Shown here: in pieces, positions 1 to 54,914 of the stretch
Numbering within the stretch: the first letter of the stretch is position 1
Layout: each line of letters begins with the position of its first letter
Origin: Candidatus Magasanikbacteria bacterium GW2011_GWA2_56_11
Lineage (GTDB): Bacteria > Patescibacteriota > Patescibacteriia > Magasanikbacterales > UBA922
Length of the DNA stretch: 54,914 nt
Assembly (NCBI GenBank): GCA_001004885.1
Contig: LCRX01000015.1
Location: 1-54,914, forward strand
Direction: 5' to 3'
Translations under genes and position numbers: made by a program
The notes under the pieces: model-generated
What the model was told of the DNA's origin: nothing
Databases searched by the model: none
Seen by the model: the letters and a program-made list of their open reading frames with translations, nothing else

Positions 1-28
1 AAAAAACACCAGCCCTCTAATTTTTTGT

Positions 29-466
29 ATGCCACTGCCGCTACCCGACGAAAATTCCAAACGATTTATCGCTGTCCTGAACAAAAAAATCGAGGTCGGC
101 CGCCTCATGAATGCGCTTGGGCACATGACCGCCGGACTGGCCGGCAAAACCGGCGCTGCGGACGAGATGTGTTTTTTGCGCTACGAAGACCAGGACGGCG
201 GCGTCCATCCGCACATCTCGCATTTCCCCTTTATCGTGCTCAAGGCCGACAACTCGAACCAAATCCGGACGGTACGCGCCGAGTGCCTCAAGCGCGGCCT
301 GGCCTTTGGCGATTTTACCGGTACCATGACAGTCGGCACCTCGCAGGAGCAGCAGGAGCGGACGCGCGCGACGCGAGAGGCGGAGCTGGAGTACTATGGA
401 ATTGTGATGTTTGGGGAAACGGGCGAGCTGAAAGAGTTTACCCGGAAGTTTTCTTTATTTCTGTAG
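29..466 (+). CDS. DUF2000-family protein (peptidyl-tRNA hydrolase II-like fold)
   Basis: 145-aa ORF with IAVLNKK...GRLMNALGHM and LEYYGIVMFG...FTRKFSLF motifs recalled for DUF2000. Confidence 0.7.
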   Translation: MPLPLPDENSKRFIAVLNKKIEVGRLMNALGHMTAGLAGKTGAADEMCFLRYEDQDGGVHPHISHFPFIVLKADNSNQIRTVRAECLKRGLAFGDFTGTMTVGTSQEQQERTRATREAELEYYGIVMFGETGELKEFTRKFSLFL

Positions 467-613
467 GATGGTATAAAGTAAATGAGAGCAGGGCAGGCTT
501 TGTGACGCCGGCAGATCTGTCCAGTCGAATATTTTCCTTAGCCGGGCTGTATAAATGCGCCTGTCCGGAGATTGTGTCCGGGCTGGCGGAAATCATCTGT
601 CAACCGGCGAAGT

Positions 614-1075
614 ATGTCTATTTCCGAAGACAAAATAAACAAATCCAACGCCGAGTGGAAAAAAGAACTGCCGCCGGACGTGTACCGCGTAACCCGGGAG
701 AAGGGCACCGAAGCGCCGTTTACCGGCAAATACTGGGACACTTACGACTCCGGCCAGTACTTTTGTTCCAACTGCGGCGCCGAACTGTTCGCCAGCGAAA
801 ATAAATACGACGCTGCCTGTGGATGGCCCAGTTTTGATGCGCCGAGCGGGCGTGCTAAAATTAGCGAAACGCCGGATACAAGCCACGGCCTGGTTCGCAC
901 CGAGGTGGCGTGCGCTCGGTGTGGCGCGCATTTGGGGCATGTATTCGCCGATGGGCCAAAAGAAACTGGCGGACGTCGTTATTGCATCAATTCAGCGGCG
1001 TTGAAGTTTCGCCGGGCCAACCAGGGGGGCGCTACGCCCGGCTCGGCAAGTGATAATGGAAAACGTAATACTTAA
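614..1075 (+). CDS. msrB: peptide-methionine (R)-S-oxide reductase MsrB
   Basis: [45 protein letters not shown]; start taken at ATG 614 within ORF 572..1075. Confidence 0.95.
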
Positions 1076-1084
1076 CAGCCTATT

Positions 1085-1840
1085 ATGTCGGAATCAGGAC
1101 CGCGGCCGTATGAGCCAATTTTGACTTCAAAGGAAGCGATCGAAGAAAGGCGGGCACGCCGCGAACGGCGGAAGCAAGCGTTTAGGGAGCTAAAAGTATT
1201 AAACACCAGTTTGGAGAGAGCTGAGGGAAAATTGGAAAAGAGAGCCCTGTCTGAGGAGCGGTATATCGAGGAAAAATTCGCGATCGCCGAGCGTGGCAAA
1301 GAGGGCCGGGATCAAATCGGCCAGGAACACGGCGAGTTGGCGTTTTACGAAGCGGCCATACTTTCGGGTGAAATCCACACGTTTTCTGACCGGGCCGAGA
1401 ATTTTTTGTCGGCGGCGCAGGGTAAGCTGTATGAAGCCGGAGTCCAAGAGGACGAGGATCGAGTTTGCCAACTGGAGGAGGAGGCCGACAATCTAGTGGA
1501 GATGGCGCTCGAGGCGGAGTATGCGTTTTGGATAGCCAATGCCTCGGCCAACCCGGAAGTGATAGCCGCCGTGGCGGAATTAATGCACGAGGAACAGGAA
1601 CTCACGGGGTTGGAGCGGATGGTAGCGCGCCGGATTGTGCATCACGAACACGAAGGAAAAATTGGTGAGGCCAATGCTCTGAGAGAGAAATTCGGCCCGC
1701 AGATAGCGGACCGCCGGGCGGCGTTGGAGCTGTTTACCAATCACATGGTTTACAACTACGGCCGGGACGCGTACGATGAAATCCGGCGGCGATTGCAATT
1801 GTCCCAAGCAGGTGACCCGGGGAAAAAACAAAATCAGTGA
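1085..1840 (+). CDS. hypothetical protein (Glu/Arg-rich, helical)
   Basis: 251-aa ORF tightly packed between neighbours; no motif recognised. Confidence 0.7.
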   Translation: MSESGPRPYEPILTSKEAIEERRARRERRKQAFRELKVLNTSLERAEGKLEKRALSEERYIEEKFAIAERGKEGRDQIGQEHGELAFYEAAILSGEIHTFSDRAENFLSAAQGKLYEAGVQEDEDRVCQLEEEADNLVEMALEAEYAFWIANASANPEVIAAVAELMHEEQELTGLERMVARRIVHHEHEGKIGEANALREKFGPQIADRRAALELFTNHMVYNYGRDAYDEIRRRLQLSQAGDPGKKQNQ

Positions 1841-1843
1841 CCT

Positions 1844-2394
1844 ATGACACAAAAAATTATTTTTCTGATTTTCGGGGCAGTAATCGGCGTGACAACCTAC
1901 GCGGCGGTCAGTTATTGGGGGCGAAGTGACGACCGGTCGGACGCAAGGCCAACCGCCGCGTCCCCGACAGCGCCCGAATTGCCGGCCGAAACTTCAAAAA
2001 CCGGCGACGCGCAGAAGCCGGCTGGGCAGCTGGTGGCCGATGACGAAGGTTTTTTTACGTTTATGGTCCCGGCCGACTGGATCGCTAAACCGGTAAAAGG
2101 CCGTGACGGATTAAGCGAAGTCGTGGCCCGGAGTCCAGATTTCAAACTCCGGCTCGATACCGCGGCCGAAGCGCCTTTCGTACCGCACTATTATGAGACT
2201 GGAGCCGAACTTAGCGTCCAGGTCGTGCCGGGCGAGGCCGCGGCGGCCGCCCTCGGTTTGCTTCGGATGGCAATACCTACCGAGTTCGCCTTGGCTACAA
2301 TCCGGCGACTTATCCCGCGGGCGAGTCGGTTTTCGGGCAGGTGCTAAAGTCCTTTCGTCTAAAAAACGCGGCGGAATATGAAGCTGCATTTTAG
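1844..2394 (+). pseudogene. membrane-anchored PsbP-like exported protein, frameshifted near 2235-2250
   Basis: N-terminal hydrophobic anchor and FTFMVPADW in the 1844 frame; another frame continues as DGNTYRVRLGYNPATYPAGESVFGQVLKSFRL to TAG 2394, a plausible C-terminus. Confidence 0.5.
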
Positions 2395-2695
2395 CGGCCT
2401 ATACGCCATGAACCCGCGCCAGCTCATCCGCCGCGCCGGTTATGGGGAAATAATCAATCGAACCGGCGCGGTCAGCTATGCCCGCGTCTTTGGACCTAGC
2501 GGCTACCCCAGATTCCACGCCTATCTTGAGCTGGCGCCCGGGGGGTTCGAGATCAATCTTCATTTGGATCAAAAAAAGCCCACGTACGGAACTGGGACAG
2601 CGCACAGCGGCGAGTACGACGGCGACGCCGTGGAACGCGAGGGAGGGCGGATCCAAGCCGTGATCGCCAGCCTGAAGCGGCCTACACTGGCCTAA
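2378..2695 (+). CDS. conserved hypothetical protein
   Basis: 105-aa ORF with YPRFHAYL and INLHLDQKKPTY..AHSGEYDG, a pattern I recall from CPR genomes. Confidence 0.7.
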   Translation: MKLHFSGLYAMNPRQLIRRAGYGEIINRTGAVSYARVFGPSGYPRFHAYLELAPGGFEINLHLDQKKPTYGTGTAHSGEYDGDAVEREGGRIQAVIASLKRPTLA

Positions 2696-3752
2696 TAAGA
2701 TCGCGGCTCGCGCGCGTGAGCACTCTGCGGCCGGATTTCGTTACCAGTACGTCATCTTCAATCCGGATGCCATAATGACCTCGGCGGTACACTCCGGGTT
2801 CGATGGTGATGAGCATATTTTCTTCGAGCACGACCTTGTCGGCGCTCCCGACCCGCGGCCACTCGTGCACCTGCGTACCGACTCCGTGGCCGAGGCCGTG
2901 AATGAACTCGCAGTTGAGTTCGCCGAGCGACTCCCGGCAGTGCCTATCAAGTTCCGGGGTGGTAATTCCCGGCTTGACCAGCCCGACAGTGGTTTCCTGC
3001 GCCCGGCGGACCCGGTCGTAAAGCGCGGTCTCCTTGGCGGCCGGTTTGCCGACGTATATCGTGCGCGTCATGTCGCTGCAGTAACCGCGGTAGCGCACGC
3101 CCATATCAATAACGCAAAACCCCCGTTTGATTTTGACGGCCGCAGTTTCGTGGTGGGGATTCGCGGCGTTCGCGCCCGAGGCGATAATCGGCGGGAATGA
3201 AGGCTCGACGTAAAGAGCGGCCATGCGCGTGAGCAAAAACCGCGCGGCCGCCGTTTCCGTAGAGAATCTGGACCAGTTTTGAATAAGCTCAGAAAAGAGT
3301 TTATCCGTCAGGGCGGCCGCGCGTTTGAGACAGACAATTTCCTCCGGCAGCTTTACGGCCATGACTTTTTCCTCAGCGGATAGATTTTTTAATTTTACCT
3401 TGGGATATTCGGCCAGACGGGCGCGGATCAGGCACGGTAGGCTGCCGGCGCGGACGGCTATGGTTTTGCCCGCGAGCGCGGAACCCAGCAGCCGCTCCAG
3501 CGGTTTGCGCCAGGGGAGCACGGACAATTCCGGATATTTTTTCTGCCATTGCCGAGCTTCAAAAGGGGTAACGAATAACTTCGGCCGGCCGCTAGAGGGC
3601 AGGTAGAGCAGCCCCGATTCCAGGCGTTGCAAAAGCAGATAGTAGAGGATATCGTCGGCCGTCTCATGACCGAAGTTGCCCACAATCAGCGCGTCGCCGG
3701 ACTGCTGTTTGACCAGCGCTCTGAGGGAGCGCAGTTTTTTGGTGAGCATCAT
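2682..3752 (-). CDS. Xaa-Pro aminopeptidase (M24 family)
   Basis: YCSDMTRT, FIHGLGHGVG..VHE, ITIEPGVY, IRIEDD metal-ligand motifs; start uncertain (3767/3752/3749). Confidence 0.9.
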   Translation of the reverse strand: MMLTKKLRSLRALVKQQSGDALIVGNFGHETADDILYYLLLQRLESGLLYLPSSGRPKLFVTPFEARQWQKKYPELSVLPWRKPLERLLGSALAGKTIAVRAGSLPCLIRARLAEYPKVKLKNLSAEEKVMAVKLPEEIVCLKRAAALTDKLFSELIQNWSRFSTETAAARFLLTRMAALYVEPSFPPIIASGANAANPHHETAAVKIKRGFCVIDMGVRYRGYCSDMTRTIYVGKPAAKETALYDRVRRAQETTVGLVKPGITTPELDRHCRESLGELNCEFIHGLGHGVGTQVHEWPRVGSADKVVLEENMLITIEPGVYRRGHYGIRIEDDVLVTKSGRRVLTRASRDLIRPV

Positions 3753-4552
3753 AGGCGGCGCCGCCACGGCGAGAGCACGATAGCGGCCATGATGAAGTGT
3801 AAAATCGAAATCAGGAGCGCGTACGCGAAGATGCCAACAAGGAATTTGAGCGAACGGCTAAGAGCCAGAACATAGCCGGTGATATCGGCGCGCGCGGCCA
3901 CCGCGACCAAATTTAAAATGAGGAGGAGCGCCACTATCCAAAACAAACCGCGCCACATGCCGGACTGGTCGGCCCGGCTCGGCGCCATGTGCGAGGCGAC
4001 GCAGAAAGAGACGTAGAGGAACACCCAGAAATTCCAGGTGCGGATGTTTTCTCCGCTAAACAGGTTGGCCAGACTCTCGCCCAGGGAAGAAAAAAAATCG
4101 CGCCCGCCGGCTAATTCCCGGACTAGCGGGGCAAAAACTTCCCGGCCGTTGGGCAGCAAAAAATACAGCATGGCCACGAGGACCGCCGAACCCCAGATAA
4201 GCGGAGCCGCCCCGATAAAGAAGTTGCCGATTCGCTGGTACCAGCTGTGCGTGCGGTATGAGTGGTCTACGTGTCCCAAGTTGCCGGTAGCCGGATTGGG
4301 GCGGAAAAGGTAGACCTCGTTAATCGTGTGCCGGAAAATTTTGGCAAAAAAGACGTGCCCCAGTTCGTGAATCGGCGTTCCCATCCAGGCCGTCCAGAGA
4401 ATGCCTTTCCACCCCACGCTCCGGACATACATGCGGTGCGTAAAAGCCTGGATGTGTGAGAGCAGGAAACCAAATAAAAGAAAAACCCCCAGCAAACTGG
4501 CGAGCTGGAGCCCCAGAGAGATAAAAAATGTGCTCACAATTTCGAGAAACAT
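3749..4552 (-). CDS. membrane protein with HExxH motif (M50-like zinc metalloprotease)
   Basis: GTPIHELGH, NLGHV, NFFIGAAP; several hydrophobic helices. Confidence 0.7.
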   Translation of the reverse strand: MFLEIVSTFFISLGLQLASLLGVFLLFGFLLSHIQAFTHRMYVRSVGWKGILWTAWMGTPIHELGHVFFAKIFRHTINEVYLFRPNPATGNLGHVDHSYRTHSWYQRIGNFFIGAAPLIWGSAVLVAMLYFLLPNGREVFAPLVRELAGGRDFFSSLGESLANLFSGENIRTWNFWVFLYVSFCVASHMAPSRADQSGMWRGLFWIVALLLILNLVAVAARADITGYVLALSRSLKFLVGIFAYALLISILHFIMAAIVLSPWRRRL

Positions 4553-4590
4553 GGCAGTGGATTATCAGTAAAAAGTAATTTTACCCCATC

Positions 4591-4707
4591 GTTACACCTC
4601 GGTCTCTGCCCGTCTGTCATACTTAGGCATGACACGACGAGACGCAGTGAGTCCAAGGAATGCCTAAGTATGATAGACGGATAGGGACCCGCGAGCGGAG
4701 GGAACAG
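4591..4707 (+). repeat. dispersed hairpin element, copy 1
   Basis: arms 4601-4630 / 4660-4689 (30 bp, 3 G-T pairs, 1 mismatch) around loop gacacgacgagacgcagtgagtccaagga. Confidence 0.9.
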
Positions 4708-4832
4708 GGATAGTAACCGGGAACATCAAGGCGTAAAGAACAAGAATCGAAGAGAAATAGGATAAGGGAAAAAATAATAGCAAAGAATGAACTGGTAGTG
4801 GGTTATCAGCAATTCTATCCTAAGTTGAGCCG

Positions 4833-4912
4833 AAACATAGACTGATTTTCACGGCGCCAATGTCTGAGCCTGTAAGAGCGAGTTTTGGTGCCGTAAAAAT
4901 CAGTCTATGTTT
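4833..4912. repeat. long inverted repeat (second hairpin type)
   Basis: aaacatagactgattttcacggcgccaa (4833-4860) pairs with 4885-4912 (1 mismatch, 1 G-T); 24-nt loop. Confidence 0.8.
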
Positions 4913-4980
4913 GAGGCGAAAAGGGGGAAACTCGCTATGAGTTCAATCCGCGAGCTATTATACCAATATTCAAACGCGCT

Positions 4981-5035
4981 AACAAACAAATAAAAACTCC
5001 GCGCGTTTTGGGCGGGGAGTTATTATTTGTTTGTT
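4981..5035 (-). terminator. intrinsic terminator of rpmA (possibly bidirectional)
   Basis: aacaaacaaataa..aactcc / ggagtt..ttatttgtttgtt hairpin with a U-rich tail directly after the rpmA stop. Confidence 0.7.
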
Positions 5036-5315
5036 AGACCGCCGGTACCACGTTCACGAAAGTGGTAACCCGCCGATTGCCGTCAAAGCGCTGGCGTTTT
5101 TTGCGGATAAATTTTACTTGTCCGGCGTTCGTGGCGAACAGAGTGTCATCGCCGCCGCGGCCGACGTTTTTACCAGGGTGGATTCTCGTGCCGCGCTGTC
5201 TAACCAGCACGGTGCCGGCCTTGACCGCTTCGCCGTCTCCTACCTTGACGCCAAGGTACTTGGGCTGTGAATCGCGGCCGAGCCGAGTAGCGCCACCCGC
5301 CTTTTTATGGGCCAT
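5034..5315 (-). CDS. rpmA: 50S ribosomal protein L27
   Basis: [14 protein letters not shown]...LGVK...[20 protein letters not shown]. Confidence 0.98.
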
Positions 5316-5426
5316 AAAATATTTTTAAAGGCTGTTCCCCTTCGCTACCACGAAGAGTACTGTCTTAAAGAGGCCAGTCCGTCTATCTGGTTGCAGACGC
5401 GTAACTTAGCCCCTAGAGTTGGCTAG

Positions 5427-5477
5427 AATATACCAAAGGCCGCTTATCTTGTCAAGGCCGGGCTCATCTTCTATAAT
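5427..5477. promoter_or_regulatory. overlapping divergent sigma70-type promoters (rpmA and ftsW operon)
   Basis: minus: TTGACA(5455-5450)-N17-TATATT(5432-5427); plus: TTGTCA(5449)-N17-TATAAT(5472-5477). Confidence 0.7.
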
Positions 5478-5483
5478 ATACCT

Positions 5484-5846
5484 ATGAAACTCTCACTTTA
5501 CCCGCCGAAATTATTTTTTACCCGCTGGCCGGTAGCCGTTGCCGGCAGCCTGGCGATAGCCGGCAACCTCTCTGCCTGGCTGTGGTTGTGGCTGCAGGTG
5601 CCGCGGACCGGCGGCCAGATGGTCTTGCACTACACCGTACTGTTTGGGGTTGACCGGGTCGGCCCCTACCGGGCGCTGTACTACGCTCCGGCCTTGGGCT
5701 TGGCGGTTCTGGTTGTCAATTTAGCCATCGGCTGGCTTTTGTACCGGCAGGATAAGTTTATCGCCGAGCTTCTCATGGCGGTAGCCGCAGCCGTGCAAAT
5801 CGCAGTATTTTTCTCCAGTTATCTCCTGGTACTTCTCAACGCTTAG
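5484..5846 (+). CDS. small membrane protein
   Basis: 120 aa, three hydrophobic segments, LHYTVLFGVD motif; upstream of ftsW. Confidence 0.75.
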   Translation: MKLSLYPPKLFFTRWPVAVAGSLAIAGNLSAWLWLWLQVPRTGGQMVLHYTVLFGVDRVGPYRALYYAPALGLAVLVVNLAIGWLLYRQDKFIAELLMAVAAAVQIAVFFSSYLLVLLNA

Positions 5847-5850
5847 TGCC

Positions 5851-6978
5851 ATGCCGCGCGCTTTACCGGACAGTCCGCCGGACTTCCCCCTACTTATCGC
5901 CGCCGGGTCCCTGGTGCTTTTTGGTCTGGTGGCTTTGAGCTCCGCCAGCATTTCGGTCGGACTTGACCTGGCCGGCGATCCCTACTATTTTATCCGCCGC
6001 CAAATTATGTACGGTTTTTTGCCGGGCATTTTTTTTGGGTTTATAGCTTATACGATCCATTACGGACGCTGGAACCGGCTGTCGCTGTGGATATTTGGCT
6101 TGAGCGTCCTCTTGCTCGTTCTCGTGGCCATACCGGGCATTGGCACCGGCTACACCAAGGACGCCCGGAGCTGGTTTACTCTTTTTGGAGCGTCTTTTCA
6201 GCCGGCCGAGGCGGCTAAACTGGCGCTGATCATTTTTTTGGCCAGTTTTCTCGACCGTAATCGGGCAGGGCTCGCGAGTTTTCGGCAGGGTTTTCTTCCG
6301 GCCCTGGCCATAGGGTCTATTCCCGTGGTTTTGGTTTTGTTGCAGCCCGACGTCGGGACGGCGACGATTTTGTTTTCGATTGTTTTCTGCCTCCTTTTTT
6401 TTGCGGGAGCGCAGTGGCGGCATTTGTTGCTTCTTATGGGCGCCGGGCTGTCGGGTTTTGTTCTCATGGTGGCGTTGGCGCCCTACCGGCTCAATCGTCT
6501 CATGACTTTTTTGCATCCGGAACTTGACCCGCAGGGTATTGGCTATCATATTAACCAGGCTTTTTTGGCGATCGGTTCCGGCGGCTGGCTGGGTTTGGGC
6601 CTGGGCCGGTCGCAGCAGAAGTTTCAGTATCTTCCGGAGGTGCACGCTGACAGCATTTTTGCCGTCATTGCCGAGGAGTTGGGCTTTGTTATCTCGCTTT
6701 CCCTGATAGCGCTCATTCTCTTTATACTCCTGCGGCTCCTCAAACTGGCGCAAAAAGCCCCGGACGATTTTGGCCGCCTGCTGCTTGCCGGTATCGCCGC
6801 CTGGATTGGGGTTCAGTCTTTTTTCAATATTGGAGCCATGCTGGGCCTGCTCCCGCTCACGGGCGTGCCGCTGCCTTTTGTCAGCCACGGTGGCAGCGCT
6901 CTTTTGATAGGCCTAACCGCGATCGGTATCGCGCTTAATGTGAGTCGGGAATGTGATGTTCGGTCTAAATCCAGGTAG
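5851..6978 (+). CDS. ftsW: cell division protein FtsW (SEDS family)
   Basis: ARSWF, FQPAEAAK, LQPDVG, YLPEVHADSIF, GVPLPFVSHGGS; adjacent to murG. Confidence 0.92.
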   Translation: MPRALPDSPPDFPLLIAAGSLVLFGLVALSSASISVGLDLAGDPYYFIRRQIMYGFLPGIFFGFIAYTIHYGRWNRLSLWIFGLSVLLLVLVAIPGIGTGYTKDARSWFTLFGASFQPAEAAKLALIIFLASFLDRNRAGLASFRQGFLPALAIGSIPVVLVLLQPDVGTATILFSIVFCLLFFAGAQWRHLLLLMGAGLSGFVLMVALAPYRLNRLMTFLHPELDPQGIGYHINQAFLAIGSGGWLGLGLGRSQQKFQYLPEVHADSIFAVIAEELGFVISLSLIALILFILLRLLKLAQKAPDDFGRLLLAGIAAWIGVQSFFNIGAMLGLLPLTGVPLPFVSHGGSALLIGLTAIGIALNVSRECDVRSKSR

Positions 6979-7068
6979 CCTATTCTGACTGGGAATGACT
7001 CTTTTTTCGCGACCTTCTTGGTCATGATATATGCAGGCCGTCCTTGAATTTGTTTGTGCTATTTCCGG

Positions 7069-7180
7069 GTTTTCCTTCGTAGGGGGGCTTTCACCCGGAT
7101 ATTATACTTAGGCATTCCTTGGACTCACTGCGTCTCGTCGTGTCATGCCTAAGTATAATATCCGGGTGAAAGCCGGTGTA
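7069..7180 (-). repeat. dispersed hairpin element, copy 2
   Basis: perfect 30-bp arms 7086-7115 / 7145-7174; same 29-nt loop in reverse orientation. Confidence 0.9.
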
Positions 7181-7321
7181 GAGAAAGGGGCATTGTCTTC
7201 GAGCGGCATTTGTGGTTATCTTAAGACGGGCTGGTTGGATTTATTTATCACCAAACATAATCGCTGTCTAAAATTAGGTTTGACAAACAAGTCATTAGTC
7301 TCGAAGCCAATCAATTTCTTT

Positions 7322-7425
7322 TATACCACTGTTCCCGTCCGGACATAGTGTCTGGGCATGACACGACGAGACGCAGTGAGTCCAAGGAATGCCCAGACAC
7401 TATGTCCGGACGTGAACGCAGGAAC
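7322..7425 (+). repeat. dispersed hairpin element, copy 3
   Basis: arms 7331-7359 / 7389-7417 (1 mismatch) with a different stem sequence; identical 29-nt loop. Confidence 0.9.
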
Positions 7426-7512
7426 GGAGAAAAAAACGGGCGACAGGAGCGAATAAAAGGAAAAAGTACGACAGGAGAATAAACTAAGCATCAATACGCA
7501 AAAAAGCATTCT

Positions 7513-8589
7513 ATGAAAATCATCTTTTCCGGCGGCGGCACACTGGGTCCGGTAACGCCTCTGTTGGCGGTTCACGAGGTGGTTAAAAGCCGCTATCCGG
7601 AGGCCGAATTTTTGTGGGTTGGCACTCGGTCCGGACCGGAGAGGGGACTGGTCGAGGCCGCCGGCATTAGATTTGTTACCCTGCCGTCGGGTAAATTCCG
7701 GCGTTACCTGTCGGTCTGGAACATTGTTGACTTGGGGCGGATCGTAGCCGGCTTTTTTTACTCTCTCCGGCTCTTGTCCCGTGAAAGCCCGGATTTTTGC
7801 GTGTCGGCCGGCGGATTTATTTCCGTGCCGTTGCACTGGGCGTCCTGGCTTCTGGGCGTGCCGGCCTGGGTGCACCAGCAAGACGCGGACGTGGGGCTCG
7901 CGAACAAACTGATGGCTCCCTTTGCCCGCGTGGTGTCGGTCGTTTTTGCGGAGCAGGCCAGGCATTTTTCTCCGCGTCGGACGGTACATTTGGGTAATCC
8001 GGTACGCGGCGACATTCTGGACGGATCCAAGGAAGAGGCGGCGCGCCTGTTCGCGCTCCAACCAGGCCTGCCGGTAGTGTTTGCGACCGGCGGCGGGACC
8101 GGATCGCTGCGGTTGAACCAGCTGGTGGTGGAGGCGGTGCCGCAGCTGGCAGGCGTTTGCCAGGTGATTCATTTGTCGGGCAAAGAGCGTCCCCAGGAAC
8201 TGGTGGAACGGACGGTTAAGCTTTTTTCCGCTTATTACCAGGTGCACCAATTTTTTTCTACCGAGATGAAGCAGGCTTACGCGGCGGCGGATATTATCAT
8301 TTCCCGGGGCGGCTTTGGCACGCTGTCGGAAATCGCGGCGCTCGGCAGGAGCGCGATTATTATTCCCAAACCCGGACACCAGACGGAGAACGCGGTTTAT
8401 CTGCAATCGCGCGGGGCCGTGATTTACGTAAACGAAAAAACGTCTGATGGAAATTATTTGGCTAAACTTATCAAAGAATTGCTAGCCGACAGAGTGCGGC
8501 AAGAGCAGCTGAAACGGGCAGTCAGCCAAGTTTTGCCACCGGCCAAACAGGACGCCATTTTGGGGATTGTCGAGCGGCTAGTGGCCTAA
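7513..8589 (+). CDS. murG: MurG glycosyltransferase
   Basis: SGGGTLGPVTP (variant of GGTGGH), HQQD, GNPVR, GGGTGS, ISRGG; follows ftsW. Confidence 0.9.
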   Translation: MKIIFSGGGTLGPVTPLLAVHEVVKSRYPEAEFLWVGTRSGPERGLVEAAGIRFVTLPSGKFRRYLSVWNIVDLGRIVAGFFYSLRLLSRESPDFCVSAGGFISVPLHWASWLLGVPAWVHQQDADVGLANKLMAPFARVVSVVFAEQARHFSPRRTVHLGNPVRGDILDGSKEEAARLFALQPGLPVVFATGGGTGSLRLNQLVVEAVPQLAGVCQVIHLSGKERPQELVERTVKLFSAYYQVHQFFSTEMKQAYAAADIIISRGGFGTLSEIAALGRSAIIIPKPGHQTENAVYLQSRGAVIYVNEKTSDGNYLAKLIKELLADRVRQEQLKRAVSQVLPPAKQDAILGIVERLVA

Positions 8590-8620
8590 CAAGATCGAAG
8601 TTTTCCTATTTCCTGTCTCT

Positions 8621-8737
8621 CTGTTCCCTTCGCTCGCGGGTCCCTGCCCGGATATCATACTTAGGCATTCCTTGGACTCACTGCGTCTCGTCGTGTCATG
8701 CCTAAGTATGATATCCGGGCAGGGACCGAGGCGTAAC
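8621..8737 (-). repeat. dispersed hairpin element, copy 4
   Basis: perfect 30-bp arms 8639-8668 / 8698-8727; same loop; flanks gttacgcc and cgcgagcgaagggaacag match copy 1. Confidence 0.9.
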
Positions 8738-8904
8738 CTTGGTGTGTCGATTTTTGGTTTTAGGCGGGCTTTGTTTTTTGCTACGTCAGCTGTTAGACCG
8801 GGTTGTAAACACGGAAAATTGCTCGACTGTATATTTCGGCTTATGACTTTAGACATCTAGTCTCTATTCTGTTATACTGAGTTCACCGTATCTACGGCTC
8901 TGTT

Positions 8905-10791
8905 ATGCCAAATTTTCACCTCACTCAGGTCGGCAGCGCGCCCCCGCCGGAAGAAGATATTTGCTTGTTTGCCCAGACTAATTACCGCAATCACCTGCGG
9001 CGTTTTGGCATCAAGGTAGACGACCGGCGGCGGCACATGTATGTGATCGGCAAGACGGGTATGGGCAAGACTACCATGCTCGAAAATATGGTGCTGTCCG
9101 ACGTTTACAAGGGGCACGGCGTGGGTATCGTCGATCCGCACGGCGATTTTGCCGAGAAAATTATTGATTTTATACCGGCCAACCGGATTAACGATGTGGT
9201 CTACTTCAACCCCGCGGACATGGATCACCCGATCGGCTTTAACGTGCTTGAGGTTCACAGCGAAGAAGAAAAACACTTGATCGCCGCCGGTCTCATGGGT
9301 ATTTTCAAAAAAATCTGGCCGGACGTGTGGAGTTCGCGCATGGAGTACATTCTTAATAACACGATTTTAGCGCTGCTTGACTACCCGGGTTCCACCCTTC
9401 TCGGCATTAACCGCCTGTTGGCCGACAAGGAATACCGCCGCAAGGTCGTCCGCCAGCTTAGGGATCCGGTCGTCAAAGCCTTCTGGCAAAACGAGTTCGC
9501 GAGTTACAATGACCGCTACGCGCAAGAAGCGGTGGCGCCGATTCAAAATAAAATCGGCCAGTTTTTGTCGGCTTCGGTGATCCGCAATATTGTCGCTCAG
9601 GTTAATTCCACGATCAACATCCGCGAGATCATGGACTCCAAAAAAATTCTCATCATGAACCTGTCCAAGGGCCGCATTGGCGAGGACAACAGCCGGCTTT
9701 TGGGCGGCATGCTGATCACCAAAATCCAGCTCGCGGCCATGGAGAGAGTAGACACGCCGGAAGATCAGCGCCAGGATTTTTTTCTTTATGTCGACGAGTT
9801 TCAGAATTTCGCTTCTCCGAGCTTCGCCAACATTCTCTCGGAGGCCCGCAAGTACCGCCTGAGCTTGATTATGGCCCACCAGTACGTGATGCAGCTCGAC
9901 GAGGTGGTGGCCGACGCTGTTTTCGGCAACGTCGGCACGATTGTTTCTTTCCGTGTAGGCGGCGGAGATGCCGAAACTCTGACCAAAGAGTTTACGCCGG
10001 TTTTTTTGGAAGAAGACGTGGTTAACCTGGCCAAGTACCAGATCATCCTCAAGCTCATGATCGACGGCGTGGCCTCGCAGCCGTTTAGCGCCATGACCAT
10101 GCCGCCGATAGGTTCACGCACGGGCGTGAGCGACAAAGTGATCCGGGTTTCACGGGAACACTACTCCAAGAAGCGGGAGGTTATAGAAGACAAAATTATC
10201 CGCTGGAGCGGCATGGGCGAGGGCGGAGGCGACGATGAAGAAGACGCCGAGGTGGAACCGCCGCCGAGAAGCGCGCCGCCGGCCAAGTCCAACCCGCCAA
10301 CAGCCCGGCCGGCGGCTGAACCGGGAAAAACTCTGTCCCTAAAGGACTTACTGCCCAAATCAGCTCCTCCGGAAGCCGCGGTGGTTTTGAATTTACCGGC
10401 GCCAGAGCCAAAAGCGCAGCTGGCGGTGAAAACTGGCGCGCAAACCGCTCTGGCTGCGCCGAACCAGCAGGCCACCGCTGTCCAGTCCGGCGGCCGGGAC
10501 GGAGAGGGCGATAAGAAACGGCGGCGCAAACGCAAGCGGAAGAAAAATAATTCAGCCGCCTCGGAGATCGTCGGCAACCCAGCCGGCCGCGGACCGGGAG
10601 AACCGCACCGTACGCCGCCACTAGACTCTCCGGCGCCGGCGGCTCCCGTCGCTACGGCAGTTCAGAGCAGTCCGGCACCGCAGCCGATCCAAACTGGTCC
10701 GGCCATAGAGGTCGCCGCGGCCGCGCCAAAGAGCCCGCCTAAACCGACAGAGCAGCCGATTGCGCCGGATCAAGTTATTAGTTTTGATTAA
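8905..10791 (+). CDS. TraG/VirD4-like (HerA/FtsK superfamily) ATPase with Pro/Ala-rich disordered tail
   Basis: RRRHMYVIGKTGMGKTT Walker A, YVDEFQNF Walker B, LSEARKYRLSLIMAHQY; low-complexity C-terminal ~190 aa. Confidence 0.85.
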   Translation: MPNFHLTQVGSAPPPEEDICLFAQTNYRNHLRRFGIKVDDRRRHMYVIGKTGMGKTTMLENMVLSDVYKGHGVGIVDPHGDFAEKIIDFIPANRINDVVYFNPADMDHPIGFNVLEVHSEEEKHLIAAGLMGIFKKIWPDVWSSRMEYILNNTILALLDYPGSTLLGINRLLADKEYRRKVVRQLRDPVVKAFWQNEFASYNDRYAQEAVAPIQNKIGQFLSASVIRNIVAQVNSTINIREIMDSKKILIMNLSKGRIGEDNSRLLGGMLITKIQLAAMERVDTPEDQRQDFFLYVDEFQNFASPSFANILSEARKYRLSLIMAHQYVMQLDEVVADAVFGNVGTIVSFRVGGGDAETLTKEFTPVFLEEDVVNLAKYQIILKLMIDGVASQPFSAMTMPPIGSRTGVSDKVIRVSREHYSKKREVIEDKIIRWSGMGEGGGDDEEDAEVEPPPRSAPPAKSNPPTARPAAEPGKTLSLKDLLPKSAPPEAAVVLNLPAPEPKAQLAVKTGAQTALAAPNQQATAVQSGGRDGEGDKKRRRKRKRKKNNSAASEIVGNPAGRGPGEPHRTPPLDSPAPAAPVATAVQSSPAPQPIQTGPAIEVAAAAPKSPPKPTEQPIAPDQVISFD

Positions 10792-10880
10792 TGCCGAGCT
10801 AGCCCCCGCCTTCTCTGGTTTTCTGTATTAACCTTGAGGTTTTTTTGGTCCGGGTGTAAGGTTTTAAAAAACCTTGAGCT

Positions 10881-12297
10881 ATGAGCTGCAAGAATTACCA
10901 GTGGGAGGTTATTGCCCACGACTACCACTCGCCTCTATTCCGAAACCAGATTTGGACCCGGTCTCTTTTTCGCCAGGCTGAGCTGCTCGAAATACCTCGG
11001 GCCGTGGCTGGGTTTGCCGCCGATGGCGTGAGAGTGGAATACCTGACCGATATTTCCACCTGGGGCAGGGCGCACGAAGCCCTGCGGGCTTTGGCCGAGG
11101 GGGATGTTCGTTTTTTACGGTCGCTAATCGAGCGGACAGAAATTTACTGCCAGGACATGGTAGCCTGGGGCGAGAAATTTTTGCCCCCCGCTTCGCTCAA
11201 CGACGCCTCGCCGGCAGAGCTGTGCCAATGGCTCGATGAGTTTACGACGCGGCAGGAAACCGCGTACGCGCTCGGGATCGCGCCAGTCATTCTGGATTTT
11301 TCCGGTTTCTCATTTGTCGAGAGTAATCTGGAAAAAGTTCTCCGGGCCAAAGCGCCTCCGGAGAAATATCAGGAGTATTATCAAGTTTTTACCGCCCCGC
11401 CAGCGGCTTCGTTTTCCCAAGACCAGGAAACGGCTTTGCTTGAGTTGCTCAAGAGTTTTTACCACCGCTCCGGATTCAGGCAACGGGTGTTGGACAGTTC
11501 CTGGATAGAATTGCGGCAGAGCGAGCCGGAATTCGCGGCGCGCCTCCAGGCGCACGCCGCGGCCTGGGGCTGGGTGTACTATGTGTATGCCGGCCCGGCT
11601 TTTTCGCCCGAGCAATTTCTGGAGTTTGTCCGCGGCCATTTAAAACGCAATGTCAGCCCCGAACAAGCGCTGGCGGCCGCGGCCGCCTCATTGCGGGTGG
11701 CAAACGAAAATAAAGCTCGACTCAATGAATTGCTCCGTCCGACTGGCTTTGAACAGGAAATATTCGATCTCGCGGGCCTGGTTGTCTGGTCCAAACCGCG
11801 GCGCAAGGCTCGATGGCAGCGAGGTAGACGCACATATTATTAATGAGATCATTAAATTCCACCTCTGCCTGCCAAACGACGACGGTACCCTCGCGATTTT
11901 TTATGGCGAGGAGGCGCGCGCGATGAACCGAAAGATCAATCGCCCGATCGAAAACCAGGACTACGCGCGGCTCTCGGAACTCCGCGGAACAACGGCCTGT
12001 CCGGGCACGGCCAGCGGGACAGTCCGGATTATCAATACTATCAGCGATATCGCTAAGATGCGGGACGGCGATATCCTAATTTCTTCGGCTACCACGCCGA
12101 GCATTATCACGGCTTTGCGCCGGGCCGCGGCGATCGTTACGGACGAGGGCGGCCTGACGTGCCACGCGGCTATCGTGAGCCGCGAACTCAACATTCCTTC
12201 CATCGTCGGCACGAAAATCGCGACCAAAGTTTTTGCCGACGGCGACCGGGCGGAAGTAGACGCCACCTTAGCGATTATTAAGCGCCTTAACTCTTAA
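10881..12297 (+). pseudogene. PEP-utilising swivel His-domain protein, copy A (long class), frameshifted at ~11808
   Basis: N-part is ORF 10881..11843 (WGWVYYVYAGP, KPRRK); C-part in another frame has LRGTTACPGTASG...DEGGLTCHAAIVSRELNIP. Confidence 0.85.
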
Positions 12298-12300
12298 ATT

Positions 12301-13620
12301 ATGAGGTTGCCGGAAATCAAAGACCCCTTTCTTTTTGGCGAATGGTTTGGGTTGTACTGGTTTCACAGCTGCTATGTTACCGGGTTGACCGAGACAATCC
12401 GCGAGCGGCTGGGATACGGTTTGAATTGCTTTGTCGCCGAACTGGAGGGCGATGTTCAGCGTTTCTATTTTTCCCGGCTCGAATGGACCGAAATCGGGCG
12501 GCGCTACCTCGAAGAGGTAATAGCCGAACCCGCCAATCTCGAGGCCCTGCTTAGCGACATTAGAAAGGCGGCCGACGGGCTGATGAATTTCTCCCGCGAC
12601 TTGAAGAAGGTTGTCGCCGATCAGGAGATACCCGGCACCAATTTGGCCGCGGTCGTGCGCGCTTATCACGGCCACCATCACGCGGTCTGGTCGCTCGGAC
12701 AGGTACCCAACGTACTCGAGCTCGAAAATTCTTTTTTAACGGATTATCTAAAGGTCTGGTTAAAGGAGCGCGGACTGGCACCTGATGAAGTCCAAAACGC
12801 CTTCCAGGCTCTCGTTACTCCGCGCGAGCTTTCACTGGCGCAAAAGGAAGAGCGCGCGATGCTCGGACTGGCACAGGCAGAAAATCCCGGCGATAGTCTG
12901 ACCAACCACTGGCAGACATATTCGTGGCTTCAGTTCGGCTGGACCGGGCCGAGCCTGACTCGCGAATATTTTCAGGAAGTACAGCGCGGCTTGTACCGCG
13001 AGGGCCAAGCCGAGGCGAAGCTGGCTCAAGTACTCGCGCGGGATAAGGGACTGCTGGCCGATAAAGAGACCTGGGCCGAACGCCTGTGCCTGCCGGTAAA
13101 CATCCGCCGGCTGTTTCGGCTTCTCGAAGAGACTCTGTTCGTCAAAGCTCACCGGATGGACGCGCTTTTTATGAGCTACGAGGCGATTGAACCGGTGCTG
13201 CGCCGGATCGCCCGCGAACATTATCTCTCGCTCGGACAGGTTTACGCGCTCTACCCGGATATGCTCTCCGGCTGCCTGGAAAAGGGGGAGTTTGATCCGC
13301 ACCTGTGTAACCAGCTCATGACATACTCAGCCCGCTATTATGACGGCCAGGTTAGCATCGTCAACCGGGCGCAGGAAATGGACAAGTTCGCAAACGGCGA
13401 TATCCTCGTCTCGAATGTAACCGATCCGACGCTTTTGCCGATAATGAAAAAAGCCAGCGCTTTCGTAACCAATATGGGCGGGATGACGTGCCACGCGGCC
13501 ATCGTGGCCCGCGAGCTGCAAAAGCCGTGCGTAGTGGGCACCAAAATCGCCACCCGGATTTTTAAAGATGGCGAGATGATCGAGGTTGACGCGGGTGCCG
13601 GAATTGCCCGAAGGCTGTAG
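12301..13620 (+). CDS. PEP-utilising swivel His-domain protein, copy B (long class), apparent in-frame deletion at ~13350
   Basis: YSWLQFGWTGP; NMGGMTCHAAIVARELQKP; lacks the LxGxxAxPG strand that precedes the domain in its paralogs. Confidence 0.85.
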   Translation: MRLPEIKDPFLFGEWFGLYWFHSCYVTGLTETIRERLGYGLNCFVAELEGDVQRFYFSRLEWTEIGRRYLEEVIAEPANLEALLSDIRKAADGLMNFSRDLKKVVADQEIPGTNLAAVVRAYHGHHHAVWSLGQVPNVLELENSFLTDYLKVWLKERGLAPDEVQNAFQALVTPRELSLAQKEERAMLGLAQAENPGDSLTNHWQTYSWLQFGWTGPSLTREYFQEVQRGLYREGQAEAKLAQVLARDKGLLADKETWAERLCLPVNIRRLFRLLEETLFVKAHRMDALFMSYEAIEPVLRRIAREHYLSLGQVYALYPDMLSGCLEKGEFDPHLCNQLMTYSARYYDGQVSIVNRAQEMDKFANGDILVSNVTDPTLLPIMKKASAFVTNMGGMTCHAAIVARELQKPCVVGTKIATRIFKDGEMIEVDAGAGIARRL

Positions 13621-13628
13621 TTGATTAT

Positions 13629-14714
13629 ATGTCAGCCAAAAAATCAATCAGGCAGATAATTGAGGTTACAGACTGGGAGAAAAAATGGGCGCTCGCCCAC
13701 TTTACGCTGCTCACCTGTTCGTCTATTGGCGAGTACTATTTTACCTCTTGCCGTAAACGTCATGGCCTAACCCTCAGCCATAACTTTTTTAAATACAGCA
13801 ATGGGCCGGTCGTGGGCTACCAGTCAAAATCCGAAAACGATTACTTTGGGCAGACACTGGCCGCAGAACTGGCGCGGAATCCGCTGCTGGCCGCAGAACT
13901 GGCCCGCGAACTAAAGGAACGCACCGATGAAATTCAAGCTTTTATTGGCAGACCGATGGCGGAGCTCGCTACCCAGGCTGCGTACACCCAGTTTGATCAT
14001 TTGTATTCCGACTACTTGCCGCCTTATATAATGGTTACTCGGGCGGCAAATTATTTATCCGCCGAAACTCAAGGACCTATCTTGGAGACACTTCGCGACG
14101 TGCGTTTCTATACTGAACCGCTCTACGAATTAGTTGACGAATTTTTTATCCGTTTACTCGATTATGTAGCCCGGCGCGAGCAAACAGACCCTGAAACAGC
14201 GCGGCTTCTTACCCGAAATGAACTTTTGGCCTATTTTGAAACCGCGCGTCTGCCCGAAGAAACGTCTTTAAGAGAGCGCAAACTGTGCGGATTATATTTT
14301 GCCGCCGCCGAAGGACAGTTCGTCTCGGATCAGGAAAGCAAACTCTTTGAAGAACAAATTTTGCCGGCTGCCGGCGAGAGGGAAAGGGAACTGTCCGGGC
14401 AAACAGCTTCTCCGGGAAAGGCTTCCGGTAGGGTAAGGATTATTTTCGAACCTAGCAAAATTCACGATTTTTTGCCAGGAGATATTCTGATTACGACCAT
14501 GACTAGGCCGGCTTTTGTCCCGCTCATGGAATTGGCCGGCGCCATTGTTACCGATGCCGGCGGGGTACTCTGTCATGCCGCCATAGTATCGCGTGAACTG
14601 GGCGTACCGTGCGTGATCGGTACGCAGATGGCGACGCAGCTCCTAAAAGAGGGGGAGATAGTGGAAGTTGACGCCACCCACGGGATCGTGCGAAAACTTA
14701 ATCCGGCATCATAA
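13629..14714 (+). CDS. PEP-utilising swivel His-domain protein, copy C (short class)
   Basis: LSGQTASPGKASG...DAGGVLCHAAIVSRELGVPCVIG. Confidence 0.9.
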   Translation: MSAKKSIRQIIEVTDWEKKWALAHFTLLTCSSIGEYYFTSCRKRHGLTLSHNFFKYSNGPVVGYQSKSENDYFGQTLAAELARNPLLAAELARELKERTDEIQAFIGRPMAELATQAAYTQFDHLYSDYLPPYIMVTRAANYLSAETQGPILETLRDVRFYTEPLYELVDEFFIRLLDYVARREQTDPETARLLTRNELLAYFETARLPEETSLRERKLCGLYFAAAEGQFVSDQESKLFEEQILPAAGERERELSGQTASPGKASGRVRIIFEPSKIHDFLPGDILITTMTRPAFVPLMELAGAIVTDAGGVLCHAAIVSRELGVPCVIGTQMATQLLKEGEIVEVDATHGIVRKLNPAS

Positions 14715-14722
14715 GCGACGCT

Positions 14723-15796
14723 ATGTCTGCCCGCCAGCTTGCCTTCATCTTTACCCGCGACTTTTCCCTGTGGATCAACGAAATTATCCGCCGGGAGTAT
14801 GTAAACGAGTTCCCCAAAATATGGGGCCGCGGGCTTGAAGACCAGCTGGTACACTTCGACGGCCGAGTGTCCCGCTGGTACCGTTACGCCGATGATTATG
14901 AGGCTTTGGCGGAATATGTCTGCCGACTGGACTTGTCTCACCCGCTGTTTAGCGTGCCTGTGCACAAGAAATTTCGCGAGATGGCCGAAGGTCTTAAGAT
15001 TTTTATGCGCGCGGCTGGGGACGGCCAAGATGAGTATGCGCGCCTGCGCGAATTCAGCCGCTTGTTTCAAGAAATGTATCCAGTGTACACTTTCTCTATC
15101 TTCTTGGCCGGTGCTTGGCGCGAGCGGTTTCTGGCGCTGCATGGTCCGGCCGGGCAGACGGCGGTCGACCTGGCGTATGAGAGCCGGATTTTGACTGAGG
15201 GCCTGATAAAATTATCGGACTTGTACTTGCTCGGGCAGCTGGCGCCGAAATTGGCTGAGCGCGGCTATCCGGATGTATCGGCCAAACTCTGTACTGTGGC
15301 CGAAGTGGAAGAGGCATTTCGTTCCGGACGACTCCCGGACCAAGACATTTTGGCAGAGCGGGCTCGGGGATACTTTCTTTGGCGGGGCGGTATTGTGCCA
15401 ATCGCGGAACCCGAAGCTTTTTTGGCCCAACATTCCCTGGAGTTGTCCACGGTAATTATTGGGGACGGGCTCTCCTGCCAGGGTACTATGGCCTGTACCG
15501 GGGCTTTAGTACGCGCTCCCGCCCAGGTAATTTTTACGACTGAAGAAATCAAAGGCTTCCGCCCCGGTTCAATCCTCGTTACCCCCATGACTTCGGTCGA
15601 GTATCTGTCGGCGATGAAGCAGGCAGCCGCCATTGTAACCGACGAAGGCGGCCTGACTTGCCACGCGGCGATCGTGGCGCGGGAGCTGGGAGTGCCGTGC
15701 GTGATTGGCACCAAAGTGGCGACGCGGATTATTAAGGAGGGAGATATCGTCGAGGTAGATACCCGGACGGGCCAACTGCGGATTGTTAAACCCTAG
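14723..15796 (+). CDS. PEP-utilising swivel His-domain protein, copy D (short class)
   Basis: CQGTMACTG...DEGGLTCHAAIVARELGVPCVIG. Confidence 0.9.
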   Translation: MSARQLAFIFTRDFSLWINEIIRREYVNEFPKIWGRGLEDQLVHFDGRVSRWYRYADDYEALAEYVCRLDLSHPLFSVPVHKKFREMAEGLKIFMRAAGDGQDEYARLREFSRLFQEMYPVYTFSIFLAGAWRERFLALHGPAGQTAVDLAYESRILTEGLIKLSDLYLLGQLAPKLAERGYPDVSAKLCTVAEVEEAFRSGRLPDQDILAERARGYFLWRGGIVPIAEPEAFLAQHSLELSTVIIGDGLSCQGTMACTGALVRAPAQVIFTTEEIKGFRPGSILVTPMTSVEYLSAMKQAAAIVTDEGGLTCHAAIVARELGVPCVIGTKVATRIIKEGDIVEVDTRTGQLRIVKP

Positions 15797-15804
15797 CGAA
15801 AAGT

Positions 15805-17343
15805 ATGTCTGAAAAAATCTGGCGGGAAAATTTTAGTATGACCAGGGGTAACGTGGATCTCAAGGTTTTGTGGTACTTGCCCGGAAGCGTGATAGAGTAT
15901 GCCCACCAAACCGGCGTGGGAAAAAATCTTCAGGACGGCTTTATACATTTTGCGGCCGGGGGCGCTGTATGCTATTTTCCGGTTGACCAAATTGAGGCGT
16001 ACGTTGACGAGCTGGTCGAAAAAGTCGTGCGCGACCGGCTGTGGGTAAAAGAGATCCACGATAAGTGTCGGGCCTATAATGCCGAGTACTTCGCGTCTGC
16101 CCGTGAGGTGGAACACCTGGACCTCTTGAATTTGAGTAACACAGAGCTCGCGGCAATTGGCCGCCGGTTATCACAGATGCAGGAGAAGAGCCACATGATA
16201 GCTGTTTCGACCACCTGGCTCGTAGATTCAAACGGCGAGACTTTCTCCAAAATGGTGATGGCAAAGTTGCGGCGAGCTTTGCCCGAGGAATCCGGCCTCG
16301 AACCTATGTACACCTACAGCATACTAAGTACGCCGACAGCAACGAATTTTACCTTAGATGAAGAGCGGGATTTTATCTCTCTGGCCAAGCACCTGGCCGC
16401 CGACCCGGTGACGCGCGCTTTTTTTACTGCCGGCAGGGATTTGACGGCAGACTTTGCTCTGCTTAGCATTGATGCCCAGGAAGCGATCAAAGCCCACGCG
16501 GACAAGTGGTGCTGGGTTCCTTATACTTATGTCGGACCAGCCTACGCGCTCGGTCATTACCTCGAAGAACTTAGACAATTATTTTCTGCCGCTACCAGCC
16601 TAGACGAGTTAGAGGCGGATGCCTTGTCGCGCCTAAAGACAATCGCCGAGAAACAGACAGAGATATTGTCCAAGTTTTACCTGCCAGACGAGGTAAAATA
16701 CTTGCTCGATATAACTCGCGAGATTATCTGGCTCAAAGACTACCGCAAATACTGTATGTACTATGGCTGCTATGTTCTCGACCGGGTCCACCGCGAATCG
16801 GCCCGGCGCCTGGCGTTGTCGTTGTCCCAGGTGAACCACCTGACTGCGGACGAACTGGCCCAGGCGCTTTCGGGCGGGCCATGTGACGGGGATTTGCTTA
16901 ACGAGCGGAAAAAGCTTTGCGTCCTTAGCTATACCGCCGGCAGGCAGGAGATTCTAACCGGCCAGGCAGCCGCAGACTTTCTGGCCGCCAAAAAAATCGA
17001 ACAGCCGGCAGCCGAGCCCAACGCGGATTTGCGCGGCACCTGCGCCTGCCCGGGGCACGTCCAGGGCACGGTTAAAATAATCAACCGGCCCGAGGAAATG
17101 GACAAAATGAACCTGGGCGATATCCTGGTGGCGCACACGACTTTCCCCAGTCTCTTGCCGGCCATGAAAAAAGCCGCGGCCATAGTTACCGAGGACGGCG
17201 GCGTTACCTGCCACGCGGCGATCGTGGCGCGCGAGTTCAATATTCCCTGCGTGGTCGGGATAAGAAAAGTTACCCAGTTAGTGCGGGACGGGGATATCAT
17301 CGAGGTGGACGCGATTGAAGGATTCATAAAGAGAATCGCCTGA
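15805..17343 (+). CDS. PEP-utilising swivel His-domain protein, copy E (long class)
   Basis: WCWVPYTYVGP, KDYRK; LRGTCACPG...EDGGVTCHAAIVAREFNIP. Confidence 0.9.
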   Translation: MSEKIWRENFSMTRGNVDLKVLWYLPGSVIEYAHQTGVGKNLQDGFIHFAAGGAVCYFPVDQIEAYVDELVEKVVRDRLWVKEIHDKCRAYNAEYFASAREVEHLDLLNLSNTELAAIGRRLSQMQEKSHMIAVSTTWLVDSNGETFSKMVMAKLRRALPEESGLEPMYTYSILSTPTATNFTLDEERDFISLAKHLAADPVTRAFFTAGRDLTADFALLSIDAQEAIKAHADKWCWVPYTYVGPAYALGHYLEELRQLFSAATSLDELEADALSRLKTIAEKQTEILSKFYLPDEVKYLLDITREIIWLKDYRKYCMYYGCYVLDRVHRESARRLALSLSQVNHLTADELAQALSGGPCDGDLLNERKKLCVLSYTAGRQEILTGQAAADFLAAKKIEQPAAEPNADLRGTCACPGHVQGTVKIINRPEEMDKMNLGDILVAHTTFPSLLPAMKKAAAIVTEDGGVTCHAAIVAREFNIPCVVGIRKVTQLVRDGDIIEVDAIEGFIKRIA

Positions 17344-17345
17344 AT

Positions 17346-17494
17346 ATGAAAAGCCATTATTTTGCCACGCCGCGGTAGTGGCCAGGGAGTTGGGCGTGCC
17401 GTGCGTGGTGGGACTGAAAAATGCGACGCGAAACTTTTTCGATGGCGAGCGAATATTGGTTGAGGCCGATAAAGGCAAAGTGACAATTTTGTAA
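17346..17494 (+). pseudogene. remnant of a swivel His-domain gene, copy F
   Basis: not in the ORF track: 17357-17494 reads LFCHAAVVARELGVPCVVGLKNATRNFFDGERILVEADKGKVTIL*; an out-of-frame ATG at 17346 sits 2 nt after the copy E stop. Confidence 0.85.
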
Positions 17495-17509
17495 ATTAAA
17501 CGGCGAACT

Positions 17510-18928
17510 ATGGAGAAGGCGCAACAGATAGCCGAATTAAAAAGGGGCATTGCGAAATATTTGCCTGTGATGACAGAATTTTTTGACTATCCTTACACTG
17601 TGGCAGAGCATGCGCAGCGCCTGCATGAATCCTCTGCCGACAGCGAACAGGTATTGCGGCAGCGGCCGGTTGCCCAGGTAGTCGAACAGTATATACAGCG
17701 GGTCTTTAATCGTTCAGTGAACCTGCAAAAACCGCTCGTCATAAACATCGTTGATCACCATGCTCCTTTGACCCACCCGATTCTTTTGGCCACGAATATT
17801 GCTTCGCATATCCATAGATTGGTATCGGACGCGAAGCCCGAGGAGCCTATAATAGTCTTTTCGAGCGGAATTGTACCGCCTAATAATTTTCTGAATAAAA
17901 AAGGTTTTCACTTGCACGACAAACAAATTTCACTTTTTTCGGGCAAACAGCTGCATCAGGCGGCGTTCTTTATGTCATCCCAGCGGTTCAATTTTACCGA
18001 CCGGCTAAAAAATAACAGCCAGTGGACCGAGTTCACCCCGGAAGAGCAGGATTTTTTGCTTAATTTCGAGGCGGAGCTATTAAAAATAGATTTATCCCGA
18101 GCCCAAAATTACGCCGATCAGGTAAGTATTGTTAATAATTGGATCTGGAAAAAATTGTTTGCTCCCGACATGACAGGAGCTGTCCCGGAACTTTATTACA
18201 TTCCCATCGAGGAGATATTCAATCAAGGCATAGAAACTGCTCTTGACCCCCTGACTCTGACCGCGCAGACGTTGTTTACGGCCCCCTACCGGACCCGCGT
18301 TTTGCATAAATTTGACGGCATAGCCGGCTGCTGGACGGAGCTGACAAAAAAGGGAACGCATTTTTTCTGGCTGCGTAACGGCGATAATATCCCTGAACGC
18401 CTCTGCCTCGACAACGACAAACTTATTTCTGAAGATGGCGCGACCAAAGTTAGTCTGGATAAAGGTTCATTGGCGCGTGAGGCGCACTCCCGGTCCATAA
18501 TTCCAGCAATGTTTACTCTCCACTCTTGGCTTACATTTTGGTGCGGCATCAGGCCTTTGGTCGGCTACGGTTCCAGTACCTATCTCACGAGAATGAAAGA
18601 GGCCTGGCTAGAGGTTCTGGTCCAAGGCCAGGCCGAAGAGCGGGAAAGAATCGCGCGTCTAGACACTAAGGGCCTCATAGGCGGGGAGATACTCACCTAC
18701 AAAAGAGGCCTGGACGGCAAGCTCAAAGAGCAGTACGCTTTGGATATCATATTCCAAGGGGGATTATCCAGAGAATACCTCAACAACCTAGGCCGTATGA
18801 AATTTTCCGACGTACTCGCTCCGGCCTTACCTTCGATCTATGATAGTTACGTCCCCACAGCGGAAAAGTTCCCGCATACTTTGGCAGCTCGAGATTTAAT
18901 GAGTAGTTCGTTTAACTGGATTGCCTAG
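17510..18928 (+). CDS. hypothetical protein embedded in the array
   Basis: 472-aa ORF; INIVDHHAPLTHP and FSSGIVPPNNF motif-like segments; no His-swivel domain. Confidence 0.8.
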   Translation: MEKAQQIAELKRGIAKYLPVMTEFFDYPYTVAEHAQRLHESSADSEQVLRQRPVAQVVEQYIQRVFNRSVNLQKPLVINIVDHHAPLTHPILLATNIASHIHRLVSDAKPEEPIIVFSSGIVPPNNFLNKKGFHLHDKQISLFSGKQLHQAAFFMSSQRFNFTDRLKNNSQWTEFTPEEQDFLLNFEAELLKIDLSRAQNYADQVSIVNNWIWKKLFAPDMTGAVPELYYIPIEEIFNQGIETALDPLTLTAQTLFTAPYRTRVLHKFDGIAGCWTELTKKGTHFFWLRNGDNIPERLCLDNDKLISEDGATKVSLDKGSLAREAHSRSIIPAMFTLHSWLTFWCGIRPLVGYGSSTYLTRMKEAWLEVLVQGQAEERERIARLDTKGLIGGEILTYKRGLDGKLKEQYALDIIFQGGLSREYLNNLGRMKFSDVLAPALPSIYDSYVPTAEKFPHTLAARDLMSSSFNWIA

Positions 18929-18935
18929 ACCCACT

Positions 18936-20024
18936 ATGACGTCTCTTGCCGGAGTACTCTGGTTGCCAATTTTTACTCGAACTGGGTACCCATACTTTAT
19001 CCTGAATTTGGCTTTGCAGGGGTATATATATGATATGCCGGCGGCGCTTGGCTGGGGGTACCGAGATCAGTTGTTGTGCTACCACCAGGACGTGGTCCGC
19101 TCTTTTTATTCACTCCGCGATAGCGATGACTTTAAGAAATTTATTGCCTCAAAAACAGAAGGGGAGATAAATGATTTGTTGTCGACAATTCTCGAAAGAG
19201 CCGACCGCCTGGAGTCTGTAAGCCGCATGATTGCGGACAAGTGCCGCGAAAATGCTCTGGTTGGCGAACCCGGATTGATCTTGCCCTGGCTTGAGGGCTG
19301 GGCGCAGGCAGTGCGCGGTTTGTATGCCGTTTATCGGCTGCCTACTCTGTTGGATGCCAATGCTCGCGGCAAATTTTCAGAGGCCGTTTGGATAAAAGCG
19401 CAACAAATAAAGGACCACTGCGGCCGTATCTTTGCGGCCGCTGATAAAAACGCCGGGCGGCCTTTGGCTACACTTATAGCCATGCCTATCACCCTTCCGC
19501 CAGAAGACGTTTTCTTGCTCTCGGCCGAAGAACTGGCGGCCTCACTACGCCAGGGGCGGTCGGCCATAACAGATGCGGAAATCGCGGCCCGCCGGGACAG
19601 ATTTATTTTGGGGGCGCTTGATAAGCAAATTATACGTTATACCGGCGAAGCGGCGCTGGTCAATGAACCTGTTGCCCGGATTCCGATTACACCTAGCGCG
19701 CAATGCGAGCTTAGGGGTACGGGCGCCTGCCCGGGTACGGCGACAGGCAAAATTCGGGTCGTTGTTAAAGCAGAAGATTTGGCTGCCAACCAAGAACCAA
19801 TAATTATAGTTTGCCCAATGACAACAGTCCAGTTTACACCCTATCTTGCCCACGCCCAGGCAATCATTACGGATGAAGGGGGAGTAACGTGCCACGCGGC
19901 TGTGTTGGCCCGGGAATTCCGTATTCCCTGTGTCATCGGCACCAAAATTGCCACCCAGGTTTTCAAAGATGGCGACCTCGTGGAGGTGGACGCCAACCAG
20001 GGCATAGTGCGCAAAATTCAATAA
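18936..20024 (+). CDS. PEP-utilising swivel His-domain protein, copy H (short class)
   Basis: LRGTGACPGTATG...DEGGVTCHAAVLAREFRIP; start at ATG 18936 (TTG 18921 alternative). Confidence 0.9.
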   Translation: MTSLAGVLWLPIFTRTGYPYFILNLALQGYIYDMPAALGWGYRDQLLCYHQDVVRSFYSLRDSDDFKKFIASKTEGEINDLLSTILERADRLESVSRMIADKCRENALVGEPGLILPWLEGWAQAVRGLYAVYRLPTLLDANARGKFSEAVWIKAQQIKDHCGRIFAAADKNAGRPLATLIAMPITLPPEDVFLLSAEELAASLRQGRSAITDAEIAARRDRFILGALDKQIIRYTGEAALVNEPVARIPITPSAQCELRGTGACPGTATGKIRVVVKAEDLAANQEPIIIVCPMTTVQFTPYLAHAQAIITDEGGVTCHAAVLAREFRIPCVIGTKIATQVFKDGDLVEVDANQGIVRKIQ

Positions 20025-20026
20025 AT

Positions 20027-21106
20027 ATGAACCCCAGAGATTACGAACGCCACCCGCGCGAATACACCTTTCTCGGCTTCACCTCCGTTGTCGAGGCACT
20101 GGTCGGAGATGTCCTGCGAGCGGCCTACGGCGGTGCTTTTTCCGAACTGATCTCAATCATGAAAGACGGCGTTTTCTATCATCTCCAGGCGGTCGGCGAC
20201 CGGGAGCGGGTAAGCCGGCTGTTTCTTGAGAAGGTAAAGAATGATCAGGTTGACCTCGAAGGACTGTATCGCGACTTTGACCCCCGCGTTAAAAAATACG
20301 AAGAACTCATCTACCAGGAGGTGGGCAGCTTCAGTTTTGAGACCTTTACCCTTTTTTACCGCTGGTACCAGGAACTTTTTCCGGTCGCGTTTACCGGTAT
20401 GGACTCCGCCGATTTTGTCGACGCGCTTTTGCCAGAGCAGCGGCCGGGATATATTGACTGGGCGACGAAAGTCAGACGCCGCGGCGAGCTAATTTACAAA
20501 GACGGCGAAATGAAATTTATTCCGCGTTACACCGGCTGGCTGGCCGAAAAACTGCCGGGCTACACGCCGGAAGAACTTAAGTTTCTTCTTGGCCGGGAAC
20601 TCAACGCGTACATAACCGCGGGCAGCGCGCTCCCTTCGGCCGCGGAACTGCGCGAACGCCAACGGGCATTTTACGTGCGGCAGTTTTCTCCGGGCTCACT
20701 GGAGCACGCGGCTGGAGACGAGGCTCTAAAAATTATCGAAGAAAATAATTTCCTGGCGAATCCGCGCGATAGTCTTGGTGATTTGACCGAACTTAAGGGA
20801 CAGACGGCCTATCCCGGACTGGTTACGGGCCGCGTCCGGATAATCCGCACTCGCCAGGACATGGCCGCCTTTGTCGAGGGCGAGATCATTGTCTCCCCGA
20901 TGACCGAACCTAGTTATCTCCCCATCATGAAACGGGCCGCGGCTTTTGTTACTAACGAGGGCGGACTCCTCTGCCATGCCGCCATCGTGGCGCGGGAGCT
21001 TAAAAAGCCGTGTATCGTTGGTACGCGAATAGCGACCGCCGTGCTCAAAGACGGCGATCGGGTTGAAGTCGATGCTGTTTCCGGAATTGTGAGAAAGCTT
21101 GTATAA
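20027..21106 (+). CDS. PEP-utilising swivel His-domain protein, copy I (short class)
   Basis: LKGQTAYPG...NEGGLLCHAAIVARELKKP; start at ATG 20027, 2 nt after the copy H stop. Confidence 0.9.
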   Translation: MNPRDYERHPREYTFLGFTSVVEALVGDVLRAAYGGAFSELISIMKDGVFYHLQAVGDRERVSRLFLEKVKNDQVDLEGLYRDFDPRVKKYEELIYQEVGSFSFETFTLFYRWYQELFPVAFTGMDSADFVDALLPEQRPGYIDWATKVRRRGELIYKDGEMKFIPRYTGWLAEKLPGYTPEELKFLLGRELNAYITAGSALPSAAELRERQRAFYVRQFSPGSLEHAAGDEALKIIEENNFLANPRDSLGDLTELKGQTAYPGLVTGRVRIIRTRQDMAAFVEGEIIVSPMTEPSYLPIMKRAAAFVTNEGGLLCHAAIVARELKKPCIVGTRIATAVLKDGDRVEVDAVSGIVRKLV

Positions 21107-21198
21107 TACGCGTGTACTAAATTTATGCGCATCATAATGGTGGAAGTGGACGGGGACAATGGGACGATAAAAAGTTAAGCTAGCTATTTACGGGCCGT

Positions 21199-21801
21199 AT
21201 GATAAGGCTAATCATCCTCGACGCGCACGGCGTGTTATTCCGCGGCGGCTACCCCGCCACTGCCCGGGTTTTGGCCAAAAGGTTTCATCACCGAGAGGAA
21301 GACGTCTATGCGGTTATATACACCAAATATCTGAACCAGGCGGCACTTAAGAAAATAACTCAGCGCGCTGCCTGGCAAAAAGCCATTTCCGAACTGGAAC
21401 TTCCGCTTACAGTGGCGGAAATTAAAGCGGTTCATTACGGCGAGCTCGAGCCCAACCGGCCGGTGATCGGTTATGTCCGCCGCCTTCAGCAGAAATTCCG
21501 GACCATCATGTTGACTAAAAATACCCGCAGCCAGCTGGCCGAGATAAATGCCATCTATCCAGAAGTTGGCGATCTGTTTAAAAGAGGAGATGTGGTCAAT
21601 ACTTGGGAGTACAATTTGCCCAAAGCCAGCCGGGAAACAGTCCTGTTTGTCTCCCGCCGCTTCGGGGTTAAACCCGCGGAAATGGTGTATATCGATGACC
21701 AGGAGGCGAATTTGTCGGACGCGCAGCGTATGGGGGTGCGTACGGTGCTGTATAAAACATACAATCAGTTTCGCCGAGATTTAAATAGTTTAATTTCCTA
21801 A
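21199..21801 (+). CDS. HAD-superfamily hydrolase
   Basis: IILDAHGVL motif I (D+2 position is His), MLTKN motif II, LPK motif III, YIDD motif IV. Confidence 0.85.
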   Translation: MIRLIILDAHGVLFRGGYPATARVLAKRFHHREEDVYAVIYTKYLNQAALKKITQRAAWQKAISELELPLTVAEIKAVHYGELEPNRPVIGYVRRLQQKFRTIMLTKNTRSQLAEINAIYPEVGDLFKRGDVVNTWEYNLPKASRETVLFVSRRFGVKPAEMVYIDDQEANLSDAQRMGVRTVLYKTYNQFRRDLNSLIS

Positions 21802-21810
21802 CACCGCGAT

Positions 21811-23328
21811 ATGTCCCTTATCTACCAGCCGGCCGATTATCTTTTCGCCTCGCAACGCCAGCGGGTTAGCCCGTTTCCAAACTATCTGTCCATGGAAGCG
21901 GTCTGTAAAGAAATGAAGCGCTATACGGGATTTAAAGCCTGGGACATCATGCTCATCGCGACGGGCAATGTGTTCTCTTTTTTCCAGGGCAAAGCAGGCC
22001 GGGAGGCGGTCGGGCCGGGGATGGCGGCCAAGGCGGCAGTACCCGGACTTTATAAAAAACTGGTGACGGTCGAACGACAGACCGGCACAAAGTTGGTCAA
22101 GGATACTCACTCCGCCCACCAGACACTTAAGCGCCGGTCAGACGTTACGCCGCTTCAGCTGGCGCGCTGGTTTGAACAATACGAAAAAAATTACAAGGCG
22201 GCCTACGGAGCCTACGGCTGGGTCTGGATGGCCGAAGAATACCTCATGGGTGATCTATTTTCGATCGTGTCTAAACGAGTGAAAGACGCCGGCGACGCCT
22301 CGGATGTCCTAAATATCCTGACCAAACAGCCGCTGGCCATGGTCGCGACCCTGGAGCGCCGGGTTTTCCTAGAGCTCGCGGCGGCCATTTCCAGGCGGTC
22401 CGCCTGGAAGAAGCTGCTGGTTAGCGGGCCGCGGGAAGAAATAAGCCGCGTATCGGAGCTTGATAAATTAATCCAAAAGCACGAACGTGATTTTTTCTGG
22501 GTTACCCGCGACTATGAGGATCCGATCATCAGCTACGAAATCATTGCCGAACGGCTAAAGGACGCACTTCAGGCCGATCCCAAAGCTCAACTACAGTCAC
22601 TGAATCGGGAACTGAAGAACGACCTGGTCGAGCGCCAACGCCAGGAAAAAACGCTTCGGCTCACTGCCGAGGAGCGTCGCCTGTTTGCCTCCATGCGCGA
22701 TGCCGCCAACCTAAAGGAGCTGCGCAAGCGTTATGTCTCGGCCTCGTTGTATTACTTCGATACCGTGCTTGCCGAGATCGGGCGGCGCACCTATATGAGC
22801 ATTAAGCAGGTGCGGTTTATGCGCACCTGCGACGCGCGCCGGGCTCTGTTGGAGGGAGAAGACCTGACCGGCGAGATCAACGAACGGTATAAACTTTCCG
22901 TTTGGCACACGCATGACGGCAGCGAAACCGTGGTGCACACCGGGAAAGTGGCGGCGGAACATTTCGCGGTTTTCTGCGCCGTAGACAAAAACACGACCGA
23001 GTTTACCGGCCTGCCCGTATCGCCGGGAAAAGCCGAAGGTCCGGTGAAGATCGTGCTCAACCCCGACGAGTGTACCAAGGTTGAGAAAGGGGACATCATC
23101 GTCAGCATCCAGGTAGTCCCGAGCTTTTCGACCGCCATAATCAAGTCCGCTGGAATAATTTGCGACGGCGGACACGGAATTACTTCCCATCCCGCCACCC
23201 TGGCCCGCGAGGCCGGTGTGCCCTGCATTATCCAGACGCGCTTCGCGCGCGAGATTCTGCGGGACGGTGATATCGTAGAAGTAGACGGATATAAAGGGCT
23301 GGCCAGGATTGTGAAAAGAAAATCCTAA
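21811..23328 (+). CDS. PEP-utilising swivel His-domain protein, copy K (long class, divergent active loop)
   Basis: FFWVTRDYEDP, KELRK; FTGLPVSPG...CDGGHGITSHPATLAREAGVP. Confidence 0.88.
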   Translation: MSLIYQPADYLFASQRQRVSPFPNYLSMEAVCKEMKRYTGFKAWDIMLIATGNVFSFFQGKAGREAVGPGMAAKAAVPGLYKKLVTVERQTGTKLVKDTHSAHQTLKRRSDVTPLQLARWFEQYEKNYKAAYGAYGWVWMAEEYLMGDLFSIVSKRVKDAGDASDVLNILTKQPLAMVATLERRVFLELAAAISRRSAWKKLLVSGPREEISRVSELDKLIQKHERDFFWVTRDYEDPIISYEIIAERLKDALQADPKAQLQSLNRELKNDLVERQRQEKTLRLTAEERRLFASMRDAANLKELRKRYVSASLYYFDTVLAEIGRRTYMSIKQVRFMRTCDARRALLEGEDLTGEINERYKLSVWHTHDGSETVVHTGKVAAEHFAVFCAVDKNTTEFTGLPVSPGKAEGPVKIVLNPDECTKVEKGDIIVSIQVVPSFSTAIIKSAGIICDGGHGITSHPATLAREAGVPCIIQTRFAREILRDGDIVEVDGYKGLARIVKRKS

Positions 23329-23344
23329 ATCGCGACGATAATAA

Positions 23345-23374
23345 TACTCCCGCCCTTATATAGTGGGGAGTTTT
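23345..23374 (+). terminator. probable terminator closing the array
   Basis: actccc..gggagt hairpin followed by tttt, between convergent genes. Confidence 0.5.
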
Positions 23375-23425
23375 ATGGTTTTATGATTCTAAATTGCCGA
23401 TCTGTCTTAAACGGCTGCTGGCCGC

Positions 23426-25363
23426 TTATTCTATTTGTTGCTCGATTTTCTCTCCCCAAACAGCGAAACCGGGCTGGCTGTTTAGCTTAAAGTCTACCTT
23501 AAACCCTTCGCAATTTTCTACTTCGCCTTTGCGGTCGACTACCGATGAACCGGTGAACTCATTGATCGTGGCCTCGATTGCTGAGGCATTGGCCGCGGAA
23601 ATAGACACAATGCGTTTGTCCGGGCCTAGTTGCCCGGCTAGCATCGGGAGGTTTTTCTGGGCATTTTCCATCCCCGTTCTTACCCTGGCAGCCACTTCTC
23701 CAGGTTTCTCGACCTCGTCTGGCCAGTCGCCCAAAAACCAAGCGGCGACTCTTTTGTCCGCGATGGCGTCCGGTATGCCCAGTTTTTCATGCACTTCCGG
23801 TTTGCTGAGCTGTTTCTTAACATCATCCGGGATCCGGGCGGACTCGATCCGGCTATATGGCCGGGAGGCAGGTTCCGGGGAGATATTAACGCCTGTTTCC
23901 GCCGGCTGGCGCGTACCAGATTCCAATTTAACCGGCCGAAAAAATATAAAGCCTGCCTCCCTTAACCTTTCGCCCAGACGCATGACGGTTACGTTCGCCC
24001 GGTGGTTGCCGCTGTCGAGGAGCTGGATGATATCGGTTTTCGGATTCAATTCCTGTCGAAGTCTTTCCGCAGCTTCATCTACTTGGCGTTCGCCCTGGGC
24101 CGTAAGCCCGCGATTAGGATCCAATTTATTTTCCGTGGTTTCGCCGTGGCGCAAAATATAGGCCGTTACGACCGGAGTTTCCCTTTCGCCGCGGCTTTCT
24201 ATAGCGGGTCCCTCATGATGGGTACTTAACGACGATACGCCCATTGCTTCCAAGTTTTTTATCTCCCCCTCAGTGAGGCCGGTGTCGGCGAGTTTTACAC
24301 CCTCAGCGTTGAGCCTCTGAATTAGAGCCTGCGCCCGGCCGGACGCCGCTGTATTATCAAGTTCGGAATAAAGGAGTGTTGCTCTCGCTTCCGAGGCGGC
24401 TGGGATAGAGTCTGCTGCCTCACGCCCGCGTTCTCTGTATTCGGTGATCAGCTGGGCTAATTGCCAGGAATCAACCGGATATCTTTGACCGCGAACAAGG
24501 GCCTCGATTGGCAAAAGATTGCCGTCATCGTCCCGCCTAATATCGAAGTCGACACTCTCTCCGGGCGAAAGCGCTCCGCGCAATTCCCCAACTGAAATGT
24601 GATGGCCGAGTTCTTTCCGGTCTCTGATGACCTGGGTCAGTAAGCACTCAATTTTCGGACCATGTGTAAAGTTGTTCACCTTTACGTCAAGGCCCGAATA
24701 GAGCTTACCCGACATCCGCACTCCGGAAAGCAAACGGTGCGCCATCTCCGCGGCGGTTTCGCGAGGAGTATCCACGCCCTGCTCAGTAAATACCTCGTCT
24801 GGCTGTTCCATATACTGACCGATTGCCCATTTTTCAAGATCGGAGGCCGGCAGACTGCCTTCATCGACCAGTTTTTTACCTTTGGCCAGGATCGGCTTTA
24901 GCACCTTTCCGACATCCCATACCGGATCTAAATCCGGCATGGCATACACGCCGTATTCATGCAACGTAGTTCCCTCGCTGCCGTCCTTGTTTATTATCTC
25001 CGTGAAGTTATTTTCATTTACCTCACGTACCTTGCGGATCGCAGCGTTTAGTTCACCGATGTAAGTTTCATCGACTCCCGCCATATATGCTTTGGCTGTT
25101 TGTCGTGCGCGCTTAACATTTTTGCTGCCCGTTACCAAGAGGAAGTGTGCATCCGCCTCCTTTCGACCACGATATTTAGCATTGTCGAGACCCTCTGGCA
25201 GGATATAATCTGCCGACATCCCCTCCGGGGTTTTGCCGGGTTTTTCGTGGCGTGTAAAACTGAACGTAACCTGCGTGCCGCGCCCCTGTTCTTTATTTTC
25301 TGGGCTTTTTTCCGCGTCGGCGGCTCGGTGGGCATGGTACCGTTCCAGGAAACCTTCGGACAT
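23426..25363 (-). CDS. protein with two histidine-phosphatase-superfamily domains
   Basis: N-domain FTRHEK..S..KRARQTA..FTHG; C-domain ILRHGET..LTAQG..Q..S.NHRA; start taken at MSEGF (25363) behind a TTGCCA-N17-TACAAT promoter. Confidence 0.75.
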   Translation of the reverse strand: MSEGFLERYHAHRAADAEKSPENKEQGRGTQVTFSFTRHEKPGKTPEGMSADYILPEGLDNAKYRGRKEADAHFLLVTGSKNVKRARQTAKAYMAGVDETYIGELNAAIRKVREVNENNFTEIINKDGSEGTTLHEYGVYAMPDLDPVWDVGKVLKPILAKGKKLVDEGSLPASDLEKWAIGQYMEQPDEVFTEQGVDTPRETAAEMAHRLLSGVRMSGKLYSGLDVKVNNFTHGPKIECLLTQVIRDRKELGHHISVGELRGALSPGESVDFDIRRDDDGNLLPIEALVRGQRYPVDSWQLAQLITEYRERGREAADSIPAASEARATLLYSELDNTAASGRAQALIQRLNAEGVKLADTGLTEGEIKNLEAMGVSSLSTHHEGPAIESRGERETPVVTAYILRHGETTENKLDPNRGLTAQGERQVDEAAERLRQELNPKTDIIQLLDSGNHRANVTVMRLGERLREAGFIFFRPVKLESGTRQPAETGVNISPEPASRPYSRIESARIPDDVKKQLSKPEVHEKLGIPDAIADKRVAAWFLGDWPDEVEKPGEVAARVRTGMENAQKNLPMLAGQLGPDKRIVSISAANASAIEATINEFTGSSVVDRKGEVENCEGFKVDFKLNSQPGFAVWGEKIEQQIE

Positions 25364-25441
25364 ACGTATAGTGATTTGAGTTACTAGACTACAACTATTG
25401 TAACTCTTCAGTGTCGGATTGGCAATATCTTCGTGCACAAC

Positions 25442-25472
25442 AAAACCCCGTGCTTTATAGTACTGGGTTTTT
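25442..25472. terminator. terminator-like hairpin with T tracts on both strands
   Basis: aaaaccccgtgc-tttata-gtactgggtttt. Confidence 0.55.
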
Positions 25473-25782
25473 CTCTGTTTTCCTGAATCAGGAGTTCAGA
25501 GAGAGGTTGGCAGGGCGCATCGTGAGTGAGATTGCACACGCCCCGTGGAGTGGAAAGGTGTGAGGCGCGCAGTACTCGGCGCCACAGTGTCGCGTCCGGC
25601 CTTAGGCTCCAGCCATCGGCCTGGCGAGCTTTCATCCATTCGCCGCTCGCCAGCTGGGCGTTCGGACGCATCTCTACAAGAATTTTAAAGAGATGCGCCG
25701 TTTTATTTCGCGACTGTTAAGGCCGGCAAAGTAGCGGGGTAAACTGGGGATAACTTTCCAATTTCCGTGTACTTCGCGTATT

Positions 25783-25811
25783 TTGACAACTTAGATTAAC
25801 TGTTGGATACT
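25783..25811 (+). promoter_or_regulatory. sigma70-type promoter
   Basis: TTGACA-N17-GATACT upstream of ORF 25877. Confidence 0.55.
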
Positions 25812-25876
25812 TATCCCAACCGCGTGTTAATCAGTGCCGCGTTGCGGAGCGCAGCATCCCGGCTTTATTCCTAAGG

Positions 25877-26284
25877 ATGGTTATAGAACAGACCGAAACA
25901 ACCAAACTCGATTGTTTGAGCAATAGTGTCGGCACGCTGACTGCCGGAGTCGGGGATTTGACCGCAAAAATGGGAGATCTGACGGCAAAAGTGGATGACG
26001 TCATCGAAACAGTTCACTTTATAGTTCAGTTCATGCAGGAAAAAGTGGCCACGAAATATGACTTGGTCAGCGTGGCGACTAAAGACGACCTAAACAGCAT
26101 GGCCACGAAGGATGATTTGGCCAATATGGCCACCAAAGACGATCTGGGAGAGCTGCGCGCCGAAATGCATGCCAATTTTCGTGAGGTTAGAGTCTCGCTC
26201 AGTCGCCTCGATGAGAGAAGTCTCCCGGACGACAATGTCCTCGCTACAGAGATCGTAAAGCTGCAAAAGAGGAGAAAGGACTAA
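25877..26284 (+). CDS. coiled-coil protein with four 9-aa ATKxDL repeats
   Basis: VATKYDLVS/VATKDDLNS/MATKDDLAN/MATKDDLGE plus GDLTAK heptads; followed by a terminator-like hairpin at ~26310-26340. Confidence 0.75.
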   Translation: MVIEQTETTKLDCLSNSVGTLTAGVGDLTAKMGDLTAKVDDVIETVHFIVQFMQEKVATKYDLVSVATKDDLNSMATKDDLANMATKDDLGELRAEMHANFREVRVSLSRLDERSLPDDNVLATEIVKLQKRRKD

Positions 26285-26453
26285 ATGTTTGTCAGCTTTA
26301 GGCAAACAAAACCCCGCACTTGGGCAGTGCGGGGTCTTTCTCTATATTCCTTTGACAAGAAATCCAGAGTGAGATTCGACCGGCGGCGCTCCCATCCTAC
26401 GATGGTGAGCGCCGCCGGGTCGTCGGGCGATCAGGCGGGGTGGCTGGGCCCAG

Positions 26454-27119
26454 CTAGGCGGGCGGCTCGAGCGTGCCGAGGTACTTGACCTCGTCGCGGT
26501 CGCAGTCGAACTTCCGCGTGTCGTGGTCGTAGGTCACGATCGCGACCGTGAGGGTCGCCATGCTGACGGGCTCCGGGAAGAGCTCCTGGACGTCCGCGCC
26601 GGCGAGCTGCGCCAGCAGGGGCTCGATCCGGCCGCCATGGGAGCTGATCAGGACCCCGATGGGCTCATCCGTCGGGCTGTCCTGGCTGTCGGCCATGGCG
26701 CCCATGACCTCCATCACGAAGTCGCAGGCCTCGGTCCCCCGGAACCGGGTCTTGTCGGTGAAGGCCGGGTCGTACAGGATCGCACCCTCCAGGCTCCCGC
26801 CGTGCTTCTCAGCCGCGAGCTGCTTGAGCAGAGCGGTCTCGCTCGTGGAGAACGGGTACTGGCCCATGGTGATGTCCCCGAGGGCGCTGTGCGCCGACTT
26901 GAGCGGGAGCATCACCCCGGTACCCTCCATCAGGGCGAGCCCCCCCGCGATGGCGCGCGGGGCCGGCGAGCTGATCCACACCTTGAGCGGCGCGAGCTCA
27001 CGCTTCGCGAGGCGCTTCCCCAGCTCCCGGACCTGCGCGTAGTCCGCAGGGCTGACGACGTTGACGTTGTGGCGGGGGTGCCGGAGACAGAAAAGGTGGA
27101 AAACCGACGTGCGGGGCAT
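26454..27119 (-). CDS. histidine-phosphatase-superfamily protein (SixA/PGM-like), very GC-rich
   Basis: LRHP, ISSPAPRA, ISSHGG; start at ATG 27119 with a strong AAGGAGGA Shine-Dalgarno. Confidence 0.75.
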   Translation of the reverse strand: MPRTSVFHLFCLRHPRHNVNVVSPADYAQVRELGKRLAKRELAPLKVWISSPAPRAIAGGLALMEGTGVMLPLKSAHSALGDITMGQYPFSTSETALLKQLAAEKHGGSLEGAILYDPAFTDKTRFRGTEACDFVMEVMGAMADSQDSPTDEPIGVLISSHGGRIEPLLAQLAGADVQELFPEPVSMATLTVAIVTYDHDTRKFDCDRDEVKYLGTLEPPA

Positions 27120-27321
27120 GTCTCCTCCTTTGGAGAGGCCGTTTGTTCGATCCGTTAACGAGCGCCTTGCCCAACGGGACCCAGTACGGCCAAACTGGGG
27201 GAGAGAATCTTGGCAACCGAAGACTCTCTTCCCCAGTCTGGCTCCGCCTTTGTAATGATCGGCGATATGTTGAGGGAAAATGCCTAGTTTTAGGCTTTTT
27301 CTCCATTGTACATAACGCGCC

Positions 27322-27366
27322 AGTATAGCACGAAAACTTGCTTTTGTCAATAGATTGTGCTATATT
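27322..27366. promoter_or_regulatory. overlapping divergent sigma70-type promoters (phosphatase gene vs ATP-grasp gene)
   Basis: minus: TTGACA(27350-27345)-N17-TATACT(27327-27322); plus: TTGCTT(27338)-N17-TATATT(27361-27366). Confidence 0.65.
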
Positions 27367-27398
27367 TTGCTCATAAATAAGCTAAATCGGTTGGCTAT

Positions 27399-28376
27399 AT
27401 GGAGCACCTCAAATTTTTTTCGGAGATATCAAAAGGCAATGTCGATATCGCCGGCGGCAAAGGCGCTTCCCTGGGCGAAATGACCCAGGCCGGGCTGGCA
27501 GTTCCGCCCGGGTTTGTGGTCCTATCCAGCGCCTTTGACCGTTTCATTGAAGAAACGCATTTAAATGGCGAGATAATCGCCCGACTCGCCGCCGTGAACC
27601 CGGCCGATACGAACAGCGTAGACCGGGCGAGCAATGCCTTGCGCGGCGTCATTCACGACACCTCCATGCCAGAGGATCTAAAGGCGGATATCCTGGGCGC
27701 GTACAAAAAACTTGGGGCCGAGTACGTCGCCGTCCGCTCGAGCGCGACCGCCGAGGATTCGTCGGTCGCGAGCTGGGCCGGAGAGCTCGAAACCTATCTC
27801 AATACGACCGAGGCCGATCTGCTTGAGCGCGTCCGGCGCTGCTGGTCGTCTCTTTTTACTCCGCGGGCTATTTTTTACCGCCATGAAAAAGATTTGATTA
27901 GCGCGCACGTATCGGTGGCGGTCGTGGTGCAAAAAATGATTCAGTCGGAGATTTCGGGTATTGCTTTTACTGTCCACCCCGTGACCGAGGACCGCGATCA
28001 GATGATCATCGAGGCCGGCTATGGGCTGGGCGAGGCGATAGTGAGCGGCCAGATTACGCCGGATTCATATGTCGTAAGCAAAGGCGAGATGAGTATTTTG
28101 GATATTTCTATCGGACACCAGACGCGAAAGCTGGAAAAAATGGCCGCTGCCGGAGTTTCGGCAAACAAAGATGAAGAAAATCCTTCCAATGCCTGGGTTG
28201 ACCTCGGCGAGGCCGGGGAGAGGCAGAAGCTCACCGGGCGGCAGATAATGGAACTGGCGGCGCTGTGCAAAAAAATCGAGGACCACTACGGCTTCCCCTG
28301 CGATATCGAATGGGCCTACGAGGGCGGGCAATTTTACATTACCCAGAGCCGACCGATTACGACGCTGAAAACATAA
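27399..28376 (+). CDS. stand-alone PPDK/PEP-synthase N-terminal ATP-grasp domain protein
   Basis: GGKGASLGEM, VPPGF, AVRSSATAED, VVVQKM, GLGEAIVSG, DIEWA..G.FYI.QSRPITT then stop; no His or barrel domain. Confidence 0.92.
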   Translation: MEHLKFFSEISKGNVDIAGGKGASLGEMTQAGLAVPPGFVVLSSAFDRFIEETHLNGEIIARLAAVNPADTNSVDRASNALRGVIHDTSMPEDLKADILGAYKKLGAEYVAVRSSATAEDSSVASWAGELETYLNTTEADLLERVRRCWSSLFTPRAIFYRHEKDLISAHVSVAVVVQKMIQSEISGIAFTVHPVTEDRDQMIIEAGYGLGEAIVSGQITPDSYVVSKGEMSILDISIGHQTRKLEKMAAAGVSANKDEENPSNAWVDLGEAGERQKLTGRQIMELAALCKKIEDHYGFPCDIEWAYEGGQFYITQSRPITTLKT

Positions 28377-28380
28377 TATT

Positions 28381-28530
28381 GTCCAGCGCGACGCGCAAAA
28401 GATAATCAGCGAAGGCATGACCGAGGAGTATCTCAACTACCTCTACATCCAGAACCTCAAGGATAGAGAGGGGACTATCTATGTACCGGTTAACCCGGGC
28501 AACGGCTTGCCGCTGTTCCTCGGCCTCTAG
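28381..28530 (+). pseudogene. C-terminal fragment resembling an SPFH/prohibitin-family protein
   Basis: reads VQRDAQKIISEGMTEEYLNYLYIQNLKDREGTIYVPVNPGNGLPLFLGL*; no N-terminus present. Confidence 0.45.
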
Positions 28531-28723
28531 GTAGCGTACCAGTTTCGCGGTTGGTATTCCGTTGAGAAATAATTTATATCCACAGGGATATTAAGAGGCA
28601 AGGTCTTGATAGTCTTTGTGGCTTTCCCTTCTGTGGTTCTAATAATTTGCCTAGTTTTAGCCTTTACACTGGGTACTACTAACTAATATATTTTCTCCGA
28701 TTATCCATTTCAGAAAAAATCAG

Positions 28724-28752
28724 TTGACAGCCAGGCGAAAAAGTGCTATTAT
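28724..28752 (+). promoter_or_regulatory. sigma70-type promoter
   Basis: TTGACA-N17-TATTAT. Confidence 0.75.
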
Positions 28753-28874
28753 ACAGCTAACAATTTGGGCAACGGCGTCAGCAAGGTTCCCAAAGGTTAT
28801 CCCGGCTCGGCCGGGATAAGGTCGATTTAACCAAGCTTCTCAAATCACTTTGGGAACCAAAGAAGACAGTTCGT

Positions 28875-29174
28875 ATGGCATTTGGAAACGACCGGCAAAT
28901 GTACGATGTGGATCTTACCTGCGCTCAGTGCGGGACCCACATCAGTCAGTTGCCTTTCCAGCCGTCCGGCGACCGTCCAGTCTATTGTTCAGACTGCAAC
29001 CGTGCCCGCCGCGACCGCTTCTCGAGCAACACTCGTCCGCCACGTCAGATGTTCCAGGTAGATCTTACCTGCGCTGAATGCGGCACCGCCATTACCGAGC
29101 TTCCGTTCCAGCCGAGCGGCGACAAACCGGTATATTGCCGGAATTGTATGCAAGCTCGCCGGGACAGGGCCTAG
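28875..29174 (+). CDS. tandem CxxC-x17-CxxC zinc-ribbon protein
   Basis: two repeats of CA[QE]CG..I..LPFQPSGD[RK]PVYC..C; terminator hairpin with T tract at ~29190-29218. Confidence 0.9.
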   Translation: MAFGNDRQMYDVDLTCAQCGTHISQLPFQPSGDRPVYCSDCNRARRDRFSSNTRPPRQMFQVDLTCAECGTAITELPFQPSGDKPVYCRNCMQARRDRA

Positions 29175-29288
29175 CCGGTAACAGCAACAAAAGATCCCCG
29201 TGAGGGGGTTTTTTGTTTAACCAGATAAACCGCCAGCTTAATCGCTGGCGGTTTTCATTTGCCCCAGGCTTTGGACGGGTACACTAAA

Positions 29289-29317
29289 TTGACAAGAATG
29301 GCTTTTGCCGCTATAGT
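29289..29317 (+). promoter_or_regulatory. sigma70-type promoter
   Basis: TTGACA-N17-TATAGT. Confidence 0.7.
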
Positions 29318-29323
29318 TTTTAC

Positions 29324-29459
29324 GGTGTTTCCCACCTTTGGCGTCGTGGCTCAATCCCGCCTTCGGCTTGCCCGCCCCACTTCTGCTTCCACGGTATGAG
29401 TGTAGGGCAGCCAAAAAAGCCACGACGCCATCCCTACACCTGGCCCTCGGGCCTTTTTT
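29324..29459 (+). ncRNA. candidate structured RNA (6S-like long hairpin or mnmA leader)
   Basis: perfect 13-bp helix 29339-29351/29418-29430, end pairing ggtgt/acacc, inner ttgccc/gggcag, then a short hairpin plus T6. Confidence 0.45.
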
Positions 29460-29468
29460 AATAGGATT

Positions 29469-30578
29469 ATGGCCAAAAAGCGGCGGTCGAAAATTCTTGT
29501 AGCCATGTCCGGCGGCGTTGACTCGTCTGTCGCGGCTTGGCAGCTATTGCGGCAGGGCGACGACGTAACCGGGGCCTTTATGGTCAACTACGGCGGTGGC
29601 GCGGACGCAAGGACAGGGGCTTCCGCCGCCGGCGAGTGCTGGGTGCCAGAGTATCGCGACGCGCTCAGGGTGGCAGCTTACCTCGGCATACCGCTCCTGC
29701 GCCTCGATTTTACCCGCGAATACCGCCAGCTCGTGCTTAGTTATTTGTACCGCGAATACCGCGCCGGCCGCACTCCAAACCCAGACGTTCTGTGCAACCG
29801 GCAGATAAAATTCGGCGCCTGGCTCGACACTGCCCGTCGCTTGGGATTTGCGCAGCTGGCCACCGGCCATTACGCCCAAATATTAGCTCCGGATCGCGGC
29901 CACCAATTCTATCGGCTGGGCACGGCCCGCGATAAGCAAAAAGACCAGACGTATTTCTTGCACCAACTGACGCAAAATCAGCTCCAGGCGGCGCTCTTTC
30001 CCGTAGGCGGCTATACCAAAAGCGAGGTCCGGCAGCTGGCCAGGCGCGCCGGCCTGCCGACCGCCGAAAAAGAGGAAAGCATGGGAATTTGTTTTGTGGG
30101 CGAAGTGCCAATGAAAGATTTTTTGGGCGCCAAAATACCGCCGCATCCGGGCCGGGTAGTAACCGCTGCCGGCCAGGTAATCGGCCAACATCAGGGTTTG
30201 CCTTTTTATACCATCGGGCAGCGGCATATCGGGGTCAATTGCGGCGGCGCTGCCGGCGACCGCCAGCGGCCGCTGTATGTAGCCGCCAAGAGGCCCCGCA
30301 CCAACGAGCTCATAGTCGCGGAGAAAGATGACCCGACCTTGCTTAGCCGGGAATTTACGGTTGCCGGCATCAACTGGATAAGTGGACACCGCCCGGCCTT
30401 TCCATTAGAATGTAAAGTACGCCTGCGGCACCGGCAGCCATGGCGAAAGTGCCGCGTCCTGGCTCTCGGGCGGAGGACAAAAGTCATCTGCGCCCGGCCG
30501 GAGTGGGGGGTAACGCCGGGCCAGTTCGCAGTCTTTTATGACGACTTTTCCTGCCTCGGCGGGGGAGCTGTCAAATAA
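29469..30578 (+). CDS. mnmA: tRNA 2-thiouridine synthase MnmA
   Basis: AMSGGVDSS, TPNPDVLCN..IKF, ATGHYA, KDQTYFL, ESMGICFVG, TPGQFAVFY. Confidence 0.96.
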   Translation: MAKKRRSKILVAMSGGVDSSVAAWQLLRQGDDVTGAFMVNYGGGADARTGASAAGECWVPEYRDALRVAAYLGIPLLRLDFTREYRQLVLSYLYREYRAGRTPNPDVLCNRQIKFGAWLDTARRLGFAQLATGHYAQILAPDRGHQFYRLGTARDKQKDQTYFLHQLTQNQLQAALFPVGGYTKSEVRQLARRAGLPTAEKEESMGICFVGEVPMKDFLGAKIPPHPGRVVTAAGQVIGQHQGLPFYTIGQRHIGVNCGGAAGDRQRPLYVAAKRPRTNELIVAEKDDPTLLSREFTVAGINWISGHRPAFPLECKVRLRHRQPWRKCRVLALGRRTKVICARPEWGVTPGQFAVFYDDFSCLGGGAVK

Positions 30579-30586
30579 TATTCCCT

Positions 30587-32488
30587 ATGCGCACACTGTT
30601 CTCACCGCGATTCTCAGAGCGCGCCGCGCGGCTCAGTCTGGTCGGACTGGCTTTTGCCGGCGCGGTACTCTACGATATTTTTTTCTGGCAGTTGGACCCA
30701 GGGCTCGGGTTCACCATATTTGCCCTGGCGCTCATAGCGGCTATAGTTTTGACTGCCGGCCTGGCCGGACACGTGCGCCACCGGTCGGCCTATCTTTTGC
30801 TTCTGCCCCTTGTCATTCTCGGGGCCACGCGCTCGCTCTATAGCAATGACTTCGTGGCCGTGGCAGTGCCTGTGGCCTTTGGAGTCCTCCTTCTAACTTT
30901 CGTTATCCTGCTTCTCACGCGCAATCCGCACAAATATCGGTTCCATTTTTCCCGCGTGCCGCTCCTGCGCAGTCCCAACCTGCCGCTCCTGCGCCTGCCG
31001 GAGGTTTTCCGCGATCTCCTGGGCGCGGATAAAACCCGAACCCGAGCCATAGTTTGGGGCGTCATCATAGCCGTACCCCTTCTCGCGGCCTTTACAGCCC
31101 TGTTCGCCGGGGCAGACGCGATTTTTTCCGAGTGGCTGAAAGCTCTGGCCATACCCGAGGCGCTGTGGCGCACGCTCAGAACCGTCATTCTCACCGGATT
31201 ATTTTCCGGCATTCTCTACGCCCTGGTTCATCCCGAACACATCCTGTCCGCCAAAATCCACGCGGCCAAAAAATTGGAAACCGTTCTTGTCTCGACCGTA
31301 CTCATTTTGATCAACGGCCTGTTTGCGATTTTTGTCGCCATTCAAATTAAATACCTTTTCGGCTCGGCCACCTACGTGCTGAAAAACGGCCTCACTTTTG
31401 CCGATTACGCCCGCAACGGCTTCTTCCAGCTGGTTTGGGTCATGGTGCTCGCGGCCTTGATACTGATTGTGGTTTACCGCTCCGCCGCCGTACACGGACA
31501 CCGCCCGTTTACGAGCGCCCTGCAAATACTGCTTATTGTCCAGGTGGGTATAGTCGCCGCCTCCGCTCTCAGGCGGATGAACCTGTACCAGACTGCTTAC
31601 GGCTTCACCGTGCTCAGGCTTTATGTCGAGTGGTTCATTTATTTTGTTTTTACCCTGCTGGCATTCGCGGGTTTGGCCGTACTGGGCAAAATATCTTTTT
31701 CCCGGTTTGTTCACGTTAGCCTCGGCGGAGCGGTTTTGGCCCTCACCGCGGTCGGGGCCGTCAATGTCGACCGGCAGATAGCCGACGAAAATGTCCGACG
31801 GTTTGCGCTCGAAAAACAAACCGTTGACCTCGAGTATCTGGCGCGCCTCTCGGCGGACGCCGTGCCTGGCATCGTGCGGTTATCCGAACCGGAAGCGTTA
31901 AAACGGTTGTCAGTGGAACAAGTGCTGCGCCTGAATCAAATTTTGGCCGACAGCGCCGCGGATGTCGCGGCGCACGCGGACTGGCGTTCCGTTACCCTCG
32001 GCCACCTCGCGGCGGCCGACGCGGCCGCCAGGCTGGCTGAGCCGGCCCACGCCGCTATCCGGGAGGCGATTGAGCTAGACCGGCAGTATCAGAGAACGGA
32101 AACACAGCTGAACGCGGACGGCCAAGCGCGCCCCCTGGCGCAGTGTCCGTTTAATCAAATTTATTATGATTGCGCCAGGGTGGAATCCGATGGCGTTGAA
32201 TTCTGGCTGCGGCTGACAAGCAGCCCAGAGGACGCCGCGGCCGCCGCCAGCGCCGCGTCTCTCGCGGTTTATCGCGCCGATTTGGTATCCGGCTTCAAAA
32301 GTTACCGCCTGCTCGCCGAAAAAGCGCTGGCGACGGCCAGCGGAGAGAGCCGCTTTAGCCTGAGCGGCAGCGGTCTCGTGCTCGAAGCGCGCCCGGCGGA
32401 ACGAGCGCACTTTCTTCACCCGGTAGAGCTGAGCGAATCCGGCGTTATCTTTGCAGACAGCCGGCCGCTCTCATTGTCTAATCTTTAG
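30587..32488 (+). CDS. multi-pass membrane protein, DUF4173-like
   Basis: many TM helices; LF..AD.IF, YAR.GFFQL, RM.LY..AYGFT.LR, YL..LSADAVP. Confidence 0.8.
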   Translation: MRTLFSPRFSERAARLSLVGLAFAGAVLYDIFFWQLDPGLGFTIFALALIAAIVLTAGLAGHVRHRSAYLLLLPLVILGATRSLYSNDFVAVAVPVAFGVLLLTFVILLLTRNPHKYRFHFSRVPLLRSPNLPLLRLPEVFRDLLGADKTRTRAIVWGVIIAVPLLAAFTALFAGADAIFSEWLKALAIPEALWRTLRTVILTGLFSGILYALVHPEHILSAKIHAAKKLETVLVSTVLILINGLFAIFVAIQIKYLFGSATYVLKNGLTFADYARNGFFQLVWVMVLAALILIVVYRSAAVHGHRPFTSALQILLIVQVGIVAASALRRMNLYQTAYGFTVLRLYVEWFIYFVFTLLAFAGLAVLGKISFSRFVHVSLGGAVLALTAVGAVNVDRQIADENVRRFALEKQTVDLEYLARLSADAVPGIVRLSEPEALKRLSVEQVLRLNQILADSAADVAAHADWRSVTLGHLAAADAAARLAEPAHAAIREAIELDRQYQRTETQLNADGQARPLAQCPFNQIYYDCARVESDGVEFWLRLTSSPEDAAAAASAASLAVYRADLVSGFKSYRLLAEKALATASGESRFSLSGSGLVLEARPAERAHFLHPVELSESGVIFADSRPLSLSNL

Positions 32489-32502
32489 GGAAACCAACCT
32501 GT

Positions 32503-34407
32503 ATGACCACCCACGACATCCGCCGGCTGTATCTGGACTATTTTGAAAAACAGGGGCACGCGATCGTGCCGTCGTCCTCTCTTTTGCCCGAAAACGACCC
32601 GACGACGCTTTTTACCGGCAGCGGCATGCAGCCGATGGTACCTTATCTTCTCGGCCAAAAACATCCGCTAGGCACCCGCCTCACCGACTCGCAAAAATGT
32701 TTTCGCAGCCAGGACGTAGAAGAGGTGGGCGACAACCGGCACACGACTTTCTTTGAGATGCTCGGCAACTGGTCGCTCGGCGATTATTTTAAGGCCGAGC
32801 AGATACCATGGATGTACGGATTTCTCACTCGGGAACTCAAGCTCGATCCGGCCCGCCTTTACTTTACCTGCTTTCGCGGCCTTACGGAGATAGGCATACC
32901 CCGCGACGAGGAGTCGGCCGAATTATGGCGAAATTTGCTCCAAACCGATGGCGTAGACGCCGGCATAGCCGATTTTCCGGAGCGCGACGGACTGCAGGGC
33001 GCGCGGATTTTTTATTACGATGAAAAGAAAAACTGGTGGAGCCGCGCCGGGGTGCCGGGCGCCATGCCGATAGGGGAGCCGGGCGGACCGGATACCGAGA
33101 TGTTCTGGGACTTCGGCGCCGAGGGCCGGCGGCACGAAAATTCGGCCTGGCGCGAACTGCCGTGCCACGTGAATTGCGATTGCGGCCGGTTTATGGAGAT
33201 AGGCAACAACGTCTTTATGCAGTACCAGCGGACAGAATCGGGGTTCTCTGCGTTGCCGCAAAAAAATGTTGACTTCGGCGGCGGCCTGGAGAGGCTCTCG
33301 GCGGCTCTCTCCGATGAGCCGGACATATTCAAAATCGATTTATTCGCCCCGGCGCGGGTAAAATTGGAAGAATTGACCGGGCAGACATACGGTGCCGCGG
33401 CCGCCGATACCCGCGCCATGCGCATTATCCTCGACCATCTGCGGGCCGCTGTCTTCCTTATCGCCGACGGCGCGGCTCCGGGCAACAAAGACCAAGGCTA
33501 TTTTGTCCGCCGCCTTTTGCGCCGTTCCATCCGCTACGCCCAAAAAATCGGCCGCCGCCAGTCCTTCTGTCCGGCGCTGGGCGAGGCCGTGATCAAGACT
33601 TATGCCGCCTCATACCCGCAATTAGCCCACGAAGCCGGCCGCATTTTGGAGGAGTTGGAACAGGAAGAGGCCAAGTTTCGCCGCACCCTCGACCAGGGGA
33701 TGCGACAATTCGACGTTTTGGTTCAAGGTTTGAAAAACGGCAGCAGCATAAGCGCGGACGCGGCTTTCGATCTGTACCAAAGTTACGGCTTCCCCCTGGA
33801 AATGACCGAGGAGCTGGCGGCCGAGCGATCTCTGGCCGTGGACACCAAAGGATTCGATCTCGAAATGAAGCGGCACCAGGAGCTTTCCCGGCAGGGATCG
33901 GAGCACAAGTTCAAAGGCGGTCTCTCGGACCACAGCGAGATGAGCGTGAAATACCACACGGCCACGCACCTGTTGCATGCCACCCTAAAAAAGGTGCTCG
34001 GAGAGCATGTCGAGCAGCGCGGCAGCAACATTACGCCGGAGCGCCTGCGTTTTGACTTTTCCCATCCGGCCAAGATGACGGCCGAGCAGATTAGCGAAAC
34101 CGAAAAATTGATCAACGCGGCTATAAGCAGGGACTACCCGGTTTCGTGGCAGGAAATGAGCGTCGAAGAGGCCCGCGCCAAGCAGGCGATCGGCTTGTTT
34201 GCTGAACGGTACGATGGTATAGTAAAAGTGTACACCATTGGCGACTCCGGCGAACCGGCCGTAGCCGATCCTGGGGCCCCTGCCTACAGCCGCGAAATCT
34301 GCGGCGGTCCGCACGTAGAGCACACCGGGGTGCTGGGCCATTTCAGAATAGTGAAAGAGGAAGCCTGCAGCGCCGGCATCCGGAGAATCAAAGCAGTGCT
34401 CGAATAA
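32503..34407 (+). CDS. alaS: alanine-tRNA ligase, short form lacking C-Ala
   Basis: TLFTGSGMQP, HTTFFEMLGNWS.GDYFK, VDFGGGLER, editing-site HTATH and EICGGPHV; ends at 634 aa. Confidence 0.95.
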   Translation: MTTHDIRRLYLDYFEKQGHAIVPSSSLLPENDPTTLFTGSGMQPMVPYLLGQKHPLGTRLTDSQKCFRSQDVEEVGDNRHTTFFEMLGNWSLGDYFKAEQIPWMYGFLTRELKLDPARLYFTCFRGLTEIGIPRDEESAELWRNLLQTDGVDAGIADFPERDGLQGARIFYYDEKKNWWSRAGVPGAMPIGEPGGPDTEMFWDFGAEGRRHENSAWRELPCHVNCDCGRFMEIGNNVFMQYQRTESGFSALPQKNVDFGGGLERLSAALSDEPDIFKIDLFAPARVKLEELTGQTYGAAAADTRAMRIILDHLRAAVFLIADGAAPGNKDQGYFVRRLLRRSIRYAQKIGRRQSFCPALGEAVIKTYAASYPQLAHEAGRILEELEQEEAKFRRTLDQGMRQFDVLVQGLKNGSSISADAAFDLYQSYGFPLEMTEELAAERSLAVDTKGFDLEMKRHQELSRQGSEHKFKGGLSDHSEMSVKYHTATHLLHATLKKVLGEHVEQRGSNITPERLRFDFSHPAKMTAEQISETEKLINAAISRDYPVSWQEMSVEEARAKQAIGLFAERYDGIVKVYTIGDSGEPAVADPGAPAYSREICGGPHVEHTGVLGHFRIVKEEACSAGIRRIKAVLE

Positions 34408-34487
34408 AAGAATGGACTACCGAACGACGATTCCACGCGAAACAAAAAAGAACTAAAACCGTTAAACCTAAACGTCAACGCCCTATC

Positions 34488-34601
34488 GTTACGCCCCGGT
34501 TCCCACCCTGGCTTACTGCCAGGCGCGACACGGCGAGCCGCAGCGAGCCCAAGGAGCGTCCGGCAATAAGCCAGGGTGGGAACCCACGAGCGGAGGGACA
34601 G
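34488..34601 (+). repeat. dispersed hairpin element, copy 5 (divergent)
   Basis: arms 34498-34526 / 34556-34584; loop gacacggcgagccgcagcgagcccaagga (25/29 identical); flanks gttacgcc and cgagcggaggga conserved. Confidence 0.85.
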
Positions 34602-34792
34602 AAACAAAGGCAAAAAAACCGTGTACAAACCCTATCCGTTTACAGAAAAAACCATACCAGGAACGCTAAAAAAGAGCGAAGCGCGAGAAAAAAGCCGAGT
34701 CATGCCAGAGGACGAACCCATAACTCTGGACGAAAAACGTTGGGGCAGCCCGGCACAGCAGGCGCGAAATAAGGGTAATAAAAAAGACTAAC

Positions 34793-35227
34793 ATGCTTAA
34801 CAAACTATTAAGGCATTTTTGGCGGCTGCGCCGTGAATTCACGCGGTATTTTATTATCGGCATTTCGGCCTTTGTGCTCGATATCGGCAGCCTGTACGCG
34901 CTAAAGGAATACGCCGGCCTGACCCCGGTCTGGTCCGTAGTGGTGAACCAAATATTCCTCCTAAACGCCGTTTTCCTGCTCAATAAATACTGGTCGTTCC
35001 AGGCCCGCGGTTACGGACACCGGCAGGCAGCGAGATTCTATCTGCTCGCTGGCGCCAACTACTTGTTTTCCATTGCCTGGATGTGGTTTTTAAGTTACCG
35101 CCTGGAGGTACACTATCTGCCCGCCAGGATCGGCAACATAGTGCTGGCGGTCGGTTGGAATTTTTTTCTCTACAAATACTGGGTGTACCGCGAAGCCAAA
35201 GCAGAGGGGCCGCTCATTGCGGGCTAA
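34793..35227 (+). CDS. GtrA-family membrane protein
   Basis: RYFIIG..AF..D, FLLNKYWSF, WNFFLYKYWVY. Confidence 0.85.
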   Translation: MLNKLLRHFWRLRREFTRYFIIGISAFVLDIGSLYALKEYAGLTPVWSVVVNQIFLLNAVFLLNKYWSFQARGYGHRQAARFYLLAGANYLFSIAWMWFLSYRLEVHYLPARIGNIVLAVGWNFFLYKYWVYREAKAEGPLIAG

Positions 35228-35357
35228 AGCCGTCTCGGCCAACGCTGTTTCCGTGCTGCCGCACGGCGCTGTGCATAAGTTTCGTCAAATTGGCCGTGAA
35301 ATTTAAACTAAGCTCAACACAGCTAAAAAGGCCCCATAGGTATATGTTATTGTCAGC

Positions 35358-35386
35358 TTGACAACTAATAAATAATGGGCTACAAT
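35358..35386 (+). promoter_or_regulatory. sigma70-type promoter of the infA-alpha operon
   Basis: TTGACA-N17-TACAAT. Confidence 0.8.
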
Positions 35387-35407
35387 AGGCCCAGTAATTT
35401 TTGCGCC

Positions 35408-35626
35408 ATGAGCAAAAACGATTCAGTGCTAGAAATGCGCGGCACCATTGACGAGGTGCTGCCCGGAGCCAAATTTCGCGTCATGCTCGAAAACAATCTC
35501 ATGGTCATCGCCCATCTTTCCGGCAAAATGCGGGTGCACAACATCCGCCTTGGCGTCGGAGACGAGGTCAAAGTGGAGATGACTCCCTACGATCTGACAA
35601 AAGGAAGAATAACGTATCGATTTTAG
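35408..35626 (+). CDS. infA: translation initiation factor IF-1
   Basis: [16 protein letters not shown]....AHLSGKMR...I....[19 protein letters not shown]. Confidence 0.97.
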
Positions 35627-35725
35627 GGACCAGTATCAACCAGTGCGGTGTAGCTCGGCATCTCCCAAAAGGGGCATACCGCTGAGCGATGATATCGCGG
35701 CAGTGGTTGATATTTTTCTTTTTAT

Positions 35726-35863
35726 ATGAAAGTCACTGCCTCAGTCAAAAAACGCTGTCTCAAATGCAAGGTCGTCCGCCGCCAGGGCGTGGTCCATATC
35801 ATTTGCGCCAACCCGCGCCACAAGCAGCGGCAAGGCACCAAGCAGCGCAAAAAGGCCGCTTAG
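35726..35863 (+). CDS. rpmJ: 50S ribosomal protein L36 with 8-aa C-terminal extension
   Basis: below the ORF-track cut-off: [45 protein letters not shown]. Confidence 0.95.
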
Positions 35864-35914
35864 CCGCTAGCTTAGCGGCTGTAAGCACTAAACACTTTTG
35901 ATTACCTATACTGT

Positions 35915-36301
35915 ATGCGTGTCGCCGGCGTTTCCATTCCTCGTGAAAAAAGACTCCTAGTAGCCTTGACTTATATTTACGGCGTTGGTCCGACAACAGC
36001 GCAAAAAATCGTCGAAAGCGCGGGCATCCCTCTTGAAAAGCGGGTAAGCGAGCTGACCGAAGCCGAAGAGGATCGCGTGCGCAATATCGTCGAGAAGCAA
36101 AACACGACCGAAGGCGATCTGCGCCGCCAAATCCAGGCCAATATCAAACGGCTCAAGGATATCAAGTGCTACCGCGGCGTGCGGCATATCCGCCATCTGC
36201 CGGTGAACGGACAGCGAACCAAAACTAACTCCCGTACGGTGCGCGGCAACAAGCGCAACATCGCGACGAGCGGCCGGAAACCGTCGGCCCAGAAGACCTA
36301 A
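35915..36301 (+). CDS. rpsM: 30S ribosomal protein S13
   Basis: RVAGVSIP..K....ALTYIYGVG, EGDLRR, YRG.RH...LPVNGQRTKTN. Confidence 0.98.
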   Translation: MRVAGVSIPREKRLLVALTYIYGVGPTTAQKIVESAGIPLEKRVSELTEAEEDRVRNIVEKQNTTEGDLRRQIQANIKRLKDIKCYRGVRHIRHLPVNGQRTKTNSRTVRGNKRNIATSGRKPSAQKT

Positions 36302-36338
36302 AGCCGTGCCTTTCTAAAGTCTCTTAGTTACCGAAGCT

Positions 36339-36728
36339 ATGGCAGATAAAAAAACCAGCAAAAAAAAGAAGGTTATCAAGGCCGTTTCCCACGGGCGGGC
36401 CTACATTCAGGCCAGCTTCAATAACACCATCGTTACTGTTACCGACACCAACGGCGATGTTATCGGCTGGGGAAGCGCCGGCGGCGCCGGATTCAAAGGA
36501 CCGAAAAAATCCACTCCGTACGCGGCCGGGATCGTAGTTAAAAAGGTAGTCGAAGCCATCAAGGCGTACGGATTGAAAGAAGTCAATGTCCTGGTGAAAG
36601 GCATTGGCGGCGGGCGCGAAGCCGCTATCCGCGCTTTCAACACTAACGGCGTTCAAGTCCTGTCGGTCCGGGATATCACCCCGACTCCGCACAACGGCTG
36701 CCGGGCTCCCAGACGCCGCCGCGTTTAA
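36339..36728 (+). CDS. rpsK: 30S ribosomal protein S11
   Basis: IQASFNNTIVTVTD, GFKG.KKSTPYAA, DITP.PHNGCR. Confidence 0.98.
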   Translation: MADKKTSKKKKVIKAVSHGRAYIQASFNNTIVTVTDTNGDVIGWGSAGGAGFKGPKKSTPYAAGIVVKKVVEAIKAYGLKEVNVLVKGIGGGREAAIRAFNTNGVQVLSVRDITPTPHNGCRAPRRRRV

Positions 36729-36771
36729 AATCAAATAACCTACTTACTTTCTAGTACCAAATCGCACACGT

Positions 36772-37395
36772 ATGGGTAGATACACCGGCCCCCGCAACAA
36801 AATCGCTCGCCGTTTCGGCGTTAATCTTGGACTCAAGTCCAACTCGGCCAAGGTGGCGCGCCGGCTAAACCAGCGCCCAGGCGTCCACGGGCCCGGATCG
36901 CGCCCCAAAGCGCCGTCGAGTTTTGGCAAACAGCTGATCGAAAAGCAGAAGGCCAAGTTTATGTACGGCATCCGTGAACGCCAGCTGCGCCGCTACGTTG
37001 ACACCGCCCGCAGTACCAGGGGAAACTCCGGGACGATGCTTTTGGAACTTTTGGAAATGCGGCTCGACAACGTCATCTACCGCCTCGGCTTTGCCGCCAC
37101 CCGCGCCCAGGCGCGCCAGATGGTGAACCACGGCATGTTTGTCCTGAACGGCAAAAAAATGGATATACCCTCTCATGTCGTAAAGATAGGCGACACAGTA
37201 ACCATCAAGCCCAACAAGGCGAAAAAGAAGCTGTTTGAGGGCATGGACGAAAAGCTCGAAAAACAAGAACTCCCGTCCTGGTTGACCGCGGACCGGGCAA
37301 CGCTTTCCGGCAAGGTGGTGTCGAAGCCCGGCGAGACGGATTTTGAAAAATTATTTGACGTTAAATTCATTATCGAGTATTTCTCGACTCGCTAA
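36772..37395 (+). CDS. rpsD: 30S ribosomal protein S4
   Basis: MGRYTGP, QL.EKQK, LE.RLDNVIYRLGFA.TR.QARQ.VNHG. Confidence 0.98.
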   Translation: MGRYTGPRNKIARRFGVNLGLKSNSAKVARRLNQRPGVHGPGSRPKAPSSFGKQLIEKQKAKFMYGIRERQLRRYVDTARSTRGNSGTMLLELLEMRLDNVIYRLGFAATRAQARQMVNHGMFVLNGKKMDIPSHVVKIGDTVTIKPNKAKKKLFEGMDEKLEKQELPSWLTADRATLSGKVVSKPGETDFEKLFDVKFIIEYFSTR

Positions 37396-37446
37396 TCCCT
37401 CAGGGAGGGTGTTGGGGAGACCCGCCACCTAATAATCTCTTAGCCT

Positions 37447-38151
37447 ATGGCACATATTTTGCTGCCTTCGACACTGGAATTCCAGAAAACGGACAACCCC
37501 TTGGCCGGAAAACTGGTTATCACGCCCTGCCACCAGGGATATGGAACCACTCTCGGCAACGCATTGCGCCGGGTCTTGTTGTCTTCCATTCCCGGGGCAG
37601 CGGTTGAGGCGGTCAAGATTGAGGGTGTACAGCATGAATTTTCCGCCATCCCTGGCGTTCTCGAGGACGCTATCCAGGTGATCCTCAATTTGAAGCAGCT
37701 GGCCCTGATATCGCACGCCGAGACGCCGGTCAAGCTGGAGCTGTCCAAAACCGGAATGGGTCCGGTAACGGCGGCCGATTTCGCGAAAAACGCGGACATA
37801 GAAGTCCTCAACTCAGAACTCTTGCTCGCTACTCTGACAGATGAAAAAACCCCTTTTAATATGGAGGTTATCGTCGGTCGCGGCCTGGGCTACATTCCGG
37901 CGGCCGACAAAAGCAGCAAGAACCTGGACTTGGGCACGATGCTCGTTGACAGTTTTTACTCACCGGTCAAAGACGTCGGCTATGATGTGGAAAACACCCG
38001 CGTAGGGGATATCACCGATTACGAAAAACTGACCGTCTCGATAGAGACCAACGGCACCATCACCCCAAAAGAAGCCGTGCGCCAAGCGACCGACATCCTA
38101 ATGAACCATTTTAGGAGCGTGCTCGAGGCTGCCGAGGCACGAGAAGATTAA
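37447..38151 (+). CDS. rpoA: RNA polymerase alpha subunit, N-terminal domain only
   Basis: GYGTTLGNALRRVLLSSIPG, HEFS.IPGV.ED, VENTRVG..TDY.KL...IETNG; stop at 234 aa with no alphaCTD. Confidence 0.95.
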   Translation: MAHILLPSTLEFQKTDNPLAGKLVITPCHQGYGTTLGNALRRVLLSSIPGAAVEAVKIEGVQHEFSAIPGVLEDAIQVILNLKQLALISHAETPVKLELSKTGMGPVTAADFAKNADIEVLNSELLLATLTDEKTPFNMEVIVGRGLGYIPAADKSSKNLDLGTMLVDSFYSPVKDVGYDVENTRVGDITDYEKLTVSIETNGTITPKEAVRQATDILMNHFRSVLEAAEARED

Positions 38152-38160
38152 TGTCACTGT

Positions 38161-38511
38161 ATGCGCCACCAAAAGAAAACCGTTAAACTCGGACGAGTCA
38201 AGGGGCCGCGCCTCGCGCTCATGCGTTCTTTGGCCGAGAGCTTGGTTCTCCACGGCTCTATTACCACCACCAAAGCCAAGGCCAAAGCGCTGCGCTCGGT
38301 GGTTGAGCCTTTGGTAACCAAAGCCAAAAAGAATCGTCCGGTGGACCGCGAAGCCGCCACCCGGGTGCTCTATACTGCCCGCGCCATGAGCAAGCTTTTC
38401 GGCGAAATTGCTCCGCGCTATAGCGAGCGGCCGGGCGGTTATACCCGCATTACCAAGCTTGGGGCGCGCCAGAACGACAGCGCCGAGATGGTTAAAATCG
38501 AGTTTGTCTAA
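38161..38511 (+). CDS. rplQ: 50S ribosomal protein L17
   Basis: MRHQK...KLGR, I.TT..KAKALR, R.GGYTRI.K...R..D.A. Confidence 0.97.
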   Translation: MRHQKKTVKLGRVKGPRLALMRSLAESLVLHGSITTTKAKAKALRSVVEPLVTKAKKNRPVDREAATRVLYTARAMSKLFGEIAPRYSERPGGYTRITKLGARQNDSAEMVKIEFV

Positions 38512-38516
38512 AGACT

Positions 38517-38888
38517 ATGAAGAAAACGCCGACAATCAAAAACGCTCCGGCCGTGGAAATTGATGCCGCCGGAAGGGCAGTCGGACGGGTCGCCGCCGAG
38601 GTGGCCATGATCCTGCAGGGCAAGCACAAAGCCACTTTTGTAAAGCATCTTATCTGCGGCGACGCGGTGAAAGTGAAGAACGCCGGCCAGGTCAAATTTA
38701 CCGGTCGCAAGCTGGAGCAAAAGGATTACCTCAAGCACAGCATGTACCCGGGAGGACTCAAACGCCGCGCGATGAAACATGTGTTTGCCGACGATCCGGC
38801 CGCTGTCGTGCGCCGGGCGGTATACGGCATGCTCCCCAAAAATAAACTCCGCGACGAGATTATGAAGAGGCTGACTGTGGAGGCCTAA
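38517..38888 (+). CDS. rplM: 50S ribosomal protein L13
   Basis: IDAAG..VGRVA..VA..L.GKHK, HSMYPGGLK, AV.GMLPKN.L. Confidence 0.97.
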   Translation: MKKTPTIKNAPAVEIDAAGRAVGRVAAEVAMILQGKHKATFVKHLICGDAVKVKNAGQVKFTGRKLEQKDYLKHSMYPGGLKRRAMKHVFADDPAAVVRRAVYGMLPKNKLRDEIMKRLTVEA

Positions 38889-38914
38889 TTTCACTTGCTG
38901 ATTCTTTTATTGGT

Positions 38915-39325
38915 ATGGCAGATAAAGCAACCAAAACCGGTACGATGGAACGCGCCGTCGGACGCCGCAAAACAGCCGCCGCCAGAGTGCGTTTAATGCC
39001 GGGAAAGGGTATTATCACCATCAACGGCCGCCCGTTAGAAGACTACTTCCCGCTTTCGGTCTGGCAGGAAAAGGTGGTCGCTCCGCTCGCAGTGGCTAAT
39101 CGCGAGAAAGAGCTCGACGTAACGGTCCGCGTGGCCGGCGGCGGTGTGAGCGGCCAGGCCGACGCCGTCCGCCACGGCATCGCCCGGGCTCTCATCAAAT
39201 GGAACGAAGACTTGCGGCCGGTATTGCGGGCGGAAGGTTTACTTACGCGCGACCAGCGGGCCAAAGAACGTAAAAAACCCGGCTTGCATCGCGCCCGCCG
39301 CGGCCACCAGTGGAGAAAGCGATAA
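38915..39325 (+). CDS. rpsI: 30S ribosomal protein S9
   Basis: GRRKTA.ARV, GGGVSGQA.A.RHGIARAL, LTRD.R.KERKKPGL; terminator hairpin at ~39356-39382. Confidence 0.98.
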   Translation: MADKATKTGTMERAVGRRKTAAARVRLMPGKGIITINGRPLEDYFPLSVWQEKVVAPLAVANREKELDVTVRVAGGGVSGQADAVRHGIARALIKWNEDLRPVLRAEGLLTRDQRAKERKKPGLHRARRGHQWRKR

Positions 39326-39442
39326 ATTTTGCCGCCGCTTACTGTAGTCTGCTATAAATCCCCCCGCCGGGGGATTTATTTTAGGCTTGTTTTTGTCCAC
39401 CTGCTAAGCTACAATACTTTCGCTTGAATCCATTCCCCTGAC

Positions 39443-40873
39443 ATGTCCTCCCTAGCCAAAAACACCGCCCTCATGATGGCCGGTTCAATCGGCCAGAAGA
39501 TCATCTCGCTCCTGTATTTTGCCATCGTCGCCCGCACCATCGGCGTGTCCAACACCGGCCTATACACGGCCGCGCTGGCTATGAGCACTATTTTTGTGGT
39601 TTTCGTGGACCTGGGCTTTACCAATGTTTTCATCCGCGAAGCGGCCAAAGAACCTGACAAAATCCAAACCTATTTTTCGCGCGTGCTGGCGGCCAAAATG
39701 ATTTGCGGCGTTTTAAGCTACGGCGCCCTCGCCGCCACGCTGCGCCTGCTTGACTTTGAATGGGAGTTCAAACAGTTGGTTTACATTTCCGGCCTCACGA
39801 TGCTGTTTGATTCCTTTCACCTCACGGCCTACGGCGCCCTGCGCGCCTACGGCAATCTTAAATACGAATCCATCGCCCTGGCCGGCAGCCAGTTCCTGAC
39901 GCTTGTTTTGGGCAGTCTGTTTTTGTACCTGCGCCTGCCGCTGTACTTTCTCATTCTGGCGTTTACCACTGCTTCCGCCGCCAACGCCATTTTTGCCGGC
40001 TTTGTTCTGCGCCGCCGCTATGGGTTGTCGCTCTGCCCGAGCTTTGATCGCGCGGAGATAAAAAAGCTGGCCTATCTTACTTTGCCGTTCGCGCTGGCCG
40101 CTATTTTCGGGCGTATCTACTCGTATGTTGACGTGGTTCTTCTTAAAAAATTGGCCAGTAACGCTGCCGTGGGCTACTATAGCACCCCCTCCAAGATCAC
40201 TTTTGCCTTCCAGTTCATTCCGCTCGCGCTGATTGCTTCGCTCTACCCACGTTTTAGCGAATACTTTGTCCGCGACCGCGAAAAACTGGCCCAGATGTTC
40301 GCTCAGAGCCTCAAATATCTGGGCCTGATCGCCCTGCCCCTAACGGTAGGCATTTTTATCCTGGCTCCGGATATCATTGTGGCGGCCTTTACCGCCGAAT
40401 TTCTGCCGTCGGTGCTGCCCTTGCGCATTTTAATCATCAGCCTGCTGTTTTCTTTTATCAGCTTTCCGATCGGCGCTTTTCTGAACGCGACGAATCGCCA
40501 GACCATGCAAACCGCCATTACGGCCTGCGTCCTGGCGGCTAATATTACGGCTAATTTGCTTCTCATTCCGCGCTATGGCGCGGCCGGCGCGGCCGCCGCC
40601 GCCCTGCTCGGAAATTTGCTGCTTGGAGCCGTTGGCTATGCCCTGATCCCGACGATAGCGCGCATACCCCACGCCTTTATCGCTCGATCATTCCTGTCTC
40701 TGTCGGCCGCGGCGGCTCTGATGGGCGCGGCGGTATGGTACTTGAACCGGACCGCCGGTCTCTGGCCGGCCGTAGTGGGCGGAGCCGCCAGCTACGCCGG
40801 GCTCTTATTCATAACCAAGGCCCTAAGCTGGCCGGACGTAAAAGAACTCATCGGGCTGCTAAAAGCCCGATAA
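39443..40873 (+). CDS. Wzx/MOP-family polysaccharide flippase
   Basis: 476 aa, 12 or more hydrophobic helices, DLGF, VGYYS motifs; next to a GT4 gene. Confidence 0.85.
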   Translation: MSSLAKNTALMMAGSIGQKIISLLYFAIVARTIGVSNTGLYTAALAMSTIFVVFVDLGFTNVFIREAAKEPDKIQTYFSRVLAAKMICGVLSYGALAATLRLLDFEWEFKQLVYISGLTMLFDSFHLTAYGALRAYGNLKYESIALAGSQFLTLVLGSLFLYLRLPLYFLILAFTTASAANAIFAGFVLRRRYGLSLCPSFDRAEIKKLAYLTLPFALAAIFGRIYSYVDVVLLKKLASNAAVGYYSTPSKITFAFQFIPLALIASLYPRFSEYFVRDREKLAQMFAQSLKYLGLIALPLTVGIFILAPDIIVAAFTAEFLPSVLPLRILIISLLFSFISFPIGAFLNATNRQTMQTAITACVLAANITANLLLIPRYGAAGAAAAALLGNLLLGAVGYALIPTIARIPHAFIARSFLSLSAAAALMGAAVWYLNRTAGLWPAVVGGAASYAGLLFITKALSWPDVKELIGLLKAR

Positions 40874-40896
40874 TCTGTTACACTACAATCGGAATT

Positions 40897-42036
40897 ATGA
40901 AAAGAATCCTCATAATCACTTTGGAATTTCCGCCGCAAATCGGCGGCATCGCGGCATACGCGCATGACCTCGCTTCAGCCTTACCGGCCGCCAAAGTAGT
41001 CGTGCTGGCGCCGAGGCTCAAAAAGGGGGACGATGCCGATATTCAGGCACCCTACGAGATTGTGCGCCAAAAGCTTTTTTTTCCGCGGTGGGTCTGGCCG
41101 CGCTGGCTGCGCCTGCTGCTGGTTTCGGCCTGGATAGTGCGCCGAAAAAAAATCGAGCTGGTTCTTATCCACCACATCCTGCCGGCCGGATACGCGGGGT
41201 GGTTAATTAAAAAAATTTTTCGCGTCCCTTATCTGCTTTTTTCCCACGGCACCGACGTGCTGGCCGCCGCGGGCACGCGCCGAAAAAAAGCTTTCACCGG
41301 GCTTATCGCCCGGGGCGCGGAGCAGCTGGTTTTCAACAGCGAGTCGCTGCGCCGCCGTTTTCTGCGCGTCTGGCCGGAGTTGGAAAAAAACTCGCTCGTG
41401 CTCTATCCCTGTCCGCACCCGGATTTCTTTGCGCCGCCGCCGCCGGCAGAGTTGCACGAATTGCGCCGCCGCCTGGCGCTCGAAGGCAAACGAGTCGTTT
41501 TGTCCGTCGCCCGGCTCGCCGAGGGCAAGGGTTTCCCGCACCTGATCCGCATTATGGACAAGGTGCTCGCGCGCAATCCCAACGTGGTCTGGCTGATTGT
41601 CGGTACCGGCCCCAAAGAAGCAGAGATACTGGCGCAAATTCAAAAAAAATCCCTGCAAAACATTGTCCGTTTTATCGGCGAAGTGCCCCGCAGCCGGCTG
41701 CCGGCCTACTATTATCTGGCCGACCTGTTCGTTCTTCTCACTCATCCTGACGAGGGACGCGAAGAAGGGCTCGGCCTGGTGTTTTTGGAAGCCGGCGCCG
41801 CCGGCCTGCCCGTAATCGCCGGCAAAAGCGGCGGCGTGGAGGAGGGGGTGGCGCAGGCCGAAACCGGCCTGGTGTTCGATGTTTACCGCGAAAGCCGGCA
41901 CATTGAAGACGCCATCGTCGAGCTTTTGGAAAACCGCGCCTACGCCCGGCAGTTGGGCGCCCAAGCCCGTGAACGTCTGAACTCTGAGTTCAGCTGGCCG
42001 CACCAGCTCGATAAGCTGGCTCCCTGGATTGGCTAA
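40897..42036 (+). CDS. GT4-family glycosyltransferase
   Basis: EFPPQIGGIA, LSVARL...KG, EGLGLVFLEAGA.G.PVIAGKSGG; start at ATG 40897. Confidence 0.9.
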   Translation: MKRILIITLEFPPQIGGIAAYAHDLASALPAAKVVVLAPRLKKGDDADIQAPYEIVRQKLFFPRWVWPRWLRLLLVSAWIVRRKKIELVLIHHILPAGYAGWLIKKIFRVPYLLFSHGTDVLAAAGTRRKKAFTGLIARGAEQLVFNSESLRRRFLRVWPELEKNSLVLYPCPHPDFFAPPPPAELHELRRRLALEGKRVVLSVARLAEGKGFPHLIRIMDKVLARNPNVVWLIVGTGPKEAEILAQIQKKSLQNIVRFIGEVPRSRLPAYYYLADLFVLLTHPDEGREEGLGLVFLEAGAAGLPVIAGKSGGVEEGVAQAETGLVFDVYRESRHIEDAIVELLENRAYARQLGAQARERLNSEFSWPHQLDKLAPWIG

Positions 42037-42079
42037 ACCGGCATCGACACTGAGGCGGCTAATATGATATATTATTCCC

Positions 42080-42391
42080 ATGAAACGCCGCGACCACACA
42101 CCCATCAGGCGCTTTTTTACATCCCGCGCCTTTTTGGTGGTGGGGCTGTGCGCGGCGGTCCTATCGACACTGGGCTTTGCCCGAGCCTATTACGAGGATT
42201 ATTCTGTGCGCCAGGAAATCCGGCGCCTGGAAGACGAGGTGCGGGGTTTGGAGCGCAAAAAACTGGAATCAATGGAAATACTTAAATACGTCGGCAGCCA
42301 GAATTTCGTCGAAGATCGGGCGCGGGTCGAGCTCAACCTCAACAAATGGTGGTATTATTTCACCGCGCATCGTCTGCCCCCGGCAGAGTAA
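42080..42391 (+). CDS. septum formation initiator (FtsL/DivIC-like), possibly internally deleted
   Basis: TM helix + coiled coil + FVEDRARVELNL joined directly to KWWYYF. Confidence 0.7.
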   Translation: MKRRDHTPIRRFFTSRAFLVVGLCAAVLSTLGFARAYYEDYSVRQEIRRLEDEVRGLERKKLESMEILKYVGSQNFVEDRARVELNLNKWWYYFTAHRLPPAE

Positions 42392-42423
42392 TGCGTTGTT
42401 ATTTATTGGCCGTACTTTGCCTT

Positions 42424-43542
42424 ATGGAAGAACAAATTCAGTCAAATCAAACTCCAGAAATTACTCCTTCGACTTCCGGAGCGTCCGCCCGCCAGGAGCC
42501 GGACGCGGCGCCGGGTTCATCCCGCCGCCGTCTTTTGGGCTACGGAGCCGCCGCGGCCCTGGCCGCGGTTATTTTGGCCGGGGGCGTTACCGGCCTCGTC
42601 GGCGCCCGCCGATCTTCGGAGCACCCCCTGGTCGTCTCGGCCGCCCGTGTTTTCGGCGTGTCGGCCGGAAGCGTAAACAATCGGTCCATCAGGTACGCCG
42701 ACTACGTCAGAGACCTGGCTGCGCTGCGTATTTTCTATAATGCCAACACCCAGGCCGGCGCTCCGACTTACACTGCGGAGCAACAGTCGGACCAGGCCCT
42801 CAGCCGCCTTATCGCCAACGCTCTTATAGCCGAGGTGGCGGCCGAATACCAGGTGTCTGTCGGGCAGGACGAAGTCGTGGAGATAAGAAAAAAACTAGCC
42901 GAGCGCTTTGAAAACGACGAAAACAAACTGGCCGAAGATGTTAAGAAAAATTTCGGCCTGGAGCTGTCCACTTTTTTGGAAAGCGTGGTTAAGCCATCGC
43001 TTTTGGAGCAAAAATTATCCGCCGCCTTTGCCTCGTCAACGGCTGAAGAGGGCGGCCAGTTTGCCGCCGAGCAGGTGAAAGCGCGCCACATTTTGTTCAA
43101 CGTCAAAGACCAGTCTGAAGATGCCAAGGTCAAGAAGACGGCCGCCAAGGTCCTGGCGCGCCTGAAGAAAGGAGAGGATTTCGCCACCCTGGCCAAGGAG
43201 TTCGGCAGTGACGGGACCAAGGACCAAGGCGGAGACTTGGGTTGGTTCGGCCGGGGCCAGATGGTACCGGAGTTTGAACAGGCTGTATTCGCTCTTGAGC
43301 CCGGAAAGCTCGGCGAAGAGCTGGTGAAAACCGAATTCGGCTACCACATAGTGCAGGTTGACGAGCGCCGCAATGTTCGCGATTTCGGCGCCTACATGAA
43401 TGACCGGCTGGATAAAGCCCAGATTAAGATCTACGGTAAAATTCACAATCCTTTTGCCAAGCCGGAAGAGCCGGCAAACGAAACCGAGACCCCGCCAGCG
43501 GACAATAACGGAAACGGACCGGTCGGTCAGCCGGCCGAATAA
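42424..43542 (+). CDS. PrsA/SurA-like parvulin peptidyl-prolyl isomerase
   Basis: TM anchor, SurA-N-like region, VKARHIL, F..LAKEF..D.....GGDLGWF.RGQMVPEFE, TEFGYHIV. Confidence 0.9.
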   Translation: MEEQIQSNQTPEITPSTSGASARQEPDAAPGSSRRRLLGYGAAAALAAVILAGGVTGLVGARRSSEHPLVVSAARVFGVSAGSVNNRSIRYADYVRDLAALRIFYNANTQAGAPTYTAEQQSDQALSRLIANALIAEVAAEYQVSVGQDEVVEIRKKLAERFENDENKLAEDVKKNFGLELSTFLESVVKPSLLEQKLSAAFASSTAEEGGQFAAEQVKARHILFNVKDQSEDAKVKKTAAKVLARLKKGEDFATLAKEFGSDGTKDQGGDLGWFGRGQMVPEFEQAVFALEPGKLGEELVKTEFGYHIVQVDERRNVRDFGAYMNDRLDKAQIKIYGKIHNPFAKPEEPANETETPPADNNGNGPVGQPAE

Positions 43543-43584
43543 AGCGACAACTGGGCGGCCGGGCAAAAAGTTCCCGGCCCGCAA

Positions 43585-43655
43585 GCGGGATTAGTACAAT
43601 GGTAGTATGCGTGCTTCCCAAGCATGAGACGCGAGTTCGATTCTCGTATCCCGCT
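43585..43655 (+). tRNA. tRNA-Gly(CCC)
   Basis: acceptor gcgggat/atcccgc, anticodon loop ttCCCaa, T-loop gttcgatt, U73. Confidence 0.95.
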
Positions 43656-43670
43656 CAAATATTTTTTTCT

Positions 43671-43963
43671 ATGAGCCATTCCGAGGTCTCCCGGCCGTCG
43701 CTAAGCGATGAAACCAGGGGAGAAAACACGAGCCGCTGGCGGTAAAATTGGCCGTACAGGAAGCCGTGATGACGCGGCTAGGGCGGCTGACGCCATCCAT
43801 GGATCCGGCGCAGCAGGAAGCGTCTTTCGAGGCCTGGTGCCAGAGCGGTGATTCGGGGCGTTTCGCCCAGCTTTACGAGACGGAAGAAATTCAGGATCTG
43901 CTCCGGCAGAACTGGAACCTGGCGGCGGAAAAGATCGCCCAGTATTTCGCGGCTACTCAATGA
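43671..43963 (+). pseudogene. small hypothetical protein, possible single-base frameshift near 43725
   Basis: ATG 43671 frame MSHSEVSRPSLSDETRGE joins frame KHEPLAVKLAVQEAVM... if one A is added to an A4 run. Confidence 0.35.
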
Positions 43964-43981
43964 CATTAGGCCTCGCGGTTT

Positions 43982-44314
43982 ATGATCAGGGAATCGGACT
44001 TCGTTAAATTGCGCGTCATGGTGCCTCTCGAAGCTGGCGAGCGGGTGCGCCAGGCATTGGGCGCGGCCGGTGCCGGGGTCCAGGGTGCCTACAGCTTCTG
44101 TTCCGGCACCTACCGGCAAACCGGCCGCTTTAAACCGGAAAAAGGCGCCCGCCCGGCCGTGGGCGAGATTGGCAGACTCGAGTCGGTCGAGGAAGAAGTC
44201 ATCGAAACTATCTGCCCCAAGGACATTCTCGAAAAAGTGCTCCAGGCCGTGCGCCAGGCGCACCCCTACGAAGAACCGGCCATTGACATTCTGCCTCGCC
44301 TTGAGATATACTGA
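43982..44314 (+). CDS. stand-alone YqfO/NIF3 insertion-type (PII/CutA-like) domain protein
   Basis: KL.V.VP....E.VR.AL..AGAG..G.YS.CS, G.F.P..GA.P.VG.IG.LE.V.E..IE, AHPYEEPAID. Confidence 0.85.
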   Translation: MIRESDFVKLRVMVPLEAGERVRQALGAAGAGVQGAYSFCSGTYRQTGRFKPEKGARPAVGEIGRLESVEEEVIETICPKDILEKVLQAVRQAHPYEEPAIDILPRLEIY

Positions 44315-44376
44315 TCGCGTTCGTTCGTCCCGCCGCTTCGTCGGCAATAACCCCAATAGAGGCAATTTCAGAGCAC

Positions 44377-44449
44377 GCCGATGTAGCTCAGTTGGTAGAG
44401 CGGCGCATTCGTAACGCGCAGGTCACCAGTTCAATCCTGGTCATCGGCT
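44377..44449 (+). tRNA. tRNA-Thr(CGT)
   Basis: acceptor gccgatg/catcggc, D-arm gctc/gagc, loop ttCGTaa, T-loop gttcaatc. Confidence 0.93.
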
Positions 44450-44563
44450 CCGAAGAAAGACCGTAATTAGCGGTTCTTTTTTATTGCGGTCGAATATGGT
44501 ATACTTCAGACTCAACCGCCGGTCCTACGTTGTATGGTGGAGGGGGACGGCAACCTATTTTCT

Positions 44564-45247
44564 ATGATCCGCCTGCAGGGCGTTTCCAAGCAATACGCGG
44601 AAAACAGCGTGGGTCTGAGCAATATCCATCTGGCCATCGAAGCCGGTGAATTTGTGTCCGTAGTCGGGCAAAGCGGCACGGGAAAGACTACGCTCGTGAA
44701 ACTTCTGATTGCCGAAGAGCAGCCGACCAGCGGCCGCATCGAAGTGGGCGGGTGGGATATTTCCCGGCTGCCGCGCCGCGATGTGCCGGTTTTGCGCCGG
44801 CAGATCGGCGTTATTTTTCAGGACTTCAAGCTGCTGCCAAAAAAAACCGTGGCGGAGAATATCGCTTTCGCTCTGGAGGTGGCCGGAGAGACCAGAGCGC
44901 GCATCCGGCGCGTTATCCCGCAGGTGCTCGACATTGTCGGCATAGGAGAGAAGCACGAACGCTATCCGCACCAGCTTTCGGGCGGCGAACAGCAGCGCGT
45001 GGCTATCGCGCGCGCCCTGGTCCACCGGCCAAAAATTCTGGTGGCCGACGAGCCGACCGGAAACCTGGACGCGATTAACACGCACGAAATTATCGAGATT
45101 TTAAAAAAAATAAACAGCTTCGGCACCACCGTGCTGTTGGTTACGCACAACCGCGAAATTGTGAACCACCTGGCGAAACGCGTCATCACTCTTTTGAACG
45201 GCGCCGTCGTCGCCGACGAGGTAAAGGGGAAGTACCGTCTAAGTTAA
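44564..45247 (+). CDS. ftsE: cell division ATP-binding protein FtsE
   Basis: [46 protein letters not shown]; upstream of ftsX. Confidence 0.92.
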
Positions 45248-45262
45248 CTCCATTGGTCCCTT

Positions 45263-46171
45263 ATGCTGTCTCTTTGGCGGATAATCAAATTTTCTTTCGA
45301 AGACATCGCCCGCAACTTTAGCCTGTCGGCGATGACGGTGCTTATCCTGGTCCTCATGCTTTTGTCGGTGAACACGCTCGTGGCGGTGCGACTTTTGACA
45401 GACGAGGCTATAGCCAATATTAAGGATCAGATTGACGTTAGCGTCTACTTTCATCCCGAAGCCACGGCCGAGGAGCTCGCGGCGGCCAAAAACTATGTCG
45501 AGTCTTTCCCCGAAGTGCGCGATCTGATATTCCTGTCGCGCGAACAGACACTGGAAAAATTCCGCGCCGCTTACGAGGACAACGAAAAAGTGATGTCGTC
45601 GCTCGGCGAGCTGGGAGACAATCCGCTTGGAGCGACCCTCATAATCAAAACCCGCGAACCCAGCGACTACGAAAAGATCATCACGGCCCTCAGCGTCCCC
45701 GAGTACGAGGGCATCATCGAGTCCAAAACTTTCGGCGATACGCAGACCACGATCGACAAGGTTCACACCATTACGGGTCAGGTGGAGCGTTTCACCCTGT
45801 TTCTTACCAGTCTGTTTGCCGTGATCGCGTTTGTCATCGTCTTCAACACTGTCCGGGTGGCCATCTATACCCAGCGGATAGAGATCAGCATCAAAAAATT
45901 AGTCGGCGCCAGCAACTGGTTTGTCCGCGGCCCCTACCTTATGGAATCGCTTATTTTTAGCATTTTGAGCGTCGGGATTACCCTCGTGGCCATCTATTTC
46001 AGCACCCGGCTACTCGATCCCTTTGTCGCCGCCATGTTCGCCAAACCGCACCTGTTGACAGATTATCTTTTATCCCATATACTGGAGCTCGCCGGTTTAC
46101 AGCTGGCGGCCGTACTTTTGCTGACGGCTGCCACGAGTACGCTCGCGATGCGGCGGTATCTAAGGGTATAG
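45263..46171 (+). CDS. ftsX: cell division permease FtsX
   Basis: RNFSLS, DVSVYF, NPL, IVFNTVRVAIY....EI.IKKLVGASNWFVRGPY..E. Confidence 0.92.
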   Translation: MLSLWRIIKFSFEDIARNFSLSAMTVLILVLMLLSVNTLVAVRLLTDEAIANIKDQIDVSVYFHPEATAEELAAAKNYVESFPEVRDLIFLSREQTLEKFRAAYEDNEKVMSSLGELGDNPLGATLIIKTREPSDYEKIITALSVPEYEGIIESKTFGDTQTTIDKVHTITGQVERFTLFLTSLFAVIAFVIVFNTVRVAIYTQRIEISIKKLVGASNWFVRGPYLMESLIFSILSVGITLVAIYFSTRLLDPFVAAMFAKPHLLTDYLLSHILELAGLQLAAVLLLTAATSTLAMRRYLRV

Positions 46172-46192
46172 CCGAGAGGGGAGCGGAGACAT

Positions 46193-46263
46193 TCGGGGCT
46201 CGTCTAATGGTAGGACTCCAGGTTTTGGTCCTGGCTATCGGGGTTCGAATCCCTGGCCCCGAG
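46193..46263 (+). tRNA. tRNA-Gln(TTG)
   Basis: acceptor tcggggc/gccccga (U1-A72), anticodon stem ccagg/cctgg, loop ttTTGgt, G73. Confidence 0.93.
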
Positions 46264-46335
46264 CGGAGTGCCACGCGGCACCTAGAAAGACCATTTCCAC
46301 GGGCTGGGGCCGCCTAAAGACATAATAATGGCCGG

Positions 46336-46364
46336 TTGACCAAGGTGCTTACGCATGGTACAAT
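46336..46364 (+). promoter_or_regulatory. sigma70-type promoter for tRNA-Asn
   Basis: TTGACC-N17-TACAAT. Confidence 0.6.
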
Positions 46365-46403
46365 AGTGTCCGGCGCATAGGCGCCTTAGAAACTTACCAC
46401 TAT

Positions 46404-46955
46404 TCGGCGGTAGCTCAGTGGTAGAGCAGTTGGCTGTGACGAAATGTCCGCGCGGGGCCCAGGGCCCCGCAAAGACTCTATAGCAGCCCCGGGCCGAAAT
46501 GCCCGGGTGAAAACGGAGTGAACTGTTCCTCTGGCACATTATCGCCGGAGGAAGCGCCCGGACACTGGTAGTGTCCGGAACGCCAGGGAACCTAAGCCAC
46601 GGTAATAACCATGGTATGGTAATCTGCAGCCAAGCCGTGATTTCGTTCATGCGAATGGACACTCGTTACCGGCACGACAGCCAGCAGTTTATCTGCGGGC
46701 GGTGCGGCAACGAAGAATCACGGAAGGTTCAGAGACTATCCCGCATGGGAGTACCCCGACACCATACGGTGCTTGGGGGAAGCGCTCCGCACCCAAACGT
46801 TTTCCGAAATATCGGGATTATGACGTGGGTGAAGATATAGTCCGCGCTCTTCCGAATGAATAGTTCGGAGCCTGACGCCCTACGGGCGCCGGGCGGGAAA
46901 CCGGAGAGTACGTGTAACCAATTGGTCGTGGGTTCGAATCCCACCCGCCGAGCCA
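46404..46955 (+). tRNA. tRNA-Asn(GTT) split by an intron (exons 46404-46437 and 46915-46955)
   Basis: joined exons give acceptor tcggcgg/ccgccga, anticodon stem gttgg/ccaat, loop ctGTTaa, G73 and encoded CCA. Confidence 0.92.
46438..46914 (+). ncRNA. group I intron (IA-like), 477 nt, no internal ORF
   Basis: 5' exon ends in U pairing with IGS GCAGCC (46483-88); terminal G; P3 gggtg/caccc; R tcagagacta; S aagatatagtcc; P7 GACTA/TAGTC; two extra helices between P7 and P3'. Confidence 0.9.
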
Positions 46956-47330
46956 AGCAAGACGGAGCGTATTCAACGCTTCGTTTTTTGTATAATCATA
47001 GCCGTATTTTTGCGGTTCTAACCTTGCTAAATTTTTATTAAACCCGATCACCTTATCGTTGAGTGGCTGAAACCAAGGATATAGCGTAATTACAACATTT
47101 TTATCAAAAATTTCTCGGTTCGATCCTAACTCTACAACAATTTTTATTTTTACCTCTTTTCCAGCTTGTAAATAATCCCGATAAGCATAGACAGAAAATA
47201 CAAAAGTTTCTTTCGTTAGTTTTGTTTTATGCAATGGATCAATCTCAGTAATCTTTGTTTGTAAACTTTCGATCCCTAATATGATTTTCTTTAGATGTGT
47301 GGCTATAATCAAGATTAGATATACCCACAC
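46929..47330 (-). pseudogene. C-terminal remnant of a large serine recombinase/integrase reading into tRNA-Asn
   Basis: open minus frame: coiled coil, KIKIVVELGSN..IFDKNVVI, RLEPQK, ending WLGGWDSNP encoded antisense to the tRNA 3' half; no catalytic N-terminus. Confidence 0.6.
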
Positions 47331-47583
47331 ACCGAGCCTTGTTTCCACTTTCTTTGTTTCTAGCCCTGCCGGCAAGCAAACTTTTTGCGATTGAGCAAAA
47401 TCGCAAAAAGTTTTCTGCTTGCCGGTGCATAGGGCACTGATAACAAAGATAAATTCAGTCTAGCAAACCACTCTGCACAAAAGTTACCCTAAAAGTTTTC
47501 TGCAAAAATAATATTTTGCTTAACTAAGCCATTTTATAGCTAAAATTTAGGTGTAAAAATACTCATTTAGCGATTGACTTACC

Positions 47584-48390
47584 TTGTTTAAAAGAGTAAA
47601 CTTAAAGCAAGTTTATTGGCATTATCAAACAATTTTTGATATCAAAATAGCAGAAAATTATAAAAGTAATTCGCAAAAAATACGCATACTCACAGAGTCT
47701 TGGGTAGGCAAACAGATTTTTTGTCCAGCTTGCGGAGCGAATATCCAAAACTATGAAAATAATCGGCCCGTAGCCGACTTTTATTGTCCAAGATGTGCCG
47801 AGGATTATGAGCTGAAAAGTAAGAAAGACGGAATGGCTAAAAAAATTGTTGACGGAGCGTATAGCACAATGATTGAGCGGTTACAAAGTAGTAACAATCC
47901 TAATTTTTTCTTTTTAAACTATAATCCCGTAAAATTTGAGGTGTATAATTTTTTAGTTATTCCAAAGCACTTTTTTGTTCCTGAAATTATTGAAAAAAGA
48001 AAGCCACTATTAATCAACGCAAGGCGTGCTGGTTGGATTGGATGTAATATCTTATTGCAAAGTATACCTCAAAGCGGCAAAATATTTTATATCAAAAACG
48101 GTCAACCGGAAGAAAAAACTACTGTATTAAAAAATTGGCAGAAAACCTTATTTTTAAGGGAGCCAAACAAATTAGAACTAAAAGGGTGGATATTGGATGT
48201 AATGAACTGTATTGATAAGTTAGATAAAAAAGAATTTACCCTTGAAGATATTTATACTTTTGAAAGCACGCTGTACAAAAAACATCCCGACAATAAACAC
48301 ATAATGGATAAAATTCGTCAGCAATTACAATTTTTGCGAAATAAAGGGTACTTAGAATTTTTGGATAGAGGAAATTATCGCCTAAAATAA
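47584..48390 (+). CDS. dpnI: DpnI-family methyl-directed restriction endonuclease
   Basis: YKSNSQK.RILTE.WV, CP.CG, N.PVADFYC..C..DYELKS, GAY.TM..R, RAGWIGCNI, KIRQQLQ.LR..G; start codon uncertain. Confidence 0.88.
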   Translation: MFKRVNLKQVYWHYQTIFDIKIAENYKSNSQKIRILTESWVGKQIFCPACGANIQNYENNRPVADFYCPRCAEDYELKSKKDGMAKKIVDGAYSTMIERLQSSNNPNFFFLNYNPVKFEVYNFLVIPKHFFVPEIIEKRKPLLINARRAGWIGCNILLQSIPQSGKIFYIKNGQPEEKTTVLKNWQKTLFLREPNKLELKGWILDVMNCIDKLDKKEFTLEDIYTFESTLYKKHPDNKHIMDKIRQQLQFLRNKGYLEFLDRGNYRLK

Positions 48391-48391
48391 T

Positions 48392-48583
48392 ATGCAAATA
48401 AACTTAAGCCCGTTTTGGGCAAAAATGATTTTGAGATTAAACCCATTCCACCGATTGCTCGTTATGTGCAAGGGATATGGCGAGGATTATAAAAATTTTA
48501 CCGAGCTTGTCTGGCAGGATGATAAATATTTAGATTTTTACGATAAAAATAGCTATCCAAAATTTCAGCTGTGGCTATCTTAA
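48392..48583 (+). CDS. small hypothetical protein
   Basis: 63-aa ORF starting 1 nt after the DpnI stop. Confidence 0.55.
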   Translation: MQINLSPFWAKMILRLNPFHRLLVMCKGYGEDYKNFTELVWQDDKYLDFYDKNSYPKFQLWLS

Positions 48584-48621
48584 ATAGCCGAATACCATTG
48601 AAAATATGAACAAATAATTTT

Positions 48622-50685
48622 ATGATAATAGCAGATTATCCAATTGAAAGTGAAGGCGAAGACAAGTTACGTCGTACACCTCTAGCAAAGAAGGTTGCAG
48701 AACTTATTGCTAGCTTCAAAGGTAGAGAGAGTTTTGTAATAGGTATTGAAGGTGTTTGGGGCGCTGGAAAAACTTCATTTGTAAATCTTATTCTAAAGGA
48801 ATTAAAAAGTGACCAAAATCTCGTCTTCATTAACTTTAATCCCTGGAATTTTTCGGGGCAGAACGAGCTTATAACCGACTTTTTTTCTTCGTTAATTGTA
48901 AAAATAACTCCATTTGTTGCTGATAAGGATAGATTAAAAAAAGTAAAATCAATTGTATCTAAACTTACCAAAAAAAGTGAAGTGGCTTTTAGTCCTGAAA
49001 TAGCTGTTCTTGGCGGGCTAGTGAACCTCAAAGCCGCCGATTTGTTTAAATTAAAAGGCGACGAAAAAACGCTCGAAGAGGAACGAAAAGATATAAATGA
49101 ATTGTTTAATCAACTCGGTAGAAAAATTGTTATTGTCGTAGATGATATAGATCGTCTCGACACAGAAGAAACAAGGCTCATCATGAAACTTGTAAAAATG
49201 ACGGCAAATTTTCCTAACACTATTTTTGTTCTTGCCTATGACAGGGATCAGGTGGCACAAAAACTTGGCCAAGGAGGTATTGGTGAAGAATATCTAAAAA
49301 AGATTATTCAAGTCTCTTTTACGCTACCAGAGCCAGACCAGCAAGGTCTTCAAAAAATACTTTTTTCTGATTTAGACAAGACTATCAGCGATATTTATGG
49401 CATTGTAAAATTGGAAGGTAATGATGAAAAGAGGTGGAGTGATTTACTATATAAGGGATTTTTAAAACCTTTCAAAACAGTTAGAGATATTAAGAGGTAT
49501 ATAAGCTCTCTTCGTCTTAATTGGTCGATTGTAGCAAAGGAAGATGTAAATCAAATAGACTTTATGGCTATCGAAGCTATTCGTGTTTTCGCCCCTAGCT
49601 TATATTCTGGTATTGCCGCAAACCCTGCTTTGTTCACGGGCATACATGATCCTTCTGACTACGGGCGTAACAATAAAAAAAATTTACAGACAAAATTCGA
49701 GGAATTAATTGCTAAGCTTCATTCGGAAATTAGAGACCCAATGGAAGGTGCCTGCGAAGTGCTCTTTCCAAACCTCGATAATACTTACTATGCTGGCGAA
49801 CATGAACAAATATGGAAACGTGAAAGGCGTATATGCGTGGCCGAAAGATTCGGGTTCTATTTTCAACTCGGAATACCCGATGGAGCAATTTCAGAAGTAG
49901 AAGCAAATAATTTAGCGCAAAATTTTGATAATCGAGAAGCTTTTACAGAAAAAATTGTTGAACTAGCAAAAGACAAGAGACTGCGAGCGATGCTTAATAA
50001 AATACTGGACAGAGTAGATGATTTGTCTGAAGAACAAATAAAAGTTGTCATATCGGTTCTTTGGGATTTAGAAAAGGATATTATTGATGAGCGTAACGAA
50101 ATGTTCGATTTTAATGATGTAGAAACGCAAGTATCACGAATTACGTACCATTCAATAAAGCATCTTCCTGGTGATAAGCGATTTGAAATGATTAAATCTT
50201 TGTTACAAAACAGTGTGGTTTTCTACACCCCGACTCGATTTGTTGCGATGCTTATAGATCAACAAAGCAATTACCAGCGGAACGATGAACCGCTACTCAC
50301 ATTAGAAGAAACAGAAAAACTCAAAACTATCTGCTTGGCAAACATAAATAAATTAGTAACTGAAAATAAATTGCAGAATGAGACTAAGCTTGTTTTTGCT
50401 TTATATAGTTGGAAAGAATGGGAAAATGCTGATAAAGTAAAGGATTTTATAAAAAATCTGATTTCTACCAGAAAAGGGCTTTTAACATTTTTAAAAGGAT
50501 TTGTAGGAAAAGTTTTATCTTCAAATGGAAACTTTTACCAGATAGACAAGAAAGATATTGATCCCATATACCCTCTAACTGACATCGAGGCTTTGGTGCA
50601 GCAAATTACTGATGAAGAAATCAATCGCTTAGATGAAAAAGATAAAGAAGCGGTAATGCTTTTTAGAAATCCAAGAAGGTGGTAA
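48622..50685 (+). CDS. KAP-family P-loop NTPase
   Basis: D.L.R, IGIEGVWGAGKTS, FNPW, IVVDDIDRL, FVLAYD, EYL.KIIQ..F.LP, RD.KR. Confidence 0.92.
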   Translation: MIIADYPIESEGEDKLRRTPLAKKVAELIASFKGRESFVIGIEGVWGAGKTSFVNLILKELKSDQNLVFINFNPWNFSGQNELITDFFSSLIVKITPFVADKDRLKKVKSIVSKLTKKSEVAFSPEIAVLGGLVNLKAADLFKLKGDEKTLEEERKDINELFNQLGRKIVIVVDDIDRLDTEETRLIMKLVKMTANFPNTIFVLAYDRDQVAQKLGQGGIGEEYLKKIIQVSFTLPEPDQQGLQKILFSDLDKTISDIYGIVKLEGNDEKRWSDLLYKGFLKPFKTVRDIKRYISSLRLNWSIVAKEDVNQIDFMAIEAIRVFAPSLYSGIAANPALFTGIHDPSDYGRNNKKNLQTKFEELIAKLHSEIRDPMEGACEVLFPNLDNTYYAGEHEQIWKRERRICVAERFGFYFQLGIPDGAISEVEANNLAQNFDNREAFTEKIVELAKDKRLRAMLNKILDRVDDLSEEQIKVVISVLWDLEKDIIDERNEMFDFNDVETQVSRITYHSIKHLPGDKRFEMIKSLLQNSVVFYTPTRFVAMLIDQQSNYQRNDEPLLTLEETEKLKTICLANINKLVTENKLQNETKLVFALYSWKEWENADKVKDFIKNLISTRKGLLTFLKGFVGKVLSSNGNFYQIDKKDIDPIYPLTDIEALVQQITDEEINRLDEKDKEAVMLFRNPRRW

Positions 50686-51251
50686 TTATTCCTAACAGGA
50701 GTATGGTAATAAACCACAGTATCAAAAATTTTGAGTACGAGATAGTGCATCAGATATTGTTCAGCGAGCTTTGTTTTGATATTTGTCAATCTGTAAAGAT
50801 TATACCAGGACGTGGCAGTGATTTTCTTCCTTTTTTCTATAATTTAAATTTTATAAAGGGTATCATATCCCTGCACAGTTTGTTAGAATCCGGCAACAGC
50901 GATGAATTATCTGTTAAAAATTATTTTAAAGAGCACAAGTATAATTACCCTCGTGCCGATGTTGGTGATTTTAAAAAAGAAATAGAGTCTGTGGCTAAAG
51001 CTTTCAAGAAAGTTACTCCTCTATGTTTACGGCATAAAATCGGTGCGCATATTGATGGAGAATTCACGCATACAGATTTTACTTCCGCTTATATTATGCC
51101 AGAGTTAGTTCCAAAATATTGTGAGGTAGTTAGGCAATTAAAAAATGCTTTCTTTAAATTTTGTAATTATTCAAGAAATGATGACCCTTTTTCTAAAATA
51201 AAGGAACAGTCGAAGTTTGTTATTGATAATATTGTAAAAAGCACGTTCTAA
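50679..51251 (+). CDS. HEPN-like (AbiU2-like) protein
   Basis: helical 190 aa with LRHKIGAH (Rx5H); overlaps the KAP stop (alternative ATG 50703); terminator at 51283-51312. Confidence 0.55.
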   Translation: MVIIPNRSMVINHSIKNFEYEIVHQILFSELCFDICQSVKIIPGRGSDFLPFFYNLNFIKGIISLHSLLESGNSDELSVKNYFKEHKYNYPRADVGDFKKEIESVAKAFKKVTPLCLRHKIGAHIDGEFTHTDFTSAYIMPELVPKYCEVVRQLKNAFFKFCNYSRNDDPFSKIKEQSKFVIDNIVKSTF

Positions 51252-51476
51252 CTTCCTCTACGACACCGAGCAAAGTAGGATGAACGGACGCAAAACGTCC
51301 GTTTTTCTCTTTATTTACAGGCTAATGCCTCATTTTCATAATCTTTGAGCCTTATTCACTGTTTATAATTCCTCTGTATAAAGACCTTGCGTTTGCTTGT
51401 TTTGTGCACTATACTAGGTGTAGTGCACAAAGTTAGCTATTTTTGTGCATTAGGAATAGAATAATAGGCTTAAAAT

Positions 51477-52760
51477 ATGCTAAAAGACATAGTTTCGAAG
51501 CAAAAACTAAAGAAAGAGGAGCTTTTAAAATCCCAGTACGTGGATAGAACCAAAGAACCATTTGCCAAAAAATGGCTAGATTCTGCTTTGATAAAAGTCG
51601 TTCTTGGGCCCCGACGCGCAGGAAAATCGGTGTTTTCTCTCCTGCTTTTACGGGATCATGATTTTATGTACTTTGATTTTGACGACGAGGTATTGGCCGC
51701 GGAAGGTAGCCTATCAACAGCCGAATTAATGAAAGAACTACATAGCGCATATGGCCATATTAAAACAATTCTTTTTGATGAAATTCAAAATTTACCGGCT
51801 TGGGAGCTGTTTGTAAACCGTTTGCATCGCGAAGGCTACAATCTTGTGCTCACCGGCTCAAATGCCAGGTTGCTTTCGATGGAGTTGGCAACCCATCTTA
51901 CCGGCAGGCATATGCCGATAGAGTTGCTTCCGTTCGATTTTAAGGAATTTTTGAAAGGTAAAAAATTCGAAATAGATCCGGAATACAAATCCTTGCCTGA
52001 AAAACATGGTCAGCTTCTGAATTTGCTCGATCAGTATTTATCAAAAGGCGGTTTTCCGGAAGTTGTGGTTAGCAATCTTGATCCGGCAGATTACTTGGAA
52101 GTTCTTTTTGATTCTTTGCTCTTTAAGGATGTTGTAAAAAGGCACCGGGTTAAATTTTCAACGCAGATAAGCACGCTTGGATCACACCTAGTCAATAATT
52201 TTGCTTCGCTATACACGCTCAACAAACTGATGAAGACGCTTAATCTGAAAAGCGTGCATACCGTAGCTAAATACGCCTCATATTTGGAGGAGGCATATTT
52301 GATATTCTCACTCTCGCGATATTCTACAAAATCAAGGCAACGGATAAATTCGCCTAAAAAAGTATATGTTGTAGACAATGGCTTTGTAACTGCAAAGGCT
52401 ATTCAGCATTCGCCCGATAAAGGCAAGCTGACGGAAAATCTGGTTTTTACCGAACTGGTAAAACGAGGGCTTAAGCCAAACTTGGAATTATTCTATTACA
52501 AGACACGCAATGATCGCGAGGTAGATTTTGTCGTAAAAAAAGGACATCTGGTTACGGAACTGATACAGGCGTGTTATGAGTCTGTAAGCGCGGATGTTGA
52601 ACAGAGAGAAACAAAAGCATTATTCGAAGCGAGCGATGAATTGAAGGTAAAAAAACTTATCGTCCTAACATGGGATGAAAAGAGAACGGTAAAAAAGGAT
52701 GACGCGACCATAGAGTTTATTCCACTCTGGGAGTGGTTGCTGGAAAGACCCCAAGAATAA
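51477..52760 (+). CDS. AAA_14 ATPase with DUF4143 C-terminal domain
   Basis: GPRRAGKS, FDEIQ, LTGSNA, LTGR, GGFPE, KVYVVDNG, ENLV..EL, EVDF. Confidence 0.9.
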   Translation: MLKDIVSKQKLKKEELLKSQYVDRTKEPFAKKWLDSALIKVVLGPRRAGKSVFSLLLLRDHDFMYFDFDDEVLAAEGSLSTAELMKELHSAYGHIKTILFDEIQNLPAWELFVNRLHREGYNLVLTGSNARLLSMELATHLTGRHMPIELLPFDFKEFLKGKKFEIDPEYKSLPEKHGQLLNLLDQYLSKGGFPEVVVSNLDPADYLEVLFDSLLFKDVVKRHRVKFSTQISTLGSHLVNNFASLYTLNKLMKTLNLKSVHTVAKYASYLEEAYLIFSLSRYSTKSRQRINSPKKVYVVDNGFVTAKAIQHSPDKGKLTENLVFTELVKRGLKPNLELFYYKTRNDREVDFVVKKGHLVTELIQACYESVSADVEQRETKALFEASDELKVKKLIVLTWDEKRTVKKDDATIEFIPLWEWLLERPQE

Positions 52761-52764
52761 TTTT

Positions 52765-52956
52765 ATGCCGAAGGAAATCGCCGACAAAACCAAAGAAGAG
52801 ACTTACTACAAATGTACTCATTGCGGAGATGAAATTTTTTGGAATACCCATAAAAAATTCACTTACTGCAAGTGTAAGAAAATCTGGGTTGATGGTTGTG
52901 AGGACTACATTCGGATTGGTGGTAACGAGGAAGATCGTAAGGTGATAAAAAAATAA
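52765..52956 (+). CDS. small Cys-rich zinc-finger protein
   Basis: KCTHCGD.I........CKC..I.VDG...Y.RI.G. Confidence 0.7.
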   Translation: MPKEIADKTKEETYYKCTHCGDEIFWNTHKKFTYCKCKKIWVDGCEDYIRIGGNEEDRKVIKK

Positions 52957-52957
52957 T

Positions 52958-53560
52958 ATGGCCGTCTTAACACAGTCCGAATATTTAATAATTTCCAATA
53001 AGTTGAAAGTAAGTAAGCTTATAAATAAATCGCCACTTACAGAAGAAGGCGATTTTATTGATATTCTGATAGGCTTGCATATAATTCTTGAAGTCGGGCT
53101 TAACTCTTTCTTTCGCCAGGTCTCTCTGCTCTCTATTAAAAAGAATATTGATAGACTGGAAATAATGGACAATATTGATAAAGTAGGTTTTATAGATAAA
53201 ACGATTCTCTTTATTTATAACTCAAAATTTGATTTTGGTACTGAAATTGAGGAAGCCATTAAACACCATAAAATAATCGGCATATTAAGAAATTTTGCAG
53301 AGACAAGAAATAAGCTACTCCACGGCCATGCTATAGCGACATTTCACACGGAAGAAAATCGCATACCGAGACTATCCAGATCACGAAAAATTCTTAACCT
53401 AAATTTCTTGCAAGAGCAGATAACAAGGTTTAGAAAAATACTTGCCGGTATGCGATTTTACTTAGACCACCTAGATAGTCCTATTACGGAGTCCGGTAAA
53501 CAAGACCTTGCCGAGTCTTACCTGGATGATAGTTTTATACCAGAGGCGGTCGAATTATAA
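52958..53560 (+). CDS. HEPN-like protein
   Basis: H..LE N-terminal motif and RNKLLH (Rx4H); helical. Confidence 0.55.
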   Translation: MAVLTQSEYLIISNKLKVSKLINKSPLTEEGDFIDILIGLHIILEVGLNSFFRQVSLLSIKKNIDRLEIMDNIDKVGFIDKTILFIYNSKFDFGTEIEEAIKHHKIIGILRNFAETRNKLLHGHAIATFHTEENRIPRLSRSRKILNLNFLQEQITRFRKILAGMRFYLDHLDSPITESGKQDLAESYLDDSFIPEAVEL

Positions 53561-53643
53561 AACTTTTTAGTAAGTTCGAGGCACATCACTTAATTGCTGG
53601 CGGCATTATCAAGGGCAAAAAAATTATTAAAAGTAATAATTTC

Positions 53644-54384
53644 ATGATACCATCGTTTGACTTAGACAAAATTAAATTCGCCACAGATCAGCCGACTTAC
53701 CAGAAAGCGGTTGTTTTGTACGAGTCAGGCAAAGTTACGCGATTTGAGACGGGAATCGGTTCTTATTCGGCCACAGTCCTTGGAACTCGCCCTTACCGTG
53801 TTTCAATCGAGGCGCGACGTTTCGGTTTGGGAAATTGTGAATGCTATCTCGGCCAGCAAGACACGCTTTGCAAACATATGGTCGCGGTATCAATTTATGC
53901 CGTAATGGGTGGTAAAAAACTATCGCCAGAAGAGAAAAAACAGGTAAGCAGCCCCATTTGCAGCGGTAAACTCGGAGAATTGGGCAAAAATGAATTAGCT
54001 CAAACAAAAAAGGCCATAACTTCGGCCATAGCTTACATAAAACCTTACAACGTGCCGTCTCGTCTCTGGTTTTCTTATCAAAATTCACTCGATGAGGGTT
54101 GCGCGCGACTGGCAGAATTGGCCTCCCGTCTGCCCGTAAGCCAGCAAACCGCCATGCTATTGGTTGATTTGCTTTTACGCTTGGATAAAAAGTTGTGTAC
54201 TGGCGGCGTTGATGATTCGAATGGCACGGTTGGCGGATTCATCGAGGATGTCGTTTTAATGCTTCAGGAATACGCAAAACTTGATCAAAAGTGCATTAAG
54301 GCGTTTGAAAAGTTAGGCGGTAAAGAGACTTGTTTCGGTTGGGAGGAGCCTTTGGTGGCAATCGTTGATGAATGCTGGAGCTAA
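53644..54384 (+). CDS. SWIM zinc-finger protein
   Basis: Y.V.I......GNCEC......CKHMVAV (CxC...CxH). Confidence 0.8.
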   Translation: MIPSFDLDKIKFATDQPTYQKAVVLYESGKVTRFETGIGSYSATVLGTRPYRVSIEARRFGLGNCECYLGQQDTLCKHMVAVSIYAVMGGKKLSPEEKKQVSSPICSGKLGELGKNELAQTKKAITSAIAYIKPYNVPSRLWFSYQNSLDEGCARLAELASRLPVSQQTAMLLVDLLLRLDKKLCTGGVDDSNGTVGGFIEDVVLMLQEYAKLDQKCIKAFEKLGGKETCFGWEEPLVAIVDECWS

Positions 54385-54469
54385 AACAATAGCGAGTCGT
54401 GGTGTTGGAGTTATTCTCCCGGCCAAGAAAATTTGGAATATAAACAAAAGTGAGCTAAAATACAACTGT

Positions 54470-54914
54470 ATGAAAAGACCCCTAAGCACAACTTTCATTT
54501 TCGGATCACTGTTCATTGCCGGTTCGGCGAACGCCCAAATGATGGGTAATTTTTCCAATACTCAAGTCGATTGGAACGAAGTTGTCGAGCATACAGCGCG
54601 CGAAGAACAGGAAGGCAAGGAACTCTGGGAAAAACTGCAAACTAAAGAGGTTGCTTGCGAGAATTTGAGCGACAAACAGCACGGAATGCTCGGCGAATAT
54701 TTTATGGGGCAAATGGCTGGCGAGTCCCACGCCGCCATGAACGCCATGATGCTCCAGGCACATGGTGAAAACGGCGAAGAACAAATTCACATCGTAATGG
54801 GCAAGCGTCTTTCCGGTTGCGATACATCGGCGGCGTTTCCGGCGAACAGCCTCGGCTGGATGCCGATGATGAACATGATGTGGGGAGGGTGGTCGTCTCC
54901 TTTTGACAGTAATA
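54470..54914 (+). CDS. exported Met/His-rich protein (partial, runs off the window)
   Basis: ATG 54470: signal-like MKRPLSTTFIFGSLFIAGSANAQ, then HTAREEQEGKELW..L....C, GEYFMG.M.G..H..MN.MM, MG.R.SGC. Confidence 0.7.
   Translation, partial: MKRPLSTTFIFGSLFIAGSANAQMMGNFSNTQVDWNEVVEHTAREEQEGKELWEKLQTKEVACENLSDKQHGMLGEYFMGQMAGESHAAMNAMMLQAHGENGEEQIHIVMGKRLSGCDTSAAFPANSLGWMPMMNMMWGGWSSPFDSN

What the first reader, a model, noticed from the sequence alone, without database searches (positions are those of the whole stretch)
4591..34601. Dispersed hairpin family with invariant loop and fully co-varying ~30-bp stems
Seen: five intergenic copies (4591-4707 +, 7069-7180 -, 7322-7425 +, 8621-8737 -, 34488-34601 +). 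The 29-nt loop gacacgacgagacgcagtgagtccaagga is identical in four copies and 25/29 in the fifth. The stems differ strongly between copies (ccggatatcatacttaggcat, ccggacatagtgtctgggcat, ccctggcttactgccaggcgc), yet each pairs almost perfectly with its own partner arm. Short flanks outside the stem are conserved (TAYRCC 5'; G[AG]AGG[AG]AAC-like 3'). Within the loop, gac/gtc changes to ggc/gcc (compensatory) around a c-GCA-g triloop. Established: cGNAg is an unusually stable ssDNA mini-hairpin. This is the inverse of REP/REPIN or MITE conservation, where arms are conserved and the centre varies. Inference: a non-autonomous element or structured DNA/RNA signal whose loop is read by a protein (for example a HUH/RAYT-type nuclease) while the stem is kept only as structure, or is regenerated by arm-to-arm copying.
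Basis: partly seen in the sequence, partly recalled or inferred. Interest (0 to 1): 0.75.

Follow-up and report, generated by a model that had tools for sequence, protein, structure and literature searches.

The report
Capped hairpin repeat, invariant tip
An uncultured groundwater bacterium (Candidatus Magasanikbacteria) carries six copies of a roughly 117-base non-coding hairpin whose 39-base tip is identical between copies, while its 30-base-pair stem has drifted by up to half yet still pairs; it is an unusual, undescribed kind of inserted palindromic repeat and its function is not yet known.

Summary

**What is there**
- Five copies lie in the window. A sixth lies elsewhere in the same population genome, and a decayed 74-nt relic sits in the rpmA leader.
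- Five copies share an identical 39-nt tip: a 29-nt loop plus 5 closing pairs. The rest of the stem and the flanks are only 50-70% alike.
- 97% of stem cells still pair, and 22 stem pairs changed on both sides.

**Where it sits**
- The genome is a CPR bacterium (Ca. Magasanikbacteria) with no sequenced close relative.
- In most of the 11 relatives examined, ftsW and murG abut. Here a 534-bp spacer holding two copies separates them, so this is inserted DNA.

**What it is not**
- Orientation relative to genes is mixed: 2 sense, 4 antisense.
- No copy has its own promoter or terminator.
- No Rfam family matches. mraW RNA scores 47.8 bits, below its cut-off of 50, and scores similarly on both strands.
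- No transposase or HUH gene lies in the window.
- The family is low-copy (about 5 exact cores) and was found only in this organism.

**Best reading (confidence about 0.5)**
It is a lineage-specific REP/MITE-like palindromic insertion that works or spreads as a folded single strand. A factor reads the tip, and the stem only has to pair.

**Limits**

The parts
4591..4707 (+). Copy c1. Arms 4601-4630 / 4660-4689 (87% paired), loop 4631-4659. Lies between orf267(-) and rpmA(-), antisense to both.
   Evidence: 129 bits
7069..7180 (-). Copy c2. Perfect 30-bp arms 7086-7115 / 7145-7174, loop 7116-7144. Lies after ftsW, antisense to the flanking genes.
   Evidence: 132 bits
7322..7425 (+). Copy c3. 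Arms 7331-7359 / 7389-7417, loop 7360-7388. Lies 88 nt upstream of murG, in sense. Its stem is the most diverged among the copies with the exact core.
   Evidence: 129 bits
8621..8737 (-). Copy c4. Perfect 30-bp arms 8639-8668 / 8698-8727, loop 8669-8697. Lies between murG and the TraG/VirD4-like gene, antisense to both.
   Evidence: 140 bits
34488..34601 (+). Copy c5. 29-bp arms 34498-34526 / 34556-34584. The variant loop 34527-34555 has 4 changes, all compatible with the small apical helix. Lies between alaS and a gtrA-like gene, in sense.
   Evidence: 124 bits
5332..5405 (-). Decayed short relative (c7) in the rpmA leader. It has the same ends (GTTACGC ... AGCGAAGGGGAACAG) and shares CGTCTG / GATAGACGGA with c1, but has no long stem and no cap.
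   Evidence: homology is inferred from a joint match of two boxes, with no formal statistic
7181..7321 (.). Spacer between the inverted pair c2/c3. It holds about 30 nt of shared 5' flank on each side and weak divergent promoter-like hexamers. It carries 9 of the 16 differences between two strain haplotypes.

Best explanation
This is a lineage-restricted, low-copy family of non-coding palindromic insertion elements in a Ca. Magasanikbacteria (CPR) chromosome. There are six full copies and one relic.

Each copy is a 29-30-bp hairpin capped by an invariant 39-nt module: a 5-bp closing helix plus a 29-nt loop holding two GAG-centred repeats 10 nt apart. A 5' box (G)TTACRCC and a 3' box CGRAGGRA flank the hairpin.

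Shown:
- The elements occupy gene junctions that are tight in relatives, so they were inserted.
- The stem is constrained only to pair.
- The cap is constrained, or kept uniform, in sequence.

Inferred:
- The element acts and/or is copied as a folded single strand (DNA or RNA). A sequence-specific factor reads the cap, and the stem merely presents it.
- Stem pairing is restored after mutation by compensatory substitution, helped by template switching within the palindrome.
- When transcribed, in either orientation, the 30-bp helices put long double-stranded segments into the UTRs of the flanking genes. Those segments are likely RNase III-type substrates. They also uncouple murG from ftsW.
For: Reality and covariation.

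Sharp step in conservation: the cap is 100% identical in five copies, against 52-70% for the stem and 50-57% for the flanks.

Insertion:
- The order orf267-rpmA-orf120-ftsW-murG is conserved in the relatives whose fetched loci cover it.
- ftsW and murG lie 0-20 nt apart in 9 of 11 relatives, against 534 nt here.
- The orf267-rpmA spacer is 482 nt here, against about 70-95 nt in L006 and L015.

Non-coding and without its own signals.

Mixed orientation, which fits a DNA element better than a dedicated cis-RNA.

Low copy number and restriction to one organism:
- The core unitig has depth 18.3 against 4-5 for single-copy flanks.
- Pattern scans of genomes, viral contigs and metagenomes find only this population.
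- The covariance model finds nothing more in 208 kb and a further 75 kb.

Constraint on the cap's own fold: the four changes in c5 give A-U to G-C, G.U to G-C and A.G to C-G on the GACACG strand.

Signs of arm-to-arm copying: a matched 1-bp deletion in both arms of c5 and nine transversion-type pair swaps. The mechanism is described in PMC8794818.

Contrast within the same genome: the high-copy repeat at 4802-4945 keeps its stem and varies its loop.
Against: - No mobilising enzyme, target-site duplication or empty site in a close relative was found. The nearest MurG is only 66% identical.
- With six copies, four of them within 4.2 kb, spread could be by local duplication instead of transposition.
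- Perfect identity of all 39 cap positions in five old-looking copies is more than selection usually gives. Copy 5 shows that some positions can change. Homogenisation by gene conversion, or recent spread of the cap alone, may therefore be involved.
- Nearest-neighbour folding does not find the loop significantly structured (z -1.0 to -1.3 for sense RNA; nothing for DNA or antisense).
- Stem mismatches show no strand preference: about 4 G.T against 3 A.C on the sense strand, read. Neither RNA strand is favoured.
- There are no expression data.
Confidence: 0.5

Rival explanations
1. The 39-nt cap is younger than its carriers. A discrete module, or a gene-conversion tract, has spread among the tips of an older, already diverged hairpin family. 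The cap's identity then reflects recency or homogenisation, not site-by-site selection.
For: - Conservation shows a step, not a gradient. The 39 nt are 100% identical in five copies, while the very next stem block is 53% identical.
- All four loop changes fall in one copy, c5, and none in the other five.
- Earlier unchecked notes of this scan describe conserved caps on copy-specific stems in other Magasanikbacteria, and a different family in this genome.
Against: - Every cap found sits on a homologous stem of exactly 29-30 bp. None sits on an unrelated hairpin or outside one.
- Only 5 bp of identical sequence flank the loop in c3 and c6. That is little homology for recombination.
- The changes in c5 preserve structure, which points to constraint.
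Confidence: 0.2
2. It is a family of paralogous structured RNAs, either small RNAs or cis-acting UTR elements. A protein or a partner RNA binds the apical loop, and the stems covary under RNA-level selection.
For: - Textbook RNA-like covariation: 19 transition-type against 9 transversion-type pair swaps, and the purine/pyrimidine pattern is kept at the stem base.
- The same small apical fold is predicted for both cap variants, but only on the GACACG strand.
- G11.U18 pairs only on that strand.
- c3 and c5, and the relic c7, lie in sense within 5' leaders.
Against: - Four of six copies are antisense to the flanking genes.
- No sigma-70-like promoter precedes a copy and no terminator follows one, although clear promoters exist nearby.
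- Stem mismatches do not favour G.U on the sense strand.
- No Rfam match.
- No conservation in any other species, even at the same gene junctions.
Confidence: 0.15
3. It is a non-autonomous element moved by a Y1 HUH transposase of the IS200/IS605 or RAYT type, which recognises the hairpin and a TTAC-like tetranucleotide at its 5' side.
For: - TTAC precedes the stem in c1, c4, c5 and c7. It is CTAC in c2 and TTAT in c3.
- The element is a hairpin, and c2/c3 form an inverted doublet reminiscent of a REPIN.
Against: - Homology runs about 25-30 nt upstream of TTAC.
- c6 lacks TTAC at the aligned position.
- There is a single central hairpin, not separate left-end and right-end hairpins.
- Stems are not conserved and copy number is low.
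- No Y1 transposase domain occurs in the window's ORFs. The rest of the genome could not be searched.
Confidence: 0.08
4. The conserved 29 bp is a duplex-DNA binding site: two direct YGAGNC repeats 10 bp apart, the arrangement used by winged-helix response regulators. It would serve a regulator of cell-envelope genes.
For: - The repeats CGAGAC-N4-TGAGTC become two identical GCGAGCC units in c5.
- Copies lie upstream of murG, a gtrA-like gene and a TraG-like gene.
- A duplex site is indifferent to orientation.
Against: - This does not explain why a 30-bp perfect palindrome flanks every site.
- It does not explain why the palindrome covaries.
- In a compact genome every intergenic site lies upstream of some gene.
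- c6 lies by gmk and rluD, which are unrelated functions.
Confidence: 0.05
5. It is a member of the mraW RNA family (Rfam RF01746), a cis-regulatory leader of cell-division and cell-wall operons.
For: - c4 scores 47.8 bits (E about 4e-8) and c1 scores 37.1 bits.
- The stem base GGUCCCUGCCCG resembles the model consensus.
- The site is next to ftsW and murG.
Against: - The score is below the gathering score of 50.
- c4 scores almost as well on the opposite strand (44.3 bits). Plant and animal microRNA-precursor models match about as well, so the hit reflects a long GC-rich hairpin.
- The 29-nt loop is not matched, and c2, c3 and c5 do not hit.
- The family is actinobacterial and lies upstream of mraW, which is not the case here.
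Confidence: 0.02

Closest known systems
REP / REPIN elements (BIMEs) with RAYT transposases
   Same: - Intergenic, non-coding palindromes that form hairpins in single-stranded DNA or RNA.
- They occur in both orientations and as inverted doublets (c2/c3).
- They are thought to be read as structures by a dedicated protein.
   Different: - REPs are 20-40 nt, present in hundreds of copies, carry a conserved stem and a GTAG-type tag, and have a variable loop.
- Here the unit is at least 117 nt and there are about 6 copies.
- The stem is free to vary and the loop is frozen.
- No RAYT was found.
Correia elements (CREE/NEMIS) and similar bacterial MITEs (RUP, ERIC)
   Same: - A unit of 100-160 bp that folds end to end and is inserted between genes and into operons.
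- A functional site lies at the centre (IHF in Correia elements).
- The hairpins in transcripts are RNase III substrates (own knowledge).
   Different: - Correia inverted repeats are conserved because a transposase reads them, and they carry TA duplications.
- Here no duplication was found and the arms are up to 50% diverged.
- Only the centre is conserved.
Hairpin origins and nick sites read by HUH Rep proteins, and plasmid single-strand origins (ssoA with its CS-6 loop)
   Same: Across family members the loop sequence is invariant and the stem covaries, because a protein reads the loop of a folded single strand (own knowledge). This is the same conservation logic as seen here.
   Different: - Those are single sites on plasmids or viruses, next to a rep gene.
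- Here there are six chromosomal sites with a 29-nt loop, no rep gene nearby, and no known nick motif.
Integron attC sites
   Same: They are recognised as folded single-stranded hairpins whose structure, not sequence, is conserved.
   Different: - attC keeps its basal R boxes (RYYYAAC...GTTRRRY) and extrahelical bases, and its tip is variable.
- Here the tip is kept, the stems are perfect, the polarity of the end boxes is GTT...AAC, and the copies are dispersed, not in an array.
mraW RNA motif (RF01746)
   Same: A long GC-rich hairpin next to cell-division and cell-wall genes, with a sub-threshold model hit.
   Different: See the membership test: the hit is below the cut-off, symmetric on the two strands, has a different loop, and comes from a different phylum and gene context.

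Membership tests
mraW RNA (RF01746) | Covariance-model score at or above the gathering score (50 bits) on one strand | tested here: not met
   The best score is 47.8 bits (c4, + strand) and 44.3 bits on the other strand. c1 scores 37.1 bits. c2, c3 and c5 do not hit.
mraW RNA (RF01746) | 5' leader of mraW (rsmH) in Actinomycetota | tested here: not met
   The host is Ca. Magasanikbacteria. The copies lie by orf267, ftsW, murG and alaS, mostly antisense.
REP/REPIN-RAYT | Short palindrome with a conserved stem and a conserved terminal tetranucleotide tag | tested here: not met
   Arms differ at 4-16 of 30 positions between copies. There is no GTAG tag, and the TTAC box is internal to the element.
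REP/REPIN-RAYT | High copy number (tens to hundreds per genome) | tested here: not met
   The depth ratio gives about 4-5 exact cores. Six copies are found in about 130 kb of the genome sampled, and none elsewhere.
REP/REPIN-RAYT | A RAYT (Y1 HUH) gene in the genome, usually flanked by REPs | not testable with these tools
MITE (Correia-like) | Presence/absence polymorphism at orthologous sites | tested here: inconclusive
   The elements are absent at the same junctions in 11 relatives, but those are distant (57-64% MurG identity). All strain-level contigs carry them. No close relative exists in the databases.
MITE (Correia-like) | Conserved terminal inverted repeats and a target-site duplication | tested here: not met
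   - No consistent direct repeat flanks the copies.
- The only significant one, 20 nt around c1, is a copy of the neighbouring repeat's terminus.
- The ends of the unit are the least conserved part.
IS200/IS605-derived element | A target tetranucleotide immediately outside the left end, and separate left-end and right-end hairpins | tested here: not met
   Homology continues upstream of TTAC, and c6 lacks it at the aligned position. There is a single central hairpin.
Integron attC | R''/R' boxes (RYYYAAC ... GTTRRRY), extrahelical bases, and an array next to an integrase | tested here: not met
   The end boxes read GTTAC ... GGGAAC, which is the opposite polarity. c2 and c4 have perfect 30-bp stems. 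The copies are dispersed and no recombinase is nearby.
Independent small RNA gene | Own promoter and terminator; discrete transcript | tested here: inconclusive
   No sigma-70-type promoter or intrinsic terminator is associated with any copy. No usable RNA data exist.

The most novel reading that the evidence does not exclude
The 39-nt cap may be the active part of an undescribed class of CPR elements. In this reading, an apical module is kept letter-identical in every copy within a genome while its carrier hairpin drifts.

Two things could hold it fixed:
- an unknown structure-specific enzyme or binding protein reads it; or
- sense and antisense copies must stay mutually complementary.

The four clustered copies are arranged head-to-head (-> <- -> <-) around orf120-ftsW and around murG. 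The 5' and 3' copies on one mRNA therefore carry perfectly complementary 29-nt loops. These could pair by kissing, which would close or insulate the transcript.
Probability: 0.12. Interest if true: 0.8.

Novelty: new variant of a known kind. Interest (0 to 1): 0.55.

Why it matters
Interspersed palindromic repeats are usually explained by an enzyme that reads conserved arms. Here the arms are free to vary and only the tip is frozen. That points to recognition of a folded single strand at its loop. It also makes the family a clean natural case of compensatory stem evolution, possibly driven by template switching, inside one genome.

The elements have split an ancestrally coupled ftsW-murG pair and other housekeeping junctions in a roughly 1-Mb symbiont-type genome. 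They probably shape how mRNA is processed in an organism with very few known regulators.

Unchecked notes from this scan report similar "conserved cap, variable stem" repeats in other Magasanikbacteria. The pattern may therefore be a lineage-wide phenomenon with an unknown enzyme behind it.

Tried and rejected
- **Known RNA families.** Rfam at gathering threshold finds only 3 tRNAs. Permissive scans of 4400-9000, of c4 and of the bare cap give only generic long-hairpin hits (microRNA precursors, mraW) or nothing. This includes all self-cleaving ribozyme models.
- **More copies.** The loop pattern gave no hit in genome contigs or viral contigs. In metagenomes it found only this organism, plus one chance coding hit, L003. 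The covariance model R1 found nothing new.
- **Close relatives for empty sites.** None exist; the best MurG is 66% identical.
- **RNA evidence.** Only three tiny SOLiD metatranscriptomes exist; the one laid on the region placed no reads.
- **Small ORF.** MPKYD... starts at the ATG of the 3' arm. Rejected because c5 has no start codon and is frame-shifted, the palindrome gives the same peptide on both strands, and the shared ATAG box is out of frame in c6.
- **Stems as guides to other loci.** No 13-mer from any arm occurs elsewhere in the sequence held.
- **Invertible promoter switch between c2 and c3.** Rejected because each hairpin keeps its own matched arms in all strains, and the two haplotypes differ by point changes, not by an inversion.
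- **Common ends with the abundant repeat at 4802-4945.** Flank similarity is not significant, apart from the 20-nt repeat next to c1.
- **Conversion gradient from the hairpin tip.** Rejected because identity falls in a step, not a slope.
- **Target-site duplication at the ftsW-murG junction (ATTCT).** Unconvincing against the relatives' junctions.
Full report
**1. Observation**

- The 29-nt loop occurs exactly four times, with none expected by chance. The fifth copy has four changes.
- Each copy folds into a 29-30-bp hairpin at -60 to -73 kcal/mol, z = -7.7 to -11.3. The inverted-repeat scan lists them as the longest palindromes in the window.
- A metagenome pattern scan added a sixth copy (c6, L004 7831-7919, identical in L002). 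It also returned the same locus from a 99.6%-identical strain (L001) and one chance coding hit (L003).

**2. Covariation and the conservation step**

On the six-copy alignment A2:
- 97.3% of stem cells pair, and 22 stem pairs changed on both sides.
- No shuffle out of 500 reaches the observed values. Sliding the 3' partner by 1-3 columns drops pairing to 22-42%.
- The arms differ at 4-16 of 30 positions between copies, while the loop differs at 0 of 29 among five copies.

The change in conservation is a step, not a slope. The loop plus five closing pairs is 100% identical. The next stem blocks are 52-70% identical, the flanks 50-57%, and the 3' box CGRAGGRA 73%.

Copy 5 is the outlier.
- Its four loop changes turn A7-U22 into G-C, G11.U18 into G-C and A12.G17 into C-G.
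- The same changes make two identical GCGAGCC units 10 nt apart.
- It has lost one base pair symmetrically from both arms.

Pair swaps are 19 transition-type and 9 transversion-type (read). Strain-level SNPs in the same region are about 25 transitions to 19 transversions. Stem mismatches on the GACACG strand are about four G.T and three A.C, so neither strand is favoured.

Nearest-neighbour folding gives the same small apical helix for both cap variants, but only as sense RNA and without significance (z -1.0 and -1.3). It gives nothing for antisense or DNA.

**3. Context**

The genome is a groundwater Ca. Magasanikbacteria (CPR). This rests on earlier notes and on the names of the MurG relatives.

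Gene map:

| Feature | Coordinates (strand) |
|---|---|
| M24 peptidase | 2682-3767 (-) |
| orf267 | 3749-4552 (-) |
| c1 | (+) |
| an unrelated 144-bp repeat | 4802-4945 |
| rpmA terminator | 4979-5037 |
| rpmA | 5034-5315 (-) |
| divergent consensus promoters | about 5427-5477 |
| orf120 | 5484-5846 |
| ftsW | 5851-6978 |
| c2 | (-) |
| c3 | (+) |
| murG | 7513-8589 |
| c4 | (-) |
| TraG/VirD4-like gene | 8905-10791 |
| alaS | 32503-34407 |
| c5 | (+) |
| gtrA-like gene | 34793-35227 |

c6 lies between an rluD-like gene and gmk, antisense to both. So two copies are in sense and four are antisense to their neighbours.

No sigma-70-type promoter or intrinsic terminator is attached to any copy, although clear promoters are detected nearby. 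No transposase, recombinase or HUH domain was found in the window's ORFs.

**4. The elements are inserted DNA**

- The order orf267-rpmA-orf120-ftsW-murG is conserved in the relatives whose fetched loci cover it (13 relatives fetched, 57-64% MurG identity).
- ftsW and murG overlap or lie within about 20 nt in 9 of the 11 relatives that show both genes. The two exceptions, L010 and L013, have other spacers, and L013 carries an AT-rich hairpin there.
- Here 534 nt holding c2 and c3 separate the two genes.
- The orf267-rpmA spacer is 482 nt here, against about 70-95 nt in L006 and L015.
- None of the relatives' loci holds a member of this family.
- The nearest MurG in 5.8 billion proteins is 66% identical. 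No close relative is therefore available for an empty-site or duplication test.
- Eight strain-level contigs all carry the elements with invariant loops. One polymorphism (7413 T>G) restores a pair in c3. The c2-c3 spacer carries 9 of the 16 differences between two haplotypes.

**5. Copy number and distribution**

- In run X1 the 39-nt core unitig has depth 18.3, against 4.1-5.2 for the single-copy contigs beside it. That gives about 4-5 exact cores, which matches c1-c4 plus c6. The loose ends are exactly the known arms.
- About 75 kb more from the same genome's two contigs (partly overlapping sequence already held) holds no further copy.
- The family is thus small, and four of its copies cluster within 4.2 kb.

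**6. Boundaries and relatives within the genome**

- Alignment with longer flanks shows weak homology for about 25-30 nt upstream of the TTAC box and into a purine-rich 3' tail. c6 lacks TTAC at the aligned position. The box is therefore internal to the element, not a target site.
- c2 and c3 share about 30 nt of extra 5' flank and form an inverted doublet.
- A 74-nt stretch in the rpmA leader (5405-5332, minus strand) has the same two end boxes and shares CGTCTG / GATAGACGGA with c1, but has no long stem and no cap. I read it as a decayed copy.
- The neighbouring repeat at 4802-4945 is a different, abundant family: summed depth about 360-680 against about 4. A second copy in L030 has nearly identical stems but three loop changes. 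That is the ordinary pattern, and it shows that the c family's behaviour is not a general property of hairpins in this genome.
- The right edge of that repeat lies 12 nt from the -10 box of the predicted orf267 promoter. This agrees with what earlier agents reported for that family.
- c1 and its tail are bracketed by a 20-nt direct repeat (17/20) that is a copy of that repeat's 5' terminus.

**7. Comparison with known families**

- Rfam gives nothing above threshold.
- The sub-threshold mraW hit (47.8 bits against 50) occurs on both strands. It sits beside equally good microRNA-precursor hits and does not cover the loop. The bare cap matches nothing.
- REP/REPIN, Correia-type MITEs, IS200/605 derivatives and attC sites each fail at least one defining feature that could be tested (see the membership table).
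- The conservation logic, with an invariant loop and a covarying stem, is that of hairpins read at the loop by a protein. Examples are HUH Rep origins and plasmid single-strand origins (own knowledge). None of their other features is present.

**8. Interpretation**

Shown:
- It is an inserted, non-coding, low-copy palindromic family.
- The stem is constrained to pair.
- The cap is frozen in sequence.

Inferred:
- The element functions or propagates as a folded single strand whose cap is read by a factor.
- Stems are repaired by compensatory change. Template switching within the palindrome (PMC8794818) helps account for the paired deletion and the transversion swaps.
- In transcripts of either orientation, the 30-bp helices would be RNase III-type substrates.

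The main uncertainty is why the cap is perfectly uniform. Three explanations remain open:
- site-by-site selection;
- homogenisation or recent spread of the cap alone;
- a requirement that sense and antisense loops stay complementary. The four clustered copies alternate -> <- -> <- around orf120-ftsW and murG.

I could not separate these without the whole genome, close relatives or RNA data.

**9. Limits**

- The earlier notes of this scan are unchecked AI notes and were used only as leads.

Noticed in passing
window 4802-4945: An unrelated hairpin repeat of about 144 bp, with 28-bp arms and a 24-nt loop.
- It is very abundant in the source metagenome: summed depth 360-680 against about 4.
- Its right edge is 12 nt from the -10 box of the predicted orf267 promoter (4985-4957, minus strand).
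- A second copy lies at L030 12869-12948.
- It is probably the roughly 155-bp promoter-proximal MITE described in earlier notes for this genome.
   Followed up: partly
window 4552-4571 and 4793-4812: A 20-nt direct repeat (17/20) brackets c1 and its purine-rich tail. The repeat is a copy of the 5' terminus of the neighbouring abundant repeat, and the left copy abuts the orf267 start codon. Either c1 was inserted into that repeat's end, or a solo terminus was left behind.
   Followed up: partly
window 7176-7319: The 144-nt spacer between c2 and c3 carries 9 of the 16 differences between two strain haplotypes. That is about 6% divergence, against about 0.3% elsewhere, and almost all are transitions. 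It also holds weak divergent promoter-like hexamers.
   Followed up: partly
window 8905-10791; L010, L012, L013: The TraG/VirD4-like coupling-protein gene downstream of murG is syntenic in relatives. It is far better conserved (81-84% over 435 aa) than MurG (57-64%), so it looks like a core gene, not part of a mobile element.
   Followed up: no
L013 3700-3807, 4308-4421, 5902-5994; L010 3518-3622: Other Magasanikbacteria carry unrelated AT-rich long hairpins (34-39-nt arms) at the same junctions: orf267-rpmA, rpmA-orf120 and ftsW-murG. These junctions are recurrently colonised by hairpin DNA.
   Followed up: no
window 46000-54914: A low-GC island (35-39%, against about 55% elsewhere) lies after a tRNA. 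It holds DpnI-like, KAP NTPase, AAA_14/DUF4143 and SWIM-finger genes and looks like a defence island.
   Followed up: no
window 5427-5477: Back-to-back near-consensus promoters.
- TTGACA-17-TATATT serves rpmA, with a leader of about 110 nt.
- TTGTCA-17-TATAAT ends 6 nt before the orf120 ATG, so that mRNA is probably leaderless.
   Followed up: no

Follow-up and report, generated by a model that had tools for sequence, protein, structure and literature searches.

A tRNA-Asn(GUU) gene at positions 46404-46955 of the window is interrupted by a 477-nt insert (46438-46914, forward strand) that, on comparison with homologues at the same site, is very probably a well-preserved, ORF-less, IA-like group I intron whose splicing would restore the tRNA. 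The window is the whole stretch of 54,914 nt that was analysed, and it makes up the whole of contig C15 (54.9 kb), which belongs to a genome of 1.25 Mb that is 99% complete and has about 55% GC. Patescibacteria/CPR is the label of both its relatives and the genomes that carry the intron family. An earlier note on this DNA had proposed a group I intron at position 35/36 of the tRNA; in silico splicing, a match to the Rfam group I model and covariation in 17 homologues all agree with that proposal. The intron belongs to a large Patescibacteria/CPR family that occupies one site and whose setting, Asn.4Ug, has already been catalogued.

The split gene and its splice junction

The 5' exon (46404-46437, forward strand) provides the 5' strand of the acceptor stem, the D-arm, the 5' strand of the anticodon stem and the loop bases C32, U33, G34 and U35. 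The 3' exon (46915-46955, same strand) continues with U36, A37 and A38 and carries the 3' strand of the anticodon stem, the variable loop, the T-arm, the 3' strand of the acceptor stem, G73 and CCA. When the exons are joined, ARAGORN recognises a tRNA-Asn(GUU) of 75 nt with the pair U1-A72, G73 and an encoded CCA. The earlier note had held that removal of 46438-46914 yields a canonical tRNA-Asn with CCA, and these coordinates are exact; the product spliced in silico does read CUGUUAA in the anticodon loop. The insert lies between U35 and U36, starts with G and ends with G46914, giving the junction CUGU/g...g/UAA, in which slashes mark the splice sites. Compared with those of relatives, the exons show 98-100% identity, and no tRNA feature is damaged; the 5' exon is 100% identical to its counterparts in four of them (G022, G002, G020 and G003).

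The suspicion that standard tRNA finders may miss this gene was justified. Neither default ARAGORN nor the Rfam tRNA model makes a call for a tRNA-Asn at 46404-46955. With introns allowed, ARAGORN finds the gene, but calls it tRNA-Thr(UGU) with a 477-nt intron. Such a product would arise from a splice site two bases upstream (CU/...G/UGUAA), where a U likewise precedes the intron and a G ends it. The probability of this alternative is close to nil. The wobble is set at U35 by pairing of the internal guide GCAGCC with GGCUGU, the intron holds nothing complementary to ...UUGGCU, and the CGU strand of P9.0 abuts G46914. U1-A72 and G73 are identity elements for asparagine, and here they match the tRNA-Asn genes of relatives. 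CUGUUAA is the loop read in orthologues that have the same exons but no intron, and the genome already has tRNA-Thr genes with the anticodons UGU, GGU and CGU. The tRNA-Thr(UGU) reading was rejected on these grounds. An intron site between positions 35 and 36 of tRNA-Asn(GUU) is thus supported by the pairing and by the comparison of genes.

Fold, group I identity and subgroup

All elements of the fold lie on the forward strand. P1 (46432-46488) pairs the exon bases GGCUGU (46432-46437) with the internal guide GCAGCC (46483-46488), and the wobble U35.G46483 stands at the 5' splice site. This U.G is invariant in 17/17 homologues, and GCUGU/GCAGC is conserved throughout the 17 aligned introns, except for the outermost pair in one. 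The P1 loop (46438-46482) is 45 nt long, contains a GC-rich hairpin at 46446-46476, as had been noticed earlier, and folds at -20.8 kcal/mol. It is followed by the P2 hairpin (CCCGGGC/GCCCGGG, 46488-46507), in which each of the seven pairs shows changes on both sides within the family. The 5' strand of P3 (CGGAGUG, 46514-46520) pairs with its 3' strand (CGCUCCG, 46783-46789).

The P4-P5 domain extends from 46524 to 46628. In it, P4 is formed by UG (46524-46525) and CAGG (46584-46587) with UCUGCA (46623-46628), and the P5/P5a hairpin occupies 46590-46620. Between the two parts of the P4 5' strand lies an insertion of 58 nt with two hairpins (46526-46583), which folds at -35.4 kcal/mol. Of about 87 family members, about 15 have an insertion in the P4 bulge, which often begins with UUCC or UCCC. 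P6 (GCC/GGU) carries a long branched P6a extension, the whole measuring 100 nt (46629-46728) and folding as a domain at -40.3 kcal/mol.

The 5' strand of P7, GAGACUA with a bulged A (46732-46738), pairs with UAGUCC (46838-46843) and falls where the Rfam match is aligned best. P7 is the putative guanosine-binding helix and forms the core pseudoknot with P3. Two further helices, P7.1 (UCCC/GGGA, 46739-46750; two of four pairs change on both sides) and P7.2 (46754-46778; four of four), are placed between P7 and the 3' strand of P3. The P8 hairpin (CACCC...GGGUG with an inner stem, 46790-46831) folds at -16.7 kcal/mol, with changes on both sides in four of its five pairs. J8/7 (AAGAUA) and the 3' strand of P7 follow at 46832-46843, and their motif GAUAUAGUCC hardly varies among family members. 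P9.0 pairs GCG (46844-46846) with CGU (46911-46913) directly before the terminal omega-G (46914), which it positions; among relatives it covaries as ACG/CGU, AGU/ACU and AUC/GAU. The strands of P9.0 enclose a three-way P9 domain (46847-46910; -30.4 kcal/mol). P10 amounts to at most 2 bp. The U.G pair of P1, omega-G, P3, P7 and the P7.1/P7.2-like helices, all of which the earlier note had listed, are present. The core helices are fully paired except for a single U.U at the inner end of P5, and the core strings that do not vary within the family, AAGGUUCAGAGACUAUC and AUAGUCC, are preserved.

The fold was assessed on an alignment, A2, made with MAFFT from 17 homologous introns and 12 nt of each exon. 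The hand-drawn structure comprises P1, P2, P3, P4, P5, P6, P6a, P7, P7.1, P7.2, P8, P9.0 and P9, with 65 pairs in total. As controls, the 3' partners were slid by 1-3 columns, and 500 shuffles were made. In the drawn structure 96.3% of cells are paired, against 38.6-47.8% for slid partners. Changes on both sides affect 35 pairs (11-21 when slid) and 183 cells (17-45 when slid), and the covariation score is 0.487 compared with 0.07-0.14. None of the 500 shuffles reached any of the observed values. Covariation is heavy in P2, P3, P6a, P7.2, P8 and P9; P3 has 100% of its cells paired with four of seven pairs changed on both sides, and all five pairs of P6a change on both sides. P6 and P7 are invariant in the 17 introns, and support for these two helices consists of conservation only.

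The Rfam group I model RF00028 (Intron_gpI), which the earlier note had suggested running, gives a match of 41.9 bits (E = 3e-9) over 46523-46863, with the model aligned end to end. This score is under the gathering score of 50, because the model misaligns the large insertions: its 5'-most stem falls on the first hairpin of the insertion at the P4 bulge, and its P3 aligns poorly. Two other introns of the same genome pass the threshold, with 69.4 and 50.7 bits. For group I identity, the comparative evidence is a stronger argument than the Rfam score.

The low score might be taken to mean that the insert is no ribozyme at all, and that a transposon or MITE, an assembly chimera or a protein-spliced intron came to lie in the tRNA gene by chance. 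This is barely conceivable given the full-length Rfam alignment at E = 3e-9 and the covariation seen in 13 helices, among them the P3/P7 pseudoknot. The 35/36 site is also occupied in at least 83 independently assembled genomes, and no part of the insert is repeated elsewhere in the genome, where only chance 13-15-mers match. The comparative data exclude a non-ribozyme insertion. The idea that the GC-rich insertions within the intron are copies of a mobile repeat was rejected as well, as they have no genome-wide match beyond such chance words.

The extra helices P7.1/P7.2 are a feature of subgroup IA in the Michel-Westhof classes and are absent from IC3. In the Asn intron two covarying helices, supported by double changes, lie between the 5' strand of P7 and the 3' strand of P3, where the compact IC3 core has no P7.1/P7.2. 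The helix topology would therefore make this intron IA-like, unlike the classical bacterial tRNA introns, which belong to subgroup IC3 (Williams 2020). Those introns interrupt tRNA-Leu(UAA) and tRNA-fMet in cyanobacteria, tRNA-Ile(CAU) in Azoarcus and tRNA-Arg(CCU) in alpha-proteobacteria. The Asn intron shares with them a site in the anticodon loop of a bacterial tRNA and a P1 formed from the anticodon stem-loop, and its core strings GUUCAGAGACUA and AAGAUAUAGUC are similar to theirs, as in the Rfam consensus. It differs in its host tRNA, in its position at 35/36 inside the anticodon, in the additional P7.1/P7.2 and in the optional P4-bulge insertions. A further likeness is found in introns of phage DNA polymerase genes (Escherichia phages KBNP1711, Bas89 and LAMP), in which a stretch of 37 nt is 92% identical. 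This stretch covers J6/7, P7 and P7.1 (query 315-351), which fits an IA-like core. The phage introns, however, reside in a protein-coding gene, and outside the 37 nt no similarity is detectable.

By analogy with standard group I chemistry, the intron would fold into its P3-P9 core, and the internal guide GCAGCC would pair with the exon end GGCUGU, placing U35 in the U.G wobble. Free guanosine bound at P7 would then attack after U35. Finally, omega-G46914, set by P9.0, would enter the same binding site, and the exons would be joined to give the loop CUGUUAA.

A patescibacterial intron family and its mobility

A BLAST search with the split gene detected an intron at exactly CUGU/UAA in 18 of 40 relatives, with lengths of 241-552 nt. 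The interrupted tRNA-Asn occurs in 13/24 genomes of the same family and in 5/16 from other families of the order. In other relatives the tRNA-Asn gene is uninterrupted, and these intronless orthologues have near-identical exons reading CUGUUAA. One of them, in genome G009, shares the ftsX-tRNA-Gln-tRNA-Asn synteny. The interrupted gene lies at this ftsX-tRNA-Gln-tRNA-Asn position, which is the ancestral one, and is the syntenic orthologue.

A wider scan for exact matches to the invariant 17-mer AAGGTTCAGAGACTATC, with one genome per species, found this core motif in at least 120 species, mostly labelled as Patescibacteria groups. Among the matches listed, the record labels are mostly Paceibacterota, Parcubacteria, Saccharibacteria, Magasanikbacteria, Kaiserbacteria and similar. 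Eighty loci were read among the matches listed, and 65 of them are tRNA-Asn(GUU) genes split at 35/36. Single cases of tRNA-Tyr(GUA), tRNA-His(GUG) and tRNA-Asp(GUC), all split after CUGU, were found among these 80; three loci lack a resolved identity and nine lack a tRNA call.

At the three exceptional loci (L047 for Tyr, L058 for His and L094 for Asp), the family intron again sits at 35/36, and these are the other three tRNAs with an anticodon loop starting with CUGU. The distribution would fit a choice of target through the GCAG guide. A separate observation concerns the Asn intron at locus L011 (genome G028, contig C20), the core of which (GGUGUAGAGACUAGCGAGUGAGUCCCAACAAUAAUCUCGC...) resembles that of the tRNA-Phe intron of the genome studied here (G000), and not the main Asn family. 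It suggests either that two intron lineages use the one 35/36 site or that an intron has moved between tRNA genes.

The statement in the earlier note that 35/36 introns in Asn/Asp tRNAs had been reported for Patescibacteria is essentially right, as shown by a catalogued example and by the motif scan. Williams (2020; bioRxiv 10.1101/2020.01.27.920355) extended the settings of bacterial tRNA introns from four to 21, and the seed alignment of that study contains Pam37.Asn.4Ug and Mba55.Phe.2Ug. The Asn.4Ug setting agrees with the window copy in having a tRNA-Asn host, a site after the fourth base of the anticodon loop (35/36), U at -1 and G at omega. In the seed row of Pam37.Asn.4Ug, an internal guide ...agcagcc is visible, like that of the window copy, which itself is apparently absent from the 2017 data set of that author. 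The text of Williams (2020) gives no structure description or biology for the Asn.4Ug setting, and no such description was found in the literature searched on tRNA group I introns of Patescibacteria/CPR. Lui et al. (2021; PMC8172020) mention briefly that group I introns occur in tRNAs of CPR, and the paper of Tsurumaki (2024) on rRNA introns does not mention tRNA. The window intron is in this respect ordinary, an addition to a very common kind with a setting catalogued in 2020.

Some members of the family encode a protein. Two relatives (loci L027 and L008) have an intact ORF of 102 aa in the P1 loop with an HNH signature (...EFHHLDP...CANCHREIH), which scores 21.1 bits with Pfam HNH against a cut-off of 21.4. 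The same ORF is frameshifted at L022 and truncated at L011. A tblastn search with the HNH protein of these relatives found nothing significant in the window intron or in the whole genome, in agreement with the earlier claim that the insert has no homing-endonuclease ORF. In the wider sample, introns without an ORF measure 212-437 nt and those with one 524-723 nt, a pattern that fits the well-known cycle in which an endonuclease is gained, decays and is lost. At 477 nt, the window intron is large for an ORF-less member compared with the 212-437 nt of the others sampled, owing to structured insertions. The family would spread by means of an HNH homing endonuclease that some members carry in the P1 loop, and the window copy may have lost this gene or never had it, and carries structured insertions in the P1 loop, P4 bulge, P6 and P9.

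A comparable case is the tRNA-fMet intron of Synechocystis PCC 6803, which reportedly encodes the homing endonuclease I-Ssp6803I. Both are tRNA intron families made mobile by an endonuclease aimed at the anticodon region, and both are sporadically present or absent among relatives. The endonuclease of the Asn family differs from the Synechocystis case in being of HNH type and located in the P1 loop, and the window copy has none.

Genomic setting and a second tRNA-Asn gene

A promoter-like site lies at 46336-46364 on the forward strand (TTGACC-17 nt-TACAAT, the second hexamer being preceded by TG), about 40 nt ahead of the 5' end of the tRNA. It agrees with the consensus at 10/12 positions, which is a consensus match only, and shuffled sequence gives 0.8 such sites per region. 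Downstream, a terminator-like hairpin (GGAGCG-UAUUCAA-CGCUUC, then G and six U; 46964-46989, forward strand) was recognised by direct reading of the sequence and is not listed by the consensus scan. From the promoter-like site to the hairpin and U-run, the tRNA-Asn gene may be transcribed as its own unit.

Directly after this unit, the GC content falls from 0.56 to 0.36 and stays low to the contig end, at about 33% in places. The AT-rich, foreign-looking region at 46990-54914 has about 33-44% GC and runs to the end of the contig. It encodes a DpnI-like methyl-directed endonuclease (47584-48390), a KAP-family NTPase (48622-50685), an AAA_14/DUF4143 ATPase (51477-52760) and a SWIM zinc-finger protein (53644-54384), and it looks like a defence-type island inserted beside a tRNA gene. 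No integrase was detected in the part of the island that lies on the contig (46990-54914). The island runs off the contig, and a second copy of the tRNA 3' end, which would mark its far boundary, is absent from the assembly. A 185-aa ORF (46818-47375, reverse strand) runs antisense into the 3' half of the tRNA and has no Pfam family at E <= 0.01.

The earlier note implied that the split gene might be the only tRNA-Asn of the genome, which is not the case. An uninterrupted but divergent tRNA-Asn(GUU), referred to as type B, is located at C10:36415-36488 (reverse strand, locus L028). Its D-arm reads UAGUUGAGCUGGUACAAC, its anticodon stem is CCGCG, and it has no encoded CCA. Type B is conserved in many relatives and uninterrupted in every copy examined, whereas the type A gene is often interrupted in this lineage, so that a genome of about 1 Mb holds two distinct tRNA-Asn(GUU) genes. 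The genome also has both asnS (AsnRS) and gatB (GatB). In two relatives, G028 and G029 (97% and 99% complete), a pattern scan did not find an uninterrupted tRNA-Asn(GUU).

The remaining tRNA genes include the only copy of tRNA-Phe(GAA), which is split by a 240-nt group I intron (C10:30606-30918, L001:1453-1765, reverse strand; 69.4 bits with RF00028). Its likely junction, CU/G...G/GAAAA between 33 and 34, is the Phe.2Ug setting of Williams (2020). Default ARAGORN makes no call for this split tRNA-Phe(GAA), so that the genome appears to be without tRNA-Phe. A third group I intron is found inside the 16S rRNA gene (C9:17256-17542, locus L002, forward strand; 50.7 bits), and an ORF apparently starts just downstream of it. 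Group I introns in rRNA are typical of CPR bacteria. The tRNA set further contains two tRNA-Ile(UAU) genes (C5:25259-25333 and C8:1999-2074) and only two tRNAs with the anticodon CAU, which suggests that AUA is read by tRNA-Ile(UAU) and not by a lysidine-modified tRNA.

The existence of type B bears on whether the intron is active. With a second, uninterrupted tRNA-Asn(GUU), selection on the splicing of the split gene could be relaxed. The intron might then be real but inactive or poorly active in this copy, the split gene being a decaying pseudogene and type B on C10 decoding all asparagine codons. The conservation of type B in many relatives is compatible with such a scenario. The intron is also 236 nt longer than the minimal relative, folding could be slowed or impaired by its four large insertions and above all by the one within P4, and in a copy lacking an endonuclease no homing would maintain it. 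Such inactivity, the chief remaining doubt, is nevertheless improbable. The exons remain 98-100% identical to those of relatives with the tRNA features intact, and the core helices and invariant core motifs are all preserved. Insertions in the P4 bulge must be tolerated, given their presence in about 15 family members, and the insertions of the window copy are stably folded hairpins, unlike the product of random decay. The promoter-like site and the terminator-like hairpin have also been kept. Furthermore, group I splicing must work in this cell, because a group I intron also interrupts its sole tRNA-Phe(GAA) gene. An even less probable idea is that the large insertions of this endonuclease-free copy (the hairpin in the P1 loop, the two hairpins at the P4 bulge and the branched extensions of P6 and P9) are not neutral but make splicing conditional and thereby tune the supply of one of the two tRNA-Asn(GUU). 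A well-preserved intron that splices therefore remains the preferred reading.

Taken alone, the window intron does not change what is known of group I introns. For annotation, its consequence is that a split tRNA-Asn is invisible to default finders and miscalled as tRNA-Thr once introns are allowed, and because of these failures patescibacterial genomes seem to be without tRNA-Asn, and here without tRNA-Phe too. As a well-preserved member, the intron adds to a family that is very common in ultra-small bacteria but has barely been described. This family displays endonuclease gain, decay and loss, presence and absence at an orthologous locus, and an occasional use of the CUGU site in Asp, His and Tyr tRNAs.
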